Translations under genes and position numbers: made by a program | Assembly: GCA_963784445.1 (NCBI GenBank) | Contig: CAWARO010000006.1 | Span: 696,265 to 760,264, forward strand | DNA length: 64,000 nt | DNA from: an uncultured Acidimicrobiia bacterium | GTDB taxonomy: Bacteria; Acidobacteriota; Vicinamibacteria; Vicinamibacterales; UBA2999 | Direction: 5' to 3' | The notes under the pieces: model-generated | The model's database searches: none | What the model was told of the DNA's origin: nothing | Seen by the model: only the letters and a program-made list of their open reading frames with translations | Shown here: piece after piece, positions 1-64,000 of the stretch | Numbering within the stretch: position 1 is the first letter of the stretch | Layout of the letters: every line of letters begins with the position of its first letter

Positions 1-1
1 G

Positions 2-289
2 ATCCAGCCGGTCGAGCCGATCCATCCCGCCGTGAGGCTCCTGGATCACCGCTACGCCAAGACGTTCACGCTGACGAGCATCCCGAACGCGATCGCGGAC
101 GCCGCCGGCTGCGCCGCTCGCGCGAGTGGGACCAGGGTCGTTGGCGACCCGGCGCTGCAGTACGGCCGCACGTTCGGATTGAATCTTCGTTTTCGAACGC
201 AGAGTGGCGAAACGCCAGTGCTGCGCACGCTTTGGTCAAATGAAGCGGGCCGCTGGCGGATCGTGAGTTACGACGTCGAGTCGCCCTGA
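2..289 (+). CDS. 3' end of a hypothetical protein (5' partial; the frame is open from the window edge)
   Basis: The frame of ORF 32..289 has no stop back to nt 2. No family recognised. Confidence 0.35.
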   Translation: MQPVEPIHPAVRLLDHRYAKTFTLTSIPNAIADAAGCAARASGTRVVGDPALQYGRTFGLNLRFRTQSGETPVLRTLWSNEAGRWRIVSYDVESP

Positions 290-333
290 CGCCGGGGGGT
301 ATCCGGTCTAGGTTCACACATGAAACAGCCTGA

Positions 334-1068
334 TTGGTTGGTCGCTCGTCGCCGTGCATACGCTTTGCGTCGGCCGCGCCGGCCGCGGCCCAAACAACCC
401 AGTCGGACGACTGGAAGATCTCGATTTATCCCGTGTTCGCGTGGATACCGATCGACATCGACATCGACGTCAACGTGCCGCCGGTCAGCGGCGGCGGCGG
501 ATCCGGGCCGGAGTTTGGCGGCAAGATTGTCGACGGACGGCTTGATGGCGCGTTCTTCGGCGGCCTGTCCGCCGCCAAGGGCAACTGGCGAATCGACGCC
601 GACGGCCTGTGGGCGGGCGTGGGCGGCGATCGTCTCGAACGGCCGATCCTGCGAGTCGACGTGGACGCGATCTACATCCATGGCTCGCTCGGCCGCAAGA
701 TCTATTCGGATCTGTATGCCACCGTCGGCGTGCGTCGCATGGCGTTGAAATACGACATCGAGCTGGACGGACGCCAGTTTGATCGGAAGCCGGGCCTGTG
801 GGATCCGCTGGTCGGCATCGGCTGGCACCATGAACGCAGCGAGAGCCTGGACCTGCACTTCACGTTTGAAGGCGGCGGCTTCGGCGTCGGCTCGGACGTC
901 GACATCAGCACCGCGGTGCGTCTCGACTGGAAGCCGACGACGCACTTCGGCATCGCGGCCGGTTACAGCCTGCTCTACTTCAAGCTCAGTCACACGGTGG
1001 GCGATCGCACCTTCACCGCCAAGCAGACGCTGCATGGGCCCGTCGTGGGCATCGGGCTCTACTTCTGA
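334..1068 (+). CDS. Outer-membrane beta-barrel protein (hypothetical)
   Basis: 244 aa with alternating hydrophobic beta-strand pattern, Gly/Asp-rich turns and the C-terminal motif GIGLYF ending in Phe. The N-terminus is unclear: an ATG at 320 and a hydrophobic signal-like stretch lie in the other two frames, so N-terminal frameshifts are possible. Confidence 0.6.
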   Translation: MVGRSSPCIRFASAAPAAAQTTQSDDWKISIYPVFAWIPIDIDIDVNVPPVSGGGGSGPEFGGKIVDGRLDGAFFGGLSAAKGNWRIDADGLWAGVGGDRLERPILRVDVDAIYIHGSLGRKIYSDLYATVGVRRMALKYDIELDGRQFDRKPGLWDPLVGIGWHHERSESLDLHFTFEGGGFGVGSDVDISTAVRLDWKPTTHFGIAAGYSLLYFKLSHTVGDRTFTAKQTLHGPVVGIGLYF

Positions 1069-1073
1069 CGCCG

Positions 1074-1956
1074 TTGCTGATCCCTCGCGTGCGCGCCATC
1101 GTCTTTCTCGCGCTGCTCCTGTGGGCGGCGCCGTCCGGTGCCGCGGAGTTGCCGGTGCTGTTCGTCCACGGGTTCTGCTCATCGGCGGACACGTGGAATG
1201 AGACGCTCCCGCAACTCTCGGTTCGCCGGTACGGCGACGATGTGCCGCGGGTCTTCGAAAGCTCGATCGGCAAGGCGGCCGTGCGGACGTCGATCTCACA
1301 AGATGCGAAGACTTTCCGCATTGATTTCTCCGATCTCGCCAACGGGTTCGACCTGCTGGCGGTTGCCAACGTGCCCACGGTTCGCAAAGGCCGGCGAGCT
1401 GAAGGTCGTGATCGATGCGATCAAACGCTTTACCGGCGCGCCGGGCGTGATCGTGGTGGCGCACAGCCTCGGCGGGCTCGCAACGCGCGCCTACATCCAG
1501 GGCATCGGACTGAATCGCGACGGCGCGACCATCACATACGGAAATGATGTGGCGGCGTTAGTCATGATCTCGACGCCCAACCAGGGCAGCGTCCTCGCGA
1601 ACCTATCGGGCAAGCCGGAGGCCCAGGAATGCGTGATCGCCGACACGGCAAACCTGCGGGACCTCCAGCCCACCTCACAGCTGGTGACCGCCCTGAATGG
1701 CCAGCCCTGGCCGGCCGCTACCGCGGTGCACTCAATCGTCTCTAACAACAGCGGCCGCAACAGCGATGATGTGGTCACCACAACCAGCCAGGACTTGATG
1801 GCGATTGCGCGATACGCGACGGTGCCAGAAGCGAAGCGGTGGCTGCAGACCTTTGATCGCGACGGCATCCTGCATCTGCGCGTGCACAACGAAGCGACGA
1901 CCGTCGCGCTCTTTACGGGCATCATCACCGACATCGACAACGGCGTGGTGCGCTAG
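1074..1956 (+). pseudogene. Secreted alpha/beta-hydrolase (lipase/esterase-like), interrupted by a +1 frameshift near 1340-1395
   Basis: ORF 1074..1547 supplies the signal peptide and LPVLFVHGF. ORF 1138..1956 supplies ELKVVIDAIKRFTGAPGVIVVAHSLGG (GxSxG nucleophile elbow). Together the two frames make one colinear protein. Confidence 0.65.
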
Positions 1957-3169
1957 CGACGAGCGACGCGCGAGTTTCGAGCGTTTTCACCAACCGAAAA
2001 CCAAGATGACTTGTGCCGGTGCTGATCTCTCCCTTGCCGCGCGTGCCGACGATGTAGCGGGAGCAGTACTGATCCGTGCAGAGGAACGAGCCGCCGCGAT
2101 GCGTGCGTTTCTTCGCCGTCGGTTCATCGGGATCAAACGATTCGGCCGGGCCCTGAGGATTGCGCGCCACGCCGCCCATCGCCGCAAGCTGTGCGTAGTA
2201 GTCCGGGCGATACCAGTCGCTGGTCCATTGCCACACATTGCCCGCCATGTCGTAGAGGCCGTACCCGTTCGGCGGATATTGCGCGACCGGCGAGATGCCG
2301 GCATGACCGTCCTCTGCCTTCTCGCTGCTTTTCACCGGGAAGTGTCCCTGGTAGGTGTTGGCCATCCATTTGCCGCCGGGCTGAAACTGTGAGCCCCAGA
2401 CAAACGGTTCACCACTCAGGCCGCCGCGCGCGGCAAACTCCCACTCCGCTTCGGTCGGCAAACGCTTGCCCGCCCAGTTGGCATACGCAAGGGCGTCCTC
2501 ATAGGCCACGTGCACGACCGGATAATTTCCCTTGCCCTTGATGTCGCTCTCCGCGCCCAGCGGGTGTCGCCAATTCGTGCCCTTCCCGTAAGCCCACCAC
2601 TGCAGGTGATCGTTGAGAGGGACTGGGCGATCGGTCGGCGCAAACACCACCGAGCCGGCCACCAACGCCTCGGGCGGAGCGCCTGGGAAATCCTCAGCGC
2701 GCGGCTTGCGTTCGGCCACCGTGACGTAACCGGTCGCTCTCACGAACGCCGCAAAGTCGTCGTTGGTGACGTCGGTGGCATCCATCCAGAAGCCATCGAC
2801 GTAGACGCGGTGAATCGGGCGGGAGTCCCGGGTGGCCTGCATGCCGACTTCGCCCATGCCGGGCGAATCCTGCGCGCCCATCGAGAACTCGCCGCCGGGG
2901 ATCCAGACCATGCCCTTTGGCGCGCTGTCCGGCGCTGCCGCCAGGTTCGGTATGGTGGCCTCGAATCGAGATTCGGCCGCGGGAACCGGTGCGGACACTT
3001 CGGGGGAAACGGCAGCGGCCGCGGAGACTGGGTTCGACGCCGGGCGGAAGTACGCTGCCCACACAGCGATTCCTGCCAACAAAACAACTATCGACAGAAC
3101 AGGCATCGACAGCGAAGGCACCGACAGCACAGTGCGTTGCGGCCGCCGCGAATGATTGGGCTTTTTCAT
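1925..3169 (-). CDS. Formylglycine-generating enzyme (SUMF1/FGE) family protein with an N-terminal membrane anchor
   Basis: Motifs MVWIPGGEFSMG, RVYVDGFWMD, LPTEAEWEFAARGG, YDMAGNVWQWTSDWY and RGGSFLC are typical of the FGE-sulfatase domain. Confidence 0.85.
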   Translation of the reverse strand: MKKPNHSRRPQRTVLSVPSLSMPVLSIVVLLAGIAVWAAYFRPASNPVSAAAAVSPEVSAPVPAAESRFEATIPNLAAAPDSAPKGMVWIPGGEFSMGAQDSPGMGEVGMQATRDSRPIHRVYVDGFWMDATDVTNDDFAAFVRATGYVTVAERKPRAEDFPGAPPEALVAGSVVFAPTDRPVPLNDHLQWWAYGKGTNWRHPLGAESDIKGKGNYPVVHVAYEDALAYANWAGKRLPTEAEWEFAARGGLSGEPFVWGSQFQPGGKWMANTYQGHFPVKSSEKAEDGHAGISPVAQYPPNGYGLYDMAGNVWQWTSDWYRPDYYAQLAAMGGVARNPQGPAESFDPDEPTAKKRTHRGGSFLCTDQYCSRYIVGTRGKGEISTGTSHLGFRLVKTLETRASLVASAPRRCRCR

Positions 3170-3193
3170 TTGCGTCGTATTGGACCTGAAGTC

Positions 3194-3208
3194 GCAAGGG
3201 GCATGCCC
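3194..3208 (-). promoter_or_regulatory. Candidate -24/-12 (sigma-54-type) promoter upstream of the FGE gene
   Basis: The minus strand reads GGGCAT-gcccc-TTGCG with exact GG-N10-GC spacing. The GC element lies 25 nt from the ATG at 3169. Confidence 0.35.
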
Positions 3209-3413
3209 GGTGTCGCAGGCGCCGATACCGGCAGTTTAGGCGATTTCTGGCGTGTTTTGCGCGGGGCGAAGACCGGACGCCCACAGACACTGAACGGCGG
3301 CTGTGACTGCTCACCGAATACGGTGGCGTCACGTCCGCTCGAACGGGTCAATGACCGTCCAGTCGTTCGTCGTGTCTACCGATAGCGACAGACGTTTCAG
3401 CGCGATCGAATCG

Positions 3414-4187
3414 TCAGTAACGCGCCTTCACGAAGCGGCGGCGCGCAATCGCCTGGTCATCGTCGTATGCGCCCTTGGTCGACCGGCCGGGAAGCTTCAC
3501 TTTTTCGTTCGGCAGTTTCTTGTACGGGATCACTGAGAGGAGGTGGGCGATGGTGTTGAGCCGCGCGGCCCGTTTGTCGTCCGACCGCACGATGTGCCAC
3601 GGGGCGATGCGGGTGTCGGTCTTCTTCAGCATCAGGTCGCGCGCGCGTGAGTACCTGTACCAACGTTTGCGGGACGGCAGATCCATCGGGCTCAGCTTCC
3701 ATTGCCGCAGCGGATCGTTGATGCGGGCTTCAAACCGGCGCTTCTGTTCGTCGTTACCCACTTCCATCCAGACCTTGATGATGGTGGTTCCTCCTTCAAT
3801 GAGAAACTTCTCGAACAGGGGGCACAGGTCCAGAAATCGCTGTCGCTGCTCCTCCGTGCAAAACCCCATCACGTACTCGACGCCGGCGCGGTTGTACCAG
3901 CTGCGATCGAAAATGACGACCTCGCCCTTCGCCGGAAAATGCTGCATGTAGCGCTGTAAGTACACCTGCGACTTCTCGCGGTCGGAAGGAGCGGGCAAGG
4001 CCGCGATTCTGAACACCCGTGGGCTCAGACGTTCGGTGATGGCGCGAATCGTGCCGCCCTTGCCGGCGCCATCACGTCCCTCGAAGATGATGATCACTCG
4101 CAGGCCCTTCTCCTTGACCCACCTCTGGAGGTGAGCCAGGCGCACCTGCAGTTTATTGAGCTCCTTTTCGTACTTTGCGCGTTTCAT
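3414..4187 (-). CDS. ppk2: Polyphosphate kinase 2 (PPK2)
   Basis: Motifs VIIIFEGRDGAGKGG (Walker A), FDRSWYNRAGVE and the lid region. I chose the ATG at 4187 because it forms an ATGA overlap with the stop of the upstream SulP gene. Confidence 0.85.
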   Translation of the reverse strand: MKRAKYEKELNKLQVRLAHLQRWVKEKGLRVIIIFEGRDGAGKGGTIRAITERLSPRVFRIAALPAPSDREKSQVYLQRYMQHFPAKGEVVIFDRSWYNRAGVEYVMGFCTEEQRQRFLDLCPLFEKFLIEGGTTIIKVWMEVGNDEQKRRFEARINDPLRQWKLSPMDLPSRKRWYRYSRARDLMLKKTDTRIAPWHIVRSDDKRAARLNTIAHLLSVIPYKKLPNEKVKLPGRSTKGAYDDDQAIARRRFVKARY

Positions 4188-5893
4188 CTGTCGCCAGATC
4201 TTTCCGGTGGTTGTCCCACCATTGACGTGTTCTGCTGCCACTTCGCGATGATGCCGTCGACGGTCTGGCCGGTCTCGAGCGTTCCGTATTCCCGCTCGAA
4301 GCCAATTCGTCGCAGCGCGTCACGCACCTCGCCATGCGCGTCGGCAAGCCGGAACTCGAGGCCGCGCGCCCGAAATGTCTTGTGCAGGTCGGCCAGGAGC
4401 TCGGCGCCTGCCAGGTCGATTCTCGGCACCGCGCCGAGAAAAAAGACGATCAACTTCACAGGATCCTGGCGCGCACTCAACAGCTCGAGCAGGCGCTCGC
4501 GGACGAACTCCGCATTGAAGTAAAGGAGCGCTGATTCACAACGGACCACCAGCACACCCGGAACGGATTCGTTTTCCGGGTGCCGGACGCGATCGGCGAA
4601 ATACGTGGTGCCTGGAACCCGGGCCAGCTCGGTGACGCGCGGCCGCGCCGCCTGGCGCAGCAGCAGCACAATCGAGATCGCGGCGCCCAGCAACACGCCA
4701 TTGACGGGACCCGAACCCAGCACGCCGATCAAGGCCGCGATCGCAACCAGGAACTCCGCTCGGCTGAATCGCCAGATGTGCTGGAGGGCGTGAATGTCAA
4801 CGAGGCCCATCACCGCCGCGAGCACGATGGCCGCCAGCACCGGCTGCGGCAGGTTCCGCAACAATCCCGATGCAAAGAGCACGACGATCACAGTGAAGAC
4901 GGCGGCCACGAGGCCCGACACCGGTGTCCGGGCCCCGGCACTCTCGTTGACGAGCGATTGCGACATGCCGCCGCTCACCGGGAAGCCGCGGCCGAGTCCC
5001 GCGGCGAGATTCCCGGCGCCAATCGCCAGCAGCTCCTGATTCGCGTCGAACCGATTGCCGTGCTTCTGGCCGAACATGCGGCCGATGGCGGACGTCTCAA
5101 CGGCGGCGAGGACGAAACCGGCCAGCGCGATCGGCAGCAGCTCGTTCAGATCGCGACGGCTCACGGCCGGCAAACCGAGAGCGGGCAGGCCCTGCGGCAC
5201 TTCTCCCAGCAACGCCACGCCCCGCGCATCGAGGTCCATGAGTCGAGCCGCCAGCATGCCGGCCACGACCACGAGAAACGCCACCGGGCGGTTCTTGAGC
5301 CAAAGCTTGCCCGCGATAAGCATCGTCAGTGCGCTGACGCCGACAAGCAGAGATACTCCGTTCGTGTCGCCCAGATGAGCAACGAAGTAGGCCGAGCGCT
5401 CCCAGAAATCGCCGTGCGTGCCCTTGAACCCGAACAGTTTTGGCAGTTGCGTGCTCGCCAGATACAGGGCCAGACCGCCTTTGAACCCAACCAGCACCGT
5501 CTCCGAGAAGAAGCCGATGGCATTGCCGGCACGGGCCAGCCACGCCGCCAACGCAATCGTAGCGATCATCAAGGTCACGCATGCCGCGAGGGCCGCATGG
5601 CGTGCCGGATCACCAGCGCTGAGATCGCCAACCGACGCGCCGATCAGCAGCGACAGTGCGGAGGTGACCGTAATGACCGTCTGCTTCGAGCTGCAGAAGA
5701 TCCAGAACACCAGCCCCGAAAAGAGGCAGGCGTACAGCCCCGCTTCAGGCGCGAGTCCCGCCAGCGAGGCGTCGCCGATGCCGGCGGGCAGCAGATACGC
5801 AGCCAGCGTCAGTCCCGCCACGAGATCCGGCCGCAGCCACTCGGCTCGATAGTCGCGCACCCACCGCAGCGCCGGGAGTCTCTCCTGGCCCAT
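4184..5893 (-). CDS. SulP-family anion permease with a C-terminal STAS domain
   Basis: N-terminal WLRPDLVAGLTLAAYLLPAGIGDASLAGL, multiple transmembrane segments, and a STAS-like C-terminus (VLVVRCESALLYFNAEFV...). Confidence 0.85.
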   Translation of the reverse strand: MGQERLPALRWVRDYRAEWLRPDLVAGLTLAAYLLPAGIGDASLAGLAPEAGLYACLFSGLVFWIFCSSKQTVITVTSALSLLIGASVGDLSAGDPARHAALAACVTLMIATIALAAWLARAGNAIGFFSETVLVGFKGGLALYLASTQLPKLFGFKGTHGDFWERSAYFVAHLGDTNGVSLLVGVSALTMLIAGKLWLKNRPVAFLVVVAGMLAARLMDLDARGVALLGEVPQGLPALGLPAVSRRDLNELLPIALAGFVLAAVETSAIGRMFGQKHGNRFDANQELLAIGAGNLAAGLGRGFPVSGGMSQSLVNESAGARTPVSGLVAAVFTVIVVLFASGLLRNLPQPVLAAIVLAAVMGLVDIHALQHIWRFSRAEFLVAIAALIGVLGSGPVNGVLLGAAISIVLLLRQAARPRVTELARVPGTTYFADRVRHPENESVPGVLVVRCESALLYFNAEFVRERLLELLSARQDPVKLIVFFLGAVPRIDLAGAELLADLHKTFRARGLEFRLADAHGEVRDALRRIGFEREYGTLETGQTVDGIIAKWQQNTSMVGQPPERSGDR

Positions 5894-5897
5894 TGGT

Positions 5898-6560
5898 TCA
5901 AAACGTCACAGTGACGGTAAGGATGAACGTGGGCTTCTCGTCGTCCGGGTTCAAGAAATATCCGGCGAGCCCTAGTTTCTTAAACGAGACGCCTGCGAGC
6001 AGGCCGCGTTGGATATCGCGATCGGTTTGGTAGGCCCGCGTCCGCTCCGTCACCAGGCCGAACCGAAACCACTCAACGGGCGCCAGCGTCAGCTCCGACC
6101 AGTTGTAGAAGAAATTGTCCGAGGAATCGCCGGCGTCGAACACATACTCGCCTTCGCTGTAGAACTCGAGCTTCCACCAGCCTAGTGAGCCTTTGTAGCC
6201 CGGCGCGATGCCGTCGGTGGCACCAAACACGGCGCCGAGCATCGGCGTCAGTTCCCACTCCACCGTTTCACCGCCGCTGAAGTTGTAGCCGACCCACGCC
6301 GAGCCCGTGTCGAGCGCCTCGTAGTTGTAGCGGGCTTCAAGGTGCAGCCAGTCGCGGTCTGCCGTGAACGCGGGCTGCGCGTAGTTGCCGGCATCGGGGA
6401 CGAAGTAGGTGGCGGCAGCGACGGAGAACTCCCACGCCTTTGGGTCGGCTTCCGGCGGCGTTTGCGTGGCCGCGGGAATCGGCACATTGGTCGTGGCCTG
6501 GGCGAAGACGGCGACGTCCATGAGTGCGATCGCTATGAGGAGGCAGGTCAGTGATCGCAC
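5898..6560 (-). CDS. Small outer-membrane beta-barrel protein (hypothetical)
   Basis: GTG start at 6560 gives a signal peptide (VRSLTCLLIAIALMDVAVFAQA). Aromatic-rich beta strands; the C-terminus TVTVTF ends in Phe. The longer ORF up to 7064 overlaps the VIT gene and was rejected. Confidence 0.55.
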   Translation of the reverse strand: MRSLTCLLIAIALMDVAVFAQATTNVPIPAATQTPPEADPKAWEFSVAAATYFVPDAGNYAQPAFTADRDWLHLEARYNYEALDTGSAWVGYNFSGGETVEWELTPMLGAVFGATDGIAPGYKGSLGWWKLEFYSEGEYVFDAGDSSDNFFYNWSELTLAPVEWFRFGLVTERTRAYQTDRDIQRGLLAGVSFKKLGLAGYFLNPDDEKPTFILTVTVTF

Positions 6561-6565
6561 CGTGT

Positions 6566-7216
6566 TTATCCCCCCAGTGCCATCGTCATGCCGACGAGCA
6601 TGGACCCGAGCACCACCATCGCGATGCCAACCAGCCACGGGTGGCGACCGGTCATGCGTCCGAAGACATGGCCTAACACGAACAACATCACGATGGCGAT
6701 GGCATTGGAGGTCCGCAGGGCCGGGCCGGCGTCCGACATGAAGATGAATGGCAACGCCACCGGAAACGTGGAGAGGAACACGAGAACGAACACGCCGAGC
6801 GAACCCAGCCAGTCGTCCTTGCTCAAGCGAGCGCGTGTCGGCGGCGCGGGTAGTTGAATCAGCCGCTTGCGGATCATTTCCAGTTCCGCCGGCTGGAGGA
6901 TCGACGCCACCAGCGGCGGCAACGCGTCCGCAATGCGATCCTGAGCCTCCTGCGGATCGGCGGCCTTGCGCACGGCGTGGAGCGTGATGAGGCCCCGGCC
7001 CTTTTCGGCGAGGACGCCCATCAGGTACAACATCCCATCGATGATGCCCCAGGCGACATTGCACCCGAGCGCGCCGATCAGCATCTCGCGAACATCCTCG
7101 CGGCCGGCCTCGGCCACGCTGAGGGAACCGGTGAACGTGAGGACCATGATCAACCCGAAGAGGACTTCGGAGACACGATCGATCGGGTCGAGGACTCGAG
7201 TGGATGTCATGGTCAC
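6566..7216 (-). CDS. VIT1/CCC1-family (vacuolar iron transporter-like) membrane protein
   Basis: 216 aa, with an N-terminal helix pair, a cytoplasmic helical insert and C-terminal transmembrane helices ending GMTMALGG. The family call is from overall pattern only. Confidence 0.55.
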   Translation of the reverse strand: MTMTSTRVLDPIDRVSEVLFGLIMVLTFTGSLSVAEAGREDVREMLIGALGCNVAWGIIDGMLYLMGVLAEKGRGLITLHAVRKAADPQEAQDRIADALPPLVASILQPAELEMIRKRLIQLPAPPTRARLSKDDWLGSLGVFVLVFLSTFPVALPFIFMSDAGPALRTSNAIAIVMLFVLGHVFGRMTGRHPWLVGIAMVVLGSMLVGMTMALGG

Positions 7217-8310
7217 ACGACTCGCGGTGGCAACATGTAAAGCGTCATGGCGAAGATCGTGTAGACCACCAGCAAGAGCACACCCACGAACCAGGCCGAG
7301 CGCCCGCTGTTGGTCACGAGCGAGGCGCTCATCGCGGCGATGAACATCATCACCACGGCACCGGGCCAGAACTGCAGGTTCATCGGCGTCGGGGCGATCA
7401 CATAACTCAAGAGCACGAGCACCGGCGCGACGAACAGCGCAATCTGCGACGCGCTGCCGAGCGCGATGCCGACGCTCATGTCCAGCCGGTTCTTGCGTGC
7501 CGCCGCGAACGCCGAGGCCATTTCCGCGGCCGCGCCAACGATTGCCACGACGATGAAACCAACGAACGCCGGGCTCATCCCCAGCGTCTCCGCCGCTATC
7601 TGCACTGACTCGACAAAAATGTGGCTGACCATGGCCACCAGCACCGTCACGCCCGCCAGCGTCGCCAGGGCGAGGCCCATCGGGAACATCGACTCGCCGC
7701 CGGCTTCCCCGTGTCCCGCGCTGGCGAACAATTCCTTGTGCGTCTTCAGGGAGAACAACATGCTCAACGCGTACACGACGATGAGCAGGACCGACAGGCC
7801 CACGCTCAACTTCTGGGTGAACTCGGCCCCCGCGACCGAGTCCGCTTGAGACAACGCCGACGGAATCAACAGGCCGACCGTGGCCAGGAACAGCAGGCCC
7901 GCCTGCATGCGGGCGCTGATGCGGTTGAATTCCTGCTCGTGATACTTGAGACCGCCCAGCAACAGCGAGACGCCGAGCATGAACAACGTGTTGGTGACGA
8001 TCGCGCCGGCAACCGACGCCTTCACGAGCACAAATTGCCCGGCCCGCAATGCCGTGACCGCAATCACCAGTTCCGTCAGGTTGCCGAGCGTGGCGTTGAG
8101 CAGGCCGCCAACCGCATCACCAGTCTTGGCCGCCACAGATTCCGTGGCGTGACTGAGCAAGGCCGCTAACGGCACGATCGCCAGGACCGATAGTGCGAAG
8201 AGCAGCGTGTGCGCATCGTGCGCAACTTGCGCGGCGATGAGCACCACGGGCACGAACACCAACAGCCAGAGCAGCTTGTTGTGCTGAATTTCCCTGAATA
8301 ACGGTTTCAT
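7213..8310 (-). CDS. Ca2+/H+ antiporter (CaCA/CAX, ChaA-like)
   Basis: Alpha-repeat motifs GNLTELVIAVTALRAG and GAAAEMASAFAAA, about 11 transmembrane segments. I took the ATG at 8310 (MKPLFREIQ). The stop overlaps the VIT start by 4 nt. Confidence 0.8.
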   Translation of the reverse strand: MKPLFREIQHNKLLWLLVFVPVVLIAAQVAHDAHTLLFALSVLAIVPLAALLSHATESVAAKTGDAVGGLLNATLGNLTELVIAVTALRAGQFVLVKASVAGAIVTNTLFMLGVSLLLGGLKYHEQEFNRISARMQAGLLFLATVGLLIPSALSQADSVAGAEFTQKLSVGLSVLLIVVYALSMLFSLKTHKELFASAGHGEAGGESMFPMGLALATLAGVTVLVAMVSHIFVESVQIAAETLGMSPAFVGFIVVAIVGAAAEMASAFAAARKNRLDMSVGIALGSASQIALFVAPVLVLLSYVIAPTPMNLQFWPGAVVMMFIAAMSASLVTNSGRSAWFVGVLLLVVYTIFAMTLYMLPPRVV

Positions 8311-8327
8311 GGCTCCGCAGGCATCCA

Positions 8328-8342
8328 GCAAGAGGACTGCCA
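8328..8342 (-). promoter_or_regulatory. Candidate sigma-54 promoter for the CAX-VIT-OMP-SulP-PPK2 operon
   Basis: The minus strand reads TGGCAG-tcctc-TTGCT with exact spacing. The GC element lies 18 nt from the ATG at 8310, which implies a very short leader. Confidence 0.45.
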
Positions 8343-8506
8343 CCGATGCGAGACGAATCTCGCGTCCAATACTGAAGAGATTGACACTCACCTGGTCGGC
8401 CTGACTGCCCCTTGTCAGGGGGATCACAGCCTGCCGTCACGGATGCGACGAGCGCTCCCGTACACAATTGCGAGCACCGATTTCCGACCATCGATGTCGT
8501 TGAACA

Positions 8507-8522
8507 CGGCGCTGAATTTGCA
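8507..8522 (+). promoter_or_regulatory. Candidate sigma-54 promoter for the TRIC channel gene
   Basis: CGGCGC-tgaat-TTGCA, with the GC element 25 nt upstream of the ATG at 8546. It lies back-to-back with the 8342 motif. Confidence 0.4.
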
Positions 8523-8545
8523 GCCCGATCAGGTTCTGAGCGACC

Positions 8546-9216
8546 ATGACTGACGCCGTCTTTCAAGTTCCGCCGGCCTTCGATTACCTGGCGACCTTGA
8601 CTTGGGCGTCGAGCGGGGCCTTGGTCGGCATCCGCAAACATTTCGACGTCGTCGGTGTCTTTGTGATCGCGCTGGTCTCCTCAGTGGGGTCCGGCCTGGT
8701 GCGTGACGCCTTATTTCTGCAACGCACGCCCGTCCTCCTGACCGATCCCGTCTACTTGCCGCTCATCGCCGGGACCGTGATCCTCTTCGGTCTGTTCTCG
8801 GGGCCGCTCACGCGCGTGGCCACGGCCGACACGGTGCAAAAGATGATCGATATCATTGACGGCGTCGGGATCCCCATCTTCGCGGTGATCGGGATGCAGC
8901 TCGCCGAAGAGCGCGGCATTCCGGTGACCGGCATCATCTTCATCGGCGTCGTCAACGGCACCGCCGGCGGCTTGCTGCGTGACGTGCTGGTCCGCGACGT
9001 GCCGGCCATCCTGCGGCCGGGTCAGTTCGTGTCACTGTTGCTGCTGTGGCGTGTGTGTCGTTCGTGGCACTGAAGCAGTATGCGGATGTCACCGTCTCGC
9101 AAGCAGCGTGGGCGGCAATCAGCACCTTCTTTGTCCTCCGCGTGCTGACGATCCGCTTCAATTGGACGACCCGCTCGGTGCTGCCGGAATCGCTCGGCGG
9201 CGACCCCGGCGCGTAG
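8546..9216 (+). pseudogene. TRIC/UPF0126 (YadS/YicG-like) cation channel, frameshifted near 9025-9035
   Basis: Two UPF0126 repeats (SGALVGIRKHFDVVGVFVIALVSSVGSGLVRD and IFAVIGMQLAEE...GTAGGLLRD). The last helix (VAAVACVSFVALKQY...RVLTIRFNW) continues in another frame to the TAG at 9214-9216. Confidence 0.7.
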
Positions 9217-9229
9217 CACTCGATTGCGT

Positions 9230-10909
9230 CTATTGCATGAGGACGACGATGACCGGGCCCCAGGCGGTCAAGAGGATGTTCCCGATCGCATACGGCACGG
9301 TGTAACCGAGCACCGGGAGCTTGCTTTGTGATTCGTCCTGGATCGCGCGCAGCGCCGCGGTGATGGTCCCCGCCCCGGCACAGGCGCCCAGCAAGATGAC
9401 GGGGTTCATCTTCAACACGTGGTAGCCGAATAGCAGCGACACCAGGTGCGGCAGGATTGCCACGATGAACGCCACAAACACCAGGCTCGGGCCGGTCTCG
9501 CGGAGGCCAGACACAAATGTCGGACCGGCGTTCAATCCGACGATGCCGATGAACACCGCCAGGCCAACGGTGTCGAAGATCCAGAGCGCCGGCTCGGGGA
9601 TTCTGCCAAACGTCGGACGCACGGAGCGCAGCCAGCCGAACACCAGGCCCATGATCAGCGCGCCTCCACTCGCGGTCAGCGTGATCGGCAGACCGCCGAT
9701 ATCGAGCGTCAACAGCCCGACGAGACCGCCGACGACGATCCCCAGGCCGAGGAACACGATGTCGGATTCACTCGAGGGACGTTCGATGTAGCCCAGCTCG
9801 CGTCCGACGCGTTCCACGTCACGCTGGGCGCCGGCCACGCGGAGCAAGTCCCCTCGATTGATGATCGTTTCGGCATCGAAAGGAATTTCCTCACCGCCAC
9901 GGATCAACTTGACCAGGACGACACCACGCCCGTGCCGCTCGGCCAGCACCGACAGTTTCTGGTCCTCTGCTTCTCGCTTCGTGACGACGACATCGAGCGC
10001 CGCCATTGGGAAGTCGAGCAATTCTGGATCTTCACGTTCGTCGAGAAGCGGCAGGGATCCGCTGAGCAGCACCCTGCGCCGTGCCCCGATCGCCAGCACA
10101 TCGCCCGACTGCAGCACGGTCGCCGGCGCGGCGTCGAGCAGTTCGGTCCCGCGGCGGATGCGTTCCACGAACACGCGCTCGGGATTCGCGGCCCGCTCGA
10201 AATCCGCCACGGTCCGACCCGCGGCGGGGTCGGCGAGCCGGTACGCACGGATGCTCCATTCCTTATAGGCCAGGCGCTCTTCGTGATCCGGCCCGACGCC
10301 GTCCGCCGACATCTCGGTCGCCAGTTTTCGGCTCTCCGCCTTCATGTCAATGCGAAGGATGCGGGGACCCATGACCGAGAGAAACCAGACGACGAAGCCA
10401 GTGCCCACGAGGTAACTGACCGCATAGGCCACGGGAATGTTGTTCTTCAGTCTCGTCTTCTCGGCCTCCGGCAGATCGAGCCGGTCGATGGTGTCGCTCG
10501 CGGTGCCGATCACCGTCGATTCGGTGAACGCGCCGGCCATCAGGCCGGCCGCGGTCCCGGTGTCGTAGTTGAGCAGCTTCGCCGCCACCAGTGTCGTCAC
10601 GAGACTCGTCACGCAGAGGACCACCGTCAGCGCGACCTGGGGCAGCGCATTTTTTTTCAGGCCGCGAAAGAACTGCGGTCCAACCTTGTAGCCCGTGGCA
10701 AACAGGAACAGCGAGAAGAAGACCGACTTGACCGTCGCGTCGACCTTGATGTCGAGTTGTCCGATGAGCACACCCGCGATGAGCGTACCCAGGACGTTTC
10801 CGAACTTGAAGGACCCGATCTTGATCCGGCCGATCACGAAGCCGATGGCGAGCGTCAGGAAGATCGCCAGCTCGGGGTGTTCGCGAAGCGAGGTCAGCAA
10901 GTAGCGCAT
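9230..10909 (-). CDS. AAE-family transporter (AspT/YidE/YbjL-type aspartate:alanine exchanger-like), copy 1
   Basis: [37 protein letters not shown]. Two transmembrane halves flank two TrkA_C-like soluble domains. The ATG at 10909 was chosen. Confidence 0.8.
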   Translation of the reverse strand: MRYLLTSLREHPELAIFLTLAIGFVIGRIKIGSFKFGNVLGTLIAGVLIGQLDIKVDATVKSVFFSLFLFATGYKVGPQFFRGLKKNALPQVALTVVLCVTSLVTTLVAAKLLNYDTGTAAGLMAGAFTESTVIGTASDTIDRLDLPEAEKTRLKNNIPVAYAVSYLVGTGFVVWFLSVMGPRILRIDMKAESRKLATEMSADGVGPDHEERLAYKEWSIRAYRLADPAAGRTVADFERAANPERVFVERIRRGTELLDAAPATVLQSGDVLAIGARRRVLLSGSLPLLDEREDPELLDFPMAALDVVVTKREAEDQKLSVLAERHGRGVVLVKLIRGGEEIPFDAETIINRGDLLRVAGAQRDVERVGRELGYIERPSSESDIVFLGLGIVVGGLVGLLTLDIGGLPITLTASGGALIMGLVFGWLRSVRPTFGRIPEPALWIFDTVGLAVFIGIVGLNAGPTFVSGLRETGPSLVFVAFIVAILPHLVSLLFGYHVLKMNPVILLGACAGAGTITAALRAIQDESQSKLPVLGYTVPYAIGNILLTAWGPVIVVLMQ

Positions 10910-11037
10910 GGCGGGGTCCTCAACCCTGGCCGGACATCGAGTGGTTTCGGTTACCGAGGGGACGTGCCCGGGTCGCTCACGTGTTGAGACGGCCCGGTCA
11001 GGAGATACCCCTGACCGGGCCATGACTCAGCTGCTCG

Positions 11038-12681
11038 TTACGTCTTGCCGACGGGCTCTGCCAGCCCGTCTTGCTTGGCGGTCTTGCCGGTGTCCTTTTC
11101 GTACTGGTCACGGTAGATGCGCGCAATCGCGCGCAGCGCCCGGCCGATGTCGTCGTACACGTGATCGTTCAGGTTGGCGAACGAGATGCGCACCGACCAG
11201 TCCGGCGCCGCAAAGCCGCTGCCGTTGAGCAACACGATGCCGTGGTCCTGGGCCAGCCGGAACACGAGGTCGAGCGGGTGGATGTTCTTCTTCATCCACG
11301 CCACCGCTTCGTCGCCGAGGTTCTTGCGGGCGAAGAACTCGAAGTCGATCAGGCCGTAGTAGTAATCGTAGTACTCGTTCTCGCCGAGCTCGATGCCCAG
11401 CCCTTCAATCGTGGCCTCGAAGCGCTTCTTGCAGATGCCCAGGGTGGCTTTCTGGTAATCCTTCCTGGTGTCCATCAGCTCGCTGATCGAGAACAGCGAC
11501 ATCATCACTTGTTGCGGCAGCGACAGGCCCGCGGTGTGGTTCAACGCGATGTCGCGGCTGTCGGCGACGATGCGGTCGATGAAGGCGAACTCGCGCGGCT
11601 TCAGGGTGAGCCCGCCATAACGCTTGTCGAGCAGCTTCTTGATCGGCTCGGGGTGGTTGGCGATCATCTCGTCGAAGATGTTGTCCTCGTGCACGGCGAT
11701 CGTGCCCAGGCGCCAGCCAGTGCAGCCGAAGTACTTGCTGTAGGAGTAGACGCCAATGGTGTTCTTCGGGTACACGCCCATCAGCGAACGGAAGCCGGGC
11801 ACGAAGGTGCCATACACATCGTCGGTCAGCAGGATCAGCTCCGGCCGCTTCTTCAGCACCTCGCCAATCTTGTCGATGGTGGCGGGAGACATCGCCACCG
11901 CGTACGGATTGCCGGGATTGACGACGAAGAACGCCTTGATCTTCGGATCGAGCAGCTTCTCGAGCTCCGCGTCCGGATACTGGAACTTGTGATCCTGCTT
12001 CGCGTGCACGGGCACGTAATGGAGGTCGTAGTCTTCGAGGTGCGCCATCTCCAGGTACGGCGTGAAGATTGGCACGCCCATCGCGATCGTGTCGCCCTGG
12101 TTCAGGAGGCGATTGCTCTTCAGCGACTTGAAGATGTAGCACATGGCGGCGGTGCCGCCCTCGACCGCGTAGATCTTGAACTGGCCCTTCGGGTACGGCT
12201 CGCCGCACATCGCCCACTTCAGGTACTCGTGGACGATCTGTTCGTTGTGCACCAGCATGCGGTCGGGCACCGGGTAGTGGTCGCCGATGATCGAGTGGAC
12301 GAGCTCGTGGATGAACTGGTCGGCATCGAAGCCGAACTTCTTCACCGTCCACGGCGCCATCCGTTGCAGGAACGACGCGCCCGGCATGTCCTGGTGCTTC
12401 GTGAGCCAGGCGTCGAGCCGCTCGGCAACGCCTTTCGCCTTCGGCATGCCGCCCACGCCGGGCGGCAGATCGAAGACCCGCTTGCTTTCGGTGATGGCGA
12501 ACTGCCCGAGCAGGAAGAAGGCCTCGCGCGGTTCGGTGGCGACCCAGTTCGGATTGCCGCGTCCCGCATTCAGGAAGGTGAGCGACGAGTCCTCGGCGGA
12601 CTTCATGGCGACCTTGGCGACGAAGTCCTTGATCTCGAACGGGCCCAGCTTCTGGTACTGTTTGTAATCCAGGTGTTCCAT
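11038..12681 (-). CDS. asdA: Aspartate 4-decarboxylase (aspartate beta-decarboxylase, PLP-dependent)
   Basis: N-terminal GPFEIKDFV...FLNAGRGNPNWVATEPREAFFLLGQFA is characteristic of AsdA/AspD. About 547 aa. The ATG at 12681 is preceded by GGAGGA-N7. Confidence 0.85.
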   Translation of the reverse strand: MEHLDYKQYQKLGPFEIKDFVAKVAMKSAEDSSLTFLNAGRGNPNWVATEPREAFFLLGQFAITESKRVFDLPPGVGGMPKAKGVAERLDAWLTKHQDMPGASFLQRMAPWTVKKFGFDADQFIHELVHSIIGDHYPVPDRMLVHNEQIVHEYLKWAMCGEPYPKGQFKIYAVEGGTAAMCYIFKSLKSNRLLNQGDTIAMGVPIFTPYLEMAHLEDYDLHYVPVHAKQDHKFQYPDAELEKLLDPKIKAFFVVNPGNPYAVAMSPATIDKIGEVLKKRPELILLTDDVYGTFVPGFRSLMGVYPKNTIGVYSYSKYFGCTGWRLGTIAVHEDNIFDEMIANHPEPIKKLLDKRYGGLTLKPREFAFIDRIVADSRDIALNHTAGLSLPQQVMMSLFSISELMDTRKDYQKATLGICKKRFEATIEGLGIELGENEYYDYYYGLIDFEFFARKNLGDEAVAWMKKNIHPLDLVFRLAQDHGIVLLNGSGFAAPDWSVRISFANLNDHVYDDIGRALRAIARIYRDQYEKDTGKTAKQDGLAEPVGKT

Positions 12682-12721
12682 TGCTTTGTCCTCCAGCGTC
12701 AACAATTGCGAGCAGGCCGCG

Positions 12722-14476
12722 TTACGAGAGCAGGATGATCAGGACCATGCCCCAGATCGTCAGCAACGTGTTGCCGACGGCATACGTCACGGTATAGCCG
12801 AGCGCCGGCACCTGGCTCTTGGCCTGATCGCACACCAGACCGAGTGATGCCGTCGTCGTGCGCGAGCCCGACACGATGCCGAGCGTGAGCGCGTCGTGGA
12901 AACGGAACACGTATTTCGCCACGAACATGCCGAGCACCAACGGCACCGTCGTCGCGAGCGCGCCCCACAAGAACAGGCCTGCGCCTTGCGTCCTCAGGCC
13001 ATTCACGAAGCCAGGGCCGGCGGAGATGCCGACGATGGCGATGAAGATGTTGAGGCCGACCGAGTTCATGAACCAGACGGTCGGCGTCGGCACGCGTCCG
13101 AATGACGGGCGGACGGATCGCAGCCACCCGCCGATGATCCCCGCGACCAGCGCGCCGCCGGCGGTCGACAGTGTCAGCGGTACGCCGCCAACGTTGAGGA
13201 CGATCGCGCCGAACAGGGCGCCGACCGTGACGAACAAGCCGACGAACGCCATGTCGGCGACGTCGGTCGCGCGATCGGGGACACCCAGCAGCTTGATGGC
13301 TTTGTTGGTGTCCTGCGTGCGTCCGACAATCGTGAACAGATCGCCGCGGTTGATCGTGGTGGTCGGCAAGATGGGGATGTCCGTCGCGGTCGCGCCGCGC
13401 GTGATCTTGCGCAGGAAGACGCCGCGCGTCTCCGGCATCTGCACCAGGTCGACCAGCGTCTTGCCGTCGATCGCCTTGTTGCTGACCAGGACGTCGACGC
13501 CCTCGACCGGCATCGCCAGCAGCTCCCGATCCTCGACCTCGAGCGCGTTCGGTCCTAGTAACGACACGAGCGCGTCGCGGGAGCCCGCGACCGCCACGAC
13601 GTCGTTCTCGGCCAGAACGGTATCCGCGGTGGCCTCCTCGATCTTCCCGTTGCGGCGGATACGCAGGACGAACAGGCGTGTCGCCGGCGCCACCGATGTT
13701 TTCTCGAGGACTTGCACGCCGCCACCGGCCTGCGCGGCGAGTTGCCGTTGCGCCACCATCGACTCAGCCTCGACGACGCTCAATCCGGCGGCCGCTCCGC
13801 CAGGCAGAACTCGGTATGCCCGCACTTCCCAGCGCCGCCACGCCGTGCCGGGGCCGCCAAGTTCCTTCACGCCGCCTTGCTGCTGTTCGTAGTCCTTGCA
13901 CGCCGCCTCGAGATTGATGCCGAGCAGCTTGGGGCCCAGCACCGCGATGATGACGGCCGAGCCCATCGTGCCGAACATGTAGGTGACCGCGTACGCGACC
14001 GGCATGGAGTCGATCAGGGCCTTGGCCTGCTCGGCGGCCATGCCCGCCCGATTGATGGCGTCGGTCGACAGGCCCATCGCGGCGGAGATCGTTTGCGAGC
14101 CCGAGTAGAGCCCGGCCGCATAGCCGAGGTCGTAGCCGGCCAGCCTTGCGATCGCGAAGGGGACCAGCAGGCAGAAGAGGCACTGCACCACGGAAAAGAG
14201 CGCCTGTGGTACGCCGTCGCGCGCAATGCCGCGAACGAACTGCGGCCCAACGCCGTAACCGACTGCGAACAGGAACATCAGGAACACCGTCGCCTTGAGC
14301 GGCTGTGCGATGGTGATCCCGATCTGCCCGATCAGGACGCCGGCCAGGAGCGTCGCGGTGACGGAGCCCAGGCCGATGCCCTTGAACGTGAACTTGCCAA
14401 AGTAGTAGCCAATGGCAAGCGTGAGGAAGATCGCAATCTCCGGATACTGCTTCAGCGTCGCAAAGAACCAATCCAT
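12722..14476 (-). CDS. AAE-family transporter (AspT/YidE/YbjL-type), copy 2
   Basis: [37 protein letters not shown], with the same two-half plus TrkA_C architecture as the gene at 9230..10909. Confidence 0.8.
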
Positions 14477-14488
14477 GATGATCTGCTC

Positions 14489-16906
14489 CTAGCTGCCTGC
14501 CAGCGCGGGTGCCGGCTTAGCCTTCTCCGACTTGTCCGACTTCTCCGACTTCGCCGCCTTCCCCTCCAGCGCGCTGGGACTAATGAGCTTCAGTCCCAGG
14601 GTGGCGTCGTAGCCGTGGATCTCTTTCACGTCCAGCTTGCGCATGAACTCGATCGTGTCGGCCTTGATCACCTGTCCCGGCACCATGATCGGGAAGCCTG
14701 GCGGGTACGGGATCACGAAGTGCGCCGAGACCAGCGGCGGCCCGGACTGGATCCGCTTGTCGATCTCGGGGCTCATCAGCTTGATATGCTCGCAGCCGTC
14801 GTGGTCGTAGGCCATGTAGAACGCGGTGCGCATGTCGCCCTCGAGCGTCGAGCCCTTCGGGTCGTCGCGGAACCGATCGTGGAAGTGGCTGAAGTTGGGC
14901 AAGTTCGGAACGTCCTCGACCAGCGACTTCACCCGCGCCGCAAATGCCGTGCGAGCCGCATCACCGCCGCTCTTGAGACGCTGCTCGATCTCATTGGAGA
15001 TCTCGACGAGCACCTTGAGCAGGTTGGCCACGTCGCTGCGAGTGTTGTTGATGTTGGTCTGCAGCAGGATCGAGTTGCGCGAGGTCTTGTTGAGCTGAAT
15101 CTCGTACTCGTTGGCGAGCAGGCCCTTGAACTGGGTGCCGTCGTAGCCGGCGGTCCCGCACATCAGGGTCAGCCGCGTCGGGTCGAGGATGAACTCATCC
15201 TCACGGAATGCTTTCGCCGCGTCCGCCCAGGTGGCGCCACCCTCGGTGTAGCTCTTGAGACCGGACTGCCGGAACTCGGCCGGCACCATCTGCTCGACGT
15301 CCAGGACCTTGAAGTACTTGGACACGAGCGGATGCGTGTTGACCGCGACGCGGATCTCGATCGCGAGCTGGATGGCCTGCATGACCATCTCGTAGCCTTC
15401 CAGTTCCATCTGGCGGCGCGCCACGTCGAGCGACGCGATGATCTGCTGGTTCGGCGACGTCGAGGCGTGCGTGAACACCGCTTCCTTGAAAGCCTGTTCG
15501 TGGCGGTGGTAATCCTCGTCAGCGACCAGCACCATCGATCCCTGGCGGAGCGCCGACATCGACTTGTGCGTCGAATTCGTCTGGTAAATGCGCAGCTTGG
15601 CCTTGCGCGGATCGGGAATCAGCCGCGTGTCGAGCACCCGCGCGTCCTTCGGATCGAGATCGGCGCCGAGCTGCTTCTCCTGCGCGAGGTATCGCTCCAG
15701 ATAGGCGGGGTCGGCGAAGGCCTCTTTCAGGGCCGCGCGCGCGCCCATCGCCGTGCGCGGCCGGTAGAGCGGTGACCAGCGAGCGAAACCGAACCAGGCT
15801 TCGTCCCACAGGAAGATCAGGTCCGGCTTGATCGCCAGGCACTCTTCCATCACGCGCCGCACGTCGTAGACGTGGCCGTCGAAGGTGCAGTTGGTCAGCG
15901 TGACCGTCTTCACCTTGTGGAGCCGGCCCGCCGCCTTGAGATCGAGCAAGCGCCTTCTTGACGTTGCGCAACGGCACGGCGCCGTACATCGAGTACGCCA
16001 CCATCGGGAAGGCCTCGACGTAGTAGGGCTGTGCGCCCGCGAGCACCATGCCGTAGTGGTGCGACTTGTGGCAGTTGCGATCGGCAATGACGATGTCGCC
16101 GGGCTCGAGGAGCGCCTGGTGGACCATCTTGTTGGAGGTCGACGTGCCGTTGGTCACGAAGAACACGCGATCGGCGCCGAAGGCGCGCGCGGCGGCATCC
16201 TGGGCCTTCTTGATGTTGCCGGTCGGCTCGAGCAGGCTGTCCAGTCCGCCGGAAGTAGCCGACGATTCCGCGAGGAACAGGTTGGCCCCGTAGAACTCGC
16301 CCATGTCGCGGATCCAGTTCGACTTGAAGATCGACTTGCCGCGCGCCACCGGCAGCGCGTGGAACGTGCCGACCGGCTTCGCGGCGTACTTCTTCAGGTT
16401 GTTGAAGAACGGCGTGTCGTTGCGCTCGGCCACGCCGGAGAGGATCGATAAGTGAATCTCGAGCGGCTCCTCGACCTCGTAGAAGACGCGGCGGATGCCG
16501 GCCGCGGCCGGGTCCGAGATGATCGCGTCGGGCTTCTGGTCGGCGAGCAGGATGATGTCGAGCTCGGGCCGGAAGCCCTTAATGAGTTTCGCCAGCATCG
16601 ACGCCGTCGGCGCCGGCCGCGCGGTTCTTCAGACTCCGCGGACAGCCGTGACGACAGCAGGCTCTTGAGCAGCGGCACGTCGCGCGAGGATTCGTAGGGG
16701 AAGCCGTCGTAGATCACGACCGACTCGAGGTTGGTGTTGAGGATCACGGCGAGCGCCGCGTCTTCGAACGAGCCGACGAACACGGGCTCGTAGACGAACT
16801 CGTCCTCGGGACGGCGCAGCTTCCTGATCTGCTGGGCGTGTGTGGCCCAGCGGGAGGGCGGCGTGTTCGTGACGAACAACACCTCGAAGTACGGGTCTCG
16901 CGGCAC
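14489..16906 (-). pseudogene. Large Orn/Lys/Arg decarboxylase family enzyme (PLP-dependent), split by at least 2 frameshifts (about 15953 and 16600-16640)
   Basis: Three colinear ORFs. ORF 16394..16906 holds the wing domain (YFEVLFVTN). ORF 15519..16598 holds FHALPVARGKS and FFVTNGTSTSNK. ORF 14489..16087 holds NSTHKS (PLP-binding Lys) and IPYPPGFPIMVPG. The junction NVKK|RLLDLK is restored by dropping one G. Confidence 0.8.
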
Positions 16907-16969
16907 CCTCGACCTTCGCGGCCGGCATCGTCGCGCTCCGGCGTGGCCCCGTCGTCTTCCGGCTCGAAT

Positions 16970-17296
16970 TCACCGGCATCGCTGCGATAGCTCCGCGACA
17001 TCAACGCCGAGGAGACGCGCTGCACCAGCCGCGCCGTGCCCATCGCGTCGCCCGCCGGCCGCACGCTGCTTGATCGCGTTCATCACCCGGGCGCCCGGGT
17101 AGGCCTGGAAATCCTCCAGGGGCAGAAGCGCAGTGAGCGCTGCGTTGCACGCAGCCTGCGAGCCCGCGTCGCCGCGGCTGGTTGGGCTCGAGGCCCACGC
17201 CTGCGCGGCCCGGGCAAGGTCGCGCCACAAATCGAGGCGCGCAGCCACTGCCGAAAAAAAGTGGTCGAGTCTGGGTGCCGTAGAACTCTTTGCCAT
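16970..17296 (-). CDS. Hypothetical 108-aa ORF between the porin and the decarboxylase (could be an N-terminal extension of the decarboxylase)
   Basis: ATG at 17296 (MAKSSTAPRLDHFF...). No family recognised. Open frames b and c continue toward the decarboxylase start. Confidence 0.3.
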   Translation of the reverse strand: MAKSSTAPRLDHFFSAVAARLDLWRDLARAAQAWASSPTSRGDAGSQAACNAALTALLPLEDFQAYPGARVMNAIKQRAAGGRRDGHGAAGAARLLGVDVAELSQRCR

Positions 17297-17313
17297 GTGC
17301 TGCTCCTGGATTG

Positions 17314-18475
17314 CTAGGACGGGAAGTTGAAGCGAATTGCGAACTGGATGCGATTGGCCGTGCCCTCTTCGCCACTGGCGACCTCGCGGCGGCCGTAGAG
17401 ATACTCGACGCCGGCCCACGCCCGGTCGGGCAGGAACCAGTAGAGGAGATTGACGGCGCCGTAGTTGAGTTCCTTGTTGAACAGGGACGGGTAGTACCGG
17501 CTCGTCCGGCGTCGTCGTCACGCTGAAGACCGCATTCGAGGTCACTCGCGATGACCAGTAGTGCTCGTAGCCGCCCATGAACGCGGTGAGGCCCACGGGC
17601 TGCAGCTCGCCGTTGCTGTCAGGGATCGCGGTCACGCCGCCGCGGTAACGGCCGACGCCGTCGCCGAAGGTGATTTGCCCGTAGGCGTAATCACGGCCGA
17701 ACGTCTTGACCCTGCCCGACAAGAGGCTGCCCCACAGCGAGACGTCGTCAGGCTCACCAACCGTCGGGCGGAAGCGCGCGCGGCCGAGAAAGGCGGAAGC
17801 AAAGACGTGCCCGCGCCCCCCTTCGAACTTGACCCGCGTGGCCAGGTCCGGCATCGAGTACTCGGCCCTGCCCGGCACGTCCGCCGGTGTGGTGATCGAT
17901 GACTTGTTGTCCTCGACCGCCACGGACCATGACGTCTGGGCGCCGAGCTTCGCCGTGAAGCGCGCCTGCGCCTGCCGGATTGAGGGGAAGGCCATCGGCG
18001 ACTCGAAGTCGATCGTGTTGGGGAAATTCGCGTCGTCCACGAAAGTGGACCAGGCCTGTCCCGCCATCAGGCCCTTGTAGCTCCCAAAGGCCTGGCGCAG
18101 GCGTATCACATTGCCGCTGCCGTAGAAGTCGGTTTCCAGGTACATCCGTAACTCGCTGCCCTCGACCGGGCCGCGCATGTCGAGAGTCAAGCGCGTCTCG
18201 CGGGCATGAACCTGCGAGTTGGTGCCCTCGCTCCCATCAACCGGGATGGTGCGCGGGTCGAAGCTGTCTTCGGAGGTAATCGGATCGAAGTCCCGGATCA
18301 CATCGAGCTTGATTCGTCCTCCGGGCTTGAAGACGAACGATCCGATCCTGAAGCCATCGAATTCCGGTTGCGCGGCTGGCGTCTGCGCGTCGGCCGAGCC
18401 GATCGCGACCAGGAGAACCGTCGCTGCCACGACCCCCCTCAACACACCGATCCTTGTTGCTTGAACCCGTCGCAT
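17314..18475 (-). pseudogene. DcaP-like outer-membrane porin, with a +1 frameshift near 17497
   Basis: Signal peptide MRRVQATRIGVLRGVVAATVLLVAIGSADAQ, then RETRLTLDMRG, YLETDFYG and LMAGQAWSTFVD. The C-terminal strands (YYPSLFNKELNYGAVNLLYWF...IRFNFPS*) are in the +1 frame after GAGCCG-G-TAC. Confidence 0.7.
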
Positions 18476-18519
18476 CGCCAACTCCTTCACCCTTCTGGGG
18501 GTTGTTTCGAGACCATTGA

Positions 18520-18534
18520 GCAATTCGACTGCCA
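18520..18534 (-). promoter_or_regulatory. Candidate sigma-54 promoter for the porin-decarboxylase-AspT-AsdA-AspT operon
   Basis: The minus strand reads TGGCAG-tcgaa-TTGCT. The predicted leader is about 33 nt and contains GAAGGAG-N6-ATG (18475). Confidence 0.55.
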
Positions 18535-18702
18535 TCGCCGCGGGCGAATCTGGGCCCAAAAGACTCAATGAAAAGAGGTCGCCCGAAGTGTCTTTACCGG
18601 CCCTCGTCAGCGCCCTCACAACATGCCGTCACGGACCAGGGCAGCGGAGAACTGCCGACATCGCGGGAAGCCAGCTTTGGGCCCATCCGCGCTCGCTAGG
18701 CG

Positions 18703-18718
18703 CGGCTCCGAACTTGCA
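18703..18718 (+). promoter_or_regulatory. Candidate sigma-54 promoter for nrfHA
   Basis: CGGCTC-cgaac-TTGCA with exact spacing. The GC element is only 15 nt from the ATG at 18732, so the mRNA would be nearly leaderless, which lowers my confidence. Confidence 0.35.
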
Positions 18719-18731
18719 ATGAGCCGCCCGA

Positions 18732-19220
18732 ATGAATGGGTCCCACGCGGCGCTGGCGGTTGCCGTCCTGGCGCTCGGAGTGGCGCTCGGGCTCGGCTCG
18801 TACACGTTTGCCTATGCGCGCGGCTGGTCCTACATGACCGACGATCCCCGCGCGTGTGCGAACTGCCACGTGATGAACGAGCAATACGACGGCTGGATCA
18901 AGAGCAGCCATCGCTCGGTCGCGGTCTGCAATGACTGTCACGTGCCCCACAGCATCGTCGGCAAATACGTGACGAAGGGGACCAACGGCTTCTGGCACTC
19001 CTACTACTTCACGACCGGCACGTTCCCCGAGCCCATTCGCGCGCTGCCGAAGAGCCGGAAGATCGCCGAGGCCAACTGCCGCCGCTGCCACGAGCCGATC
19101 GTCCAGGCGATGGGCACGCCCTCACATTCCGGTTCGACGCGACATCTCCTGTATTCGTTGTCACGGGTCGGTGGGCCATCTGGAACTTCTTTCGACCAAC
19201 GTCGCCGATTCGACGAGGTG
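18732..19220 (+). pseudogene. nrfH: NrfH, tetrahaem NapC/NirT-type quinol dehydrogenase subunit of cytochrome c nitrite reductase, with a +1 frameshift near 19115-19135
   Basis: Transmembrane helix followed by CANCH, CNDCH and CRRCH in frame. The fourth haem motif CIRCH (RDISCIRCHGSVGH) is in the +1 frame, which ends at the TGA at 19218-19220. Confidence 0.8.
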
Positions 19221-19223
19221 AAC

Positions 19224-20645
19224 CGTGTCCGACCAGAAACCAAGGGGAATGCGCGGGTGGAGTCGGAGCGCTGTGCTGACCGTCGCCATCGTCGACGGCG
19301 CTCGGCACCGCGGCGATCGCGGCCCTGCTCGTCAACATCCTGGAGAAGAAGGGCGAAGCACAGAACTCGTTCTTTCGCGTCGTCGAGTTGACGGACGACA
19401 CTGACGATCCGGCGATCTGGGGCAAGAACTTTCCGCTGCAATACGACGGCTACCTGCGCACCGTCGATCAGCAACGAACGCGCTACGGCGGCAGTGAAGC
19501 CATGCCGCGGACGCCAACGGAAGCCGACCCGCGCTCGATCGTGGCGCAGTCGCGCCTCGACGAGGACCCCCGGCTGAAGACCATGTGGGCGGGCTACGCC
19601 TTCGCCACGGATTTCCGCAAGAAGCGCGGTCACGCATACATGCTCGAGGACCAGAGCTTCACCGAGCGCGTGCAGCACTTCAAGCAGCCGGGCACCTGCA
19701 TCCACTGTCACGCGTCGGTGTACGTGCCCTACAAGAAGGCCGGGAACGGTGACTTGATCAAGGGCTTCGAACACTTCAACCAGATGCCGTATGCGGAAGC
19801 GCGCAAGTCCTTCACCCATCCGGTGGCGTGCATCGACTGTCACTCACCCGACACCATGGCACTGCGCGTCACCCGGCCAGGTTTCCTCGAGGGCATTCGC
19901 GCCCTGAAGGCCGGCGAAGGTGTTCAGGATTACGACGTGAACACGATGGCGACGCGGCAGGAGATGCGCGGCTTTGTCTGTGGCCAATGTCACGTCGAGT
20001 ACTACTTCAAAGGTGCGGAGAAGCGGCTCACCTATCCGTGGGCCAAGGGCCTGAAGGTCGAACAGATCTACGAGGTACTACAAGGAGGTGGGCTTCACCG
20101 ACTGGACCCACGCCGAGACCGGAGCGTCGAACCTAAAGGCGCAGCATCCCGAGTTCGAGATGTGGAACCAGGGCATTCACGCGCGCTCAGGTGTCACCTG
20201 CTCCGACTGCCACATGCCCTACATGCGGGAGGGCGCCCAGAAGATCACCGACCATCACGTGCGGAGCCCGCTGCTGAACATCAACCGCGCCTGCCAGACG
20301 TGTCACAAGTGGCCCGAGGAGGAATTGCGCGGTCGCGTGGAAGCGATACAGCAGCGCACCGTCGCGCTCCGGAACCGGGGAATGGATGCGCTGATGGCGC
20401 TGGTCGCCGACATCAAGAGCGCCAAGGCCGCGGGAACGACGGGTGCCGCGATGACCGCCGCGCTCGAATTTCAGCGGCATGGCCAGTTTTATCTCGACTT
20501 CGTCGAGTCGGAGAACTCGAACGGCTTCCACGCGCCACAGGAATCGGCGCGCATTCTGGGAGAAGCCATCGACTACCTGCGGCAGGGGCAGTTGGCGTTG
20601 CGGCCGTCGCACGCGCCGGCGGCGCCATCCCCCGGCCAGCGCTGA
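19224..20645 (+). pseudogene. nrfA: NrfA, pentahaem cytochrome c nitrite reductase (ammonia-forming), with 2 frameshifts (about 19290 and 20074)
   Basis: Five CxxCH motifs (CIHCH, CIDCH, CGQCH, CSDCH, CQTCH). The first haem is CxxCH rather than CxxCK, as in Campylobacter-type NrfA. The junction QIYE-(G)[10 protein letters not shown] and the N-terminal transmembrane helix are in shifted frames. GTG at 19224 follows GAGG-N6. Confidence 0.85.
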
Positions 20646-20671
20646 CAGCGGAGAATCTGTCTTCGCGAGCG

Positions 20672-21577
20672 CTAGCGCAGCCAGGCGAAGTTGTAGCCGG
20701 CGGCGATCGCGGTGAAGTCCGCGCCGATCGTCGTGTAAGCGCCGCGACTCACCGACACCCGAATGGCCTGGCGACGTGTCAGCCCCTTTGAGAACGTCGC
20801 CCCGATGCGCGAGTTGGTCTGGAGGTCGAGGTTGCGGTTCCCGCCGATTGTCGTTTGTCCGCCCCTGTAGAAGTTGGCGTCGGCGGCGAGCCACATCGCC
20901 TGTGTGAACTTGTAGGTGAGATGGACTTGCGTTGCGAGGATGGCGTCCTGCTCCCGCGTGCGGCCGCCCAAAAAATCCGTATTATCGGTAAACAGCCACA
21001 CGCCCGCCATCACTTCCACGACCCACTTGCCGTTCGTGCGCGCGAAGCCGAGCTCGGGCTTGAACGACCATCGATTGGTGCCGAGGTTGATCAGCTGTGC
21101 TGAATCGTATTGTCCGAGCGGCGGCGCCACCGTGAGGCTGACGCCGACAATGGTGCGCCACTGGTACGACGCGTACTCTTTGGGCGTCATGGCCGGCGCG
21201 CCGTAGAGATTGACCGCGAACTTTAGCCTCGGATCGCCCTGTCCGAATCGGCCGACCTCGGCGAACTCACCGAGGTACAACCCCTCGAGGTGGCCGGCCA
21301 CAATCGGCACCATCAAGCTGGCGTTGGCCGATCGTCCGGCCACCGCGAACGAACCCGCGAACGCCAGCGCCGTCGTGTTGATCGTGGCACTGGCTTCATC
21401 AATGGGGGCGCTGGGGTCGAACGCGAGGTCACCCCAGTTGATGCTGTTGGCGACCGTGACAATGTTCAGGCCTTTGGGGAGGGGCCAGTACGCGCCAGGC
21501 TCGAGCTCCTGCGCCGTCGCGCCGACGGGAAAAAGCAGGGCTGCGGCCACCACGAGCGCCGCGGAGTGCCAGCTCAA
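20672..21577 (-). CDS. Outer-membrane channel of the MetA-pathway (phenol degradation)-like family
   Basis: Signal peptide, then LEPGAYWPLPKG, RWSFKPELGF and a C-terminal beta-strand (AAGYNFAWLR). Pattern-based family call. The start (TTG at 21577 or a downstream GTG) is uncertain. Confidence 0.6.
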   Translation of the reverse strand: MSWHSAALVVAAALLFPVGATAQELEPGAYWPLPKGLNIVTVANSINWGDLAFDPSAPIDEASATINTTALAFAGSFAVAGRSANASLMVPIVAGHLEGLYLGEFAEVGRFGQGDPRLKFAVNLYGAPAMTPKEYASYQWRTIVGVSLTVAPPLGQYDSAQLINLGTNRWSFKPELGFARTNGKWVVEVMAGVWLFTDNTDFLGGRTREQDAILATQVHLTYKFTQAMWLAADANFYRGGQTTIGGNRNLDLQTNSRIGATFSKGLTRRQAIRVSVSRGAYTTIGADFTAIAAGYNFAWLR

Positions 21578-21933
21578 TCGGGTTCAACCGTGGCGTGCGG
21601 GCGCAACCAGTAAGCCTTGGGACGCAGCTCGCCCAGCACATGCGTTCCGGAGCGGCCCAACCCGCTCCGCCGGAACTCGGCGAACGATTCGCGATCGCGC
21701 CACTCGACCAGGCTGACAACGCTCTCGCCGTCTTCGCTCAGGAAGACGCGGCCGCCGACAAACCCGGGCATGCTCCTGAGCGTGGCTTCCGCCATCCGCA
21801 GCAGCGTGTCGGCCTGGCCGACCTGTGCGGCCGCGGTCGACGGGTAGATCACGAGCGCGACGAACGGCTCTCCAGAGTCCACGTGTTCTCTCTTTGATGA
21901 ATCGGGAAACGATTCAGCGGGCATCATCATCAT
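21574..21933 (-). CDS. Antibiotic-biosynthesis-monooxygenase (ABM, ferredoxin-like fold) domain protein
   Basis: 119 aa with FVALVIY...MPGFVGGRVFLSEDGESVVSLVEWRDRESFAEF. The start forms an ATGA overlap with the tkt stop. Confidence 0.6.
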   Translation of the reverse strand: MMMMPAESFPDSSKREHVDSGEPFVALVIYPSTAAAQVGQADTLLRMAEATLRSMPGFVGGRVFLSEDGESVVSLVEWRDRESFAEFRRSGLGRSGTHVLGELRPKAYWLRPHATVEPD

Positions 21934-23989
21934 TGCGGCACCAGTGTCAGTTGGGCTTTGACGGCGGCGACCACGTTGTCGACCGTGAAGCCATATTCCT
22001 TCTGCAGCGACTTCAACGGCGCGGACGCTCCGAAGGTCTGCATGGCGATAACCTTGCCGGATCGGCCGACGTAGCGCTCCCAGCCGAAGGCCGAGGCCTG
22101 CTCGATCGCGACCCGCGCCGTCACCTTCGGCGGCAGGATGCTGTCGCGGTACGCCTGTGACTGATGCTCGAAGATGTCCCACGACGGCATCGACACCACG
22201 CGCGCGCGCACCCCCTCCGCGCGCAGCGTCTCGTACGCCTCTACCGCCAGCGCGATCTCGCTGCCCGTGGCGATCAGGATGACGTCGGGGGTGTGGCCCG
22301 GCGCGTCAGCCAGCACGTAGGCGCCACGGGCAACGCCGGCCGCCGAGGCGTACTTGCGACGATCGAGCGTTGGCAGCGGTTGCCTCGACAGCACCAGCAC
22401 CGCGGGCTGATGCCGCAGCGGCATGATGTAGCGGTAGGCCTCGACCACCTCGTTCGCGTCGCCGGGCCGCAGCGTGACCAGGCCCGGGATCGCGCGCAGC
22501 GAGGCGAGGTGCTCCACCGGTTGATGCGTCGGGCCGTCCTCGCCGTCACCCATCGCATCGTGCGTGAAGACGAAGACCGTGGGTAATTCCATCAACGCCG
22601 AGAGCCGCATCGCCGGTCGGGCGTAGTCACTGAAGACAAAAAACGTCGCGCCGAACGGCCGCAACTTCGACAGCGACAGGCCGTTCATGATCGAGCCCAT
22701 CGCATGTTCGCGAACGCCGAAGTGCATGTTTCTGCCGCCGGGGCTGGCGGCCTGCAGATCGCCGGCGCCGGCGAAGGTGAGCGTGGTCTTGTTCGACGGA
22801 CCGAGGTCCGCCGACCCGCCGAGCAACCAGGGCACGCCTTGCGCGAGCACGTTCAGGACCTTGCCCGACGCTTCGCGGCCCGCCACCCCTTTCGGGTCGG
22901 CCGGGAACACCGGCAGGTTGGCATCCCAGCCGGCCGGCAAGGCACGCCGCTGCATCTGATCGATCTCCGCGGCCAGGTTCGGATGCTCGATGCGATACGC
23001 GGCGAATCGCTCATTCCACGCACGGCTCGCTTCGGCGCCGCGGGTGCCGATGCCGGCGGCGAAGTGTTCGCGAACGCCGTCGGGCACCAGGAACTGCGCG
23101 TCCTCCGGCCAATCGTAGACGCGCTTGGTGAGGCGGATTTCCTCCTCACCGAGCGGCTCGCCGTGCGCAGCCGCGGTGCCTTGCCGGTTCGGCGAGCCGT
23201 AGCCGATGCTGCTATCGAGAATAATGAGCGTAGGCCGGCCCTTGGTCTGTTGAAAGACACGCACCGCATGCTCGATGCGTTGGAGGTCGTTGGCATCGCC
23301 AACCCGCAACACGTTCCAGCCATACGCGAGAAAGCGGGTCGCCACATCCTCGGTGAAGGCGATGTCGGTGCTGCCTTCGATCGTGATCTGGTTGTTGTCG
23401 AAGATCCAGCAGAGGTGATCGAGGCCAAGGTGTCCGGCAAGCGACGCGGCTTCCGACGCCACGCCTTCCATCAGGCAGCCGTCGCCACACACTGCGTAGA
23501 TGTTGTAGTCGTACAACTCGAAGCCTGGACGGTTGTAGCGCGCGGCGAGCCATCGCTCCGCGATCGCCATGCCGACGCTGGTCGCCACCCCCTGGCCAAG
23601 CGGTCCGGTCGTGGCTTCGACACCAGACACCAGGCGGTACTCCGGATGCCCGGGCGCCTTGCTGCCGAACTGGCGAAACCTGCGAATGTCGTCCAGCGTG
23701 ACCGACGGCTCGCCGAGCCGCTCGTAATCAGCATTGACCGCGCGTGTGCCGGTCAGGTGCAGCAAGGACCACAGCAGCATCGAGGCGTGCCCGTTCGAGA
23801 GCACAAAGCGATCGCGGCCGGGCCAGATCGGATCGTGAGGATCGAATCGCATCACGCGATTCCACAACGTATAGACCAGCGGCGCGAGCGCCATCGGTGT
23901 TCCCGGGTGTCCTGAATTGGCGGCCTGCACCGCGTCCATCGAGAGCGTGCGAATGGTGTTGATGGCGAGCTGATCCAACTGGGTGTTTG

Positions 23990-23993
<4 letters not shown>
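21930..23993 (-). CDS. tkt: Transketolase
   Basis: Motifs AINTIRTLSMDAVQAANSGHPG and GDGCLMEGV (ThDP-binding motif), plus the full-length C-terminal domain. The start forms an ATGA overlap with the upstream gene. Confidence 0.9.
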
Positions 23994-26708
<2,715 letters not shown>

Positions 26709-26716
<8 letters not shown>

Positions 26717-28100
26717 GCGCGTGCTCCTGTATGTTGGGATCCGCCCAGCCCCCCGGCGGGACGACCTCGTCTGCGCGATGCACCGGCCATGTGCCCGGCT
26801 CGTACTCGCGAACCGGCGTCGTCATCGTCAGCAGTGGATCGACAATGCGCCATGCTTCTTCGACGTAGTCCATCCGCGCAAACAGTGTGGCGTCGCCTTC
26901 TAGGGCATCGCCAAGGACGCGCTCGTAGGCGGCCCGCTCCTCGGCACCGGGCTGCCGGCTCGCGACCAGCTCGGCCCGTTTCCCGATCATTTGATCCGCG
27001 TCGTCCATCGCCGTGACGCCGAATGCCACCATCTGTCGCGGCACGATCTGAAACCGGAAGTAATTCGATCGGGGAATCGCCGTCGGGAACACGGTGGGTG
27101 GCTGCCGTAGCCGGATGACGACCTCGGTACTGGTCACCGGGAGGCACTTGCCGGCGCGGATGTAAAACGGCACTCCCTGCCACCGCCACGAATTGATGTG
27201 CAGGCGAACCGCAGCGTATGTCTCGGCCTGCGAATTGGCGGCGACGCCGCGCTCGTTCCGATAGCCGCGGAACTGTCCGCGAACAATGTCGCCAGGCTCG
27301 AGCGCGGGAATCGACTTCAGGACCTTCACCTTTTCGTCGCGCAACGACTCGCTATCCATGCGCGCCGGCGGTTCCATCGCCAGGTTGCTCAGCAGCTGGA
27401 ACAGATGGTTCTGGATCACGTCGCGGACCGCGCCGGTGGCGTCGTAGAAACTGCCGCGGCCCTGGACGCCGAAGTCCTCCGCCATCGTGATCTGCACGCT
27501 TTCCACCAGCGTGCGGTTCCAGAACGCTTCGAACACTGGGTTTGAGAACCTGACGAACAGCATGTTGTGAACGGGGCGCTTGCCGAGGTAGTGATCGATC
27601 CGGAAGATGTCGCGCTCGACGAACGCACCAAGCAGGATCCGATTCAGGTCGCGCGCGCTCGGAAGGTCCTGGCCAAACGGCTTCTCGACCACCACGCGCG
27701 CGCCTTGCGCACAGCCCGATCGCGCGAGCTGCTCGACGACGGGTCCGAACAGCGGTGGCGGAATCGCCAGGTAGTGCGCGGGATGTCGCGCGCCGCCAAG
27801 CTCGCGCCTGACGGCCTCAAAGGTGGCGGGCTCCTGATAATCACCGTCGACGTATCGAAGCGATGCGCACAATTTGCCGAAGGCGGCACGGTCGAGGCCA
27901 CCGTGCTTCTCGAGGCTGTCTTGCGCCCGCGCGCGCAACTGGTCGAGGGTCCAACCGGCCTTGGCGACGCCGATAACCGGCACCGCGAGCTCACCGCGCT
28001 GGACGAGGGCCTGCAGAGCGGGGAAGATTTTCTTGTAAGCCAGATCGCCGGTGGCCCCGAAGAATACCAGCGCATCGGAACGGATGTCGCTCATGGTCAT
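26709..28100 (-). CDS. zwf: Glucose-6-phosphate 1-dehydrogenase
   Basis: Motifs FFGATGDLAYKKIFPAL, RIDHYLGK and LRFSN-type. Confidence 0.9.
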
Positions 28101-28107
28101 GCCCGCA

Positions 28108-29136
28108 TCACGCGGGCACTTCGTGGGTTTTTTCCACGTGCCCGCCGAACTGAAAGCGCATCGCCGATAACACCTGGTTCTGGAAATCCGCTTTGTCGCG
28201 CGAGCTGAAACGTGCATACAGCGCGGCCGTCAGCACGGGGGCGGGCACCTCTTCGTCGATGGCCGCCATGATCGTCCAGCGGCCCTGGCCGGAATCCGAG
28301 ACGCGGCCGCCAAACTTCGAGAGCGAGGGATCCTCGTGCAGTGCGGTGGCCGTCAGGTCCAGCAACCAGGAGGCGACGACACTGCCGCGCCGCCATAGTT
28401 CCGTAATTTCGCCGACGTTGAAGTCGTACTGATAATGGGCGGGCTCGCGCAGCGGCGTCGTTTCGGCATCGACGGTCTGCGACTGCTTGCCGACGTTGGC
28501 GGCGCGCAGGATGCCGAGGCCTTCGGCATAGGCCGCCATGAGTCCGTACTCGATGCCGTTGTGCACCATCTTGACGAAGTGCCCCGCGCCATTTGGCCCG
28601 CAGTGGAGATAGCCCTGTTCGGCAGTGCCGCGCCCCAGTTCCCGGTTCGGCGTGCGGGGGATGTCGCCGATGCCAGGCGCCAGCGTGTTGAACAATGGAT
28701 CGAGATGCTGCACAGTGGCCGGTTCGCCGCCAATCATCATGCAGTAGCCACGCTCGAGGCCCCACACGCCGCCGCTGGTCCCGACATCGACATAGTGAAT
28801 GCCCTTCGCGGCGAGCGCCTTCGCCCGACGGATATCGTCGACGTAATGTGAGTTGCCGCCGTCGATCAGGATGTCGTCCTTGTCGAGCAACGGCACGAGA
28901 TCACCAATGCTCGCGTCGACCACCGCTGCCGGCACCATCAACCAGATCGCGCGAGGCTTATTCAGCTTCTGGACCAGCTCAGACAGCGAAGCGGCGCCCT
29001 GCGCGCCTTCCCCGGCCAGCTCCTTTACCGCCGCGGGATTGCGATCGTAGACGACGCATGCGTGGCGATTGCGTTGCAGACGGCGCACGATGTTCGCGCC
29101 CATCCGGCCAAGACCGATCATTCCGAGTTGCATCAT
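28108..29136 (-). CDS. gnd: 6-phosphogluconate dehydrogenase (decarboxylating), short Gnd-like form
   Basis: Motifs [15 protein letters not shown] and [16 protein letters not shown]. The start forms an ATGA overlap with the ROK gene stop. Confidence 0.85.
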
Positions 29137-29804
29137 CGACTCCTTCTCGCACTCGACGCTTTCTCCCACAGCCGAAAGCCGCCGGTGAACGCATAACTGT
29201 TGTTGCCCAGACGGCAGCCCTTCGGCAGCGTCTTCAACCGCTTGGCGTTCCCGCCGCCGAGGACGATGTCGTCAGGACTGAGCGCGTCAATCAGTCGCGC
29301 GGTGCCGTACTCGACATGCTGCTGCCACTTCTTCCGCCCGCGCAGCTGCAACGAGCGAACACCGAGATAGTGCTCCCACGTGCCGTTCTTGTACGGGAGG
29401 TGCGCCAGTTCCATGGGGATGACCACGCCATCGGCCACCAGTGCCGCGCCGAGGCCGGTGCCGAGGCCGAGGAACAGCAACAGGCCGCTCTTGTAGCTGC
29501 CGAGCGCCTGCATCGCCGCGTCGTTGATGATCTGGACGGGGCATCCGAAGGCACCTTTGAAATCGAACTTGACCCATCCCTTGGCGAGATTGTGCGGTTC
29601 AGTGGTGATGCGGCCATGGACGATGCGTCCTGGATAGCCGATCGTCACCGCATCGTACTGCCACTCCGCGGCAAGCTCTTTCACGTCGTCGACCATTTGT
29701 TTCGGCGTGAGCTTTCGGCCCGACGGAAACTTGCGCGCGGTCTGCTGTCCGGTGGCGAGGATCTTCACGTTGGTCCCGCCGATGTCCACAACCAGCACCC
29801 GCAT
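29133..29804 (-). CDS. ROK-family sugar kinase (glucokinase or polyphosphate-glucokinase-like)
   Basis: [15 protein letters not shown] and [11 protein letters not shown], 223 aa. Confidence 0.75.
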
Positions 29805-29845
29805 GCGCGCGTCTCCCAGGCCGCCGTGTGTATCGCGGGCGGTGC

Positions 29846-30421
29846 CTACTTGGTCTTCTTGACCTCCTTCAGCTGAACGACCTCCGCGCCATAGTCCTCG
29901 ACAACGAACGCGGCCTGATTCATCTTGATCTTTGCGGCAGGCGCGATGGTGCCAGTGCCGTTGCCCTTGGCATCGACCGTGATGTCAATCACCGCAAACT
30001 CATAACCCGCTTGTGGCTTGGCGCCCGGCACGCCGGCGCCGAGAAACAACAGCGGCTGATCGGTGATGATCGTCACCAGCCGGCCGTCGCCGATCGCGCG
30101 CTCCAGGGTGAGTCGCGTTGGCGTGGCCTTGCCCGTCCCGATCTGAACGGTGCCAGTGGGCGCGACACCCACGAGCGCTTTTCGCAACGCCGCCGGGCCG
30201 CCGGACGTGAACGCGGCGACGAGTCCGTCCGCCTCGCTTTGGGACATCTTGCGGGCGATCGAGATGGTTACCGGCGCGCTCGCCGATGCGCCGGCCGCGG
30301 TCTTCACGGCCGCTGTGGCCGTAAACACTTCGGCAGTCCCCTGTGCACGCAGGGACGCGGGCGCCATCAGTACGACGCCGGAAATCACGATGGTGCCAAT
30401 CATCCTGGATGTGACGGTCAT
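29846..30421 (-). CDS. Exported protein of unknown function (family X, paralogue of 38203..38808)
   Basis: Signal peptide MTVTSRMIGTIVISGVVLMAPASLRAQG. Colinear with 38203..38808 through EVFT[AG]TA, GYE[FV]AVI[DE], KG.GTG and [DE]DY[GA]EV. GGAGAGG-A7-ATG lies upstream. Confidence 0.6.
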   Translation of the reverse strand: MTVTSRMIGTIVISGVVLMAPASLRAQGTAEVFTATAAVKTAAGASASAPVTISIARKMSQSEADGLVAAFTSGGPAALRKALVGVAPTGTVQIGTGKATPTRLTLERAIGDGRLVTIITDQPLLFLGAGVPGAKPQAGYEFAVIDITVDAKGNGTGTIAPAAKIKMNQAAFVVEDYGAEVVQLKEVKKTK

Positions 30422-30464
30422 TTTTTTCCTCTCCCGACTGTGAATGCAGCGACACCAACCGACA

Positions 30465-30479
30465 GCAATCCACATGCCG
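30465..30479 (-). promoter_or_regulatory. Candidate sigma-54 promoter for family-X gene 29846..30421 (and possibly the downstream pentose-phosphate operon)
   Basis: The minus strand reads CGGCAT-gtgga-TTGCT, with a predicted leader of about 32 nt that contains an SD sequence. Confidence 0.5.
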
Positions 30480-30625
30480 CTGCTGGGCGTGCCGGGAGCC
30501 AAGAGATCATGAGCACGACGCGACGTGGGGCCAGCCTGCCCCAGCGGGCCGTGACAGACAACAGCCGGCAGTGAGGAACTCGTGGCCGGCCCTACCACAC
30601 GCGGTGATTGCGCGAGGCATGCGGC

Positions 30626-30641
30626 TGGCACGGCCCGTGCT
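30626..30641 (+). promoter_or_regulatory. Candidate sigma-54 promoter for the DUF3302-HlyD-NodT operon
   Basis: TGGCAC-ggccc-GTGCT, with the GC element 26 nt from the ATG at 30666. It lies back-to-back with the 30479 motif. Confidence 0.5.
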
Positions 30642-30665
30642 CAGCCGATGCTGCAGGTAGGTTTG

Positions 30666-31238
30666 ATGATGTCGAATCCTCGTGCTCTCAATGCACCGAC
30701 CGCGGCGCATGGCGCCTCGCGTGCCGTCTTCGCCGTCGTGCTCGCCGGCCTATGGTCGCTCGGCCTGCCAGCGACGGCACAGGCCTCCCTGCTGTCGCCC
30801 GAAGCCGAAGACGCCATGGCGAAATACGTCGCGATCTTCGCGCTCTGCTTCGTGCCCGTGGTTCTGATCGTTCTGTTCTGGATGGTGCACGTGATGCCTG
30901 AGAAGATCGCGCATAAGCGGCATCATCCGCAGGCCGAAGCCATCCACACGTTGTGCCTGCTGTCGCTGGTCTTCGGTGGATTGCTGTGGCCCATCGCGTG
31001 GCTGTGGGCGTACACCAAGCCGGTCGGCTACAAGCTGGCCTACGGCACCGACAAGCATCCCGACTACTTCAAGGAGCACGGCCTTGAGGAGCCGGCGAGC
31101 CCGACGGCCGACATCAGGCAGCGGGTCGCCGCTCTCGAAGAGCATGGAGTGCCGGCGAGTGAGCTCGACGCGATCCGCACCGATCTCGCCGCCATCGAGT
31201 CGCGACTCGCGGCAGCCGACCGGAGCGAGGCACGCTAA
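30666..31238 (+). CDS. DUF3302 (YiaW-like) inner-membrane protein
   Basis: AKYVAIFALCFVPVVLIVLFWMVHVMPEKIAHKRHHPQAEAIHTLCLLSLVFGG. It sits directly upstream of a YiaV-like HlyD gene, as in E. coli yiaWV. The start (30648, 30666 or 30669) is uncertain. Confidence 0.65.
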   Translation: MMSNPRALNAPTAAHGASRAVFAVVLAGLWSLGLPATAQASLLSPEAEDAMAKYVAIFALCFVPVVLIVLFWMVHVMPEKIAHKRHHPQAEAIHTLCLLSLVFGGLLWPIAWLWAYTKPVGYKLAYGTDKHPDYFKEHGLEEPASPTADIRQRVAALEEHGVPASELDAIRTDLAAIESRLAAADRSEAR

Positions 31239-32509
31239 TGGAAGTCATCCTGCTCGGCATCTATGCCTCGATCGTTTGGCTGATCTTCATCAAGTTCAAG
31301 CTGCTGCCGTGGACGACGCCGTGGAAGGTCGGCGTGGCAATCTTCCCGGTGGTCGTGTTGGCGGCGACCATACTGCTCCTCAACATCTTTGCGCCAACGA
31401 CCACCGACGTCAGGGTGGTGAAGTACGTGGTGCCGATCGTGGCGCAGGTGAAGGGACGCGTGATCGAGGTCCCGGTTCAGAACAACCAGGTCGTGAAGAA
31501 GGGCGACGTGCTGTTCCGCATCGACCCGACGCCGTACGCGAGCGAAGTACGCGCCCTCGAAGCACAGTTGGTGTCCGATGAGGCAAAGGTTGGTGCTGAG
31601 CGGGCCCGGTATGGCGAAACCGAGACGCGCCTACCGGATGCCCAATCGGGCGAGCGGCAGCTGAACGAACAACTCAACCAGGCGACGAGCCAGATTGCCT
31701 CGCTGCAAGCCTCACTCGAACTCGCGCGTCGTCGTGTGGCGCAGAACACCGAGCTCGCCGCCGCCGGCGCCGGGAATCGCTTCGACCTCGAGCAGGCACA
31801 GACGAACGTCAACGAACTCACCGCGCAGATCGCTGCGGCGCGCGCCGTGGAACAGCAGGTGCGGGAAAAACTGTCGGGCCGCATCAGGGGCGATCTTGCG
31901 ACCGTCGCCGGTGTCAAGGCCCAGATCACGACGGCGAACGCGCAAATTCGCGTCGCGCTCGCACAAATGGAGTCGACGCGCGCCAAGCTCGAAAATGCAC
32001 AATGGAATCTCGACCAGACCACCGTGGTCGCGCCGAGCAACGGCACCATGGTGAACGTGATGCTCCGGCCAGGCTATTTCGTGACCGGAGTCGCGTTCAA
32101 CGAGGTGATGACGTTCGTCGACACCGAATACCAGGTGTTCGCGTTGTTCAACCAGAACGAGCTGCACCAGGTCGAGCCCGGGAACGAAGCGGAGATCACG
32201 CTCGACACCTACCCCGGCCGCATCGTCAAGGCACACGTGGATTCGGTGATCTGGGCGCAGGCCCAGGGGCAGATTGATGCCTCGGGCAACCTTCCCACGA
32301 CCACGGTCGCTGCGCCACCGGGGCGGTTCCCGGTGAAGCTGGTGGTCGCCGAACGCGACCACCAATTGTTCCTGGCCGCCGGCGCCCGCGGCTCCGCGGC
32401 CATCTACACTGAGCACCTCGCGCTCATTCACCTGATCCGAAAAGTGCTGCTCAGAACGGCGTCGTATCTCGACTACGTAATCATCAAGCACCACATCAGC
32501 CTCCACTGA
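31238..32509 (+). CDS. HlyD-family membrane-fusion (periplasmic adaptor) protein, YiaV/AaeA-like
   Basis: N-terminal transmembrane segment, lipoyl-like VKGRVIEVPVQNNQVVKKGDVLFRIDPTPY, a long coiled coil and a beta-barrel domain. TAATG start/stop overlap with the DUF3302 gene. Confidence 0.8.
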   Translation: MEVILLGIYASIVWLIFIKFKLLPWTTPWKVGVAIFPVVVLAATILLLNIFAPTTTDVRVVKYVVPIVAQVKGRVIEVPVQNNQVVKKGDVLFRIDPTPYASEVRALEAQLVSDEAKVGAERARYGETETRLPDAQSGERQLNEQLNQATSQIASLQASLELARRRVAQNTELAAAGAGNRFDLEQAQTNVNELTAQIAAARAVEQQVREKLSGRIRGDLATVAGVKAQITTANAQIRVALAQMESTRAKLENAQWNLDQTTVVAPSNGTMVNVMLRPGYFVTGVAFNEVMTFVDTEYQVFALFNQNELHQVEPGNEAEITLDTYPGRIVKAHVDSVIWAQAQGQIDASGNLPTTTVAAPPGRFPVKLVVAERDHQLFLAAGARGSAAIYTEHLALIHLIRKVLLRTASYLDYVIIKHHISLH

Positions 32510-32519
32510 AAGACGGCCC

Positions 32520-33980
32520 ATGGCTTGCCCTCACCTGACGACCCGGCGCCGGCTTCGCGCCGCCGCAACCCCGCTCGCGACTGGACTGGTGGCGGCCATG
32601 ATCTCCGGCTGCGTCCTGAAGAACGCCCCGGATGCGACGGCCATTAAGGAGCAGGCGCTGCCCGCACTGCAGGCTCCCGCGGAGTGGACCGTGGCCGCTC
32701 CGGGCGTGCCGGGCGTGGGTGCGGTCGTCACCGGTTGGCTCGACGCGTTCAACGACGATCAATTGACGGCGGCCGTGACCGAAGCGATCGCGCACAACGC
32801 CGATCTGCGCGTCGGCGCCGCGCGTGTCGAGCAGGCGCAGCTGCATGCCAAGCTGGCGGGCGCCAAGCTCTGGCCGGCGGCCGACCTGCTCGCACGCGGC
32901 GGCGGCAAGATGTCCGGCGACGGTTCGGGCCTGCAGGGCGGCGTGCTGTCCGTCACCTGGGAAGTCGATTTGTGGGGCCGCGTCCGTTACGGCCGCGCGG
33001 CCAGCGCCGCGCAGGCGGCGTCGGCGGCGGCGGACTTCGAGTATGCGCAGCAATCGATTGCCGCCCTCGTGGCGAAGAGCTGGTTCCTGGCCATCGAGGC
33101 GAGCTTGCAGGCCGACGCAGCACGCGAGACGATCCGGTCGAACGAGGAGCTGGTCCGGCTCTCGGACGAGCGCGCGCGTATCGGGGTCGGCAATCAGGCC
33201 GATGTCTACTCGGCGCGCGCCACGGTCGGCTCCTACCGCGACCTGCTCCGCCAACTCGAGTTGGCCCGCAACGAAGCGATTCGCGCCCTCGAGCTCATGC
33301 TCGGGCGTTACCCGGCGGGTGCCGCCGCCACCTCGCTGCAGTTGCCGTCGTATCCCGGCTCCGTACCTGCCGGGCTCCCGTCAGAACTGCTCGAGCGCCG
33401 GCCGGATGTGATTGCCGCTGAGCGTCGCGTGGCGGCGGCGTTCAACCGCATTCACGAAGCCAAAGCGGCCCGGCTGCCGGTGATTTCGCTGACGACTGGC
33501 CTCAGCGCGATCTCGAGCGATCTGTTCCTGCTCAAGGATCACGACAACCCAGTCTGGAACGTCGGCGCCAGCCTGCTCGCGCCGCTGTTTCGCGGCGGCG
33601 CGCTCAAGACCCAGGTCGAGATTCGCACCGCGGAACAGAAACAGGCCATCGCCGAGTACGCCGTGATCGGGCTGCGTGCCTTCGGAGAAGTGGAAGCGGC
33701 ACTGGCGGCCGAGTTCGCGGCGCGCGATCGTGAAGAGATCCTGGCCGAGGCGTTCTCCAATAATCAGCAGGCGCTGACGATGGTGCAGACACAATTCAAG
33801 ATCGGCAGCACCGATCTCCGGTTCGTCGAACAGCGTCAGCTGGCGGTCGCCTCATCACGTTCCGCGCTGATTCGCGTGCAGGCCGAGCAGCGCATCCAAC
33901 GCGTCAATCTCCATCTCGCGCTGGGCGGAAGTTTTGCGGTCCCGCCGCCGCCGCCAACAACCGCGCCGCCGCCCCGCTAA
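32520..33980 (+). CDS. NodT-family outer-membrane efflux lipoprotein
   Basis: Lipobox AMISGC, WLDAFNDDQLTAAVTEAIAHNADLR, and two OEP repeats. Confidence 0.85.
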   Translation: MACPHLTTRRRLRAAATPLATGLVAAMISGCVLKNAPDATAIKEQALPALQAPAEWTVAAPGVPGVGAVVTGWLDAFNDDQLTAAVTEAIAHNADLRVGAARVEQAQLHAKLAGAKLWPAADLLARGGGKMSGDGSGLQGGVLSVTWEVDLWGRVRYGRAASAAQAASAAADFEYAQQSIAALVAKSWFLAIEASLQADAARETIRSNEELVRLSDERARIGVGNQADVYSARATVGSYRDLLRQLELARNEAIRALELMLGRYPAGAAATSLQLPSYPGSVPAGLPSELLERRPDVIAAERRVAAAFNRIHEAKAARLPVISLTTGLSAISSDLFLLKDHDNPVWNVGASLLAPLFRGGALKTQVEIRTAEQKQAIAEYAVIGLRAFGEVEAALAAEFAARDREEILAEAFSNNQQALTMVQTQFKIGSTDLRFVEQRQLAVASSRSALIRVQAEQRIQRVNLHLALGGSFAVPPPPPTTAPPPR

Positions 33981-35047
33981 GTCGTCGCACGTCGCTCGTC
34001 AGGCAACGGGGCCGGATCTTCAGCTAGCCAGGCCGCGACCAGCGTGTAACCCACGGCCAGCACCACGGGCCCGACGAATAGTCCGATCAAGCCAAACGCG
34101 AGCAGGCCGCCGATCACACCGGTGAACATGACCAGCATCGGCAGGTCTGCGCCCTTGGTCATCAGGAACGGCCGCAGGACGTTGTCGAGCGTTACCACCA
34201 CCAGTGACCAGAGCAGCAGCGCGGTGGCCGTGCCGGTGGCGCCCTGCCAGAAGAGCCACGCCACGCTCGGCATGAGCACCAACGCCGGACCGAGTTGGGC
34301 GATGCACGAGACGAAGGCGACAACGGACAACAGCGCCGCAAAGGGCACGCCGGCGATGGCCAGCGCAACACCGGTGAGGGCGGTCTGCACCAGCGCCGTG
34401 ACGACGATGCCGAGCGCGACGCCTCGGATCGCCTGCGCCGCCAGCCGGACAACCCGGTCGCCTTGCTCGCCGGCCAGTTTTCGGCCGAAACGCAAACAGC
34501 CGTCGGCCGCGCCCTCGCCTTTCGCATACATGACGCCGGCAATGATCAGCGTCAGCAGGAACTGCATCAGCAACCAGCCAAGGCTGCGCAACGTGCTCGC
34601 GATCCAGGCGACCGCGGTCACGGCATACGGCGCTGCGGTCGAGGCGAGATCGCCGATGGGACTCGCGGCTATCTTCTGCCATGCCTCCACGGCCTGCTTC
34701 CCGACGACAGGCAGGTTGCCCACCCACTCTGGCGGTGCCGGCGCAGCGAACGACCGCGCCGCTCCCGCCCACTCGACGATCTCCCCCGCATTGGCGACCA
34801 CCGTGCCGGTGGCGAGCGACAACGGGACGAGGAGGATCAGCACCCAGGCCACCAGCATCGCCGTCACGGCCAGGTACCGCCGGCCCCAGAGCCACGTCTG
34901 CAGCCGCCACATGACCGGCCACGTGGCGATGACGATCGTCGCGGCCCAAATGGTCGCGCCGAGGAAGGGCAGCAGAATCCACAGCGTCGACGCAATCAGC
35001 GCGACGATGCACAGAACGCCGAGGGTGGCGCGTGGCAGGTTGGACAC
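33977..35047 (-). CDS. AI-2E family transporter (PerM/YdiK-like, UPF0118)
   Basis: 356 aa, 7-8 transmembrane segments, conserved C-terminal block DNVLRPFLMTKGADLPMLVMFTGVIGGLLAFGLIGLFVGPVVLAV. Confidence 0.8.
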   Translation of the reverse strand: MSNLPRATLGVLCIVALIASTLWILLPFLGATIWAATIVIATWPVMWRLQTWLWGRRYLAVTAMLVAWVLILLVPLSLATGTVVANAGEIVEWAGAARSFAAPAPPEWVGNLPVVGKQAVEAWQKIAASPIGDLASTAAPYAVTAVAWIASTLRSLGWLLMQFLLTLIIAGVMYAKGEGAADGCLRFGRKLAGEQGDRVVRLAAQAIRGVALGIVVTALVQTALTGVALAIAGVPFAALLSVVAFVSCIAQLGPALVLMPSVAWLFWQGATGTATALLLWSLVVVTLDNVLRPFLMTKGADLPMLVMFTGVIGGLLAFGLIGLFVGPVVLAVGYTLVAAWLAEDPAPLPDERRATT

Positions 35048-35049
35048 AA

Positions 35050-36252
35050 TCAGAACACGGCACTCAACAGGCGCTTCAAGAGCTCCTCTAACGAAATCAT
35101 CGTCAGCAGCAACGGCGCCACCGGGGCGAGCGTGACGACCGCCAGCTGCATGATCGTCTCCTTCGAGAACGGCACGAAGCGTATCTCCCGGATGACCTGA
35201 AAACTGTTGGCGAGGTCAGCGAGCGACTGGATGTCGGCGCTGCCGACGAGTGGCTCCGCGGGTTCGGGCCCACCGCGCACCCACTTGGCGTCGAATTCCC
35301 GGACATAGCGCTGGGCGAGTACGCCGTATTCGCCGAGGCCGGTGCGCTTCAGGCGTGCCAGCTGTCCCACGAACGCCATCAAGGGACAGAGCACCAGCAA
35401 CACGAGCGCGCCGACGCCGCCAATGATTTCGACCATGAATTGCGGGAGCTCGGCGCCGTCAAAGAAGATGCGGTCGGCAATCAGGCCCGACAGCAGCACA
35501 CCGTGCGCCAGGAGGACCGGGGCGAACGCGTAGACGACATTGGTGAGAAATCCCAGCCCGCCGACGCGATCCGGGTGTGTGGCAACGAGCTTGAGATTGA
35601 GCCGTGAGACCTGCCAGAGGAAGCGCGCCCAGATGAACACACGAAAGTACCAGCGGAGCAACAGGAACTGGAAGATCGGCACGCTAATGAGCGCATGCCA
35701 CCAGCCGGCGAGCGAGAGACTGATCCACCCTGACGCGCTGGGCGCGGCTCCAGAGGCCCACGTGCTGGCGTCGACGGCGATGTAGTCGCGCATGGGGATG
35801 CCAACGGCGTAGATGACCGCGATCAGCGTGAGTTCCGCGGCAAGAGAGTTCCGCAAGCGCATCGCCGAATCAATCGCCGCCTTGACGCGCGGCCGGTCCT
35901 CGTCGGCAATCAGGTCCCGGCTGAAAAAGTGCGCGACCAGCCGCCGCATGCGAAGATGGACGCCGAGCTCGGCTACGATCAGCAGCGGCATCGCGAGCAG
36001 AAAGCGCCCCTGCACTTCGGCGTTGAGCAGAAAGGGCACGGTGACACCGCCCCACGCTCGCCCTTCGAGCACCGAGAGAAAGAAGAGGGGGACCCAGGTG
36101 ATCATGATCCCCGCCAGCACACGCCGATGGACAAGTGCCAGCGCGTCGTCGGAGAGGTGCGTTCGACGCAGGAGCTGGAACAGCGGTCCGCCGAGGACAA
36201 TGGAAAAGTCGACCGGCGCTTCCCACACCGGTGGTCGAGCGGCCGGGATCAT
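35050..36252 (-). CDS. Polytopic membrane protein of unknown function
   Basis: 400 aa with several hydrophobic helices (WWHALISVPIFQFLLLRWYF...). No family recognised. Only 2 nt separate it from the AI-2E gene. Confidence 0.6.
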   Translation of the reverse strand: MIPAARPPVWEAPVDFSIVLGGPLFQLLRRTHLSDDALALVHRRVLAGIMITWVPLFFLSVLEGRAWGGVTVPFLLNAEVQGRFLLAMPLLIVAELGVHLRMRRLVAHFFSRDLIADEDRPRVKAAIDSAMRLRNSLAAELTLIAVIYAVGIPMRDYIAVDASTWASGAAPSASGWISLSLAGWWHALISVPIFQFLLLRWYFRVFIWARFLWQVSRLNLKLVATHPDRVGGLGFLTNVVYAFAPVLLAHGVLLSGLIADRIFFDGAELPQFMVEIIGGVGALVLLVLCPLMAFVGQLARLKRTGLGEYGVLAQRYVREFDAKWVRGGPEPAEPLVGSADIQSLADLANSFQVIREIRFVPFSKETIMQLAVVTLAPVAPLLLTMISLEELLKRLLSAVF

Positions 36253-36298
36253 CGCGTGACCCTTTCGAACGCCGCTCTCGCTCCCCCCATGCTGGCCG

Positions 36299-37075
36299 CT
36301 ATGGCTTGACCGTGACCGCCGCGGTCAACTGGAACTGCAGGCGGGTTTCGGCCGGCAGCTTCAGGTGTTCCTGCCCCTGACTGGCGACCACCGCGCCGGT
36401 GGCCCCTCCGACGGCCGCCCCAATCGCCGCGCCCGAGCCGCCACCGACAATGCCGCCGACCACAGCACCCAGGCCGGCACCGCCACCAATCTTTCGTGCG
36501 CTGCTCTTTCCTTCGCCCGAGCCCTTCGTCTCGATAAAGGCCGTGACGACCTCGTAAGTCTGGCCGCCGAAGGTAATCGAGTTGGCCTTCAGAGAGATCT
36601 TGTCGCTGCCTTTGATCGTGCCCGACTGGGCGACGCTGACAGCCTGCACGATGACCACTGCGCCTCGCGGGATGACCACCTTGCCGTCCATCATGATCGG
36701 ATCGTCGACCAGGGCGCGAAACGTCTGGCCCGCTTTCGTGGCGTCCACATCAATCGTTTCGGTGAGACGGACATTGATCATCGTCTTGGCCGGCACCGTC
36801 ACGGGAGCCGGTGCGCGCGCCGGCGACGGTGCCGCCGGCGCAGGCGCCGGCTTGCGTTCCGTAAAGTCGATGCCGGCGATGTCCGCGACGCGAATATCGG
36901 CTCTTGTACCGTTCGCGAGCAGCAATCGTACGGTGCCCGCATCGGCGCCGGTCAGGGTCCCTTCGACGACCTTGCCAGACCGCAGCCGCACGCGGTCGGC
37001 TGACACGATGATGCCGGCCATCACGATCAGCATGACGGTCAGAATCGGGGAACGGAGCAACGGTATGGTGGTCAC
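36299..37075 (-). CDS. Exported protein with a C-terminal glycine-zipper segment
   Basis: N-terminal anchor or signal sequence, a Pro/Ala linker, and GGGAGLGAVVGGIVGGGSGAAIGAAVGGATGAVV (glycine-zipper-like). Confidence 0.6.
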   Translation of the reverse strand: MTTIPLLRSPILTVMLIVMAGIIVSADRVRLRSGKVVEGTLTGADAGTVRLLLANGTRADIRVADIAGIDFTERKPAPAPAAPSPARAPAPVTVPAKTMINVRLTETIDVDATKAGQTFRALVDDPIMMDGKVVIPRGAVVIVQAVSVAQSGTIKGSDKISLKANSITFGGQTYEVVTAFIETKGSGEGKSSARKIGGGAGLGAVVGGIVGGGSGAAIGAAVGGATGAVVASQGQEHLKLPAETRLQFQLTAAVTVKP

Positions 37076-37088
37076 GGTTGTGCCTCGC

Positions 37089-37592
37089 TCATTTGACGAT
37101 CGGAAGGGATGCGGCGATCTGCAGATCGATGATCAGCAGCAGCTGGTTCTCGACCTGGAGAAATTGAGCCGCGGTCTTGGCCGACAGCGCCGTTTTGAGA
37201 CGCGCATAGTATTTTTGTTTGAGCGCGGTACGGCGGCCCTCGAGCTCGAGCGCTTTTGTCGCCAGCTTGTCGGCGAGCGCTTCGCTCACCTTCTCGTAGT
37301 TGCGCGCGTACTCTTCGATGCCCGCCACGCGCTCGTCGTTGATCGCCGACAGCTCGACGTCGTACGCGCGATAAATCGGCCAGAAGACCTTGTCTTCCGC
37401 GTCAGTGAACGCCATTAACTCGGTGAGGAAGGCCACTTTCTGCGCGCGCACGTCAGCCCTCAACAGCTCGACGTAGGCACTCAGGTTCAGATCCTTCGTC
37501 TCGGCCGGCGTCACGGCCGGCTGCTGCGCCGACACGACCGTCGTCACCGTCATGATTGCCAGAATCACACCAGGCCGCAGTGGGTTCGTCAT
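37089..37592 (-). CDS. Periplasmic all-helical protein of unknown function
   Basis: Signal peptide ending VSAQQ, with helical heptad-like sequence through to the end. Overlaps the upstream gene by 4 nt. Confidence 0.55.
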   Translation of the reverse strand: MTNPLRPGVILAIMTVTTVVSAQQPAVTPAETKDLNLSAYVELLRADVRAQKVAFLTELMAFTDAEDKVFWPIYRAYDVELSAINDERVAGIEEYARNYEKVSEALADKLATKALELEGRRTALKQKYYARLKTALSAKTAAQFLQVENQLLLIIDLQIAASLPIVK

Positions 37593-38206
37593 TTTCGGGC
37601 CAATCCTTGTTTCTGAAGTTCCTTCACGGACTCTTTCACCAGATCTGTCACGAAACGTTGCAGGGTCTTGGGATTCCTCGTCTCACTAACGCCCGCCCAC
37701 AGCAACTTGTTGCGCGCGACCGAGAAGATCAGGGTCTCCACGGTGATGACGGTGTCTTTGTCGACACCGCCGATCACCACCACACTGGTGTAGCCGTATC
37801 CGTAGTAGCCCCAAAAGGTGTTGTACGACGGGCTCAGCCACAGACTGTCGTTATAAGAGATGCGTTTCTCACTGCTCACCGGCCGCAACGCGACAACACC
37901 TTCGACGTTGGCTTTCTCGAACCACCCTCGTGCGCGATCGGCGCTTTGCAGTTCTTCCTTTGGCGCAATGCGATAGGTGGCCACGGCTTGCAGGCCGCGA
38001 GCGGTCAGCTCGGTGACGAGCGATTCCTCGCCAGCGACCCGCAGCGAGTCGTCCTGGGTAATGACGAGCGCCGCGATTTTCTTGCCGGCGAAACTGACTT
38101 GCGCGGCATCGGGCGATTTCCACACCGACTTGAAGTCGGGCGCGGCCGACACCACGGCCACGGCCGCGAGGGCCGCTGTGACAGTCGTGATCAGGGAGCG
38201 CGTCAT
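37589..38206 (-). CDS. Exported DUF4136-like protein
   Basis: Signal peptide, a Gly/Tyr-rich loop (FWGYYGYGYTS), then TLIFSVARNKLLWAG and a C-terminal helix. The layout resembles 39400..39933. Confidence 0.55.
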   Translation of the reverse strand: MTRSLITTVTAALAAVAVVSAAPDFKSVWKSPDAAQVSFAGKKIAALVITQDDSLRVAGEESLVTELTARGLQAVATYRIAPKEELQSADRARGWFEKANVEGVVALRPVSSEKRISYNDSLWLSPSYNTFWGYYGYGYTSVVVIGGVDKDTVITVETLIFSVARNKLLWAGVSETRNPKTLQRFVTDLVKESVKELQKQGLARK

Positions 38207-38808
38207 GATGGCTTCCGCGCGATGTTGGTCAACGTGATGAGCACCTCGGCGTAGTCGTCGAGCAACACGCCGCCGTCGCCATCGGGCCGGACCCGTGCCG
38301 CCCCGGCCATCGATCCGGTGCCCGCGCCCTTCGGGTCGATGCGCATTTCGATCACCGCGACTTCGTAGCCCTTGCGCGGCGCCGACTCCGCCCGGCCACC
38401 GCCGATGAAGTAGGCGGGTTTGTCGGTCACCACAACGACCGTTCGGCCCGTGGCGTCGACTTTCTCGCGGGCATACCGGATCGCGATGGGCGCGCCTCCG
38501 GCGAGCACGAGTTGGCCGACTTCAGGAGCATTGCGAATCGCGGTGAGAAACCGCGGATAGCCGCCTTCTTTCAGCGCGGTCTCGACGGCCTTCTTGTCGA
38601 ACTCCGGCGTCATGCGCCGCAGCCTGACTTCCAGCGTGCCCGACACCGCCCCGGTAGCGTTTTTTGCGTTCGCGGTGCCGGTGAACACTTCCGGCTGGCT
38701 CGGCGCCTGGGCGCCGACCTGGGTCGGGACGCCAAGCAGGAGCACGATCGTCAACGTCGTCGCGATTTGCACAACTACTCCTCTAGCCGTCACTAGCTTT
38801 TCTTCCAC
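38203..38808 (-). CDS. Exported protein of unknown function (family X, paralogue of 29846..30421)
   Basis: Signal peptide, EVFTGTANAKNATG, GYEVAVIEMRIDPKGAGTG and DDYAEVLITL. Overlaps both neighbouring genes. The start (38808 or an internal GTG) is uncertain. Confidence 0.6.
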   Translation of the reverse strand: MEEKLVTARGVVVQIATTLTIVLLLGVPTQVGAQAPSQPEVFTGTANAKNATGAVSGTLEVRLRRMTPEFDKKAVETALKEGGYPRFLTAIRNAPEVGQLVLAGGAPIAIRYAREKVDATGRTVVVVTDKPAYFIGGGRAESAPRKGYEVAVIEMRIDPKGAGTGSMAGAARVRPDGDGGVLLDDYAEVLITLTNIARKPS

Positions 38809-39341
38809 CGGCTGACCGAGAGCGCCGCGCCGTTCTCGTCCTTGGTCGTGAGCGTCAGGACGTCACCCGCCACCTCCCAATGCCGCGGCCGGTTTGGCGA
38901 CAGCGGTCCGCCGCCGGTCTTCATCGCCGAGGGCTGTCCTTCGAGAATGTAGGTGAGCGTGCGGTTCTGCATGTCGACCGCGGTGCGGCCGCTGGTCGAG
39001 ATCACGCCGTCGGGAATCACGAGGCCTCCGGCGCGCAGCAGATCCGACGAGGCCTCATCCGCCTTGACGTTCATCTCCAGGTTGCCGAAGCCGTCGTAGT
39101 TGAGAACCCCGGTGCCCTTCAGCGTGATCGGCTTCGCGCCGACGGGAGTGATCACGAACGACTCGAGGAGCCAGCGGCCCTCGAGAAACTTGCGCGCCGC
39201 CGCCGTCGTGCCGGCGCCGTCGGGCACCGGGCCCATCGACACCACGCGCTGCCGTTCCGATGCCGCGCAGCCCATCGCGGCCGTCAGCAATGACACCGCA
39301 AGGGCGGCTTTCCAAACCCGTTGCACACTCATCGTCTGCAC
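38793..39341 (-). CDS. Lipoprotein of unknown function (lipocalin-like size)
   Basis: Lipobox LLTAAMGC, 182 aa, beta-rich. Confidence 0.6.
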   Translation of the reverse strand: MQTMSVQRVWKAALAVSLLTAAMGCAASERQRVVSMGPVPDGAGTTAAARKFLEGRWLLESFVITPVGAKPITLKGTGVLNYDGFGNLEMNVKADEASSDLLRAGGLVIPDGVISTSGRTAVDMQNRTLTYILEGQPSAMKTGGGPLSPNRPRHWEVAGDVLTLTTKDENGAALSVSRWKKS

Positions 39342-39399
39342 CTCGCTCGCCTTCCGGCGTCACGAACCGCCAGCGGTGAGCCGATTGTCGCGGAGAGGT

Positions 39400-39933
39400 C
39401 TACTTCGTCTTGGCCACGGGCGGAAAGTTCTTGAACATCTTCGTCGCGGCCTTCTCCAGCCGGCTTTTGTTCTTGTCCGGGTTGTCGGAGATCTCGTCCT
39501 CGGCAGTGCCCCTGAACACGAGGTTCTTGTTCGAGGCGTTGAACATGTCGACCACCAGCGTGCCAACGGTGTATTCGCTCACCACCGTCGTGGCCGTGCC
39601 CATGCCGCCGAAGCCGCGGTAGCCGTAACCACCCATGCCGCTGTAGTGGGTGCTGGCGTTGCGCTTGGCCTGCGTAGCGCCGTGCAGGACCACGATGATG
39701 TTCGGGTTGTCGGCGACTTTCTTCCAACCCTTGGCGGCGATCTCCTCGTCGAATTCGGCGAGCACGCGGCGCTGCGACAGGTCATTGCCCCACGTCGTCC
39801 CGATGGCGATCGAATAGGTCTTCACCGTCGAAAAGTCGAATGCCTTGTCGAAATCGATCTTGACGTCCTGTGCCGCGGCCAGCGCCGGGATCATGAGGAG
39901 CGAAGCAGTGATCAGTGAGCGTAACGTGTTCAA
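39400..39933 (-). CDS. DUF4136 domain protein (exported)
   Basis: Motifs YSGMGGYGYRGFGGMG, YTVGTLVVDMFNASNKNLVFRGTA and KMFKNFP. I chose the TTG at 39933 because AGGAGG-N6 precedes it and the ATG at 39969 overlaps the -12 promoter element. Confidence 0.7.
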   Translation of the reverse strand: MNTLRSLITASLLMIPALAAAQDVKIDFDKAFDFSTVKTYSIAIGTTWGNDLSQRRVLAEFDEEIAAKGWKKVADNPNIIVVLHGATQAKRNASTHYSGMGGYGYRGFGGMGTATTVVSEYTVGTLVVDMFNASNKNLVFRGTAEDEISDNPDKNKSRLEKAATKMFKNFPPVAKTK

Positions 39934-39970
39934 GATGGGCCTCCTGGGTTGTGTCCGGCACGATCGCATC

Positions 39971-39985
39971 GCAAAGAGCGCGCCA
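39971..39985 (-). promoter_or_regulatory. Candidate sigma-54 promoter for the eight-gene operon 39933..33977
   Basis: The minus strand reads TGGCGC-gctct-TTGCG with exact GG-N10-GC spacing. The predicted leader is about 26 nt and carries AGGAGG. The GAF-EBP gene lies 0.8 kb upstream. Confidence 0.55.
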
Positions 39986-40219
39986 GCGGATTCGGGGAGA
40001 AATCGCCGCCGCTGATCGAGACGCTCACAACATGCGGTGAGAGGCTCTCGGACTGCGGGTGTCGGCGGCGCGGCCGATCGACGAAATGACGAATTCGAGC
40101 CGACAAATTCAATTTTTCGTCGCAGCACGGCAGGCCCACTTTTTGCGATGGTGAGGGGAAATGTCGTCACCCCTCGCCATCGCCCGCTGGATGTCGTTCA
40201 CCCTTGCCAGGCTGCGTAA

Positions 40220-40420
40220 GTGAAAAGGCCAGCCGTGGTCGTGGCAACGGCGTTCGTGATCGCATCGAGCGCAAGCGCGCGGGCTCAGAAGAGGACTGAC
40301 GTGGTCACCCTACTCAACGGCGATCGGCCCACTGGCGAGATCCCGAACCTGAATCGCGGACGGCTCGAGTTAAAGACCGACGCTGCCGGTCGGCCGTTCT
40401 CAATCGGTTCGTTGTACTGA
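40220..40420 (+). pseudogene. Probable 5' remnant of an exported protein gene
   Basis: 66 aa consisting of a signal peptide plus DVVTLLNGDRPTGEIPNLNRGRLELKTD. This resembles the N-terminus of larger OM-associated proteins and then stops abruptly. Confidence 0.3.
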
Positions 40421-40442
40421 CGTTTGCCCGGAGGAGGTTGCC

Positions 40443-40736
40443 GTGGAGTGCTGGATCGGCGTGGTGACGGAGGGTGAGCGGCGAATCGTGCGCGTGGCCG
40501 GGAGGCTGAGCGCCGCGCACGTGGCCGAGATGCTCACGGCCTGCGCCGACAGCGCGGTGTTGGAGATTGACCTGACGGATCTGGTGTCGGCTGATGGCGC
40601 GGGCATTGAAGCGCTCCAACGCGTCCGCACTCGTGGCGCCACCTTGGTCGGTACGCCGGGATACATCCAGCTCAAACTCGACTTGCCGTCCGCGGGCGCG
40701 GCACGGACGACGCCGCCGCGGGGCCGCCACAGCTAG
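40443..40736 (+). CDS. Small STAS-like (anti-sigma-factor-antagonist-like) protein
   Basis: 97 aa with IVRVAGRLSAAHVAEMLTACADSAVLEIDLTDLVSADGAGIEAL. GGAGGAGG-N5-GTG lies upstream. Confidence 0.45.
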   Translation: MECWIGVVTEGERRIVRVAGRLSAAHVAEMLTACADSAVLEIDLTDLVSADGAGIEALQRVRTRGATLVGTPGYIQLKLDLPSAGAARTTPPRGRHS

Positions 40737-40760
40737 CTAGCCCCACGGCGATCACCGCGA

Positions 40761-42386
40761 CTAGGCCGACCCGCCCAAGCCGTCGCCCTGGTGCCGGGCC
40801 CGTTCAGCGGGGCCGGCCACACCGAGCTTCTTCATCCGGAATCGCAGCGTGTTCGGGTGGATGCCGAGCCGCTCAGCCGCGTTTCCCGCCCCGTTGATCC
40901 GCCAGTGGCAACTCTGCAACACCGACTCAATGTGCATGCGCTGCACCGCGTCGAGATTGTCCGACGCGCTGGCAGGCATGACGCCCGTGTGCGTGAAGCG
41001 CAGCGGCTCGTCGAGCTGCAGGGTGTCGCCGGTGGAGGCGATCATCGCTCGCTCGACCACATTCTCCAGCTCGCGCACGTTGCCGGGCCAGGCGTGTTGC
41101 TGCAGGGCGCCCATCACGCCCGGCGGCACCTTCGTGATGTGACGCCCGAGCTCACGCTGATGACGGTTGATGAAGAACCACACCAGCTGTGGAATGTCTT
41201 CGCGGCGTTCGCGCAGCGAGGGCAGCTGGATCGGATACACGCTGAGCCGGTAATACAGGTCCGACCGGAAGGTGCCGGCCGCGACCGCGGCCTCGAGATC
41301 GCGATGGGTCGCCGCGATGACGCGCACGTCGACGGTCTTGGTGCGCGACGAGCCGACCCGCTCGAACTCGCCTTCCTGCAGTACGCGCAGAAATTTCACC
41401 TGGATGTCGGGCGGCAGATCGCCGATCTCGTCGAGGAAGATCGTGCCGCCGTCGGCCAGCTCGAACCGTCCTTGCCTGGCGGCGACGGCGCCGGTAAATG
41501 CGCCCTTCTCATGACCGAATAACTCGCTTTCGACAAGAGATGGCGGCAAGGCCGCGCAATTGACCCGGACCAACGGGCGCGCGTGACGCCGGCTGCGCTC
41601 GTGTAACGCCCGGGCGAACAGCTCCTTGCCAGTCCCGGTCGGGCCGAGCAGCAACACGCCCGAGTTGGTGGGCGCCACTTGCGCCAACCGCGCCAGCGCG
41701 AGACGCAGCGACGCGCTCTCGCCGACAATGTCGTCGAAGTCGTGAAGACTCTTGATTTCTTCTTTCAGGTAGCCGTTGTCCGCTTCGAGCCGGGCATTGA
41801 GCTCCTCGATCACGGTCACATTGGCACGTAGTGCCGTCTCGTGCCGGCCGCGCTGCAGCGCCGACGCCAGAATCTCGGTCATGAGCTGCAGCCGCTCGGC
41901 CAGCAGCGGCGTCCAGCGGCGCGGCAGCCGGCCGCAGTCGACCACCAGCGCACACACCACCTGCGTTCCGGCGGAGGCCGGCACGCCGAGGATCGAATAG
42001 GCGCCGGTCAGGCGCGATCGGTCACGACTGGCGGCGGCCTCGCGTGGCAGCTCCTCTGGCCGCGAGATCGACACCAGCTCGCCGCGCGACAAACGCTCGA
42101 CCAGCCAGTCCTCGGCCAGCGCGTGGTGCGCGCCGGCGGGCGGCCTGACCGTGCCACCGGCGGAATGAATCCGCCCCACCGTTCCAGAACCGGTGAACTC
42201 GAGCAGCCGGCAGTTCTCGGCGCGGATCGCCGCCGCGATCTCGGCGAGTGCCTGGGCCAGGGCTCCAGGCATGTCGTCGAATGGCACGCGCGTCAGCCGC
42301 CCCGACAGGGACGCGGCCAGTTGCGCGAGTGGGTCGAAATCGGTTTCAGGGACGTTCCGTGACGCTGAAATATTGACCACTGACAT
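40761..42386 (-). CDS. Sigma-54-dependent transcriptional activator (GAF sensor, AAA+ domain, Fis-type HTH)
   Basis: Walker A GPTGTGKE, the sigma-54 contact loop GAFTGA ([15 protein letters not shown]), R-finger region, and the C-terminal [24 protein letters not shown]. The N-terminus is GAF-like and there is no REC domain. Confidence 0.85.
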
Positions 42387-42428
42387 AAGTAACCTCGTGC
42401 AAAGCATGCGTTCGTAGTGAATTTGCCC

Positions 42429-42851
42429 TTACCGCCGCGACCGCCTCAGCTCCTCCCCTTGCATACTGCTGCTGACATGGCGCTCGCCGCGAAGGGCCGC
42501 GTGCACGGCCGGCACCAGGTCGTCGCCGGCCGCAAGTTTCAGGACGTAGCCGAGGGCGCCGGTGGCCAGCCCTCGGGCCACCAGCACGGGATCGGCATGG
42601 ACGCTAATCAAGACGATCCGGGCCATGGGGTTCATTTCCAGGATTCTGGCCGCCGCCGTGATCCCGTCGAGTTCGGGCATCGAGATGTCGCTGACAATGA
42701 CGTCGGGCAACAGGCGTGCAGCGTCACAGACCAGGGTGCGGCCGTCAGTGACGTGCCCAATCACGTCGAACTCCGGCTCCAGCAACTCGCACAGCTGCGC
42801 GGCGGTGTCGAGATGGTCGTCGGCGAGCAACAAACGGGTCCGGGACATCAT
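42429..42851 (-). CDS. Single-domain response regulator (REC only)
   Basis: LLLADDH...DVIVSDISMPELDG...VLISVH: the CheY-like acidic pocket and phospho-acceptor Asp context. Confidence 0.75.
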   Translation of the reverse strand: MMSRTRLLLADDHLDTAAQLCELLEPEFDVIGHVTDGRTLVCDAARLLPDVIVSDISMPELDGITAAARILEMNPMARIVLISVHADPVLVARGLATGALGYVLKLAAGDDLVPAVHAALRGERHVSSSMQGEELRRSRR

Positions 42852-42987
42852 GGAGTTGATGTCGCGGAGTCTATTGATGTGAAATCAGCGTGGGCAGCGA
42901 AGAACTACGTGGCCGAGGTTGAAAAGTTACTCGGGCCAGCTCCGTAAAACTACTGGCCAGGCGGCTAACTAGCCGCGCCAGGGGGGC

Positions 42988-43629
42988 TCAGTCCCCTGTG
43001 AGCCGCTGCTCGATGGCGTACCTTACGAGTTCCGCTGTGGAATGGACGCCGAGGACCTGCATCATCTCGTATTTGTGGGTTTCGACCGTCCGCGTCGACA
43101 GCTCCAACGCGGCGGCAATCTCCTTCATGCGCTGTCCCTTTACGATCAGGCGCAGGACATCGAGCTGCCGGGGCGTGAGCTCCGGGCCTGACCGGCTCCC
43201 GGCGTCGGCCATCCGCTCCATTACGGCGCGCGTCACCGCCGCCGTCAGGTAGACACGTCCCTGTAACGCCTGGCGAATGGCGGTGACCAGCTCCTCGCCC
43301 GCCGACTCTTTCAGGAGAAACGCCGAGGCTCCGGCCTTCAGGGCCTGCGTGGCCCGCTCGCCATCGTTGTGCATCGTCAGCACCACGACCTTGCTGTCGA
43401 TGCGCTCGTCTTTCAGCTTGCCGAGCACATCGAGACCGCTCAGGGCCGGCATCGACAGATCGGTGACGATCACATCCGGTTTCAGCCGGCGCGCCGCCTC
43501 GATCAGTTTCTCGCCGTCGCCGACGGCCCCGACGACGTCGAATTCATGCTCCTTGAGCAGGGAGACGAGGCCTTCCATGACGATAGCGTGATCGTCGGCG
43601 ATGAGAACGGTGGTTTGGCGGGTGGTCAT
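42988..43629 (-). CDS. NarL/FixJ (LuxR)-family response regulator
   Basis: REC domain (VLIADDH, DVIVTDLSMPALSG) plus LuxR HTH (LTPRQLDVLRLIVKGQRMKEIAAALELSTRTVETHK). Confidence 0.85.
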   Translation of the reverse strand: MTTRQTTVLIADDHAIVMEGLVSLLKEHEFDVVGAVGDGEKLIEAARRLKPDVIVTDLSMPALSGLDVLGKLKDERIDSKVVVLTMHNDGERATQALKAGASAFLLKESAGEELVTAIRQALQGRVYLTAAVTRAVMERMADAGSRSGPELTPRQLDVLRLIVKGQRMKEIAAALELSTRTVETHKYEMMQVLGVHSTAELVRYAIEQRLTGD

Positions 43630-43634
43630 AGCTG

Positions 43635-45976
43635 TCAGTTTGGCGGGCGGTGCGGGGCGTGCCCGTTGGCCGGCACCTGGACGCGAAGTCGCGTGCCCTT
43701 GTTCAGTTCGGTCATGATGCTCACGGTACCACCGACGAGCCTGACCCGCTCGCTGATACTGACCAGGCCGAGACCGTGGCCGTCTCTGCCGGCGCCGACG
43801 ATGTCAAAACCCTGGCCATCATCAGCGATCGATAGCTCTGCCAAGTCGCCAGCGCGGAACAGACGCACCTCGGCGCGCCTGGCGTTGGCGTGCGTCACCA
43901 CATTGCGCAGACCCTCCTGGGCGACCCGGTACAGGCACAGTGCCGTGTCGGCCGAGGTGGAGGCGAAGTCCCCATCGGCGCTGAAGGTCACCGCGATCCG
44001 CTGATGGCGCTCGATCTCGGCGCAATGCGTGGTCAGCGCAGCTGACCAGCCCGGCGTGCTCGAGCACGCTCGGATGCAGGTCGTGCGAGAGGTCGCGGAC
44101 GTTCTCGGCGAGCGCGACCGTGCGCTGCTGAACAGCATGACACGTCGCGCGCCAGGACGGCGCCGCCCGGCATGCCCGTCGACCTGCCGCTTGATGCCGC
44201 TCAGCGCGATCGAGAGGCCGGCGATTTCCTGACTGAGATCATCGTGCAAGTCACGCGCGATCCGCGCCCGCTCGACCTCCTGGGAGGCGATCAACCGTCC
44301 GGCCAGATGCGTCAATTTCCCGATGGCTGGCGTCGAGCACCGCCTGGTTCTCGCGGATCGCCTCCTCGGCGAGCTTCCGTTCGGTGATGTCAACCTTGGT
44401 GCCCACCAGCCGGCGCAGGCTGCGGTCGGCAGCCCGCAGCGCGGACCCGCGCGAGAGCATCCACTTCACGCTGCCATCTTTGTGCAGCATCCGATGCTCG
44501 ATTTCGTACGTATCGGTGATGCCATCGATGCAGTTCTGGACGCCGCGCGGCCGCGACGGCAAGGTCTTCGGGGTGGACTCGCGATCCCCAGTCGTCCGGC
44601 CGGGTTGAGATCTCCCAATCGTCGAACCCCAGGAGTGACTTCAATCCCGAGTCCACGAACAGCTCGTTGGTCTCGAAGTTCCAGTCCCACACGCCGACGG
44701 CGCCGGCCGCGGCCGCCAGCGAGTAGCGCTGCTGGCTGTCGAGCAGCGCCGTCTCCACTCGCCGTCGTCGCGCGCGCTGGAACAACAGCGCGCCGATTAA
44801 CGAGGTCTGCAATCCGAGCAGGAGGATCGCACCGACGATTAGCGGTCGGTACTGACCCCAAGCGCTGACTTGCCTGAAAAGGATGGTGCTGCCGGAGGGC
44901 AACAGGGACTCGCTGATGTTCCAGCGTTGCAGCTTCCGCCAATCGAAGAGATCGACGTTTGCTCCGCCTTCGCGCAACGGGAGCGCTGACGGCTGTTCGC
45001 CCGCGAGAATTCGGCGTACCAGGCCAGCAGCTTGCTCGCCGTGAGCGGTGACGCTGTACAGCCGCCCGCCGACGATACCTCGTCCCATGAGTTGGTCTAG
45101 AAATCCATAGACGGGCACGTTCGCCGCTGCGGTGATGCGCTCGGCGACCTCGTGAGGGACGAATGCTTCGCCGGCGCCGTCTCTAAACATCGTGGAATAG
45201 AGGACGACCGTTTGTGGCGGCAGGTTCGCGAGCTGGGCCAGCAGTTGGCGGAGCGGCAGTGCCGTCTGGTAGGTGAAAGTGAGCCGACCTTCATACGGGC
45301 GGAGTTCTCGCCGGGCCTGTTCGACCAGCCGCGTGTCAAACTCGGACGTGCCACCAATGAACATCACGTGGCTGGTGCCGGGATGAAGCCGCAGCGCGAT
45401 GTCCAACGTCGGTGAGAACTCTCGCTTCACGAGGACACCGGTCACGTGACTTGGTAGCGAACGGCCCTCGATCTCTCGCCGGTCGATCCCACAAAACACG
45501 ATCGGCGTGCCAGGGAAGATCAGCTCGCCCTCACCGAGGAGGAAGTCGAGCGCGGGGCCCATCACCGCCACGACCACATCAATCTTTTTCGCCGCGTACT
45601 TCGTGCGAAGGTAGTCGCGCAGCAACCGCGGGTACCCGTCTGAACCGAACCGGGACAAATCCATCGCTTCGCGATAGACCTCAACCGACCCCGACCGATC
45701 CGCCGTCAGTGATTGCTCAAGAGCGGCGTCGAGAACGGCCAACCCGGGAAAATCGAGGCGTTCGTCATAGAGCAGAACAACCCGGTGAGTTTCGACTTCC
45801 TCTTCGTCGGCCGGGCGCGGACGGTCGACGCCAGCGGGATTGCTCGGGCTGATGGGGGCTTGGGCAGTCACTACGCCCGACTCATCGAACGCGCGGCCTT
45901 GCAACGGCGCGGTTGATTGCGCGTGAAGTGGTGCGGCGGCGAGCAGCACCAGGGCGAGCGCGGTAGTGACCGACAT
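43635..45976 (-). pseudogene. Sensor histidine kinase (periplasmic ABC-substrate-binding-like domain, TM, PAS, HisKA_3, HATPase_c), disrupted by at least 5 frameshifts
   Basis: ORFs 44390..45976, 44251..44562 and 43635..44393 are colinear. The H-box is EVERARIARDLHDD. The second DHp helix (VQQRTVALAENVRDLSHDLHPSVLEHAGLVS) sits in another frame between about 44045 and 44170. Further junctions lie at about 44563 and 44316. Confidence 0.8.
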
Positions 45977-46250
45977 CTATTCCTCCCGGCGCCTACAACA
46001 CGTCAAAGCACGGGCGAGTCAGGGCCAACCGTCGCGATCGAAGCAGCCTAGGGGAATGCCAGTATATGTATGACGGCATGCCCGTAGGACGACATTCGCG
46101 TGAATTCGATACACCCTAGCCAACTACTTGCCTGGGGAGGACTTATGGGGAGATCCTAGCGTTCCACCAGCCGGACTGTTGCATGAAATATAGTCATCGT
46201 AGCTACCTGCGGCGGGCATGCGACAGGCCGGCGCCGGATAGAATCTTCCT

Positions 46251-47006
46251 GTGCAACAGCGCGGACCCCGGTCGTGGGTTGGCCGGACGCTCGTGGCCGG
46301 TGCGCTGTTGACGCTGGCGCCCTCGATCTGGGGACAGGACGTCCGGCAACATCGAGTACTCGCGCTTTACGTAACGACGCCAGGCGCGGCGGGCGCGGTC
46401 GCCTGGGAATCAGCGCTGCGCGAGGTGCTTGGCGATGCACTGGGGTCGCGCCTGGACTTTCATAGCGAATACATCGACTCACTGAGCGCCATCCAACGCG
46501 ACACCGCTGCGCTGGCTGAGGAAGTGCGCCACGTCTCGCACGACCTGCATCCCAGCCTGCTCCAATATACCGGGCTCGTCCCGGCGTTGACCGCGTTGTG
46601 CGCGCAGTTTGGCAAGCAGCGCGGCATCGCCGTGACGTGCCACGCCGTTCCCGACCTCGAGCCGATTGACGCCGACACCGCGCTGTGTGTGTACCGCGTC
46701 ACGCAGGAAGCGCTGCATAACGCCGGCAAACATGCGCAGGCGCTCCGGGTCGACGTGCAATTGACCCGGACCGCCACAGGCGTGCAGCTGTCGATCGCCG
46801 ATGATGGCAAGGGATTCGAGCTTGCCAACACGCGCGGACGCGTCGACGGCCTTGGGCTGGTCAGCATCGACGAACGCGTCCGGATTCTTCGCGGCTCGGT
46901 CGATATCCAAACCCAACCGGGTGCTGGCACGCTGATCGTGGTCAGGCTGCCGTCATCCGATGTGACGCGGCGGGTCGATGACACCGCGTTCCCAGCCGAG
47001 GCGTGA
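46251..47006 (+). CDS. Internally deleted paralogue of the sensor kinase (signal peptide and start of the periplasmic domain fused in frame to the second DHp helix and HATPase_c)
   Basis: HRVLALY...LDFHSEYIDS aligns with HRVVLLY...VEVYREAMDLS of 43635..45976. It then jumps to AIQRDTAALAEEVRHVSHDLHPSLLQYTGLVPAL and an intact ATPase domain. There is no TM, no PAS and no H-box His. Confidence 0.65.
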   Translation: MQQRGPRSWVGRTLVAGALLTLAPSIWGQDVRQHRVLALYVTTPGAAGAVAWESALREVLGDALGSRLDFHSEYIDSLSAIQRDTAALAEEVRHVSHDLHPSLLQYTGLVPALTALCAQFGKQRGIAVTCHAVPDLEPIDADTALCVYRVTQEALHNAGKHAQALRVDVQLTRTATGVQLSIADDGKGFELANTRGRVDGLGLVSIDERVRILRGSVDIQTQPGAGTLIVVRLPSSDVTRRVDDTAFPAEA

Positions 47007-48184
47007 ACACGGCGCTACGATACGCGTGGATCGGCGCGCTCAACCTCGCCCTGGCGTTCGCGATCTACCAACTCGCGCCAGGCGAGCCGCGGTTGTCGGA
47101 TCGCGACGCGTACGACTACGTGGGCCAGGCGCCGTTCGCGCCCAACTGCCCCTACTCGATCTACTGCTATCGGGTGCTCGTGCCCAGCCTGGTGCACAGC
47201 CTGCCCGTCAATCCCGACACCGGCTGGCGCGCGTATCAAGTTGTCAGTAACGCCGCGGCAGGCTCGGTGATCGCGACAGTGGCGGCGACGCTTTCTGCCG
47301 CGCCGCTGGTTCCTCTGCTGGCCAGCGTCATGGCGCAGACCAGCTACGGCTTTACGTTCACGGCCTACGATCCGTACGCGGCCGATCCGCTGGTGTTCCT
47401 GATCGCGGCGTTGCTCACGTGGTGCTGGGTCCACGATCGCGTCTGGCCCGCGCTCGCCCTCAGCGCGATCGGCATCTTTGCTAAGGAAACGATCGCGCTG
47501 ATTGCGATCGCGATGGCGCTGGCGGCAGTCATTGGGCGGTGGGCCTTCGCGCCGGTCGCGACGCGCAGGCCGGCGGATCGCGACTGGAAAAAGTGGCTGC
47601 TACCGGCGTTGGCCAGCGTCGCGTTGCTCGCGGCGTTTCACTTCATCTCGCGCGTGTGGTTGAACTGGGAGATCAGGAGCAATCCTGCCGCGCAACTGGA
47701 GCACGGATCGTGGATCGGCCTGTGGTGGCGCAACAATCCCTTGATCGAGCGCAAGGTCTACATGCTGTTTGCGACGTTCGGATTCGGCTGGCTGTTCGCC
47801 GTCCTCGGCTGGCGCATCGCCCCACGGCGGTGGCGTGCATTGGCCATCGGGACGATCCCGCCGATGCTGGTGTTGCTCGTGGCGCAGACGCCGGAGCGCG
47901 CGCTCGGCAACGCGTTCTTTGTGGTGATTCCGCTGGCGGCGCTGTTCGCGGCACGCGCGCCGGTACTCGGCGCTATCGCGATTGGTTTGAATGGATTGGT
48001 GACGGCGAAGGCGGGTACCGCGTCCGTGTGGTTGCCGTCGGCGCGCTGGGTGCTGATTCCTGCCGCGATCGCTACGCTGTTGGTTGTGTGGAAGGCCTCA
48101 CTGGCGGGCGGGACTAAAGTCCCGCCCCTACGTATGCCTGAGGCGTCAGGCCCAAGCCCCAAGTCCCAAGCCCCACGTCCCTAG
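47003..48184 (+). CDS. Polytopic membrane protein of unknown function (GT-C-like appearance)
   Basis: 393 aa with about 10 hydrophobic helices. GTGA start/stop overlap with 46251..47006. The last roughly 25 codons are read from repeat elements. Confidence 0.55.
   Translation: MNTALRYAWIGALNLALAFAIYQLAPGEPRLSDRDAYDYVGQAPFAPNCPYSIYCYRVLVPSLVHSLPVNPDTGWRAYQVVSNAAAGSVIATVAATLSAAPLVPLLASVMAQTSYGFTFTAYDPYAADPLVFLIAALLTWCWVHDRVWPALALSAIGIFAKETIALIAIAMALAAVIGRWAFAPVATRRPADRDWKKWLLPALASVALLAAFHFISRVWLNWEIRSNPAAQLEHGSWIGLWWRNNPLIERKVYMLFATFGFGWLFAVLGWRIAPRRWRALAIGTIPPMLVLLVAQTPERALGNAFFVVIPLAALFAARAPVLGAIAIGLNGLVTAKAGTASVWLPSARWVLIPAAIATLLVVWKASLAGGTKVPPLRMPEASGPSPKSQAPRP
48104..48133. repeat. REP-like palindromic element, copy a
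   Basis: GGGCGGGAC-TAAA-GTCCCGCCC followed by CTACG. It is followed by a second hairpin GCCTGA-ggcg-TCAGGC. Confidence 0.6.
48150..48180. repeat. Heptamer tandem repeat (CCCAAGY)n
   Basis: cccaagc cccaagt cccaagc cccacgt: four 7-nt units. Confidence 0.45.
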
Positions 48185-49848
48185 CAACTCACGCAGCGGT
48201 TGTTGTTCTTCGCGCCGAGGCCCTCTAACAACTTGATCGTCTCGGGGTACGGCTGGGTGCGCTGCACGGGGCCATTGGCCATGTCCACCGTGGTCAGGCC
48301 GCGGCGATTGACCTTCTTGACGTCGGCGCCCTTCGACACCAGATACAGAATCATCTCGTTGTCGCCACGCGACGCGGCGTTGTGGACCGCGGTGCTGCCG
48401 TCTTCATCTTCGGCGTTCACGTCGACGCCCACTTCCTCGACCAGGAACTTCACCGCCGCCAGCATGCCGGTGGGCGCGAAACGATGGGCGTTGCCGGCGA
48501 AGCCTTCGCTGTAGCCGGCGCCCGCGGTGGCCACCAGCGGCGGCGTGCCGGGGCCGCCGGTCGGCAGCGCTTCACGATTCAACGGATCCCGATCGCTGCC
48601 ACCGCGCGTGCCGCCCTGGAAATTACCGCGCTGCGCGACCCTCATCGTCGGAATGAACGGATCGGCGCCGTGCTGCATCAGGAGCTTCATGGCCGCGATG
48701 TCGCTCGCGTAGGCGGCGCGCCAGAACGGCGTGGCGCCGGAGTCGTCCGTGCGCAGCAGGTCGAAGTTGTACTGCGTGAACCAGGTGTTGCGATTGGTGC
48801 GCGCGTTCGGATCGGCGCCCTTGTCGAGCAGCTTCTTCATCAGGTCGAGATAGGCGGTCTTCTGCTGCAGATAGGCGCGCGGCTGCGGATAGAACGAGCG
48901 CGGCTGCCACTGCACGTTGACCACCGCATAGAGCGGCGTGACGCCGCCGATGCTGGCGAGATTCGGATCGGCGCCGTTATCGAGGAGGAAGCTCACCAGA
49001 TCGAAATGACCGTTGATGGCGGCCACCAGCACCGGCGAGGTCTGATCGCCGGCGCCGCGCTGGTTCACGTTGGCGCCGGCCTTGAGCAGCGCTTCGGCGG
49101 TGGCCAGCGAGCCCTGGCGCGCGGCGAAATGCAGCGCGGCGAGGCCGCCGTGCTTGCCGATCAATTCGTTGTAGTTGAACGGACGGGTGATGCCCGGCAC
49201 GTCGGGCCCCGGGCCGCGCGGCGCCTGCGGGCGCGGCACGCCGTTCTGGTCGGCATCGTTGGTCATGGTCAGCGACGCGAAATCCTGGACGCGCGAGGTC
49301 AGGTGCAGATCGGCGCCGCGCGCGATCAACAGCTTGATCACGTCGACACGATCGGCGGCGGCGGCAAACATCAGCGCCGTCTGGCCGTTCGCGGTTTCCG
49401 TGACGTTCGGGTCGGCGCCGTTCTCGATCAGGATGCGCACGGCATCAGTGCTGCCCGAGTGCGAGGCCTGCATCAGCGCGGTGGCGCCGGTGGCGGTGGC
49501 GGCGGTCACCGAGGCGCCCGCGGCCACGAGCGGCGCGATCACGTTGGCGTTACCTATCTGCGCGGCGAGATGCAGCGGCGTGTAACCGCCGATGCGCGTC
49601 TTGGCGCCGACATTGGCGCCGGCGTAGAGCAGCATCGACGCAAGCTCGGCGTCGCCGTTGAGGGCGGCCCAATGCAGCGCCGTCATGCCGTCGCCCTGGG
49701 CGCCGTTCACGTCCGCGCCTTCCTTGATCAGTTTGCGGACAGCCGTGGCGTCCTTTGACTGGGCGGCGTTGGCCACATCCGATGGTCCTGACGCGGACAG
49801 TGAACCCGACAGCGTGGCCACGACGATCAACGCGAGGAGTTTTCTCAT
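48181..49848 (-). CDS. Exported ankyrin-repeat protein
   Basis: Signal peptide MRKLLALIVVATLSGSLSASG and at least 8 ANK repeats (G.TALHWAA..G...L...LL..GA..N). Confidence 0.8.
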   Translation of the reverse strand: MRKLLALIVVATLSGSLSASGPSDVANAAQSKDATAVRKLIKEGADVNGAQGDGMTALHWAALNGDAELASMLLYAGANVGAKTRIGGYTPLHLAAQIGNANVIAPLVAAGASVTAATATGATALMQASHSGSTDAVRILIENGADPNVTETANGQTALMFAAAADRVDVIKLLIARGADLHLTSRVQDFASLTMTNDADQNGVPRPQAPRGPGPDVPGITRPFNYNELIGKHGGLAALHFAARQGSLATAEALLKAGANVNQRGAGDQTSPVLVAAINGHFDLVSFLLDNGADPNLASIGGVTPLYAVVNVQWQPRSFYPQPRAYLQQKTAYLDLMKKLLDKGADPNARTNRNTWFTQYNFDLLRTDDSGATPFWRAAYASDIAAMKLLMQHGADPFIPTMRVAQRGNFQGGTRGGSDRDPLNREALPTGGPGTPPLVATAGAGYSEGFAGNAHRFAPTGMLAAVKFLVEEVGVDVNAEDEDGSTAVHNAASRGDNEMILYLVSKGADVKKVNRRGLTTVDMANGPVQRTQPYPETIKLLEGLGAKNNNRCVSC

Positions 49849-49865
49849 ATGCGTATCCACCCGAA

Positions 49866-49923
49866 GGCGGGACTAAAGTCCGCCTCTACGTACTGGCGGG
49901 CGGGACTAAGTCCCGCCCCTACG
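49866..49923. repeat. REP-like palindromic elements, two tandem copies (b1, b2)
   Basis: GGCGGGAC-TAAA-GTCCGCC-TCTACG and GGGCGGGAC-TAA-GTCCCGCCC-CTACG, in the 67-nt gap between the DUF1552 stop and the ankyrin start. Confidence 0.6.
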
Positions 49924-49927
49924 AAAC

Positions 49928-51319
49928 CTACGCTACTGTCGACGCCGGCGCCGTATTTAGATCCATCACCGCGTTGCTGTCGCCGAACGTGTTCAGGTCG
50001 AGGCCCACGCCGCGCAGCGCGCCGAGCATGGCGTTGGCCATCGGCGTGCCGTCGGCGGCCTTGATGTGCAGGTTGCCCTTCAGCGCGCCGCCGGCGTGGC
50101 CGGCGAGGAACAGCGGGCAGCGCTTGTGGTTGTGCACGTTGGAGTTGCCCATCGGCGAGCCGTAGATCAACAGCGAGTTCTCGAGCAGGTTGCTGTCGCC
50201 GTCCGGCGTCTCCTTCAGTTTCTTCATGAAGTACGGGATCAAGCTGACGTGGTAGCGGTTGATCTTCGCCAGGTCGAGGATGCGCTCCTCGCGTTCGCCG
50301 TGGTGCGAGGCAATGTGGAAGCCGGTGTTGACGCCAGTCTCCGGATAGACGCGGTTCGAGACGTCGCGGCTCAACTTGAACGCCACCGATCGCGTCAGGT
50401 CGGAGGCAAACGCCACCACCTGCATGTCGAACATCAACTTGACGTGCTCGTCGTAGGCATCGGGGACGCCGATCGGCGCGCCCGGAATCGCGCGCGCTTC
50501 ACCCGACGCATTCTGCGCTTCCACCTTCTGGATGCGGCGCTCGATCTCGCGCACGTCCTCGAGGTAATCGGCGAGACGAATCTGGTCGGCATGACCGAGC
50601 TGCGCCTTCAGCCGGTCGCTGGACTGGGTGACCCAGTCGAGGATGCTGCGATCGCGGCGGCGGCGGGCGGCGCGCGCTTCGGGCGTGGCGCCAATGCCGA
50701 ACAGCTGATCGAACACCGCGCGCGGATCGCGAATCATCGGCAGCGGATCTTCTTCGTTCGCCCAGCTGATCGAGTCGGTATACGCGCAGGAATACCCGTA
50801 GAAGCAGCCGCCGGCCTGATCGACGTTCTCGACGCACAGCTGCATCGAGGGAATCGGCGTCTCCTGCCCATACTTCTGCGCAAACAACTGATCGAGCGAG
50901 GTGCCGGCCTTGAGGTCCGAGCCCTGCGTCTGTTTCGGATGCGACTGGGTCAGGAACACGGCCGCGGAGCGGAAGTGATCGCCGCCGATTTCCGGCGGAG
51001 CGAACGCTTCGGCCATGCGGACGTCGGTGTTGCTGACAATGGTGAGGTACTCGCGCCAGGGTTCGAGCGGCGACAACGCGGTGACGCTGAGGTCGAACGC
51101 CGACCCGGTGGCCGCCGGCGCCCACAGGTTTTTCGAGAGACCAAACGCAGTACTCCCCGCGGAGCCGTGCACCATCTCCATCGCCACGAGGCGCACTTTG
51201 CGGGTCTGGGCGGAAACGCCCGCCGGCATCATCGCGTCGAGGAACGGGAGCGCCACGGTGGCGCCAATGCCTTTCAGGACGGTGCGGCGATCGAGGTGCT
51301 TACCGGTGATGAAATGCAT
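49928..51319 (-). CDS. DUF1552 domain protein (Tat-signal)
   Basis: LDRRTVLKGIGATVALPFLDAM twin-arginine-like N-terminus, plus the GGDH and HxxxP-type blocks typical of DUF1552. Confidence 0.85.
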   Translation of the reverse strand: MHFITGKHLDRRTVLKGIGATVALPFLDAMMPAGVSAQTRKVRLVAMEMVHGSAGSTAFGLSKNLWAPAATGSAFDLSVTALSPLEPWREYLTIVSNTDVRMAEAFAPPEIGGDHFRSAAVFLTQSHPKQTQGSDLKAGTSLDQLFAQKYGQETPIPSMQLCVENVDQAGGCFYGYSCAYTDSISWANEEDPLPMIRDPRAVFDQLFGIGATPEARAARRRRDRSILDWVTQSSDRLKAQLGHADQIRLADYLEDVREIERRIQKVEAQNASGEARAIPGAPIGVPDAYDEHVKLMFDMQVVAFASDLTRSVAFKLSRDVSNRVYPETGVNTGFHIASHHGEREERILDLAKINRYHVSLIPYFMKKLKETPDGDSNLLENSLLIYGSPMGNSNVHNHKRCPLFLAGHAGGALKGNLHIKAADGTPMANAMLGALRGVGLDLNTFGDSNAVMDLNTAPASTVA

Positions 51320-51334
51320 ATCAGTCTCTTGTCT

Positions 51335-51358
51335 ATCCGGCTAAAGCCGGATACTACG
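51335..51358. repeat. REP-like palindromic element, copy c
   Basis: ATCCGGC-TAAA-GCCGGAT-ACTACG. The CTA of the tail is the TAG stop of the DUF1592 gene on the minus strand. Confidence 0.5.
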
Positions 51359-53810
51359 GTACGGCGACGGTCGTTGACTGCTCGGCTCCGCGGCCCATCG
51401 TGAACAGCGGGCTGGTGGCCACTCCCTGCACGAACGACGAGATCTTCAGGTTGCGCTTTTCGGCGTCGCGAATGATGCGGCGCACGGCCCACATGTCATT
51501 CGCATCGATGCGGCGTCCCAGCGCGTAGGTCATCAAGTGCTCGGTGAAGCTGAGGAGGAACGCGTCCTGGTGCTTCAATAATGCCGAGCGCAACCCCACC
51601 GGGCCGCTCATCGGCGTGCCGTCATACAACACGCCGCTCGGATCCACCGGCATGCCGGCGTCCTTGATCCGGTACTTGCCCGTGACGTCGAAATTCTCGA
51701 GCGCCAGGCCTAGCGGATCGATCACGCGATGGCACGACGTGCACTGCGGATTCTTGCGGTGTTCTTCCATGCGCTCGCGCACGGTTAGCACCTTGCCCGC
51801 CATTTCGCCCTTGGTCTCTTCGAGCGTGGGCACGTTCGGCGGCGGCGCGGGCGGCGGCGAGCCCATCATCACTTCCATCACCCACTTGCCGCGCATCACC
51901 GGCGAAGTGCGATCGGCCACCGAGGTCAGCACCAGCACGCTGCCATGGGTGAGGATGCCGCGACGCTCGGCGGGCAGGGTGACGCGGCGATAGGCGTTGC
52001 CGGTGACGTTCGGGATGCCGTAGTGCCGCGCGATGCGCTCGTTGACGAACGAGTAATCCGCGGTGAGCAGATCGAGCAGGCTGCGATCCTCGCGCACGAG
52101 GCTGTCGAAGAACAGCTCGGATTCCTTCTTGAACGCATCGCCGAGCGTGCGATCGAAATACGGATACGCCACCGCGTCGGGCAGCACCGTGTCGACGTCG
52201 CCGAGGCGCAGCCACTGGCGCGCGAACCGCGTTGAGAGCGCCTCGGATCGCGGATCCGCGAGCAAGCGCGCCACCTGTTTGTCATACACACCCGGCGCGC
52301 TCAATCGGCCAGCCGCGGCGAGCTTGGTCAGCTCCGCATCAGGACCAGCGGCCCAGATGAAATACGACAGGCGTGAGGCGAGCTCCATGTCACTGAGCCG
52401 GTAGGACTGACCGGCGCGCAACGTGCCCGGCGTGTTCTCGAGCCGGAACAGGAACTGCGGGCTCGACAGGATCGCTTCAATCGCGCCGCCGATGGCGTAC
52501 TCGAAATCGCCTTCCTTGCGGCCGTCCGTGTAGAACTTCATCAGGCCCTGCAAGTCGCGCTCGCTGACCGGTCCACGGAACGCCTGCGAGGCGAGGTTGC
52601 GGACGATCTTCGACGCGCACGTCGGTTCATCAACCGCCGACGTCGGACGGCACGTGAAGATCTTGCGGCGGCTGGCCGTGTCGGAAATGCCGGTGACGTT
52701 GTAGGGGCCGACGATGCTGAAATCCTTGACGTGGGGCAGCGTGGTGATGCCCACCGCCACGCCGATCTGCGTGTCGGCCAGCGTGTGATCGATCGGCGCG
52801 ATGAGATCGTTGACCGGGCCTTCGAATCGCTGGATGAACGCGGCGGTCACGCGATGCACGCCGGCCTTGATGTGGACCGGCGGCGTCTTCATCGACAACC
52901 CGGTCGTGGTCTCAGCCATGCGCGGGTCGATGCTCATCAAGCCCTTGCGCTCGCCGTCCACGGAAATCTCGACCTGTTCGCCCTGGTTGGGGCCGCCGAA
53001 CAACACGCCGCACGCGTTGCTGTGCAGCTCGACCTTGAAAACGTAATCGCCGTCAGCCGGGAAATTGTGCGGCGTCGACACGCCGCCGCGCGTTCCGAAC
53101 GGCGCACCGTCGACGCGCGAGAGCTGCGACGCCGTTTTCGGAATGCGATAGTTCGTTTCGGTGGCGGGCGCGGCCGGATCGCCAATCGCGAACGCCGTGA
53201 CCCTGGCCGCGGCGCGGAGGTAACTTTCGAGCAGCGTGGCCGAGAACGCCTGCGAGTCGGCGACGTTGTCGAAGCCGTTGCTGATGGTGTCGGCGGGCAG
53301 TAACGACGGCCACATCGACGTCGATGCCGAGCATGTCTTTCACAGCGCGCGCGTAGTCGGCGCGATTGAGCCGCTGGAACGGACGCGAGCCGGGGTTCGG
53401 ATTAATCGCCGCGGCGCGATCGACGCGCGTCTCGAGCGCAATGGCCAGCGCCTTGAGCTGCGCGGCATCCGGCCGGCGCGCGCCCGCGGGCGGCATCATG
53501 CCCGCGCGCAGCTTGCGGATCATCTTTTCGGAACGCTCGAGGTGCTCGGCGGCCTGGGCGGAGTCGAATGAGGCCAGCGACATCTCGCCGGCCTTGGCGC
53601 GATCGTTATGGCAGGTGACGCAGTACCTGCTTCACCAGGGCGTTCTGCTCAGCCTCGCCAAAGACCGGCGCGGCCGGGGCATGCGACACGGCAGGTGCAG
53701 GTTTGGTCGCCGGAGATCCTTGGGCGACCACCGCAGGCTTACCCTGTGCACCTCGCTAGATGCAGTACCGGGATAGCGGCGAGACACACTGCGATCAGGA
53801 GCTGCTTCAT
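51354..53810 (-). pseudogene. DUF1592/DUF1595/DUF1588/DUF1585/DUF1587 multidomain protein with an N-terminal cytochrome c motif, 3 frameshifts (about 53750, 53626 and 53308)
   Basis: Signal peptide MKQLLIAVCLAAIPVL, then YCVTCHNDRAKAGEMSLASFD (CxxCH), MIRKLRAGMMPP, LLPADTISNGFDNVADSQ and C-terminal CTSCHRVIDPLGLALENFD. The four frame segments are colinear. Confidence 0.8.
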
Positions 53811-53902
53811 AGGCGCAAATTCTGTGGCCAGTATAGCCGACTAAGTGCTTCTGTAGCAGAGACATCCGGTGACATTGCGCGTGCCATGCAAGCGGCCCGG
53901 AA

Positions 53903-54418
53903 CTACTTCTTTAGCAACACGTACAGGCCGGGCAGGTACGCCATGGACCAGGCGACGAAATGGCGGAAAACCGAGAAGGTTTCAGGCGGCCAGCCGCGGT
54001 ACAGCTGGAAGAGGACCACGGCAAATCCCAGCGCCGCGGCAATGGAGGTGATGAGGCCGCGCCCGACGGCCTTCGCCACGTCGAGCCGCCCGTCGAGGTA
54101 AGTCTGCAGGGCCGCCAGCATGATCCACAGCAGCAGCCACGAGACCAGCATCATGTTGTAGCCGCCGAGCGGCGCCAGCGCGTAAAACGACAACGCCGCA
54201 ATCACGCCGCTCAGGAGCCCGCCGACCAGGCCGACCGCGAGCTTCCCTTTTCGCCAGCCGAGATACGCGCCGAGCGCGGCAAAGAGCACCGCGCCGTGGA
54301 TCGATCCCGACAACACCTGGTGTTGCGGGATGTCGAGGAACCACACGTAGTCGGCCGCCGTGCTGAGCGTGGCGAGCAGCACGGAACCGATGAGCGCCGG
54401 CGTCAGCACCTGCAGCAT
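53903..54418 (-). CDS. Small membrane protein of unknown function
   Basis: 171 aa with 5 hydrophobic helices. It lies 4 nt downstream of the HpcH-like gene. Confidence 0.5.
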   Translation of the reverse strand: MLQVLTPALIGSVLLATLSTAADYVWFLDIPQHQVLSGSIHGAVLFAALGAYLGWRKGKLAVGLVGGLLSGVIAALSFYALAPLGGYNMMLVSWLLLWIMLAALQTYLDGRLDVAKAVGRGLITSIAAALGFAVVLFQLYRGWPPETFSVFRHFVAWSMAYLPGLYVLLKK

Positions 54419-54422
54419 GTGG

Positions 54423-55220
54423 TTAGCGTCCGGCGGCGGCGCGCCCGATCTTGATCATCTCGTCGGCCTGCGGTCCCTGGCCGAGAATCGCGAGGAAGCC
54501 TTCCTTGATGCGCTGTTCAACGTCCTTGGCATTGGCGGGCAGCATGTTCGCAATCTTGACGCGCTTGGATTCCGCGAGCACCTGCTGCGTGCCCGCTTCC
54601 GCGCCGGCGCGATCGCCGCCAAGGGCCGCGGCGAGACTGCCGATGCCGCACGCAAGGACGCTGAGGCCTTTGAGCTCGGCGATTTCTTTGCGCTGCGTGA
54701 TGGCTTTCGGATCTTCGAGCATCAGCATCGCGAGTTTCGTGCCCTTTGGATTCGACGGCGACCAGACGTTGGCCTTGGCCGCTTCGAAAAAGCTCAACGC
54801 GAGCTTCGCTTCGTCGAGGTCACGAATGTGCGGAATCGTCACGCCGTCCGCGCCGGCGTCAAAGATTTCCTTGACGCGCGCGCGGGTGGCGTCCGCGCCG
54901 TCCTTGCTGATCGGCGGGATGCGTACGATGAGTGTCTTGCGGCTGGTCGCACCCGGGCCGCGTAGTCCCTGTCCATACGCCTTCACGGCGGCGGGATCGT
55001 AGGCGCCTTCGAGATTGAGGAAGACGAAGTCGAGGAGGGGATTCGCCGCCACCTTCGCCGCGCCTTCCGGCGAATACACCGCCGGCGCGCCACGCGGCGC
55101 TTCGCTGGGCGCGTAGACGCCGAAAGCGACCTTGCCTTGCGGCCACAGATCGAGGACCTGCGCGTTCGCGGCGGCCGCGATGAACAGGAGAACAGGAGTC
55201 AAGGAGACGACGCGTTTCAT
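54423..55220 (-). CDS. HpcH/HpaI aldolase/citrate-lyase-like TIM-barrel protein with a Sec signal peptide
   Basis: MKRVVSLTPVLLFIAAAANAQ signal. DFVFLNLEG, LIVRIPP, DAGADGVTIPHIRDLDEA and LMLED follow the HpcH_HpaI pattern. The second metal-binding Asp position reads GIGSL. Confidence 0.55.
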   Translation of the reverse strand: MKRVVSLTPVLLFIAAAANAQVLDLWPQGKVAFGVYAPSEAPRGAPAVYSPEGAAKVAANPLLDFVFLNLEGAYDPAAVKAYGQGLRGPGATSRKTLIVRIPPISKDGADATRARVKEIFDAGADGVTIPHIRDLDEAKLALSFFEAAKANVWSPSNPKGTKLAMLMLEDPKAITQRKEIAELKGLSVLACGIGSLAAALGGDRAGAEAGTQQVLAESKRVKIANMLPANAKDVEQRIKEGFLAILGQGPQADEMIKIGRAAAGR

Positions 55221-55260
55221 GAGCCGTAGATGCTACCGACCGCGTTGCGTCACAAATGCG

Positions 55261-55467
55261 GTCCACAGATTCACGGATTACACGGATGCGAGCGAGCCGC
55301 GGCGGCCGAAGGCCGCCACGAAGAGCGACAGGCGGTTCCGAAAGATCCAAGGGCATCTGGTGGTCTGTCGAGTTCCGGCTGTCTCGCACTCTGCGCTCTA
55401 CAACCGCAACCAGCTCGCTGTCTGGAACCTTGCGGTTGAATCCGCGTAATCTGTGTAATCCGTGGAA
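55261..55467. repeat. MITE-like element or structured operator: about 28-nt imperfect inverted repeats built from CAC[AG]GATTA units, flanking about 150 bp
   Basis: Left arm GTCCACAGATTCACGGATTACACGGATG. Right arm GAATCCGCGTAATCTGTGTAATCCGTGGAAAC, whose reverse complement matches the left arm at about 24 of 29 positions with one gap. Internal hairpins GGCGGCC-gaa-GGCCGCC and CAACCGCAA-N20-TTGCGGTTG. Confidence 0.4.
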
Positions 55468-55489
55468 ACTTTGATTTAAGCTGCGCCGC

Positions 55490-56170
55490 ATGGCGGACAA
55501 CACGACCAAAGGCGTCTCGCGACGCGATTTGCTGAAACGCGCGGGGCTCGCAGGCGCGGCGCTGACGATGCCCGTAACGCCCGCGACACCGGCTGAGTTC
55601 CTGGACCAGGCCAAGCCCGCCGCGGCGACGCCGTCTGCGGCACCGCGGCGCGAACAAGTCGAGAATCTGACCGCCACCGAGATGGACATGCTCGAAGCCA
55701 TCTGCGCGCGGATTATTCCGACGGATGCCAATGGCCCCGGCGCACGGGAAGCGCGCGCGGCGCATTACATCGATCGCGCTCTCGGCGGTGCGCTGTCGGG
55801 GTCGCGCCAGGCTTACACCTCTGGCCTCGCCGCGTTCGACGCGTATTGCCGATCATCGCGGCGCGCGGCGTTTCTCGAACTCTCAACGCGCGATCAGGAT
55901 TCGGTGCTGATCGACGTGGAAACCGGCGCCGCCACCGGGTTCCAGGGCAGCTCCGGCGTGTTCTTTGCGATGGTGCGTACACACACGCTGCAGGGCACAT
56001 TCGGCGATCCGTATTACGGCGGCAACGCCAATTTCGTCGGCTGGGACCTGATTGGGTATCCCGGCGTGCGCACGAACGTGTCGGCAGAGGATCAGCGTCT
56101 TGGCGTAACGCTCACACCGAACCATCGATCGGCCTACGACACTGAGATGTTCACCAAGGCTGTCAGCTGA
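55490..56170 (+). CDS. Gluconate 2-dehydrogenase subunit-3-family protein (Tat signal)
   Basis: SRRDLLKRAGLAGAAL twin-arginine motif and the conserved C-terminal block GTFGDPYYGGNANFVGW. Confidence 0.8.
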   Translation: MADNTTKGVSRRDLLKRAGLAGAALTMPVTPATPAEFLDQAKPAAATPSAAPRREQVENLTATEMDMLEAICARIIPTDANGPGAREARAAHYIDRALGGALSGSRQAYTSGLAAFDAYCRSSRRAAFLELSTRDQDSVLIDVETGAATGFQGSSGVFFAMVRTHTLQGTFGDPYYGGNANFVGWDLIGYPGVRTNVSAEDQRLGVTLTPNHRSAYDTEMFTKAVS

Positions 56171-56197
56171 TCGTGCCAAACCCGGAGGTCAGTCACC

Positions 56198-57901
56198 ATG
56201 GCGACTAGACTCAAAGACACCGACGTCGTCGTGGTGGGCCTGGGCGCAGCAGGTGGCGTGGCCGTGTTGCCGCTCGTGCAGGCGGGCATCAATGTGATCG
56301 GCCTCGAAGCCGGCACGTGGCTCACCAAGCGCGACTTCGCGCCCGACGAGCTCCGCAACAACGTGCGCGACTGGCCGATGGCGGTGCAGAAGGCGCAACA
56401 GGAGGTGCCGACGCACCGCGCCAACGCCAAGGCCAACACCACGCGCGCCGGCAGCCACCCGATGATGAACGCCGTCGGCGGCACCACGCTGCACTACTGG
56501 GCGCAAAGCTGGCGGCTCAATCCGTGGGACTTCAAAGTCGTGTCTGAAACGACGAAGCGCTACGGCGCGTCACGCATCCCCAACGGCTCGACCGTCGAGG
56601 ACTGGCCGTTTGGGCTGGACGAGCTCGAGCCGTATTACGACAAGGTCGAATACGAAACCGGTGTCTCGGGACAAGCGGGCAACATCAAAGGCACGCTCGA
56701 TCGGCGCGGCAACATCTTCGAAGGACCGCGCACGCGCGCCTACCCGATGCCGCCGCTGCGCAGCACCGGCTTCATCGATCTGATGACGTCGGCGGCGCGC
56801 GGCCTCGGCTGGCACCCGTTCCCGGGGCCGGCGTCGATCAACTCGCGTCCGTATCAGAATCGCGGCGCGTGCATGTATCACGGCTTCTGCAACAAGGGCG
56901 GCTGCCACGTCGACGCCAAGAACGGCCCGCATCTCACGACCATCCCGCGCGCGCAGGAAACCGGCCGCCTGAAGGTGGTGACGCGCGCCCACGTGACGTC
57001 GATCGATACCGATGCCAACGGTCGCGTCACCAGCGTCACGTATGTGACCGACGGGCAGGAGTTCATTCAGCCGGCGAAGGTGGTGTTGCTCGCGAGCTAC
57101 ACCTACGAAAACGTCCGGCTGCTGCTGCTCTCGAAGTCCAAGGCGTTTCCGAATGGCCTCTCCAACAACCGCGGACAGGTGGGACGCCACTACTTGAGCC
57201 ACGCGCAAGGCGCGTCGGTGACGGCGCTCTTCCCGTTCAACATCAACGCGTGGTACGGACTGCCCGCGCAAGGCGTGGCGGTAGATAACTTCGCCGACGA
57301 CAATTTCGATCACGGCGCGCTCGATTACATCGGCGGCGGCAACTTGTGGGTGATGTCGGATCGGCGCCCGATTTCGGCCGCGGGCATGGGCACGTTCGGC
57401 CGCACGCCGTCGTGGGGTTCGGAGTGGAAAGCGTTCGTGATGAAGAACGCGGACCGCACCAACACGTCGTATCTCCAGAAAACCACGCTGCCCTACGAAG
57501 ACAACTTCCTCGATCTCGATCCGGTGGTGAAGGATCCGCTGGGCTTCCCGGTGTGCCGCATTACCGCGGACTACAAGGACAACGAGCGCCGCGTCAGCAC
57601 GGCCGCGCAGGAGAAGATGATCGAGTGGTACAAGGCGGCCGGCGCGATTACCACGCAGGCGAATCCGATCGGCACGATGGGCCCGACCACGCATGCGTAT
57701 GGCGGGACGCGAATGGGCCGCAACCGCGACACAAACGTCGTCAATGAGTGGGGGTTCTCGCACGAGGTGCCGAATCTCGGCGTGCTTGGCGCCTCGGTGA
57801 TGGGCACCAGCGGGGCCCGTAACCCGACACTTACGGTGCAGGCCCTCGCCTGGAGAACGGCGGAGTATCTGGCAAAGAACTGGAAGGGTGTGACGTCTTA
57901 G
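56198..57901 (+). CDS. GMC-family FAD oxidoreductase (flavoprotein subunit of a gluconate-2-dehydrogenase-like enzyme)
   Basis: DVVVVGLGAAGG Rossmann motif and the C-terminal GMC block HAYGGTRMG. No signal peptide of its own. Confidence 0.85.
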   Translation: MATRLKDTDVVVVGLGAAGGVAVLPLVQAGINVIGLEAGTWLTKRDFAPDELRNNVRDWPMAVQKAQQEVPTHRANAKANTTRAGSHPMMNAVGGTTLHYWAQSWRLNPWDFKVVSETTKRYGASRIPNGSTVEDWPFGLDELEPYYDKVEYETGVSGQAGNIKGTLDRRGNIFEGPRTRAYPMPPLRSTGFIDLMTSAARGLGWHPFPGPASINSRPYQNRGACMYHGFCNKGGCHVDAKNGPHLTTIPRAQETGRLKVVTRAHVTSIDTDANGRVTSVTYVTDGQEFIQPAKVVLLASYTYENVRLLLLSKSKAFPNGLSNNRGQVGRHYLSHAQGASVTALFPFNINAWYGLPAQGVAVDNFADDNFDHGALDYIGGGNLWVMSDRRPISAAGMGTFGRTPSWGSEWKAFVMKNADRTNTSYLQKTTLPYEDNFLDLDPVVKDPLGFPVCRITADYKDNERRVSTAAQEKMIEWYKAAGAITTQANPIGTMGPTTHAYGGTRMGRNRDTNVVNEWGFSHEVPNLGVLGASVMGTSGARNPTLTVQALAWRTAEYLAKNWKGVTS

Positions 57902-57919
57902 GGATGCAGGGATCGGGGA

Positions 57920-57943
57920 TCGGAGGGATCCCCTCGACTCCGA
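57920..57943. terminator. Hairpin between the convergent GMC and PEBP genes
   Basis: TCGGAG-ggatcccctcga-CTCCGA with an inner GGGATCCC palindrome, followed by TTT. It starts 19 nt after the GMC stop. Confidence 0.35.
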
Positions 57944-57949
57944 TTTCGG

Positions 57950-58510
57950 CTTCCTCTCGTAAATCGCGACGAGCGATCCCTGGCCGATGATGTGGCCCTT
58001 CATCGCTTCCATCAACTGGTTGCGGTTCAGGCCCGGCTCGAGCGGCAACTCCGCGTCGAGCGCATAGACCGTCCATGTGTAGTGATGCGGCTTTCCGGGC
58101 GGCGGCGCCGGACCGCGATAGCCCGCGCGCTTGAAGCCCGACAAGCCCTGGATGGTGCCCGCGATCTCGGGCGGGCCGGTCAGCACGGCCTCCATCGACA
58201 ACTCGGCCGGTAGTCCCTTCGCCGTGCCGGGAATTTTGTAGACCACCCAGTGCACGAACGTCTGAGGAGGAGTGCCAAACGCCACGTCCGGATCGTCGTA
58301 GATCAGCGCAAATTGCTTGGTATTGGCGGGGGCGCCGCTCCAGGTCAACGCCGGCGAGAGGTTCTTGCCGTCGGCGGTGTGGTCAATCGGCACCACCTCA
58401 CCGGCCTTGAGGGTCGGGCTGGTTACGGTAATCGTCGCGGGCGTTTGCGCGGACGCGGCTGAGGCCAGAATAAGGACGAGCACGCCGACGAACAAATTCC
58501 GAATTAGCAT
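57950..58510 (-). CDS. YbhB/YbcL (PEBP/Raf-kinase-inhibitor-like) periplasmic protein; 3' end undefined
   Basis: Signal peptide MLIRNLFVGVLVLILASAASAQ, with NLSPALTWSG, FVHWVVYKIP, PPPGKPHHYTWTVYALD and GSLVAIYERK. The frame has no stop until 56570 (antisense to the GMC gene), so the stop has been lost or shifted. Confidence 0.6.
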
Positions 58511-58515
58511 CGAAT

Positions 58516-58560
58516 AATCCCCCAAGTCGCAAGCCCCAAGTCCCATCCAAGTCACAAGCC
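58516..58560. repeat. CAAG-phased heptamer repeats
   Basis: cccaagt cgcaagc cccaagt cccatc caagtca caagcc: the same type of repeat as at 48150-48180. Confidence 0.35.
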
Positions 58561-58567
58561 GCTTGAG

Positions 58568-58573
58568 TATACT
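58568..58573 (+). promoter_or_regulatory. -10-like hexamer TATACT placed 8 nt from the ATG of PQQ dehydrogenase 1 (a possible leaderless mRNA)
   Basis: The block TATACTTTGCGCCTATGAACCGACC is identical to the one upstream of the paralogue at 60620. No SD sequence is present. Confidence 0.35.
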
Positions 58574-58581
58574 TTGCGCCT

Positions 58582-60570
58582 ATGAACCGACCGATCCGCC
58601 CGGTTGTGATGCTCAGCGTCGTTGCGCTGCTGGTGGGGCTGGCCACCGTCTCGATGCGCGGACAGTGGAAGCCGGGTGTCGGCGAATGGCCGACCTACGG
58701 CGCCGATCTCGCGAGCACGCGTTACTCGCCGCTCGATCAGATCAACGCGAGTAACTTCAACAAACTGCAAATCGCGTTCCGTTTCAAGACCGAGAATCTC
58801 GGGCCGCTGCCCGAGTTCCAGCTGCAAGGTACGCCGTTGATGGTGAACCGCCGCTTGTTCATGACCGCGGGAACGCGGCGTGCGGCCGTGGCTCTCGATG
58901 CGGCGACCGGCGAGATGTTGTGGATGCACAGCATCAACGAAGGCAAACGCGGTGAAGGCGCTCCGCGACGGTTGTCGGGGCGAGGCCTTGCGTACTGGAG
59001 CGACGGCAAGGACGAACGCATCATTTACGTTACACCCGGGTATCAGATGGTGGCCCTCGACGCGAAGACGGGCGACCGCATCGCGACGTTTGGCGCCGGC
59101 GGCATTGTCGATCTGAAGATGAACAACGATCAGACGATCGATGCCGAGAACGGCGAGATCGGACTGCACGCAGCACCGGTAATTGCCGGCAACACCATCA
59201 TCGTCGGCGCGGCGCATATCGAAGGGTCCGCACCAAAACACTATCGCGCGGCGATGGGCTATGTCCGGGCATTCGACGTCCGTACCGGCAAGCGGTTGTG
59301 GATCTTCCACACCGTGCCGCAACCCGGCGAATTCGGCCACGATTCATGGCTGGAGGGTTCGGCGGCCAACACGGGTAACACCGGCGTATGGGCACAGATG
59401 AGCGTCGACGTGGAGCTCAACACCGTGTACATGGGCGTCGAGCTGCCGACGGGCGATTACTACGGGGGGCATCGCCCCGGCAACGGTCTCTTTGGCGAGA
59501 GCATCGTGGCGCTCGATCTCACCACGGGCCGACGCAAGTGGCACTTCCAGACCGTGCATCACGGCATCTGGGATTGGGACATTCCGTGCGCGCCGATCCT
59601 TGTCGACATCGTCGTCGAGGGGAAACCGATCAAGGCCCTGGCCCAGCCGACCAAGCAAGGCTGGGTCTACGTGCTCGATCGCGCCACCGGCGCGCCAGTG
59701 TGGCCGATTGAAGAGCGGCCAGTGCCAGCCGGCGATGTGCCGCGGGAATGGTACTCACCGACGCAGCCCTTCGTGACCAAGCCGCCGCCCTTCGAACGTC
59801 AAGGCGTGAGCGTCGACGATTTGATCGACTTCACGCCTGAGCTGCGAGCCGAAGCCATCAAGGTCGCGTCGCGTTACAAGATGGGGCCCTTGTTCACGCC
59901 GCCGGTGGTGAGCAAATGGGATGGGCCGCTGGCCATGCTCATGCTGCCCAGCAACACGGGCGGGGCGAACTGGCAGGGCGGATCGTTCGACCCTGAAACG
60001 AAGGTGTTCTATATCTTCACCAACACTAGTATCAGCGCGCACGGCCTGGTGCAGGATGCCACGCGATCGCAGATGAACTACATCTCCGGCCGCGCGACCG
60101 ATCCGAATGCCAAGCCAGGCGCAGCGCCCGTCGGCGCGCCCGCGCTGAGCGTGCAGGGACTGCCGCTAGTGAAGCCGCCGTACGGCCGCATCACCGCCCT
60201 CGATCTGAACAAGGGCGAGCTGCTGTGGCAGATCGCGCACGGCGACACACCCGACAACATCCGTAACCACGCCGCGCTCAAAGGCCTCACCATTCCACGC
60301 ACGGGCCGCACCGGCCGGATCGGCGTGCTCACGACCAAGACGTTGGTGATCGCGGGCGAAGGCGGCTTCAACACCACGCCGGATGGGCGTGGCGCGTATT
60401 TGCGGGCGTACGACAAGGCCACCGGCGCCGACGCCGGCCAGGTCTTCATGCCGGCGCCCCAGACCGGTTCACCGATGACTTACATGTTGGACGGCACGCA
60501 GTACATCGCCGTGGCCGCGAGCGGGGCCGGATTTCCTGGCGAGATGGTGGTCTACAAACTGTCGAAGTAG
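58582..60570 (+). CDS. PQQ-dependent dehydrogenase (quinoprotein beta-propeller), copy 1
   Basis: Signal or anchor sequence, then WPTYGADLASTRYSPLDQINASNF, GTPLMVN, repeated W-motifs and GGANWQGGSFDPET. Confidence 0.85.
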   Translation: MNRPIRPVVMLSVVALLVGLATVSMRGQWKPGVGEWPTYGADLASTRYSPLDQINASNFNKLQIAFRFKTENLGPLPEFQLQGTPLMVNRRLFMTAGTRRAAVALDAATGEMLWMHSINEGKRGEGAPRRLSGRGLAYWSDGKDERIIYVTPGYQMVALDAKTGDRIATFGAGGIVDLKMNNDQTIDAENGEIGLHAAPVIAGNTIIVGAAHIEGSAPKHYRAAMGYVRAFDVRTGKRLWIFHTVPQPGEFGHDSWLEGSAANTGNTGVWAQMSVDVELNTVYMGVELPTGDYYGGHRPGNGLFGESIVALDLTTGRRKWHFQTVHHGIWDWDIPCAPILVDIVVEGKPIKALAQPTKQGWVYVLDRATGAPVWPIEERPVPAGDVPREWYSPTQPFVTKPPPFERQGVSVDDLIDFTPELRAEAIKVASRYKMGPLFTPPVVSKWDGPLAMLMLPSNTGGANWQGGSFDPETKVFYIFTNTSISAHGLVQDATRSQMNYISGRATDPNAKPGAAPVGAPALSVQGLPLVKPPYGRITALDLNKGELLWQIAHGDTPDNIRNHAALKGLTIPRTGRTGRIGVLTTKTLVIAGEGGFNTTPDGRGAYLRAYDKATGADAGQVFMPAPQTGSPMTYMLDGTQYIAVAASGAGFPGEMVVYKLSK

Positions 60571-60619
60571 GGCAGGCCGAACGACGCGCACGACGATCCG
60601 CTGCGAGGCGGAACGCGAT

Positions 60620-60625
60620 TATACT
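60620..60625 (+). promoter_or_regulatory. -10-like hexamer TATACT placed 8 nt from the ATG of PQQ dehydrogenase 2
   Basis: Same 25-nt block as at 58568. Confidence 0.35.
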
Positions 60626-60633
60626 TTGCGCCT

Positions 60634-62664
60634 ATGAACCGACCCAGCCGCTCGATGGTCAAATTCAGCGTTGTTGCGTTGCTGGTGGGCGTAGCCACCG
60701 TGTCGATGCGCGGGCAGTGGACGCCGAAAGTCGGTGAGTGGCCGACCTACAGCGGCGACCTCGCGGCGACGCGCTACTCCCCGCTCGATCAAATCAACGC
60801 GGGCAACTTCGGCAAGCTCCAACTTGCCTTCCGCTTCAAGACCGAGAACCTCGGGCCGCGACCCGAGTTCCAGTTTCAGAGCACACCATTGATGGTGAAC
60901 GGACGATTGTTCACCACGGCCGGCACGCGCCGCGCCGCGGTGGCGCTCGACGCCACCACCGGCGAGATGTTGTGGATGCACAGCATCAACGAAGGCAAGC
61001 GCGGCGAAGCAGCGCCACGCCTGCTGTCGGGACGCGGCCTCTCGTACTGGAGCGACGGCAAGGAGGAACGGATCATCTACGTGACGCCGGGGTACCAAAT
61101 GGTCGCGCTCGACGCGCGCACCGGCGACCGCGTGGCCGGCTTCGGCACCGGCGGCATCGTCGATCTGAAGGTCGGCCTCGATCAGGAAGGACTGGACCCG
61201 ACAACGGCGGAGATCGGCTTACACGCCGCGCCGATCATCGCGAAGGACGTGATCGTGATCGGGGCAGCGCACCGCGAAGGCACCGCACCGCGCAGCAAGA
61301 CCAACGTCAAAGGCTACATCCGCGGTTTCGACGTCCGCACCGGTAAGCGCATGTGGATCTTCCACACCATCCCGATGAAGGGTGAGGCCGGCTACGAAAC
61401 CTGGGATCCCGATGCGCACGTCTACACCGGCAACACCGGCGTGTGGGCGCAGATGAGCGCCGACGAAGAGCTCGGCATCGTCTACATGCCTGTCGAACTG
61501 CCGACCGCCGACTACTACGGCGGGCATAGACGCGGCAGCGCGAAGGGACCCGAGTCGTCGCTCTACTCGGAGAGCCTGGTGGCGCTCGACGTCAAGACCG
61601 GCCAGAAGAAATGGCATTACCAACTCGTGCATCACGGCATCTGGGATCACGACATTCCCTGCGCGCCGATCCTGATGGACCTGGTCGTCAACGGCAAGCC
61701 GGTGAAAGCCGTCGCCCAGCCGACGAAACAGAACTGGCTTTACGTGTTCGATCGCGCGACCGGCAAGCCGGTGTGGCCCATCGAAGAGCGGCCGGTTGAA
61801 AAGGGCGACGTGCCCGGCGAGTGGTATTCCCCCACCCAGCCGTTCGTCACCAAGCCCGACGCGTACGAGCGGCAGGGCGTGACGATTGACGATTTGATCG
61901 ACTACACGCCGGAGCTGCGCGCCGAAGCGGTGAAACTCGTGTCGCAGTACAAGCTCGGCCCCATCTTCACACCGCCCGTTGTCGGCAAATGGGAGGGCCC
62001 GCGCGGCACGTTGATGCTCCCCGATGTGACCGGCGGGGCGAACTGGCAGGGCGGATCGTTCGATCCCGAAACGAAGCGCTTCTACATCTTCACGAACGTG
62101 ACGATCACGCAGATCGGGTTGATCACGCCTGAACCGGACCGGTCGGACATGCTCTACGTGCGCGGCGCGGTGCGCAATCCGAATCCTCCGGCGCTACCGG
62201 CGCCGGGCCCGCCGGCCGCAGGCGGCGGCGGTGGCGGGTTGAATGTGCGCGGGCTGCCGCTGGTGAAGCCCCCGTACGCGACCATCTCCGCGATCGACAT
62301 GAACAAGGGCGATCTGCTGTGGAAGATTCCACACGGTGATACGGCGGATAACGTCAAGAACAACCCGGCGTTGAAAGGCGTGACGATTCCGCGAACCGGA
62401 CGCCAGGGCCGCATCGGCGTGCTGACCACCAAGACGTTGCTGATCGCCGGAGAAGGCGGCTTCAACACCACGCCCGATGGACGCGGCGCGTATCTACGCG
62501 CGTATGACAAGGTGACGGGCGCGGACGCGGGCCAGGTGTTCATGCCGGCGCCGCAGACCGGATCGCCGATGACCTATTCCATCAATGGCACGCAGTACAT
62601 CGCGGTGGCGGTCAGCGGGGCGGGGTTCCCAGGAGAACTGCTGGTCTACAAGCTCGCTCAGTAA
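60634..62664 (+). CDS. PQQ-dependent dehydrogenase, copy 2 (tandem paralogue)
   Basis: Colinear with copy 1 over its whole length. Most positions look identical by eye, with small insertions (for example GSAKGPESS and PPALPAPGPPAAGGGGG). Confidence 0.85.
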   Translation: MNRPSRSMVKFSVVALLVGVATVSMRGQWTPKVGEWPTYSGDLAATRYSPLDQINAGNFGKLQLAFRFKTENLGPRPEFQFQSTPLMVNGRLFTTAGTRRAAVALDATTGEMLWMHSINEGKRGEAAPRLLSGRGLSYWSDGKEERIIYVTPGYQMVALDARTGDRVAGFGTGGIVDLKVGLDQEGLDPTTAEIGLHAAPIIAKDVIVIGAAHREGTAPRSKTNVKGYIRGFDVRTGKRMWIFHTIPMKGEAGYETWDPDAHVYTGNTGVWAQMSADEELGIVYMPVELPTADYYGGHRRGSAKGPESSLYSESLVALDVKTGQKKWHYQLVHHGIWDHDIPCAPILMDLVVNGKPVKAVAQPTKQNWLYVFDRATGKPVWPIEERPVEKGDVPGEWYSPTQPFVTKPDAYERQGVTIDDLIDYTPELRAEAVKLVSQYKLGPIFTPPVVGKWEGPRGTLMLPDVTGGANWQGGSFDPETKRFYIFTNVTITQIGLITPEPDRSDMLYVRGAVRNPNPPALPAPGPPAAGGGGGGLNVRGLPLVKPPYATISAIDMNKGDLLWKIPHGDTADNVKNNPALKGVTIPRTGRQGRIGVLTTKTLLIAGEGGFNTTPDGRGAYLRAYDKVTGADAGQVFMPAPQTGSPMTYSINGTQYIAVAVSGAGFPGELLVYKLAQ

Positions 62665-63158
62665 CCACCCAGGCGAAGGGCGGTAATCTTCGCCTGCTCT
62701 TCGGCGGCAATGCGCAATTCGGCCGCGCGATCGTTTTGTAGCCGCGAGAGGAGCAGCGCCAGCATCTCCGCCGCGGTTTTTCCTGTCGCGCACACGATGA
62801 AGATGAACCCGAAGCGATTGAAATAGTCGGTGTTCGCTTGCGCGAGCGCGGTCAGTGTATCGGCGCCGGCAATGCCAATTCCCGACTGCTCTTTCGCCGA
62901 GAGATCGTGCGTTTGTGGAAAACGCGCTTCGAGCGCGGACCGATCGCCAATCCGCGGATGATGCGAGAACGCCTCGAGCCAATCGGCTTCGGTCAAGCCA
63001 AACCATTCGATCCGTGCCGCCCTGAGCAGCCGCGCATCACCGCCAAATGGCCGGCGCGCCATCATGCGATCAACCCAGCGCGACGCTCCGCATGCGCGCG
63101 TCAGGAGTGCGCGCGCGTCGGCGTCCGTGGCGGCGTCAAGTTCGTGCGAGCGTGCCAT
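62658..63158 (-). CDS. uraD: OHCU decarboxylase (2-oxo-4-hydroxy-4-carboxy-5-ureidoimidazoline decarboxylase)
   Basis: Motifs AFSHHPRIGD, EQSG and FGFIFIVCATGK. Confidence 0.85.
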   Translation of the reverse strand: MARSHELDAATDADARALLTRACGASRWVDRMMARRPFGGDARLLRAARIEWFGLTEADWLEAFSHHPRIGDRSALEARFPQTHDLSAKEQSGIGIAGADTLTALAQANTDYFNRFGFIFIVCATGKTAAEMLALLLSRLQNDRAAELRIAAEEQAKITALRLGGY

Positions 63159-64000
63159 GGATGCGCAAACGGCTTACGCCGCCGTCCGGAAAAATGTTGA
63201 GCCGCACGTGCGACACGGCCCCTACTGGCTGAAGCTGTTTGCCGGAATAGAAGTGCCGCTTGTTCGCCGACAGCTTCGTCTCCGGCAGGATCACCGACCA
63301 CGCCGCGGTGCGAAGCCGATCCGGCGACGCGCCCGGCGCCAGGCAGCCTTCGAGCGAGGCGCGATCGGGATAGTTGCCCTTGTAGTGATTCGTATCGATC
63401 TCGACCTTCGACAAGATTCCCGTCGCGCCGAGCCGAACAATCGCCCAGTCGTATCCGGGTCCGCGCCGGCGCCTGGTCTCCCATCCATCGCCCATGTTCT
63501 TCGCGCGGTCCGGCATGATCAACGCACCCTTGGTGCCGTAATGCATGTCGCTCGCATCGAGGAAGAGACCGCCATTGGTGATCGACGCGAGGTCAACGAC
63601 GTGGCCTTGTGGCGCGACGCGCGTCCAGTCAACCGCCACTTCACCGTAGACGCGCAAACGCGCCACACCACCATCGGGATAGATGCTCAACCGCAGGTGG
63701 GTCCACGGACGGCGATCCGAGATCGTGAAAAAGTTTTCCCCGTTACCGCGCAGCACTGATTTCTCGAGCAGGGTGGTCCACGGCGCGCCTTCGATCGCGT
63801 GCATCGATGGCTTCAGCCCGCGGGCCATGTCGACCGCTTCGATTGAACAATGCGACGGATAGTTGCCGGTAAAGTGACTGGTATCGACGTTGACGCCGTG
63901 CACGATGCCGCGCATGCCGAGCTCGACGATGCACCAGTCGTGACCGGGGACGCGGCGGCGGCGCGATTCCCAGCCGTCCATCCACTTCCCTTTCGACGTG
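63136..64000 (-). CDS. alc: Allantoicase (5' partial; runs off the window end)
   Basis: Two allantoicase repeats: WMDGWESRRRRVPGHDWCIVELG...VDTSHFTGNYP and DGWETRRRRGPGYDWAIVRLG...IDTNHYKGNYP. The frame is open to nt 64000. Confidence 0.85.
   Translation of the reverse strand, partial: TSKGKWMDGWESRRRRVPGHDWCIVELGMRGIVHGVNVDTSHFTGNYPSHCSIEAVDMARGLKPSMHAIEGAPWTTLLEKSVLRGNGENFFTISDRRPWTHLRLSIYPDGGVARLRVYGEVAVDWTRVAPQGHVVDLASITNGGLFLDASDMHYGTKGALIMPDRAKNMGDGWETRRRRGPGYDWAIVRLGATGILSKVEIDTNHYKGNYPDRASLEGCLAPGASPDRLRTAAWSVILPETKLSANKRHFYSGKQLQPVGAVSHVRLNIFPDGGVSRLRIHGTLART

Follow-up and report, generated by a model that had tools for sequence, protein, structure and literature searches.

Sigma-54 RNA polymerase holoenzyme binds GG and GC elements, and DNA opening at such promoters needs an AAA+ enhancer-binding protein, whose sites in NtrC- and NifA-type systems are usually tandem, phased and palindromic. 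In Desulfovibrio vulgaris, a single activator serves the divergent sigma-54 operons orp1 and orp2, which have IHF sites between them (PMC3897727), and a "bacterial exterior" theme has been described for sigma-54 (PMC3162934). The literature we searched describes no sigma-54 regulon of such a kind in Acidobacteriota. In the window analyzed here (the whole 64-kb stretch of DNA), we found computationally nine -24/-12 motifs that are enriched at a single spacing, conserved in orthologs, and accompanied by a shared palindrome at helically phased distances. The divergent pairs of this island resemble the orp1/orp2 arrangement, and its target genes, which mostly serve transport or the envelope, agree with the "bacterial exterior" theme. 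We consider it likely that the nine motifs are sigma-54-type promoters forming one regulon island: enrichment is confined to a single spacing, orthologs retain the motifs, and a gene for a GAFTGA activator lies alongside. A first-pass annotation had already read the motifs as sigma-54-type, and the same three lines of evidence favor that reading.

The first-pass annotation had reported eight motifs, and all eight occur in the window with the sequences, strands, and coordinates it gave (Table 1). It had placed them in intergenic DNA, aimed at the adjacent gene and 15–45 nt from the start codon. Location and direction held for all eight, and the distance from the -12 C came to 14–44 nt, after we checked the start codons (CAX 8310 and nrfH 18732, both backed by ortholog N-termini; porin 18475, DUF3302 30663, family X 30421, and a TTG at 39933 for DUF4136). 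Its three divergent pairs were recovered as well, with 165, 169, and 147 bp between -24 elements by its way of counting. The shared pattern, written there as GGC-N8-TTGC, contained a small error and should read GGC-N7-TTGC. Our exhaustive scan added a ninth site that it had missed, which is divergent from the promoter at 39985 and makes a fourth pair (149 bp from GG to GG). The window has six divergent regions; four carry both promoters, and none carries a single promoter (p ~0.03 by hand calculation).

Table 1. Positions of predicted promoters, palindromes, and genes in the window.
Feature	Position	Strand	nt from -12 C to start codon	Details
FGE (sulfatase-maturing enzyme) gene	1925–3169			no Shine-Dalgarno
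FGE promoter GGGCAT-gcccc-TTGC	3194–3208	-	24 (ATG)	weakest match
FGE upstream copies TGAA-N8-GTGA and TCAC-N8-GTGG	3291–3306 and 3311–3326			enhancer-like; centers 92.5 and 112.5 nt from -24 G
Operon CAX-VIT1-unknown-SulP/STAS-PPK2	8310 down to 3414	-		putatively driven by CAX promoter
CAX promoter TGGCAG-tcctc-TTGC	8328–8342	-	17 (ATG)	predicted leader ~6 nt (GGAGCC)
Pair 1 tandem copies TGAC-N8-GTCA and TCACAGCCTGCCGTCA	8402–8417 and 8424–8439			enhancer-like; centers 69.5 and 91.5 nt from CAX -24 G, 99.5 and 77.5 nt from TRIC -24 G
TRIC promoter CGGCGC-tgaat-TTGCA	8507–8522	+	24 (ATG)	
TRIC channel gene	8546–9073	+		3' end frameshifted into 9055–9216
Operon DcaP-like porin, Orn/Lys/Arg decarboxylase, AspT-like, AsdA-like, AspT-like	18475 down to 9230	-		
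Porin promoter TGGCAG-tcgaa-TTGC	18520–18534	-	44 (ATG)	Shine-Dalgarno GAAGGAG
TGGGCCCA palindrome	18551–18558			center ~22 nt upstream of porin -24 G (~ -47)
Pair 2 tandem copies TTAC-N8-GTCA (weak) and TCACAACATGCCGTCA	18594–18609 and 18616–18631			enhancer-like; centers 69.5 and 91.5 nt from porin -24 G, 103.5 and 81.5 nt from nrfH -24 G
Second TGGGCCCA	18678–18685			mirror position upstream of nrfH promoter; reads TGGGCCAA in L127
nrfH promoter CGGCTC-cgaac-TTGCA	18703–18718	+	14 (ATG)	no Shine-Dalgarno; predicted leader ~3 nt
nrfH-nrfA	18732–20791	+		downstream of nrfH promoter
Family X, ROK kinase, 6PGD, G6PD, GH63-like, transketolase, and onward	30421 down to ~20672	-		same-strand run
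Family X promoter CGGCAT-gtgga-TTGC	30465–30479	-	43 (ATG)	Shine-Dalgarno GGGAGAGG
DUF3302 promoter TGGCAC-ggccc-GTGCT	30626–30641	+	22 (ATG)	
DUF3302-HlyD-OEP efflux operon	30663–33980	+		
Envelope operon DUF4136, four small unknown proteins, Gly-zipper protein, unknown protein, AI-2E transporter	39933 down to 33977	-		
DUF4136 promoter TGGCGC-gctct-TTGC	39971–39985	-	37 (TTG)	Shine-Dalgarno AGGAGG
Pair 4 palindrome TCACAACATGCGGTGA	40025–40040			enhancer-like; kept as TCACcGCATGTTGTGA in orthologs; center 49.5 nt from DUF4136 -24 G, 101.5 nt from site 9 -24 G
AT-rich inverted repeat (AATTCAA-N9-TTGAATT in relatives)	40079–40122			between pair 4 palindrome and site 9
Site 9 promoter AGGCCC-acttt-TTGCG	40132–40147	+		kept as GGGCGCGGTTCTTGCG in orthologs
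DUF481-like remnant, 66 aa	40220–40420			downstream of site 9
Small conserved gene, STAS-like by eye, no family match	40443–40736			downstream of site 9
Sigma-54 enhancer-binding protein gene	40761–42407	-		GAF-like N-terminal region, AAA+ Sigma54_activat with GAFTGA, HTH_8

Enrichment of the motif was specific to intergenic DNA and to one spacing. In a curated intergenic set of 3,856 nt, GGC-N7-TTGC occurred eight times against 0.83 ± 0.92 expected, and none of 2000 dinucleotide-preserving shuffles attained eight (maximum, 5). When the spacer was varied from 0 to 15 nt, every length other than seven gave zero to two intergenic matches. The first-pass annotation had proposed comparing upstream with coding density across the genome; in the window, 60 kb of coding DNA contained 14 matches, and consensus-like sites showed no excess at the sigma-54 spacing in coding DNA. 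Scored by match to consensus, five upstream sites in the window had the sigma-54 spacing of 10, compared with zero or one at spacings of 8, 9, 11, and 12. Upstream regions of related Acidobacteriota contained 26 consensus-like sites at spacing 10 versus zero to two at the same four controls, while loci from other phyla showed no excess (10 versus 7–11 at control spacings). We note that most loci were retrieved via genes of the same island, so these densities describe the island, not the whole genome.

The motifs could instead be chance matches picked by eye from GC-rich intergenic DNA. Such a reading draws on the mild excess over the whole window (23 matches versus 15.4 expected, with 7 of 100 shuffles reaching 23) and on the low-scoring sites: FGE and site 9 agree with the flanking consensus at just four of seven positions, a score that is common at control spacings, where about half of the matches are due to chance. 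However, the intergenic count, the sharp peak at a single spacing, the retention of motifs in orthologs, and their co-occurrence with a phased palindrome refute chance for the motif set as a whole, and we give this explanation almost no credence.

Across related Vicinamibacterales and Acidobacteriota, the -24/-12 blocks were conserved islands upstream of DUF4136, DUF3302, CAX, TRIC, porin, and FGE/sulfatase orthologs. Pairs 1 and 2 are kept in relatives (L127 and L128), where indels spare the motifs: the CAX promoter differs in the spacer alone, and the TRIC motif is intact despite 10-nt indels on either side. The porin and nrfH motifs are identical in L127, which also keeps the FGE promoter block, there ahead of a sulfatase gene. 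Eight of ten Acidobacteriota porin orthologs have a sigma-54-type motif upstream, at varying positions, and such motifs, together with the palindrome, precede the nrfH orthologs of L002 and L039. In pair 3, GGCACGGC.CGTGCTCAG of the DUF3302 promoter is kept in L070 with diverged flanks, and L130 has TGGCACGGTCCGTGCT 21 nt ahead of the start codon of the DUF3302 ortholog; the comparison set held no orthologous upstream region for family X. The TGGC-N7-TTGC core of the DUF4136 promoter is a conserved island with variable flanks in 24 related upstream regions, as is its divergent partner. The gene downstream of site 9 has decayed in the window, and the equivalent site in L075 faces complete genes for outer-membrane proteins.

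The promoter elements themselves point to sigma-54. All nine sites have GGC at -25 to -23 and TGC at -14 to -12, at exact spacing; T occupies -15 in eight of nine, and the overall match is to TGGCAC-N5-TTGC. To our knowledge, the promoter consensus of Acidobacteriota has never been determined experimentally, which leaves room for another sigma factor (ECF or housekeeping) reading the motif, or for the motif being a transcription-factor site. Both the invariant elements and the lack of enrichment at neighboring spacings argue against this, as does the adjoining GAFTGA activator gene, and we know of no other sigma family that uses two elements 10 bp apart; we regard this alternative as very improbable. 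A scan of positions 1–60,000 with the E. coli sigma-70 consensus returned nothing above chance and so neither supplies nor excludes other promoters. Predicted leaders of 3–6 nt (nrfH and CAX) are unusual for sigma-54 promoters, and strong Shine-Dalgarno sequences are confined to genes with predicted leaders of at least 26 nt. We did not find rpoN in the window or in the related sequences compared.

Pairs 1, 2, and 4 share one palindrome, TCAC-N8-GT(G/C)A, in the DNA separating their two promoters, and the FGE promoter has it upstream. Its longer form, TCACA.C.TGC.GT.A, occurs three times on both strands of the window, always within pair regions. Copies are often in tandem, 20–22 bp apart, and palindrome geometry is identical at CAX and porin (69.5 and 91.5 nt). 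The palindrome block of pair 1 is kept in L127 and L128, the main copy of pair 2 is wholly conserved in L127, and L127 also retains TCACCAAATACGGTGA ~113 nt out in an FGE-type promoter module. Over 1.7 Mb of sequence from the window and the loci compared, we counted 65 unique palindrome-promoter pairs at spacing 10 compared with 2–6 in spacing controls, and inner palindrome positions outside the search pattern (C7 and G10) were conserved at 89%. Among Acidobacteriota loci, 34 of 113 sites had a palindrome 40–140 nt upstream, versus four per spacing control, which is about the size of the entire sigma-54 excess.

The first-pass annotation had suggested that each shared spacer serves two promoters, with a separate palindrome and activator for each pair. 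An activator-like site does lie between divergent promoters and could serve both, but the one-activator-per-pair part is not supported. The motif common to pairs 1, 2, and 4 and FGE had been overlooked. The palindromes it listed are all present at their coordinates. CCTGAC-N8-GTCAGG, given as pair 1's own site, is most simply read as a second, weaker copy, 22 bp from the main copy (it fits the shared motif as TGAC-N8-GTCA), and TGGGGC-N6-GCCCCA, proposed for pair 3, is not conserved in either DUF3302 ortholog region (L070 or L130). Separate units with their own activators would accord with the different short palindromes in each spacer and with pair 3, which has no copy of the shared palindrome within three mismatches. 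They would also accord with TGGGCCCA, whose only two copies in the window, a statistically notable pattern, sit symmetrically near -47 of each pair 2 promoter (one of the two sites is kept in L127), and a similar half-site could be common to several paralogous activators. Against this, the same 16-bp motif recurs across three pairs and FGE with identical CAX and porin geometry, a GC-rich stretch of ~200 bp commonly contains 6-nt inverted repeats (4–8 per region), and the 64 kb contain a single activator gene. We find separate activators distinctly unlikely and favor one shared site.

Distances from palindrome to promoter clustered at ~50, 61, 72, 82, 92, 103, and 114 nt. By the Rayleigh statistic, periodicity peaked at 10.5–10.75 bp, with a strong value (z = 20) that derives from related, not independent, DUF4136 regions; phasing outside the DUF4136 group was modest (p ~0.03). 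The phase offset agreed between two separate locus sets (8.0 and 8.1 nt), and the TRIC promoter is 3–4 bp off the common helical phase. A periodicity of ~10.5–10.7 bp would be as expected for a looping enhancer.

The activator gene adjoins pair 4, and L075 and L083 have an ortholog, 93–94% identical in the core, close to their DUF4136 pair. From this neighborhood, we infer that the GAF-AAA+-HTH protein is the most likely candidate to bind the palindrome. Since the link is by neighborhood only, and since some copies are just 50 nt from the -24 element, a shorter distance than for many classical enhancers, TCAC-N8-GTGA may instead be bound by another regulator (such as a repressor, a nucleoid protein, or a DNA-bending protein) at what are still sigma-54 promoters, with true enhancers elsewhere or the GAF activator serving only pair 4. 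We think this unlikely: the palindrome associates exclusively with motifs of sigma-54 spacing, distances are helically phased, and two half-sites suit a dimeric Fis-type helix-turn-helix domain. Tandem copies at 20–22 bp and phasing also typify the sites of enhancer-binding proteins and argue further for the palindrome as an enhancer. A bending protein such as IHF may have its site at the AT-rich repeat of pair 4; ATTCAATTTGTTG of relatives differs from WATCAANNNNTTR by a single mismatch, and the window's own sequence matches less well.

Taken as enhancer and promoters, these elements suggest a mechanism for the island. Sigma-54 RNA polymerase would read the nine motifs, and every transcription unit from ~1.9 to 40.7 kb would start there: the cation/phosphate/sulfate transport operon, the TRIC channel, the porin, amino-acid decarboxylase, and antiporter operon, nrfHA, the pentose-phosphate cluster, the efflux pump, the envelope lipoprotein operon, and the FGE gene. 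The AAA+ protein would bind TCAC-N8-GT(G/C)A, often as two copies, 50–115 bp upstream of -24 on one helix face, reach the closed complex by DNA looping, and open the promoter using ATP. In the four intergenic regions where promoters point outward around a common center, one bound activator could fire both operons. With the GAF protein as the most likely activator, we infer that the 39-kb island may be one regulon responding to one GAF-sensed signal. Such a regulon would be large but of a known kind, with nine operons in 39 kb of a soil Acidobacteriota genome, mostly arranged as back-to-back pairs.

A motif of the sigma-54 (-24/-12) type marked the start of every transcription unit from 1.9 to 40.7 kb, nine in all, and was absent from the roughly 10 transcription-unit starts elsewhere in the window. 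We accepted a site as a candidate sigma-54 promoter where GG and GC lay exactly 10 nt apart inside a match to TGGCAC-N5-TTGCW. Eight of the sites, named here by the genes they face (FGE, a sulfatase-maturing enzyme gene; the transporter/channel genes CAX and TRIC; porin; nrfH; family X; DUF3302; and DUF4136), had been listed in the first-pass annotation, and all eight were found in the sequence exactly as written there, with the correction that their common pattern is GGC-N7-TTGC, the reported GGC-N8-TTGC being a miscount. An exhaustive scan recovered a further site, AGGCCC-acttt-TTGCG (site 9), which is divergent from the DUF4136 promoter at 39985, with 149 bp between the two GG doublets. It therefore forms a fourth back-to-back pair (pair 4, DUF4136/site 9) beside CAX/TRIC (pair 1), porin/nrfH (pair 2), and family X/DUF3302 (pair 3). 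All nine sites read GGC-N7-(T/G)TGC, with GGC, T(-14), and GC invariant and T(-15) in eight of nine; they match the flanking consensus at 4–6 of 7 positions, with the FGE site and site 9 as weak matches. Start codons were set from ortholog N-termini and Shine-Dalgarno sites. With the starts assigned in this way, every motif is intergenic and aimed at the adjacent gene, as had been claimed, and the -12 C precedes the start codon by 14–44 nt at the eight motifs of the first-pass annotation.

Positions of features in the window (strand in parentheses where recorded)
Feature	Position	Remark
CAX	8310	assigned start codon
porin	18475	assigned start codon
nrfH	18732	assigned start codon
family X	30421	assigned start codon
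DUF3302	30663	assigned start codon
DUF4136	39933	assigned start codon, TTG
Site 9	40132-40147 (+)	-24/-12 motif, pair 4
Shared palindrome	8424	pair 1
Shared palindrome	18616	pair 2
Shared palindrome	40025-40040	pair 4
Weaker palindrome copies	3291-3306 and 3311-3326	upstream of FGE promoter
TGGGCCCA	18551-18558 and 18678-18685	pair 2
Block between PPK2 and FGE	3328-3372	between the PPK2 stop codon and the enhancer-like copies
Family X genes	37089-39341 and 29846-30421	
Porin/decarboxylase/AspT/AsdA operon	9230-18475	
TRIC	8546-9073 and 9055-9216	split between two frames at the 3' end
Orn/Lys/Arg decarboxylase	14489-16087 and 15519-16598	split between two frames
nrfA	19388-20791 and 20088-20645	split between two frames
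DUF1592/PSD-domain protein	51354-53315 and 53053-53583	split between two frames
66-aa ORF	40220-40420	
Small conserved gene	40443-40736	
Candidate activator	40761-42407 (-)	

The motif was concentrated upstream of genes and depended on the exact spacing. Across the whole window, GGC-N7-TTGC showed only mild enrichment (23 matches versus 15.4 expected). The intergenic share, 6% of the window, held 8 of the 23 matches, compared with 0.83 ± 0.92 expected, and 8 intergenic matches were reached in 0 of 2000 dinucleotide-preserving shuffles. When the spacer in GGC-N(k)-TTGC was varied from k = 0 to 15, the intergenic count was 8 at k = 7 and 0–2 at all other values. We also scored each GG-N(gap)-GC occurrence by its matches at the seven flanking consensus positions (T-GG-CAC..TT-GC-W). 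By this score, upstream DNA of the window had 5 hits at gap 10 versus 0–1 at gaps 8, 9, 11, and 12, and coding DNA showed no excess. The first-pass annotation had named equal motif density in coding DNA as one outcome that would speak against its promoters; instead, motifs were approximately 16 times denser upstream of genes.

Inside genes, motifs resembling the sigma-54 type (at least 5 of 7 positions) occurred less often at the true spacing than when the gap was 8, 9, 11, or 12, with counts of 6 versus 8–13, 20 versus 28–47, and 72 versus 95–110 over the window and all loci. This deficit could reflect selection against spurious sites or a mere codon-phase effect. A scan of positions 1–60,000 for the E. 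coli-type sigma-70 consensus gave nothing above chance, which neither supports nor excludes further promoters. The window contains no rpoN, and the RpoN-box peptide was absent from all window and comparison sequence examined; the GAFTGA-bearing activator described below speaks indirectly for a sigma-54 gene in this genome.

Conservation in related sequences followed the motifs rather than their surroundings. At eight sites, the -24/-12 elements were kept in orthologous upstream regions while the flanks drifted; the exception was family X, for which a search of homologs yielded no orthologous upstream region. A metagenome scan for DUF4136 returned 56 loci, and in the 24 related upstream regions that were aligned, TGGC-N7-TTGC forms a conserved island 34–37 nt before the start codon, with variable leader and flanks. 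Site 9 is conserved on the opposite strand of the same alignment as GGGCGCGGTTCTTGCG. The DUF3302 promoter is kept as GGCACGGC.CGTGCTCAG between unalignable flanks in the related locus L070, and appears as TGGCACGGTCCGTGCT 21 nt before the start in another, L130. Pairs 1 and 2 are both retained in the closely related, syntenic loci L127 and L128; around the TRIC motif of L128, 10-nt deletions flank both sides and spare the motif itself. L127 also keeps the FGE promoter and its upstream module, and the gene downstream there is a sulfatase, not FGE. Upstream of porin, 8 of 10 Acidobacteriota orthologs carry a sigma-54-type motif at differing positions, and the upstream regions of nrfH orthologs are unalignable, with sigma-54-type motifs at other positions. 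Divergent sigma-54-type promoter pairs recur in relatives.

CAX orthologs in three loci (L039, L004, and L057) lack the promoter because CAX lies there behind a potassium-channel-like gene in an operon, and they are uninformative for the CAX site. In these loci (L039 ~13460–13940, L004 ~13560–13900, and L057 ~13460–13690), the small potassium-channel-like gene (TVGYGD signature) is followed by CAX in the same orientation; in the window, L127, and L128, TRIC in divergent orientation and the promoter pair occupy that place. We also observed a second class of DUF4136 orthologs without a -24/-12 motif (L085, L087, L088, L096, L097, L100, L106, L108, L113, L114, and L122); in these, the Shine-Dalgarno sequence is instead immediately preceded by a conserved block, GTTCCGCTCAACA...CGGCCCATGTCGGGCCG.

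Beyond individual orthologs, upstream DNA totalling 33 kb from 16 related Acidobacteriota loci contained 26 sites at gap 10 versus 0–2 at other gaps, and 36 loci of other phyla retrieved with the same query contained 10 versus 7–11; most of these comparison loci were fetched through genes of the same island, so the densities describe the island and not whole genomes. The excess in Acidobacteriota and its absence from the other phyla indicate that the signal belongs to this lineage.

A second conserved element, the palindrome TCACcGCATGTTGTGA, was seen in the DUF4136 alignment between the two promoters of pair 4. Its pattern, TCACA.C.TGC.GT.A, has exactly three copies on both strands of the 64-kb window, each between the promoters of a divergent pair, and pairs 1 and 2 have a second palindrome copy, shifted 22 bp leftward from the main one. 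The first-pass annotation had proposed a separate palindrome for each pair. We found instead one motif common to pairs 1, 2, and 4 and to the region upstream of FGE; CCTGAC-N8-GTCAGG, described earlier as particular to pair 1, is most simply taken as the second, weaker copy of this shared palindrome, and TGGGGC-N6-GCCCCA, described for pair 3, is not conserved in L070 or L130. The broader idea of an activator site between divergent promoters stands for pairs 1, 2, and 4, where the putative site is present; pair 3 has both promoters and no recognisable copy of the palindrome. In L130, a one-mismatch copy can be read from the sequence approximately 105 nt upstream of the DUF3302 promoter.

The arrangement of palindromes and promoters is regular. 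CAX and porin share an identical geometry, their -24 G lying 69.5 and 91.5 nt from the palindrome centres; at FGE the two distances are 92.5 and 112.5 nt. Tandem copies are 20–22 bp apart. Taking co-occurrence as a palindrome 20–250 nt upstream of a motif, a search of 1.7 Mb of sequence yielded 65 unique pairs at the sigma-54 spacing versus 2–6 for control spacings, and inner palindrome positions outside the search pattern were also conserved (TCACnRCATGYnGTGA). Among Acidobacteriota loci, 34 of 113 consensus-like sites had a palindrome 40–140 nt upstream, compared with 4 in each control, and these palindrome-linked sites (34 versus 4) are about as numerous as the entire excess of sigma-54 sites.

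Distances from palindrome to promoter cluster near 50, 61, 72, 82, 92, 103, and 114 nt, and the Rayleigh statistic peaks at 10.5–10.75 bp (z = 20). For DUF4136 orthologs alone, phasing gave p = 7e-7, which is no true probability since the sequences are related; a separate locus set gave p = 0.03, and the two sets agree in phase offset (8.0 versus 8.1 nt). Clustering by helical period means that natural insertions and deletions between palindrome and promoter come in whole helical turns, which is exactly what enhancer looping predicts.

Other elements near the promoters were more local. The only two copies of TGGGCCCA in 64 kb both fall in pair 2, at mirror positions near -47, with their centres approximately 22–23 nt upstream of a -24 G; a classical enhancer would lie farther from the promoter. 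L127 keeps only one of them, with TGGGCCAA in place of the right-hand copy. Pair 4 contains a conserved AT-rich block that is one mismatch from WATCAANNNNTTR in relatives and a weaker match in the window; nothing comparable was seen in pairs 1–3. This block suggests that IHF may be involved at pair 4. Between the PPK2 stop codon and the enhancer-like copies of FGE, we noted a block almost identical in L127 that includes the palindrome GGTCAATGACC and the inverted repeat CGAACG/CGTTCG, and that could be a terminator or another binding site.

The window encodes a single regulator of the sigma-54 activator class, close to pair 4. Its predicted protein has Sigma54_activat, AAA_lid, and HTH_8 domains and retains the GAFTGA loop, which in this class contacts sigma-54; a GAF match was recorded for its ortholog in L075. 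The nearest NCBIfam families are NifA, NorR, and FhlA, and as all fell below the family cut-off, we give the activator no name or signal. Orthologs with cores 93–94% identical occur in L075 and L083 in the same neighbourhood as the DUF4136 pair, and on the basis of this shared neighbourhood we regard the protein as a candidate binder of the palindrome. The divergent promoter in L075 faces complete Phenol_MetA_deg and DUF481 outer-membrane genes. Beyond site 9 in the window, there are only a 66-aa remnant and a small conserved gene that reads by eye as STAS-like and was matched by no family. The 66-aa ORF has a signal peptide and a DUF481-like N-terminus, and looks like what is left of the outer-membrane genes that stand here in L075.

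The window has six divergent intergenic regions, of which four carry a promoter on each side and two carry no promoter at all; a region with a single promoter does not occur. This both-or-neither pattern has a chance of approximately 0.03 by hand calculation for eight promoters in twelve slots. The same gene families are clustered in a different order in L130, which indicates that the operons travel together. Strong Shine-Dalgarno sequences were present where the predicted leader is 26–33 nt (porin, family X, and DUF4136) and missing where it is 3–13 nt (nrfH, TRIC, and FGE); this tracking of leader length is consistent with these promoters setting the transcription starts. Across loci, no sharp peak was seen in the spacing between the -12 C and the predicted start codon, start-codon calls being noisy, and for that reason we make no claim that leaderless sigma-54 transcripts form a class.

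The window has a G+C content of 64–65% and a gene map of approximately 57 genes by codon statistics and Pfam; Rfam and tRNA scans of it were empty. The nearest public sequences are metagenome-assembled genomes (MAGs) of uncultured soil Acidobacteriota or Vicinamibacterales, with synteny to L127, L128, and L039 at 87–94% identity. Four genes are split between two frames, with halves that match consecutive parts of a family profile or with longer homologs, which would fit indel errors of long-read assembly rather than true pseudogenes. At the DNA level, the porin/decarboxylase/AspT/AsdA operon shares approximately 65–90% identity with loci from MAGs that carry the labels Acidobacteriota, Verrucomicrobiae, Rokubacteria, beta- and gamma-proteobacteria, and Planctomycetota, and its distribution suggests a horizontally mobile module resembling an acid-resistance system. 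Family X had no Pfam or NCBIfam match and appears to be a lineage-specific secreted protein family, with homologs in related loci, some of which lie in or next to the region of the DUF4136 envelope operon (L075, L077, L078, L079, and L083). In L070 (~17880–17985), a family X homolog is immediately preceded by a tandem array of the heptamer AGAACCN, with 13 copies or more.

Classical enhancer-dependent promoters such as glnAp2/NtrC and nifH/NifA combine GG-N10-GC elements with an upstream palindromic enhancer, often a pair of sites separated by about two helical turns. They depend on the helical face on which the enhancer lies and on an AAA+ activator that has a GAFTGA loop and a helix-turn-helix of the Fis type. 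The window matches them in elements, tandem palindromes, phasing, and activator domains. Its enhancer-like TCAC-N8-GTGA differs, however, from the NifA enhancer TGT-N10-ACA and the NtrC enhancer TGCACC-N5-GGTGCA, several of its predicted leaders are very short (3–13 nt), and its predicted targets belong to transport, envelope, acid-resistance-like, and redox functions, not to nitrogen assimilation or fixation.

The closest architectural parallel is orp1/orp2 of D. vulgaris Hildenborough, divergent sigma-54 operons that are expressed simultaneously under the activator DVU2106, encoded nearby; the palindromes to which it corresponds are at -88 and -131, and IHF sites separate the enhancer from either promoter (PMC3897727). 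The likeness, judged on our side from sequence, lies in back-to-back sigma-54-type promoters, palindromes between them, and an activator gene near. The window differs in having this architecture four times in 39 kb, in another phylum, with a common enhancer motif and a candidate activator with a GAF-type N-terminus. [quoted passage not shown] Heavy use of sigma-54 in a soil or anaerobic bacterium, with mostly cell-exterior targets, is common to these networks and the window. In contrast to their many different activators with few promoters each, nearly all excess sites in the window lineage carry one enhancer motif, which points to many targets under one putative activator or a group of close paralogs, at least inside the island. 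In the literature searched, we found no description of a sigma-54 regulon or sigma-54 regulation in Acidobacteria/Acidobacteriota.

The proposed mechanism follows the classical scheme. Novelty comes from the lineage, from the enhancer motif, from the packing of nine operons into one compact island, and from enhancers that are predicted to act bidirectionally more than once; the value of the finding lies in that lineage and motif and in the scale and compactness of the island. As a tentative and rather doubtful extension, Vicinamibacterales-like Acidobacteriota might run an unusually large sigma-54 regulon through TCAC-N8-GTGA with a single GAF-domain enhancer-binding protein or a tight paralog set of one specificity, in which whole multi-operon islands have a sigma-54-dependent promoter at every operon start, enhancers routinely serve two divergent promoters, and some transcripts are nearly leaderless. 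The putative nine-operon regulon spans ion homeostasis, an amino-acid decarboxylase/antiporter module, nitrite reduction, pentose-phosphate enzymes, efflux, and envelope proteins. It yields a defined enhancer motif and a candidate activator with a GAF sensor domain, both of which are testable, as well as evidence of helical phasing from natural sequence variation, with enhancer-promoter indels in steps of approximately 10.5 bp. Together, the palindrome and the -24/-12 motif offer a simple signature for predicting co-regulated genes in soil metagenome-assembled genomes. Acidobacteriota are among the most abundant soil bacteria; were the density of the window (1 promoter per 7 kb) to apply beyond it, sigma-54 would rank as a major, not a niche, route of transcription in this lineage.

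Follow-up and report, generated by a model that had tools for sequence, protein, structure and literature searches.

We consider it fairly probable that a five-gene operon in a soil acidobacterium (Vicinamibacteria-like) encodes tandem decarboxylation/antiport modules, one for aspartate to alanine and one for glutamate to GABA, together with an outer-membrane channel, and that it generates proton-motive force. In the proposed mechanism, L-aspartate and L-glutamate would pass the outer membrane through a DcaP-family porin, and exchangers of the AAE family would take up the monoanionic amino acid and release the electroneutral decarboxylation product. The aspartate 4-decarboxylase AsdA would convert aspartate to alanine and CO2, and a long-form enzyme resembling Rv2531c of Mycobacterium tuberculosis would convert glutamate to GABA and CO2. 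Each turnover would consume one cytoplasmic proton and move net negative charge inward, and the gain would be a membrane potential plus a pH gradient, for energy conservation and acid tolerance. The five family assignments, the conserved gene order, the adjacency of the long-form decarboxylase and AAE genes, and the soil metatranscriptome contigs that cover close homologues of AsdA, AspT2 and the decarboxylase are the directly supported parts of this scheme. The string contains two decarboxylases along with two exchangers of the AspT type, and the 'two substrate/product exchange cycles' suggested by an earlier sequence-only reading are still the best interpretation.

The gene string lies on the minus strand of the window (the whole 64,000-nucleotide stretch analysed) and runs from the porin (18475..17314) through the long-form decarboxylase (17296..14489), the AAE exchanger AspT2 (14476..12722) and AsdA (12681..11038) to the second AAE exchanger, AspT1 (10909..9230), with intergenic gaps of 17, 12, 40 and 128 nt in that order. 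AspT2 (584 aa), AsdA (547 aa) and AspT1 (559 aa) are intact and match the earlier description; the porin encodes 386 aa after removal of one extra base and the decarboxylase 933 aa after removal of six. The single-operon gene list of the sequence-only reading thus held for the porin, the decarboxylase, the two exchangers and AsdA, but not for a 'small ORF' at 16629-16979, which results from reading the N-terminal part of the decarboxylase gene out of frame; every distant relative encodes the corresponding segment in the frame of its catalytic domain. A 549-aa 'porin' ORF at 16970-18619 was likewise discarded, as a frameshift joins the porin in it to the N-terminus of the decarboxylase.

AsdA and the two exchangers

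The predicted product of 11038..12681 is, by profile score and motif content, a genuine member of the AsdA family, as had been proposed. It exceeded both equivalog cut-offs (TIGR03801, 739 bits against 435; NF006755, 750 bits against 321) and aligned with the structure of Pseudomonas dacunhae AsdA (2zy2) at E = 1.8e-151. In this alignment the SKYFG, NAGRGNPN and (N/H)YPVP motifs are kept, which we take to represent the PLP-binding lysine and the N-terminal arginine motif of the solved enzymes. The start codon is preceded by a GGAGGA ribosome-binding site.

Both exchangers scored above the AspT equivalog cut-off (TIGR03802; AspT1, 638 bits and AspT2, 608 bits, against 547) and stayed well short of those set for the YidE/YbjL-type models (NF003007, 173 and 151 bits against 449; NF003440, 330 and 266 bits against 645). 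Each contains two Asp-Al_Ex and two TrkA_C stretches, and AspT1 matched the AspT structure 8xw5 at E = 1.6e-70. The AspT1 ORF is open from 11023 (ORF 9230-11023), but its likely start is the ATG at 10909, because this codon has a GAGGA ribosome-binding site and relatives align from residue 35-41 onward. We compared residues in the numbering of Tetragenococcus halophilus AspT, aligning AspT2 to the structure 8y1x. The conserved L-aspartate-binding residues T130, S132, Y167 and T496 (PMC12462496) are all kept in both proteins, and S498 is replaced by Thr in both. The two differ at position 131 (Glu in AspT1, Ile in AspT2) and at position 495 (Gly in AspT1, Arg in AspT2); the members of two distant AAE clades encoded after the decarboxylase gene have Arg at 495 in common.

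The expectation of two divergent AspT exchangers was therefore borne out by profile score, although exchangers of the AspT2 clade also adjoin the long-form decarboxylase in loci without AsdA. As to the partner enzyme of each exchanger, the evidence conflicts. AspT1 co-occurs with the long-form decarboxylase across related loci (43/8/0/6), and loci without this decarboxylase keep AspT2, not AspT1, beside AsdA; these patterns argue for an AsdA–AspT2 pairing. AsdA–AspT1 is favoured by gene order, by the residue signature and by the closer resemblance of AspT1 than of AspT2 to T. halophilus AspT. Either pairing is accordingly presumptive.

In T. halophilus, AspT performs electrogenic Asp:Ala exchange. 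The AspD(AsdA)/AspT system of that organism and the present operon share the same two protein families, including the conserved AspT binding residues, and the order of a decarboxylase gene followed by an exchanger gene (AsdA to AspT1 here). The operon differs, however, in its diderm host and the outer-membrane porin that it encodes, in having two divergent exchangers (about 40% mutual identity and 27-34% identity to T. halophilus AspT), in its second, unrelated decarboxylase and in its possibly sigma-54-dependent promoter.

The long-form decarboxylase and its substrate

The repaired decarboxylase matched the Rv2531c structures (PDB 9n0n/9n0o) at E = 7e-229 with 45% identity, and the alignment spans all four domains (residues 19-911 against 25-904 of the 947-aa chain 9n0n). 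The Pfam model OKR_DC_1 scored 239 bits, and the 292 residues ahead of this major domain had no Pfam match; the architecture is that of an extra N-terminal domain followed by receiver-like, catalytic and C-terminal domains. H405, K406, the PLP lysine K570, R576, T606 and N731 are identical to those of Rv2531c and invariant in a four-sequence alignment. R718 of Rv2531c, described as distal (PMC13506015), is replaced by Lys, which keeps the charge.

Rv2531c, the only characterised member of the long-form subfamily, was shown in 2026 to decarboxylate L-glutamate and not Lys, Orn or Arg (PMC13506015). The Orn/Lys/Arg fold assigned to the second decarboxylase in the sequence-only reading is thus retained, whereas the basic amino acids proposed as its substrates are disfavoured by the full-length homology to Rv2531c and by conservation of the residues proposed to bind the substrate; the gene probably encodes something other than a basic-amino-acid decarboxylase. 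Glutamate would fit anion-exchanging AAE transporters and a presumably anion-selective porin much better, and we infer glutamate as the substrate. Beside these likenesses, the present gene differs from rv2531c in the exchange of R718 for Lys and in being frameshifted in the window. Moreover, Rv2531c is described as a cytoplasmic enzyme of the GABA shunt, with a transporter partner unmentioned (PMC13506015, PMC12329521), whereas the gene here adjoins an AAE gene.

Porin, promoter and distribution of the cassette

The porin at the head of the operon belongs, as first read, to the DcaP family: it scored 62.7 bits against Pfam PF19577 after repair and 40.7 bits as found (gathering threshold 27), and the repaired match runs from position 72 to position 410 of the 410-position profile. 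The protein starts with a signal peptide (…GSADA|QT) and its last residues are …RFNFPS. Its barrel thus resembles that of Acinetobacter baumannii DcaP, but the N-terminal coiled coil of the Acinetobacter protein (profile positions 1-71) had no match in the porin, in which about 21 residues separate the signal-peptide cleavage site from the start of the barrel match; the linkage to amino-acid decarboxylation genes is a further difference. Characterised DcaP porins favour carboxylic acids (bioRxiv 10.1101/2025.07.02.662759, 10.1101/306035), and the porin may be the entry channel for acidic amino acids.

A sigma-54-type motif, TGGCAGTCGAATTGCT (TGGCAG-N5-TTGCT), lies at 18534..18519 on the minus strand, 43 nt ahead of the porin start codon (ATG at 18475), with GG and GC elements at canonical spacing. 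Within the window alone, such motifs are not significantly enriched (3 found against 2.0 expected), and the support for this one comes only from its recurrence in relatives: of 12 related loci with a porin, all close relatives, seven have a similar motif ahead of the porin gene, against a background of 0.031 per 380-nt region. Among related loci without the porin, 1 of 37 has such a motif, and upstream of the porins of Terriglobia there was none in seven loci. A search for an enhancer-binding protein adjacent to the operon found none, the sole GAFTGA protein in the window being encoded 22 kb away (40761-42407), and the regions flanking 13 related loci contained none either. The -24/-12 motif described as strong in the sequence-only reading is therefore present and recurs in relatives, but it lacks significance at the level of the window and an adjacent activator; the putative sigma-54 control would be specific to this lineage.

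We compared gene neighbourhoods in related genomes. The order decarboxylase–AspT2–AsdA, whether or not AspT1 is also present, was found in about 50 of 70 AsdA-anchored related loci from several phyla, and an AAE gene is directly adjacent to the long-form decarboxylase in 58 of 68 decarboxylase-anchored loci. Loci with the decarboxylase and an AAE gene but without AsdA occur, for example, in Acinetobacter calcoaceticus, Comamonas kerstersii and Alcaligenes endophyticus, and the cassette is also present in cultured Bosea and Rhizobium. The position of the porin is taken in other lineages by an OprD-family porin or a dicarboxylate-type permease; beta- and gammaproteobacterial versions have a DASS permease. 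Because the order is conserved in dozens of genomes, the gene string reflects more than chance. The cassette is common in soil bacteria and not special to the source genome. The component families are known, and the combination of a porin, two decarboxylases and two exchangers is not described in the literature searched.

In Escherichia coli, GadB and GadC combine glutamate decarboxylation with Glu:GABA exchange in a proton-consuming acid resistance; GadB is a group II decarboxylase of fold type I, and GadC is an APC-family transporter. The logic proposed here would be the same, a glutamate decarboxylase coupled to Glu:GABA exchange, but the parts are non-homologous, namely an enzyme of the Orn/Lys/Arg fold and an AAE-family transporter. 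We tentatively suggest, with slightly less than even confidence, that an Rv2531c-type decarboxylase with an adjacent AAE exchanger constitutes an unrecognised, widespread decarboxylation-antiport system for glutamate (or another acidic amino acid) and its amine, comparable in function to GadB/GadC but assembled from unrelated protein families. Many soil bacteria would have this system in tandem with AsdA/AspT, and Acidobacteriota also with a dedicated porin, for proton-motive force and acid protection. If so, part of the 'AspT' equivalog family would have to be reassigned to a new substrate pair.

Broken reading frames and alternative explanations

As assembled, the porin and decarboxylase frames are broken and only the Asp/Ala half of the operon is intact. 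By MAFFT alignment with nine close loci, we located one +1 insertion in the porin frame (about 17498) and six in the decarboxylase frame (about 17050, 16931, 16892, 16633, 16600 and 15950), a span of 15950..17498 on the minus strand; none of the seven lies in a homopolymer. They belong to a run of ten insertions over 15950-20071, which continues into nrfH/nrfA (19136, 19293 and 20071), transcribed divergently from the operon. All relatives lack the insertions, and the decarboxylase is intact in close and distant relatives, with intact orthologues of about 930 aa in five loci; intact orthologous porin ORFs of about 425-450 codons occur in six. Short-read contigs with 97-98% identity to the window also lack extra bases, at 15949-51, 16600, 16633 and 17497 in Illumina-derived DNA and at 15949/50, 16600, 16633 and 16931 in RNA. 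Since the insertions are absent from all relatives and from these contigs, assembly error is the likelier cause. To the question, raised by the sequence-only reading, of whether the frameshifts are real, the comparison thus gives a divided answer: seven +1 insertions do break the two frames, but the evidence favours assembly errors over real lesions.

The cassette could instead be decaying, with the porin and the large decarboxylase as true pseudogenes and the AspT2–AsdA–AspT1 part for aspartate and alanine alone at work. Seven frameshifts in these two genes against none in the 5.2 kb of AspT1, AsdA and AspT2 would agree with this, as would six related loci in which the decarboxylase and porin are naturally absent and AspT2–AsdA alone is retained. 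We nevertheless consider decay unlikely. All ten lesions in the run are +1 and outside homopolymers, while natural decay would mix in deletions, and they reach nrfH/nrfA, so that the cluster follows position and not gene; a further probable frameshift, near 6540, falls in a different part of the window. At the protein level the repaired decarboxylase shares 93-95% identity with its closest relatives, as much as AsdA does, and the short-read contigs argue in the same direction.

Two further alternatives accept the genes as functional. The long-form decarboxylase might act on a substrate other than glutamate within two antiport modules (candidates are aspartate, by alpha-decarboxylation to beta-alanine, and other amino acids of acidic or neutral character), because Rv2531c has a K0.5 of 509 mM for glutamate (PMC13506015), which leaves room for a better substrate elsewhere in the family, and because 55% of the sequence differs, including R718. 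The enzyme is also set within an aspartate-handling cluster in which both exchangers score as AspT. Against this, K406, T606, R576 and N731, proposed to bind the glutamate carboxylates in Rv2531c (PMC13506015), are conserved, and after deletion of rv2531c, GABA fell by 84% and no longer acquired label from glutamate, other amino acids showing no reproducible, significant change (PMC13506015). We regard a different substrate as rather improbable, somewhat more so than decay. Less probable again is a nutritional role, in which the porin and AAE proteins would import acidic amino acids or export products, and alanine and GABA would feed central metabolism via the GABA shunt, a role proposed for Rv2531c in M. 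tuberculosis (PMC13506015). AAE members include succinate and glutamate exporters (PMC9527358), and the DASS permease of the beta- and gammaproteobacterial versions would suit such a role. However, the frequent direct adjacency of the decarboxylase to an exchanger-family gene noted above speaks against it, as a decarboxylase–exchanger pairing is the hallmark of precursor/product antiport systems, and no genes for GABA aminotransferase or succinic-semialdehyde dehydrogenase were seen within the operon itself.

Beyond the end of the string, a gene for a membrane protein of the UPF0126 / 'glycine transporter' family (8546..9073, plus strand; Pfam PF03458, 99.6 bits) is convergent with AspT1. Of 70 related loci, 19 have a homologue at most 10 kb from asdA, in many cases immediately following AspT1, and the gene is a possible accessory to the operon.

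Reading frames of the operon

The window has a G+C content of 63-67% and carries a run of long ORFs on the minus strand from 9230 to 18619, to which we assigned families by profile searches. Two of the products are AAE-family exchangers that score above the cut-off of TIGR03802 'aspartate-alanine antiporter' (547 bits), namely AspT1 (ORF 9230-11023, likely start 10909; 638 bits) and AspT2 (ORF 12722-14476; 608 bits). Between them lies the gene for AsdA, an aspartate 4-decarboxylase (ORF 11038-12705, likely start 12681; TIGR03801, 739 bits; NF006755, 750 bits). The starts of AspT1 and AsdA were set by ribosome-binding sites and alignments to relatives, and all three genes are intact. Upstream of AspT2 in the unrepaired sequence, an Orn/Lys/Arg decarboxylase major domain is split over two overlapping ORFs, and further upstream are a 116-aa ORF, which matches no family, and a 549-aa ORF that partially matches DcaP porins. 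An Rfam scan of 8000-19500 gave a chance-level match only, a terminator scan returned 8 terminator-like sites against 6.7 expected, and a sigma-70 promoter scan returned no promoter-like sites.

In the closest related loci, one uninterrupted frame of about 930-970 codons encodes the decarboxylase, and the porin has an ORF of its own, about 425-450 codons long. A frame-by-frame translation comparison showed that a conserved coding stretch (17341..16622) is in frame with the catalytic domain in all distant relatives; in the window, the same stretch switches frame repeatedly. Nucleotide alignment with nine close loci placed extra single bases at about 17498, 17050, 16931, 16892, 16633, 16600 and 15950 of the window, none of them in a homopolymer. 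Once these seven bases are taken out by comparison with the relatives, two clean genes are obtained: a DcaP porin of 386 aa (18475..17314, minus strand) with a signal peptide and the C-terminal end …RFNFPS, and a long-form decarboxylase of 933 aa (17296..14489, minus strand). Two ORFs of the sequence-only reading are therefore artefacts, as judged from frame conservation in the distant loci and the insertions relative to the nine relatives: the small ORF that it had counted as an operon gene (16629-16979) is an out-of-frame stretch of the decarboxylase, and the 549-aa ORF that it had taken for the porin joins the porin to the decarboxylase N-terminus through a frameshift. The porin and the large decarboxylase themselves are present, and the string porin–decarboxylase–AAE–AsdA–AAE is real, although it lacks the small ORF and the porin had been wrongly delimited.

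The insertions continue into the divergent genes nrfH (NapC/NirT family) and nrfA (cytochrome c552 nitrite reductase; 18732-20791, plus strand), both apparently broken by single-base insertions, with three further +1 insertions at 19136, 19293 and 20071 relative to the related loci L002, L003 and L070. Thus ten lesions, all +1 and all outside homopolymers, fall within the 4.1 kb of 15950-20071, and the frames of the adjacent 5.2 kb of AspT1, AsdA and AspT2 are intact, with zero frame-breaking lesions. The same strain was not found in public runs (the top share of 31-letter words was 0.27), and the frameshifts could therefore be checked only against near relatives. In soil metagenomes, short-read contigs with 97-98% identity to the window are without the bases at 15949-51, 16600, 16633 and 17497, and metatranscriptome contigs are without those at 15949/50, 16600, 16633 and 16931. 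Short-read depth is at its maximum at 15769-16473. That the porin and decarboxylase lesions are genuine in the source strain, as in real decay, is unlikely: the lesions are of one type, cross two transcription units into nrfH/nrfA and are missing, at the bases tested, from both DNA and RNA contigs of near relatives, and the repaired decarboxylase is as conserved among its closest relatives as AsdA (93-95% protein identity). Such sequence comparisons argue for an assembly error as the cause of the insertions. Their clustering looks like a local consensus-quality problem of the assembly, perhaps where co-occurring populations share near-identical sequence. A read check is needed before these frameshifts are annotated as pseudogenes, or the 'small ORF' as a gene.

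Indel errors are seemingly common in assemblies of this kind, since AsdA, AspT or decarboxylase genes lie in several tblastn pieces in many related loci from long-read MAGs (L065, L067, L068, L070 and other MFD loci). Elsewhere in the window, a codon-position G+C scan and Pfam matches suggest at least one further frameshift, near 6540 in a VIT-family gene. Here, at 5898-7216 on the minus strand, two overlapping same-strand ORFs with a change of codon phase probably represent another frameshifted gene, with the C-terminal portion of a VIT1-family domain at the end of the upstream ORF.

The two decarboxylases and the two exchangers

The repaired long-form decarboxylase matched the PDB entries 9n0n/9n0o (E 7e-229; residues 19-911 on 25-904), a 'probable amino acid decarboxylase' of 933-947 aa that is Mycobacterium tuberculosis Rv2531c, with 45% identity. 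In the structure-match alignment, H405, K406, the PLP lysine K570, R576, T606 and N731 are kept and R718 is replaced by K. A cryo-EM study of 2025 described an extra N-terminal four-helix bundle and a receiver-like domain in Rv2531c (PMC12329521). In 2026, deletion, isotope tracing and reconstitution showed that Rv2531c converts L-glutamate to GABA and does not act on Lys, Orn or Arg; the K0.5 was 509 mM and the Hill number 4, and Mg2+ was required (PMC13506015). In neither paper is there mention of a transporter or of a genomic neighbourhood. Given the full-length match and this published characterisation, we dropped the assignment as a basic-amino-acid decarboxylase that the Pfam and NCBIfam names had suggested. 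From its homology, the second enzyme is probably an acidic-amino-acid decarboxylase, with glutamate as the likeliest substrate. The earlier proposal of two exchange cycles in one operon stands, and becomes more coherent with the second enzyme so recast.

The other three proteins were compared with characterised ones. AsdA matched the Pseudomonas dacunhae enzyme (E 1.8e-151) with its motifs intact. AspT1 and AspT2 matched the structures of Tetragenococcus halophilus AspT with 242 and 159 bits, respectively, and both keep T130, S132, Y167 and T496, which are reported to be conserved in L-aspartate binding (PMC12462496). At two positions of the pocket they differ: position 131, Q in T. halophilus AspT, is E in AspT1 and I in AspT2, and position 495, D in T. 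halophilus AspT, is G in AspT1 and R in AspT2.

The evidence conflicts as to which exchanger serves which decarboxylase. A pairing of AsdA with AspT1 and of the long-form decarboxylase with AspT2 agrees with the gene order, in which an exchanger gene comes next after each decarboxylase gene, and with the closer relationship of T. halophilus AspT to AspT1. It also agrees with the hydrophobic residue at 131 and Arg at 495, which are common to two distant AAE clades directly following the decarboxylase: the clade of AspT2 (T2) and a 13-member clade of, for example, Bradyrhizobium and Neoroseomonas loci. T2-clade genes are also found beside the decarboxylase alone. On the other hand, a pairing of AsdA with AspT2 is favoured by the loci without the decarboxylase, which retain AspT2 beside AsdA and are without AspT1: among loci with adequate flanks, which are phylogenetically non-independent, 43 have both the decarboxylase and AspT1, 8 the decarboxylase only, none AspT1 only and 6 neither. 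Co-occurrence, clade context and residue signatures thus disagree, and AspT2 may accept both substrate pairs. The Bradyrhizobium/Neoroseomonas clade (L097-L099, L103, L108, L109, L112, L127, L132 and L136) is about 30% identical to both AspT1 and AspT2.

Distribution of the cassette

We scanned one genome per species and obtained 70 loci with close AsdA relatives. An AspT2-type gene lies directly upstream of asdA in about 65 of these, and the long-form decarboxylase directly upstream of the AspT2-type gene in about 51. The AspT1-type gene is downstream of asdA, either adjacent or 1.4-2.5 kb off; the gap holds an OprD-family porin in the Verrucomicrobia (Chthoniobacterales) version and a lipoprotein with a DASS (Na_sulph_symp) permease in the beta- and gammaproteobacterial versions. 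Examples of such inserted transport genes are L030 11648-13141, L055 12221-13816 and L020 11721-13695. A DcaP-like porin leads the cluster in 13/70 loci, and other lineages seem to have acquired an outer-membrane channel independently. A gene for a UPF0126 or 'glycine transporter' protein (PF03458) at 8546-9073 on the plus strand is convergent with AspT1, and homologues lie at most 10 kb from asdA in 19/70 loci, often on the same strand directly after the AspT1-type gene; the protein may serve the system as an accessory channel for small solutes.

A second set was anchored on the decarboxylase and comprised the 80 loci most similar to the query, so that window-like sequences are over-represented in its proportions. 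Of the 68 loci whose flanks were adequate, 58 have an AAE gene directly adjacent on the same strand and 34 have AsdA nearby. The gene order of the window recurs in Bosea caraganae (L114) and a Rhizobiales isolate (L119), Rhizobium spp. have the order AsdA–AspT2–decarboxylase–AAE, and decarboxylase–AAE occurs alone in Acinetobacter calcoaceticus, Comamonas kerstersii, Alcaligenes endophyticus and Acetobacter. Rv2531c was described in 2025-26 as a cytoplasmic GABA-shunt enzyme; in contrast, the adjacent exchanger-family gene, often with AsdA, points to precursor/product antiport as the main physiological role of the long-form family, and to a substrate pair of AAE transporters that is yet to be assigned.

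All component families are known, and the principle of decarboxylation-coupled precursor/product antiport is classical. Our literature searches found no published description of a decarboxylase–AAE–AsdA–AAE cluster; nor does the regular association of the long-form decarboxylase with AAE exchangers, its tandem fusion with AsdA/AspT or the porin recruitment seem to have been described. As cultured carriers include B. caraganae, Rhizobium spp. and A. calcoaceticus, the system can be tested directly, and so can the physiological role of this enzyme family and the range of substrates that AAE exchangers accept.

Synteny beyond the cassette, with nrfHA on one side and a Ca2+/H+ exchanger gene on the other, was found only in Acidobacteriota MAGs, to which the window transketolase is also closest (84-88% identity); the taxon-labelled related loci are Vicinamibacterales. 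Horizontal transfer, suggested by the cross-phylum identity of AsdA (80-83%), was withdrawn because the transketolase control (21930-24095, minus strand) gave 75-81% full-length identity to hits from other phyla, including Nitrosomonas isolates (L151-L230). High identity across phylum labels is therefore not special to the AsdA cassette here.

Expression and the sigma-54-type motif

In soil metatranscriptomes, AsdA, AspT2 and the catalytic portion of the decarboxylase are matched at high depth by contigs at least 88% identical to them, one of which runs from AspT2 across into AsdA. These contigs derive from a mixture of related populations and may be partly of DNA origin; coverage of AspT1 and the porin is scant. 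The cassette is frequent among Acidobacteriota, Proteobacteria, Verrucomicrobiota and Methylomirabilota of soil, and since transcripts of its homologues occur in soils, it may play a part there in amino-acid-based energy conservation and acid tolerance.

The window has 3 matches to the sigma-54-type motif, with 2.0 expected, among them TGGCAGTCGAATTGCT at 18534..18519. Of the 12 close porin-bearing loci, 7 carry a comparable motif upstream of the porin (background, 0.031 per region), compared with 1/37 loci without the porin and 0/7 Terriglobia loci with a more distant porin. The sole sigma-54 activator gene in the window (40761-42407, minus strand; Sigma54_activat, 236 bits; HTH_8; GAFTGA motif) is 22 kb away from the operon. 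Another sigma-54-like motif, TGGCAGTCCTCTTGCT (8327-8342, minus strand), agrees with the porin motif at 13/16 positions. Only 17 nt separate it from the downstream Ca2+/H+ exchanger gene with its likely ATG at 8310, which is probably too little for a leader that includes the GGAG ribosome-binding site.

Follow-up and report, generated by a model that had tools for sequence, protein, structure and literature searches.

Genes at the locus

In the window, i.e., the whole 64,000-nucleotide stretch of DNA that was analyzed, eight tightly packed minus-strand open reading frames (G1 to G8) occupy positions 39933..33977. Their coordinates, overlaps, and gaps, as given in a first-pass annotation made from the sequence alone, were all confirmed.

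39400..39933 (-): G1, exported DUF4136 protein with a TTG start (Pfam E 2.5e-36)
38793..39332 (-): G2, small lipoprotein-like protein of a narrow family (no Pfam/PDB match)
38203..38808 (-): G3, exported "family X" protein (homologue search)
37589..38206 (-): G4, exported protein, distantly DUF4136-like (Pfam, BLASTP)
37089..37592 (-): G5, exported four-helix protein (AF2 model, pLDDT 80)
36299..37075 (-): G6, exported protein built of a beta N-domain, Pro/Ala linker, and C-terminal glycine zipper (Pfam, PDB)
35050..36252 (-): G7, polytopic membrane protein of 400 aa from a very large uncharacterized family (homologue search, AF2)
33977..35047 (-): G8, AI-2E family transporter, YdiK type (NCBIfam, PDB)

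N-terminal signal peptides, a lipobox, or transmembrane segments were visible in the sequences, in agreement with the earlier view that all products are exported, lipoproteins, or membrane proteins. Searches of Pfam, NCBIfam, and PDB also supported their description as envelope proteins without known function: G1 and G8 were identified, G4 and G6 gave subthreshold scores, and G2, G3, G5, and G7 returned no sequence match in any of the three. The AI-2E transporter G8 proved to be a YdiK orthologue, with a score of 350.6 bits to NF008216 (cut-off, 305) and a match to PDB entry 7OT9 (E 2.7e-82). The DUF4136 likeness claimed for G4 was weak, as BLASTP to G1 gave E 0.005 and the Pfam match (E 0.014) fell below the cut-off. 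The glycine zipper of G6 was matched by Gly-zipper_YMGG (E 8e-6), again below the Pfam cut-off, and its PDB matches (an OmpA-family protein and SlyB) were weak. G2 has a lipobox-like AAMGC, and its family numbers 243 representative clusters in a set of 1.84 billion proteins. Homologues of G3 form 426 clusters (188 to 193 aa, all hypothetical), and its true start probably lies a few codons downstream of the ORF start. The best Foldseek matches of the G5 model were STV (5io8) and CnrX (prob 0.8 to 0.96), with E values of 0.3 to 2 that are not significant; no match of G5 to any Pfam family, CpxP/Spy-type families included, was listed, and hhalign revealed no sequence similarity to ZraP. For G7, 7995 or more homologue clusters were found, all of them lacking Pfam domains; its AF2 model (pLDDT 75) matched no fold in PDB (best E, 0.83).

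A regulatory cassette adjoins the row

43635..45976 (-): sensor histidine kinase with periplasmic domain, PAS, HisKA_3, and HATPase_c (Pfam, tblastn)
42988..43629 (-): NarL/LuxR-type response regulator, REC + GerE (Pfam Response_reg 7.8e-28, GerE 1.9e-18)
42429..42851 (-): stand-alone receiver (REC-only) protein, directly upstream of the activator (Pfam Response_reg 2.5e-17)
40761..42407 (-): sigma-54 enhancer-binding protein (activator) with a divergent GAF-like N terminus, AAA+ domain with GAFTGA, and HTH_8 (Pfam, NCBIfam)
40443..40736 (+): STAS-like cytoplasmic protein of 97 aa, whose gene converges with that of the activator and diverges from G1 (conservation)

As first annotated, the activator has an intact GAFTGA loop and no REC domain; it matched Sigma54_activat (E 2.5e-70) and HTH_8. 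The GAF sensor ascribed to it was retained as a GAF-like match only, since it scored 20.0 bits (E 0.001) against a Pfam cut-off of 22.4. Among NCBIfam models it aligned best with NifA and NorR, at 382 and 352 bits, respectively, which is short of the equivalog cut-offs (529 and 476). Translation probably starts at M8 (position 42386), which is invariant in the orthologue alignment. The activator had been placed ∼0.8 kb upstream of the operon; this "gap" holds the conserved STAS-like gene on the opposite strand, which starts with GTG behind a GGAGGAG ribosome site. The STAS-like protein shows 57 to 98% identity in relatives, and in 36 of 42 loci its gene follows the activator downstream at a distance of at most 2.5 kb; the assignment itself is below Pfam cut-offs (STAS/STAS_2 E 0.03 to 0.05).

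The kinase, LuxR regulator, and REC-only gene reported before the activator are all present, but the kinase gene carries about four frameshifts in the stretch from about 44545 to 44040. Pfam placed PAS_3 in one ORF and HisKA_3 plus HATPase_c in the next, and with the intact 732-aa kinase of locus L027 as tblastn query, frames switched -1/-2/-3/-2/-3 over the window kinase. This could mean either weakened signaling input or an assembly error at this place. Across a comparison set of 30 loci, each 8 kb or longer and carrying an orthologous activator, the NarL/LuxR-type regulator was present in 21 and the REC-only gene in 25. No rpoN was seen within the window.

Two -24/-12 elements flank a conserved palindrome

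The conserved cassette (NarL-type response regulator, REC-only protein, GAF-like/AAA+/HTH activator, and convergent STAS-like gene) adjoins a divergent control region, in which one 18-bp palindrome lies between two conserved -24/-12 elements facing G1 and the STAS-like gene.

39970..39985 (-): sigma-54 -24/-12 promoter TGGCGCgctctTTGCG for G1 (GG-N10-GC spacing)
40024..40041 (no strand assigned): putative upstream activator sequence (UAS), 18-bp palindrome CTCAC-N8-GTGAG, CTCACCGCATGTTGTGAG (conservation, uniqueness)
40079..40122 (no strand assigned): imperfect palindrome, rich in A/T, lying between the two promoters (inverted repeat I2)
40133..40148 (+): second -24/-12-like promoter GGCCCActttTTGCGA, facing the STAS-like gene (conserved block, 5 loci)

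The sequence TGGCGC-N5-TTGCG with exact -24/-12 spacing, followed by AGGAGG-N6-TTG, does precede the eight-gene row, as had been noted. The TGGCGCgctctTTGCG-type motif alone was not rarer than chance when searched in the window as a simple pattern (6 matches versus 3.05 expected), and a scored sigma-54 scan of the window gave no excess over shuffles (13 matches versus 14.5 expected). Across 5 related loci, however, 14 of 18 columns of the G1 promoter were invariant, against a background of 54 of 458 columns in the surrounding intergenic DNA; the G1 start codon and ribosome site are also conserved among related loci. The putative UAS, 38 bp upstream of the G1 -24/-12 element, was invariant in 17 of 18 columns in 5 loci and has a single exact match in the window. 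In 710 kb (window plus loci) it occurred 11 times versus 0.68 expected (∼16-fold enrichment), and a -24/-12 motif adjoined 9 of these 11 occurrences. Because the UAS persists in loci without the LuxR regulator (L001, L032, and L064), we favor the activator as its binder. The earlier proposal that the adjacent activator controls the operon through sigma-54 is strengthened by the promoter conservation in 5 loci and the conserved palindromic UAS.

The STAS-facing promoter was invariant in 12 of 16 columns in 5 loci; its -24 hexamer is noncanonical, with no T and with CCC replacing CAC. TGGC-N7-CTTGC also lies directly 5' of the STAS gene in L032 and L033. The repeat I2 (17-nt arms, 76% complementary) overlaps the conserved block ATTTGTCGGyTyGAAT and could be a site for a bending protein or second regulator. 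Inside the operon, a scan found neither sigma-70-like promoters nor terminators above chance. Spacing suggests a single G1-to-G8 transcript.

Further sigma-54-type units lie nearby

29846..30421 (-): G3b, a G3 paralogue (27% identity to G3, E 3e-18)
30464..30478 (-): sigma-54 -24/-12 promoter GGCATgtggaTTGCT for G3b (conserved in L027 and L028)
30626..30641 (+): sigma-54 -24/-12 promoter TGGCACggcccGTGCT for the DUF3302-MFP-OMF operon (conserved in six loci)
30672..33980 (+): DUF3302 membrane protein, HlyD/EmrA-type membrane-fusion protein (MFP), and NodT-type outer-membrane factor (OMF) (Pfam, NCBIfam)

The DUF3302-MFP-OMF operon converges with G8, an arrangement kept in L001, L020, L027, L028, and L029. 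AGGCATGTCGGTTGCC, of the same type as GGCATgtggaTTGCT, was found 5' of both G3-like genes in L032. Downstream of G3b, on the same strand, lie genes for a ROK kinase, a 6PGD-like protein, G6PD, and an MGH1-like GH63 protein, and a sigma-54-like site precedes a Na_Ca_ex gene in the window. Judged from these promoters, the controlled set in the window probably exceeds the eight genes and includes the STAS gene, the G3 paralogue, and the DUF3302-MFP-OMF operon.

Gene content varies between related loci

Among the 30 activator loci, G3 occurred in 12, G2 in 11, G4 in 8, and G7 in 7, and the rarer members G1, G5, G8, and G6 in 5, 4, 4, and 3, respectively. All eight genes were found together in the window only (1 of 30); close relatives are without G8 (L027 and L020) or without G5 and G6 (L029), so that the self-contained eight-gene module postulated in the first-pass annotation was not upheld. 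The order G1-G6/G7 is the same in L027, L028, L020, and L041. In L020, a terminator-like hairpin ends G1, and G2 has a separate -24/-12 promoter.

The most recurrent pair was G2-G3 (11 to 12 loci), often with its own UAS and -24/-12 promoter. Both elements lie 5' of stand-alone G2-G3 pairs in L035, L036, L048, and L086, and 5' of both L032 G3-like genes and of a gene for a 1006-aa exported protein in L001; stand-alone pairs in L085 and L102 have the promoter but no exact UAS-like match. A G5-like gene in L031 has a -24/-12 promoter. Members of the G7 family are mostly found alone, and G7 stands by itself in at least 20 unrelated genomes, among them Proteobacteria and Myxococcota. Cargo in other loci includes Omp85-like, DUF3943, DUF2490, and MscS proteins. 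All relatives came from soil or rhizosphere metagenomes. From this distribution, G2-G3, together with DUF4136 proteins, appears to be the recurrent core, and cargo genes seem to be exchanged freely between lineages.

A proposed flexible envelope regulon and its alternatives

The first interpretation is partly supported: the eight genes do exist and are probably under common control, yet they seem to form a flexible regulon rather than a fixed eight-part machine. We consider it reasonably probable that the region belongs, as one arm, to a lineage-specific envelope regulon that soil Acidobacteriota of the Vicinamibacteria type place under sigma-54. An activator dimer would bind the palindrome and then oligomerize; upon a signal sensed by the GAF-like domain, it would remodel the sigma-54 holoenzyme at both promoters, and the REC-only protein and kinase may modulate this sensing. 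The G1-to-G8 transcript would deliver two DUF4136-type proteins, the G2 lipoprotein, and G3 to the envelope, along with a CnrX/CpxP-like helical periplasmic protein, the glycine-zipper protein, the G7 membrane protein, and the YdiK-type transporter. The co-induced STAS-like protein might feed back on the activator, and the nearby sigma-54-type promoters would drive the G3 paralogue and the DUF3302-MFP-OMF efflux set. The cargo is uncharacterized; its envelope flavor is suggested by the resemblance of the G5 model to CnrX/STV, the SlyB-like zipper of G6, and the MFP and OMF next door. On circumstantial evidence, the physiological role is most likely an inducible envelope protection or adaptation response, with a logic like that of Psp and Zra.

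A single self-contained, co-evolving envelope machine with interdependent parts would fit the tight packing, the overlapping stops and starts, and the gene order shared by four relatives. We regard it as quite improbable given the missing G8 or G5 and G6 in close relatives, the one full set in 30 loci, the independent sigma-54 units containing G2-G3, G3, G5, or G1, and the stand-alone G7 of Proteobacteria and Myxococcota. That the -24/-12 match is fortuitous, with the genes expressed from unrecognized promoters of another type independently of the neighboring activator, seems highly improbable: sigma-54-like motifs are no commoner in the window than in shuffles, and Acidobacterial sigma-70-type promoters are poorly defined, so that our operon scan may miss them, but the GG/GC dinucleotides, spacing, and adjacent palindrome are conserved where the locus flanks diverged, and the same motif pair recurs before different cargo genes.

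Two further alternatives concern the purpose of the regulon. Metal or ion homeostasis is unlikely; in this reading, G5 would sense metal or act as a chaperone in the periplasm, like CnrX or ZraP, while the MFP-OMF pair and the YdiK-type transporter would export the ion. ZraP expression likewise depends on sigma-54 and an activator, and the metal sensor CnrX and STV were the best G5 matches. Related islands have Na_Ca_ex, VIT1, and MscS genes in their vicinity, in addition to the window Na_Ca_ex gene with its sigma-54-like site, and some AI-2E members are Na+(Li+)/H+ antiporters (PMC7221264). The G5 fold match, however, has nonsignificant E values, neither a listed CpxP/Spy-type Pfam match nor an hhalign match to ZraP was obtained, no metal-binding motif was identified, and G5 occurs in only 4 of 30 loci. 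An osmotic, desiccation, or compatible-solute regulon, whose exported proteins would guard the envelope during drying and rewetting alongside sugar or solute catabolism, is rather improbable. G3b heads the sugar-gene row described above, G2-G3 has GH63 genes close by in L034 and L035, MscS-type channels adjoin the cassette in L033 and lie near G2-G3 in L035, and the soil or rhizosphere origin of all relatives would fit; the association is nevertheless loose, being seen in about half of the examined G3 loci, and has no direct tie to osmolytes.

Comparison with known systems

The proposed regulon resembles the enterobacterial phage-shock (Psp) system (PspF, sigma-54 pspABCDE) in its receiver-less activator encoded beside the controlled sigma-54 operon, its UAS in a divergent control region, and its envelope-directed output. 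The window may also hold a counterpart to the feedback of PspA on PspF: its candidate, a small cytoplasmic protein sharing the sigma-54 control, is STAS-like rather than a PspA. Unlike in Psp, the activator keeps a GAF-like sensor domain, the cargo consists of exported proteins of unknown families, and no match to PspA/IM30 or another Psp-component family was listed among the window products. As in ZraPSR, the envelope stress system of E. coli, a divergent control region with a sigma-54 promoter and an activator would drive a small periplasmic protein that is all helical; CnrX and STV, the nearest structures to the G5 model, are ones that we take to belong to the CpxP/Spy/ZraP structural group. 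In contrast, ZraR is a receiver-domain response regulator whereas the window receiver is a separate gene, and G5 is an optional regulon member without sequence similarity to ZraP. With the GAF-domain enhancer-binding proteins NifA, NorR, and FhlA, the activator shares a GAF-like domain (here a marginal match), AAA+ with GAFTGA, and a Fis-type HTH; its UAS is CTCAC-N8-GTGAG rather than TGT-N10-ACA, and its targets are envelope genes.

G8 aligned over its full length with E. coli YdiK (PDB 7OT9) and exceeded the equivalog cut-off. According to PMC9475539, YdiK itself has no known substrate and is reported to be under PurR control in E. coli. G8 differs in its proposed sigma-54 setting and as an optional last operon gene. 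SlyB-type glycine-zipper outer-membrane lipoproteins are comparable to G6, whose C-terminal zipper matches Gly-zipper_YMGG and, weakly, SlyB; SlyB is stress induced and protects the envelope. G6 is unlike them in its subthreshold scores, the lack of a lipobox, and its extra N-terminal and middle domains. The convergent window operon has the composition of DUF3302, EmrA/MdtN-type MFP, and NodT-type OMF sets (compare E. coli YiaW-YiaV); unlike these, it is without an inner-membrane pump gene and carries a conserved sigma-54 promoter.

The eight genes and their products

Open reading frame (ORF) lists and translations confirmed eight consecutive minus-strand genes, with the overlaps and gaps described in the first-pass annotation:

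39933..39400, minus strand: G1, DUF4136 protein
39332..38793, minus strand: G2, lipoprotein-like protein
38808..38203, minus strand: G3, "family X" protein
38206..37589, minus strand: G4, distantly DUF4136-like protein
37592..37089, minus strand: G5, helical protein
37075..36299, minus strand: G6, glycine-zipper protein
36252..35050, minus strand: G7, polytopic membrane protein
35047..33977, minus strand: G8, AI-2E/YdiK protein

Signal peptides, a lipobox-like AAMGC motif (G2), and transmembrane segments were readable in the translations of G1 to G8. G1 was assigned to DUF4136 (PF13590) with an E value of 2.5e-36 and 125.8 bits, compared to a Pfam gathering cutoff of 32.8. The label "DUF4136-like" for G4 held only in part: the protein is weakly similar to G1 (pairwise E = 0.005), but its Pfam match (E = 0.014, 16.3 bits) remained below the cutoff of 32.8. 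The Gly-zipper score of G6 (25.9 bits) was also under the Pfam cutoff (28.9), and in a PDB sequence search this protein weakly resembled SlyB (E = 0.13) and an OmpA-family protein. G8 scored above the NCBIfam equivalog cutoff for AI-2E/YdiK and showed full-length similarity to the solved structure of Escherichia coli YdiK (7OT9; E = 2.7e-82); even for the E. coli protein, no substrate is known (PMC9475539).

No match was found for G2, G3, G5, and G7 in Pfam, NCBIfam, or PDB sequences, and PDB sequence searches with G1, G2, G3, G5, G6, G7, and a small STAS-like ORF encoded upstream of G1 yielded no significant match. The four unannotated genes are real. Conserved metagenomic homologues number in the hundreds to thousands for every one of them (at least 7995 clusters for G7, 2861 for G5, 426 for G3, and 243 representative clusters for G2). 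An AlphaFold model of G7 (85 homologues; pLDDT 75, pTM 0.69) was helical with approximately seven membrane segments, and a Foldseek comparison with the PDB gave no fold match (best E = 0.83, TM 0.24). The G7 alignment contained an invariant HPD-x2-GGLGF loop. The clusters of this family, which has no Pfam model, were spread across Acidobacteriota, Myxococcota, and Proteobacteria (L002 to L026).

G5 was modeled as a four-helix arrangement (pLDDT 80). The top Foldseek match by probability was Salmonella STV (5io8; probability 0.96, TM [target] 0.57, E = 0.34), and many entries for CnrX, a periplasmic metal sensor, were matched with probabilities of 0.8 to 0.93, TM (target) values of 0.62 to 0.67, and E values of 0.9 to 2. 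CnrX and STV are grouped structurally with the envelope-stress proteins CpxP, Spy, and ZraP. G5 failed the sequence-family tests for CpxP, Spy, and ZraP (Pfam, hhalign): it matched no Pfam family at E ≤ 0.1, including those of the LTXXQ or Metal_resist type, and a profile comparison with E. coli ZraP by hhalign gave no match (probability 0.1). SlyB, the distant match of G6, is a stress-induced outer membrane lipoprotein. The likenesses of G5 and G6 fit an envelope-protection role without proving it.

Conserved control region upstream of G1

The region between G1 and the gene for the sigma-54 enhancer-binding protein (here termed the activator) contained the following features:

39985..39970, minus strand: candidate sigma-54 promoter of G1, TGGCGCgctctTTGCG, of the TGGCAC-N5-TTGCW type with GG-N10-GC spacing
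40024-40041: putative upstream activator sequence (UAS), CTCACCGCATGTTGTGAG, a perfect 18-bp palindrome 38 bp upstream of the -24 element
40133-40148, plus strand: candidate promoter block facing the STAS-like ORF, GGCCCACTTTTTGCGA, with GG-N10-GC spacing and 12 of 16 columns invariant
40443..40736, plus strand: STAS-like ORF of 97 amino acids with a GGAGGAG ribosome site and a GTG start, missing from the first-pass annotation

The sigma-54 promoter proposed earlier was found in place, reading ...CTGGCGCgctctTTGCGA... and then AGGAGG-N6-TTG, with the TTG start of G1 (39933) 37 nt past the downstream end of TGGCGCgctctTTGCG. By counts alone, this -24/-12 motif is unremarkable and not significant: the bare pattern TGGC-N7-TTGC occurred 6 times in the window versus 3.05 expected, and a scored -24/-12 scan of the window returned 13 matches versus 14.5 in shuffled sequences. 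The case for it comes from conservation, judged by aligning the control region of the window with those of four related loci (L020, L027, L028, and L029). Across these 5 loci, 14 of 18 columns of the G1 promoter were invariant versus 54 of 458 in the remaining intergenic DNA, and the ribosome site and start codon of G1 were kept. Since it is conserved in five loci and paired with a conserved UAS, the element is a credible sigma-54 promoter and more than a chance match. No rpoN gene was seen in the 64-kb window.

The UAS was invariant in 17 of its 18 columns in the same alignment and was the only exact CTCAC-N8-GTGAG match in the 64-kb window. In 710 kb comprising the window and the fetched loci, 11 such sites were present versus 0.68 expected, 9 of them beside a -24/-12 motif. 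Two regulators of the locus were considered as its ligand, the enhancer-binding protein and the LuxR-type regulator. Because the palindrome is kept in three loci where the gene for the LuxR-type regulator is missing (L001, L032, and L064), the latter is disfavored as the palindrome binder, and we assign the UAS to the enhancer-binding protein as its putative binding site. A second candidate UAS, CTCAC-N12-GTGAC in the short G1-G2 spacer, had the wrong spacing and was treated as unproven.

The promoter block GGCCCACTTTTTGCGA lies ∼92 nt from the palindrome, on the side away from the G1 promoter, and points to the STAS-like ORF; in L032 and L033, TGGC-N7-CTTGC is located directly upstream of the STAS-like gene. 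The encoded protein is 57 to 98% identical among relatives and gave weak matches to STAS (E = 0.032) and STAS_2 (E = 0.049), both under the Pfam cutoffs, while the ORFs of relatives carried the precomputed mark "STAS_2 weak." The gene was convergent to the activator gene in 36 of the 42 loci with room for it. Where SpoIIAA-type STAS proteins have, by our placement, their phosphorylatable serine, the ORF of the window reads D-G-A-G by eye.

Several minor features were noted in this region. Two further inverted repeats are present: a 14-nt hairpin (93% complementary) at 40145-40183, just past the promoter that faces the STAS-like gene, and an imperfect, A/T-rich palindrome of 17 nt between the two promoters (40079-40122). 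The leader before the STAS-like gene is ∼165 nt longer in the window than in the near-identical L028.

The activator and its neighboring regulators

The description of the activator as a sigma-54 activator with an intact GAFTGA loop and without a REC domain was borne out by both Pfam (Sigma54_activat, E = 2.5e-70; AAA_lid_14; HTH_8, E = 5.9e-8; no receiver domain) and the sequence itself, in which GAFTGA, Walker A (GPTGTGKE), and Walker B (FLDEIGD) were readable. Its conserved start is M8 (42386), and it scores below the NCBIfam equivalog cutoffs for NifA, NorR, and every other such family. The GAF sensor proposed for it aligned over the full length of the GAF model, but the match was weak (E = 0.001, 20.0 bits, below the cutoff of 22.4); a GAF sensor domain is thus no more than plausible.

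Loci with related activators were fetched from genomes and metagenomes via the sensor domain of the activator. Counts refer to those 30 loci that span at least 8 kb and encode an orthologous activator; L028 and L020, whose activator genes are fragmented, were not counted. Upstream of the activator, a REC-only gene was present in 25 of these 30 loci and a NarL/LuxR-type regulator gene in 21. The kinase gene of the window (43635-45976, minus strand) contained approximately four frame changes between 44545 and 44040 relative to the intact, 732-amino-acid orthologue of L027. The remaining island genes are intact, so the kinase gene is either a pseudogene or affected by a local assembly fault.

Upstream of the kinase gene (46251-53315), we observed another HATPase_c fragment that shares 39% identity with the C terminus of the kinase, a 559-amino-acid protein with ankyrin repeats, and two paired genes, DUF1552 / DUF1592-DUF1588-DUF1585 (PSD/PSCyt), of a kind typical of Planctomycetota-like exported proteins. 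In L001 (16162-18741), a G3-like gene adjoins a second, paralogous GAF-type sigma-54 activator that is 47% identical to the activator of the window (GAF, E = 4.3e-5).

Conservation of the cassette and its cargo

Within the eight-gene cluster of the window, neither sigma-70-like promoters nor intrinsic terminators were detected above chance, and intergenic gaps measured at most 67 nt. The equivalent "operon" of L020 comprises at least two units: a terminator-like, GC-rich hairpin and T-run come after G1, and G2 has a TGGCC-N6-TTGC promoter of its own (L020 6615-6885). A TGGC-N7-CTGC match in the 3' end of G7, tried as an internal promoter of G8, was rejected as conserved coding sequence that occurs in L027 as well, a locus without G8.

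A G7-based fetch recovered 26 genomic loci from Acidobacteriota, Myxococcota, Betaproteobacteria, and Gammaproteobacteria. Outside a few Acidobacteriota, G7 had no other G genes nearby, and no neighbor was conserved outside this clade in the 26 genomes. Close relatives kept the general layout, with G8 absent from L027 and L020 and both G5 and G6 absent from L029. Among the 30 activator loci, G3 was present in 12, G2 in 11, G4 in 8, G7 in 7, G1 in 5, G5 and G8 in 4 each, and G6 in 3; the complete set of eight occurred in the window only. The expected co-occurrence of DUF4136, family X, glycine-zipper, and AI-2E genes was not found, and only the G2-G3 pair, sometimes with DUF4136, recurred. The proposal of a self-contained eight-gene system is therefore not supported, as the 30 loci have no fixed set and even close relatives differ in content. 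Control by sigma-54 and the activator, on the other hand, was strengthened by the conserved -24/-12 element and UAS.

Single cargo genes or pairs were also found elsewhere as putative sigma-54 units of their own. In four loci (L035, L036, L048, and L086), G2-G3 pairs were accompanied by a CTCAC-N8-GTGAC-type site and CTGG(C/T)CCGnTCCTTGC; in L085 and L102, the pairs had this promoter and no exact UAS-like match. L032 contained two G3-like genes, each with the palindrome and AGGCATGTCGGTTGCC, a G5-like gene of L031 was preceded by TGGCGCGCTCCTTGC, and a 1006-amino-acid exported protein was encoded downstream of the palindrome and a promoter in L001. The cassette of L032 (regulators, activator, and STAS-like gene) adjoins G2-like, G3-like (twice), DUF4136, and Omp85-like genes, and the cassettes of other loci are located beside DUF3943, DUF2490, MetA-type barrel, or MscS-type genes. 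Judged by these comparisons, the locus is best described as a putative regulon in which the regulatory cassette is stable, G2-G3 (plus DUF4136) recur as a core, and the envelope cargo is exchangeable.

In L048, L085, L086, L092, and L102, stand-alone G2-G3 pairs directly followed the 3' end of a gene for a HisKA_3-type kinase. They were 5 to 7 kb away from the activator cassette, on the opposite strand.

Proposed mechanism and relation to known systems

The analysis shows directly which genes are present and which domains they encode, that the UAS and two divergent -24/-12 elements are conserved, that the cassette genes are linked, and that the cargo varies. In the mechanism we propose, the activator would bind the palindrome and perceive a signal through its GAF-like domain, a step that the REC-only protein and the kinase may modulate; this perception would license ATP-dependent opening of the sigma-54 holoenzyme at both divergent promoters. 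G1 to G8 would form one transcript in the window genome, the co-induced STAS-like protein would feed back on the activator, and the response would protect or remodel the envelope. We lean toward this compound scheme as a whole, with most doubt attached to the physiological role and the feedback step.

The regulatory logic of an activator and sigma-54 driving envelope genes is well known, and the finding is thus a useful extension and no surprise. The window locus resembles Psp in that its activator lacks a receiver and lies next to a putative sigma-54 envelope operon, and in its putative co-induced cytoplasmic modulator, but it is no member of that system, as PspA/IM30 was missing among the Pfam matches listed for the eight products. 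Similarly, it shares with Zra the logic of a helical periplasmic protein expressed under sigma-54 and an activator, but the failure of G5 in the CpxP/Spy/ZraP sequence tests sets it apart. New here are the wholly uncharacterized cargo and the unusual pairing of the activator with a STAS-like protein.

A more ambitious joint reading, in which the cassette represents a new sigma-54 control circuit with an undescribed protection system of soil Acidobacteriota, seems unlikely to hold in full. As to the circuit, a receiver-less GAF-type activator could be governed in trans by a stand-alone receiver and a sigma-54-induced STAS-like partner, forming a partner-switching loop on the activator and not on a sigma factor. 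As to the system, the G2 lipoprotein, the G3 "family X" protein, the DUF4136 proteins, and the widespread G7 would provide periplasmic or outer membrane protection.

Vicinamibacteria-type Acidobacteriota are present in many soil and rhizosphere metagenomes, and to our knowledge, nothing is known about envelope protection in these bacteria. The locus offers a concrete, testable regulon with an activator, a probable 18-bp site, several candidate -24/-12 promoters, and the recurrent families G2, G3, and DUF4136. Of wider interest are the almost invariable association of a small STAS-like protein with a sigma-54 activator and the G7 family, which has thousands of members across phyla without a Pfam entry or a detectable fold relative in the PDB. 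A literature search on DUF4136 and sigma-54 in Acidobacteria retrieved nothing on the window system and solely the Burkholderia "BiofilmReg" operon, in which a DUF4136 gene lies beside a two-component system in a layout unlike that of the window locus (PMC5192318); this was the one paper retrieved that connects DUF4136 with regulation.

Further sigma-54-type sites in the window

The putative regulon reaches past the region initially annotated, where the following features were found:

30672..33980, plus strand: operon of DUF3302, EmrA/MdtN-type membrane-fusion protein (MFP), and NodT-type outer membrane factor (OMF) genes, convergent with G8
30626-30641, plus strand: candidate promoter of this operon, TGGCACggcccGTGCT, conserved in six loci
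30478..30464, minus strand: candidate promoter before G3b, GGCATgtggaTTGCT, divergent from the DUF3302-MFP-OMF promoter
30421..29846, minus strand: G3b, a G3 paralogue (27% identical, E = 3e-18)

G3b is followed on the same strand by genes for a ROK kinase, a 6PGD-like protein, G6PD, and an MGH1-like GH63 protein. Together, G3b through GH63 (23990-30421, minus strand) may constitute a single operon for sugars or compatible solutes that is driven by sigma-54. L034 and L035 likewise have GH63 genes close to their G2-G3 pairs.

Neither the Rfam scan nor the tRNA scan of the window gave a match. High-scoring -24/-12 matches on the minus strand were additionally observed at 8342 (TGGCAGtcctcTTGCT), before an Na_Ca_ex gene, and at 18534 (TGGCAGtcgaaTTGCT), before a gene for a DcaP-like outer membrane protein. 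The DcaP gene of L027 likewise has TGGC-N7-TTGC upstream (L027 17202).
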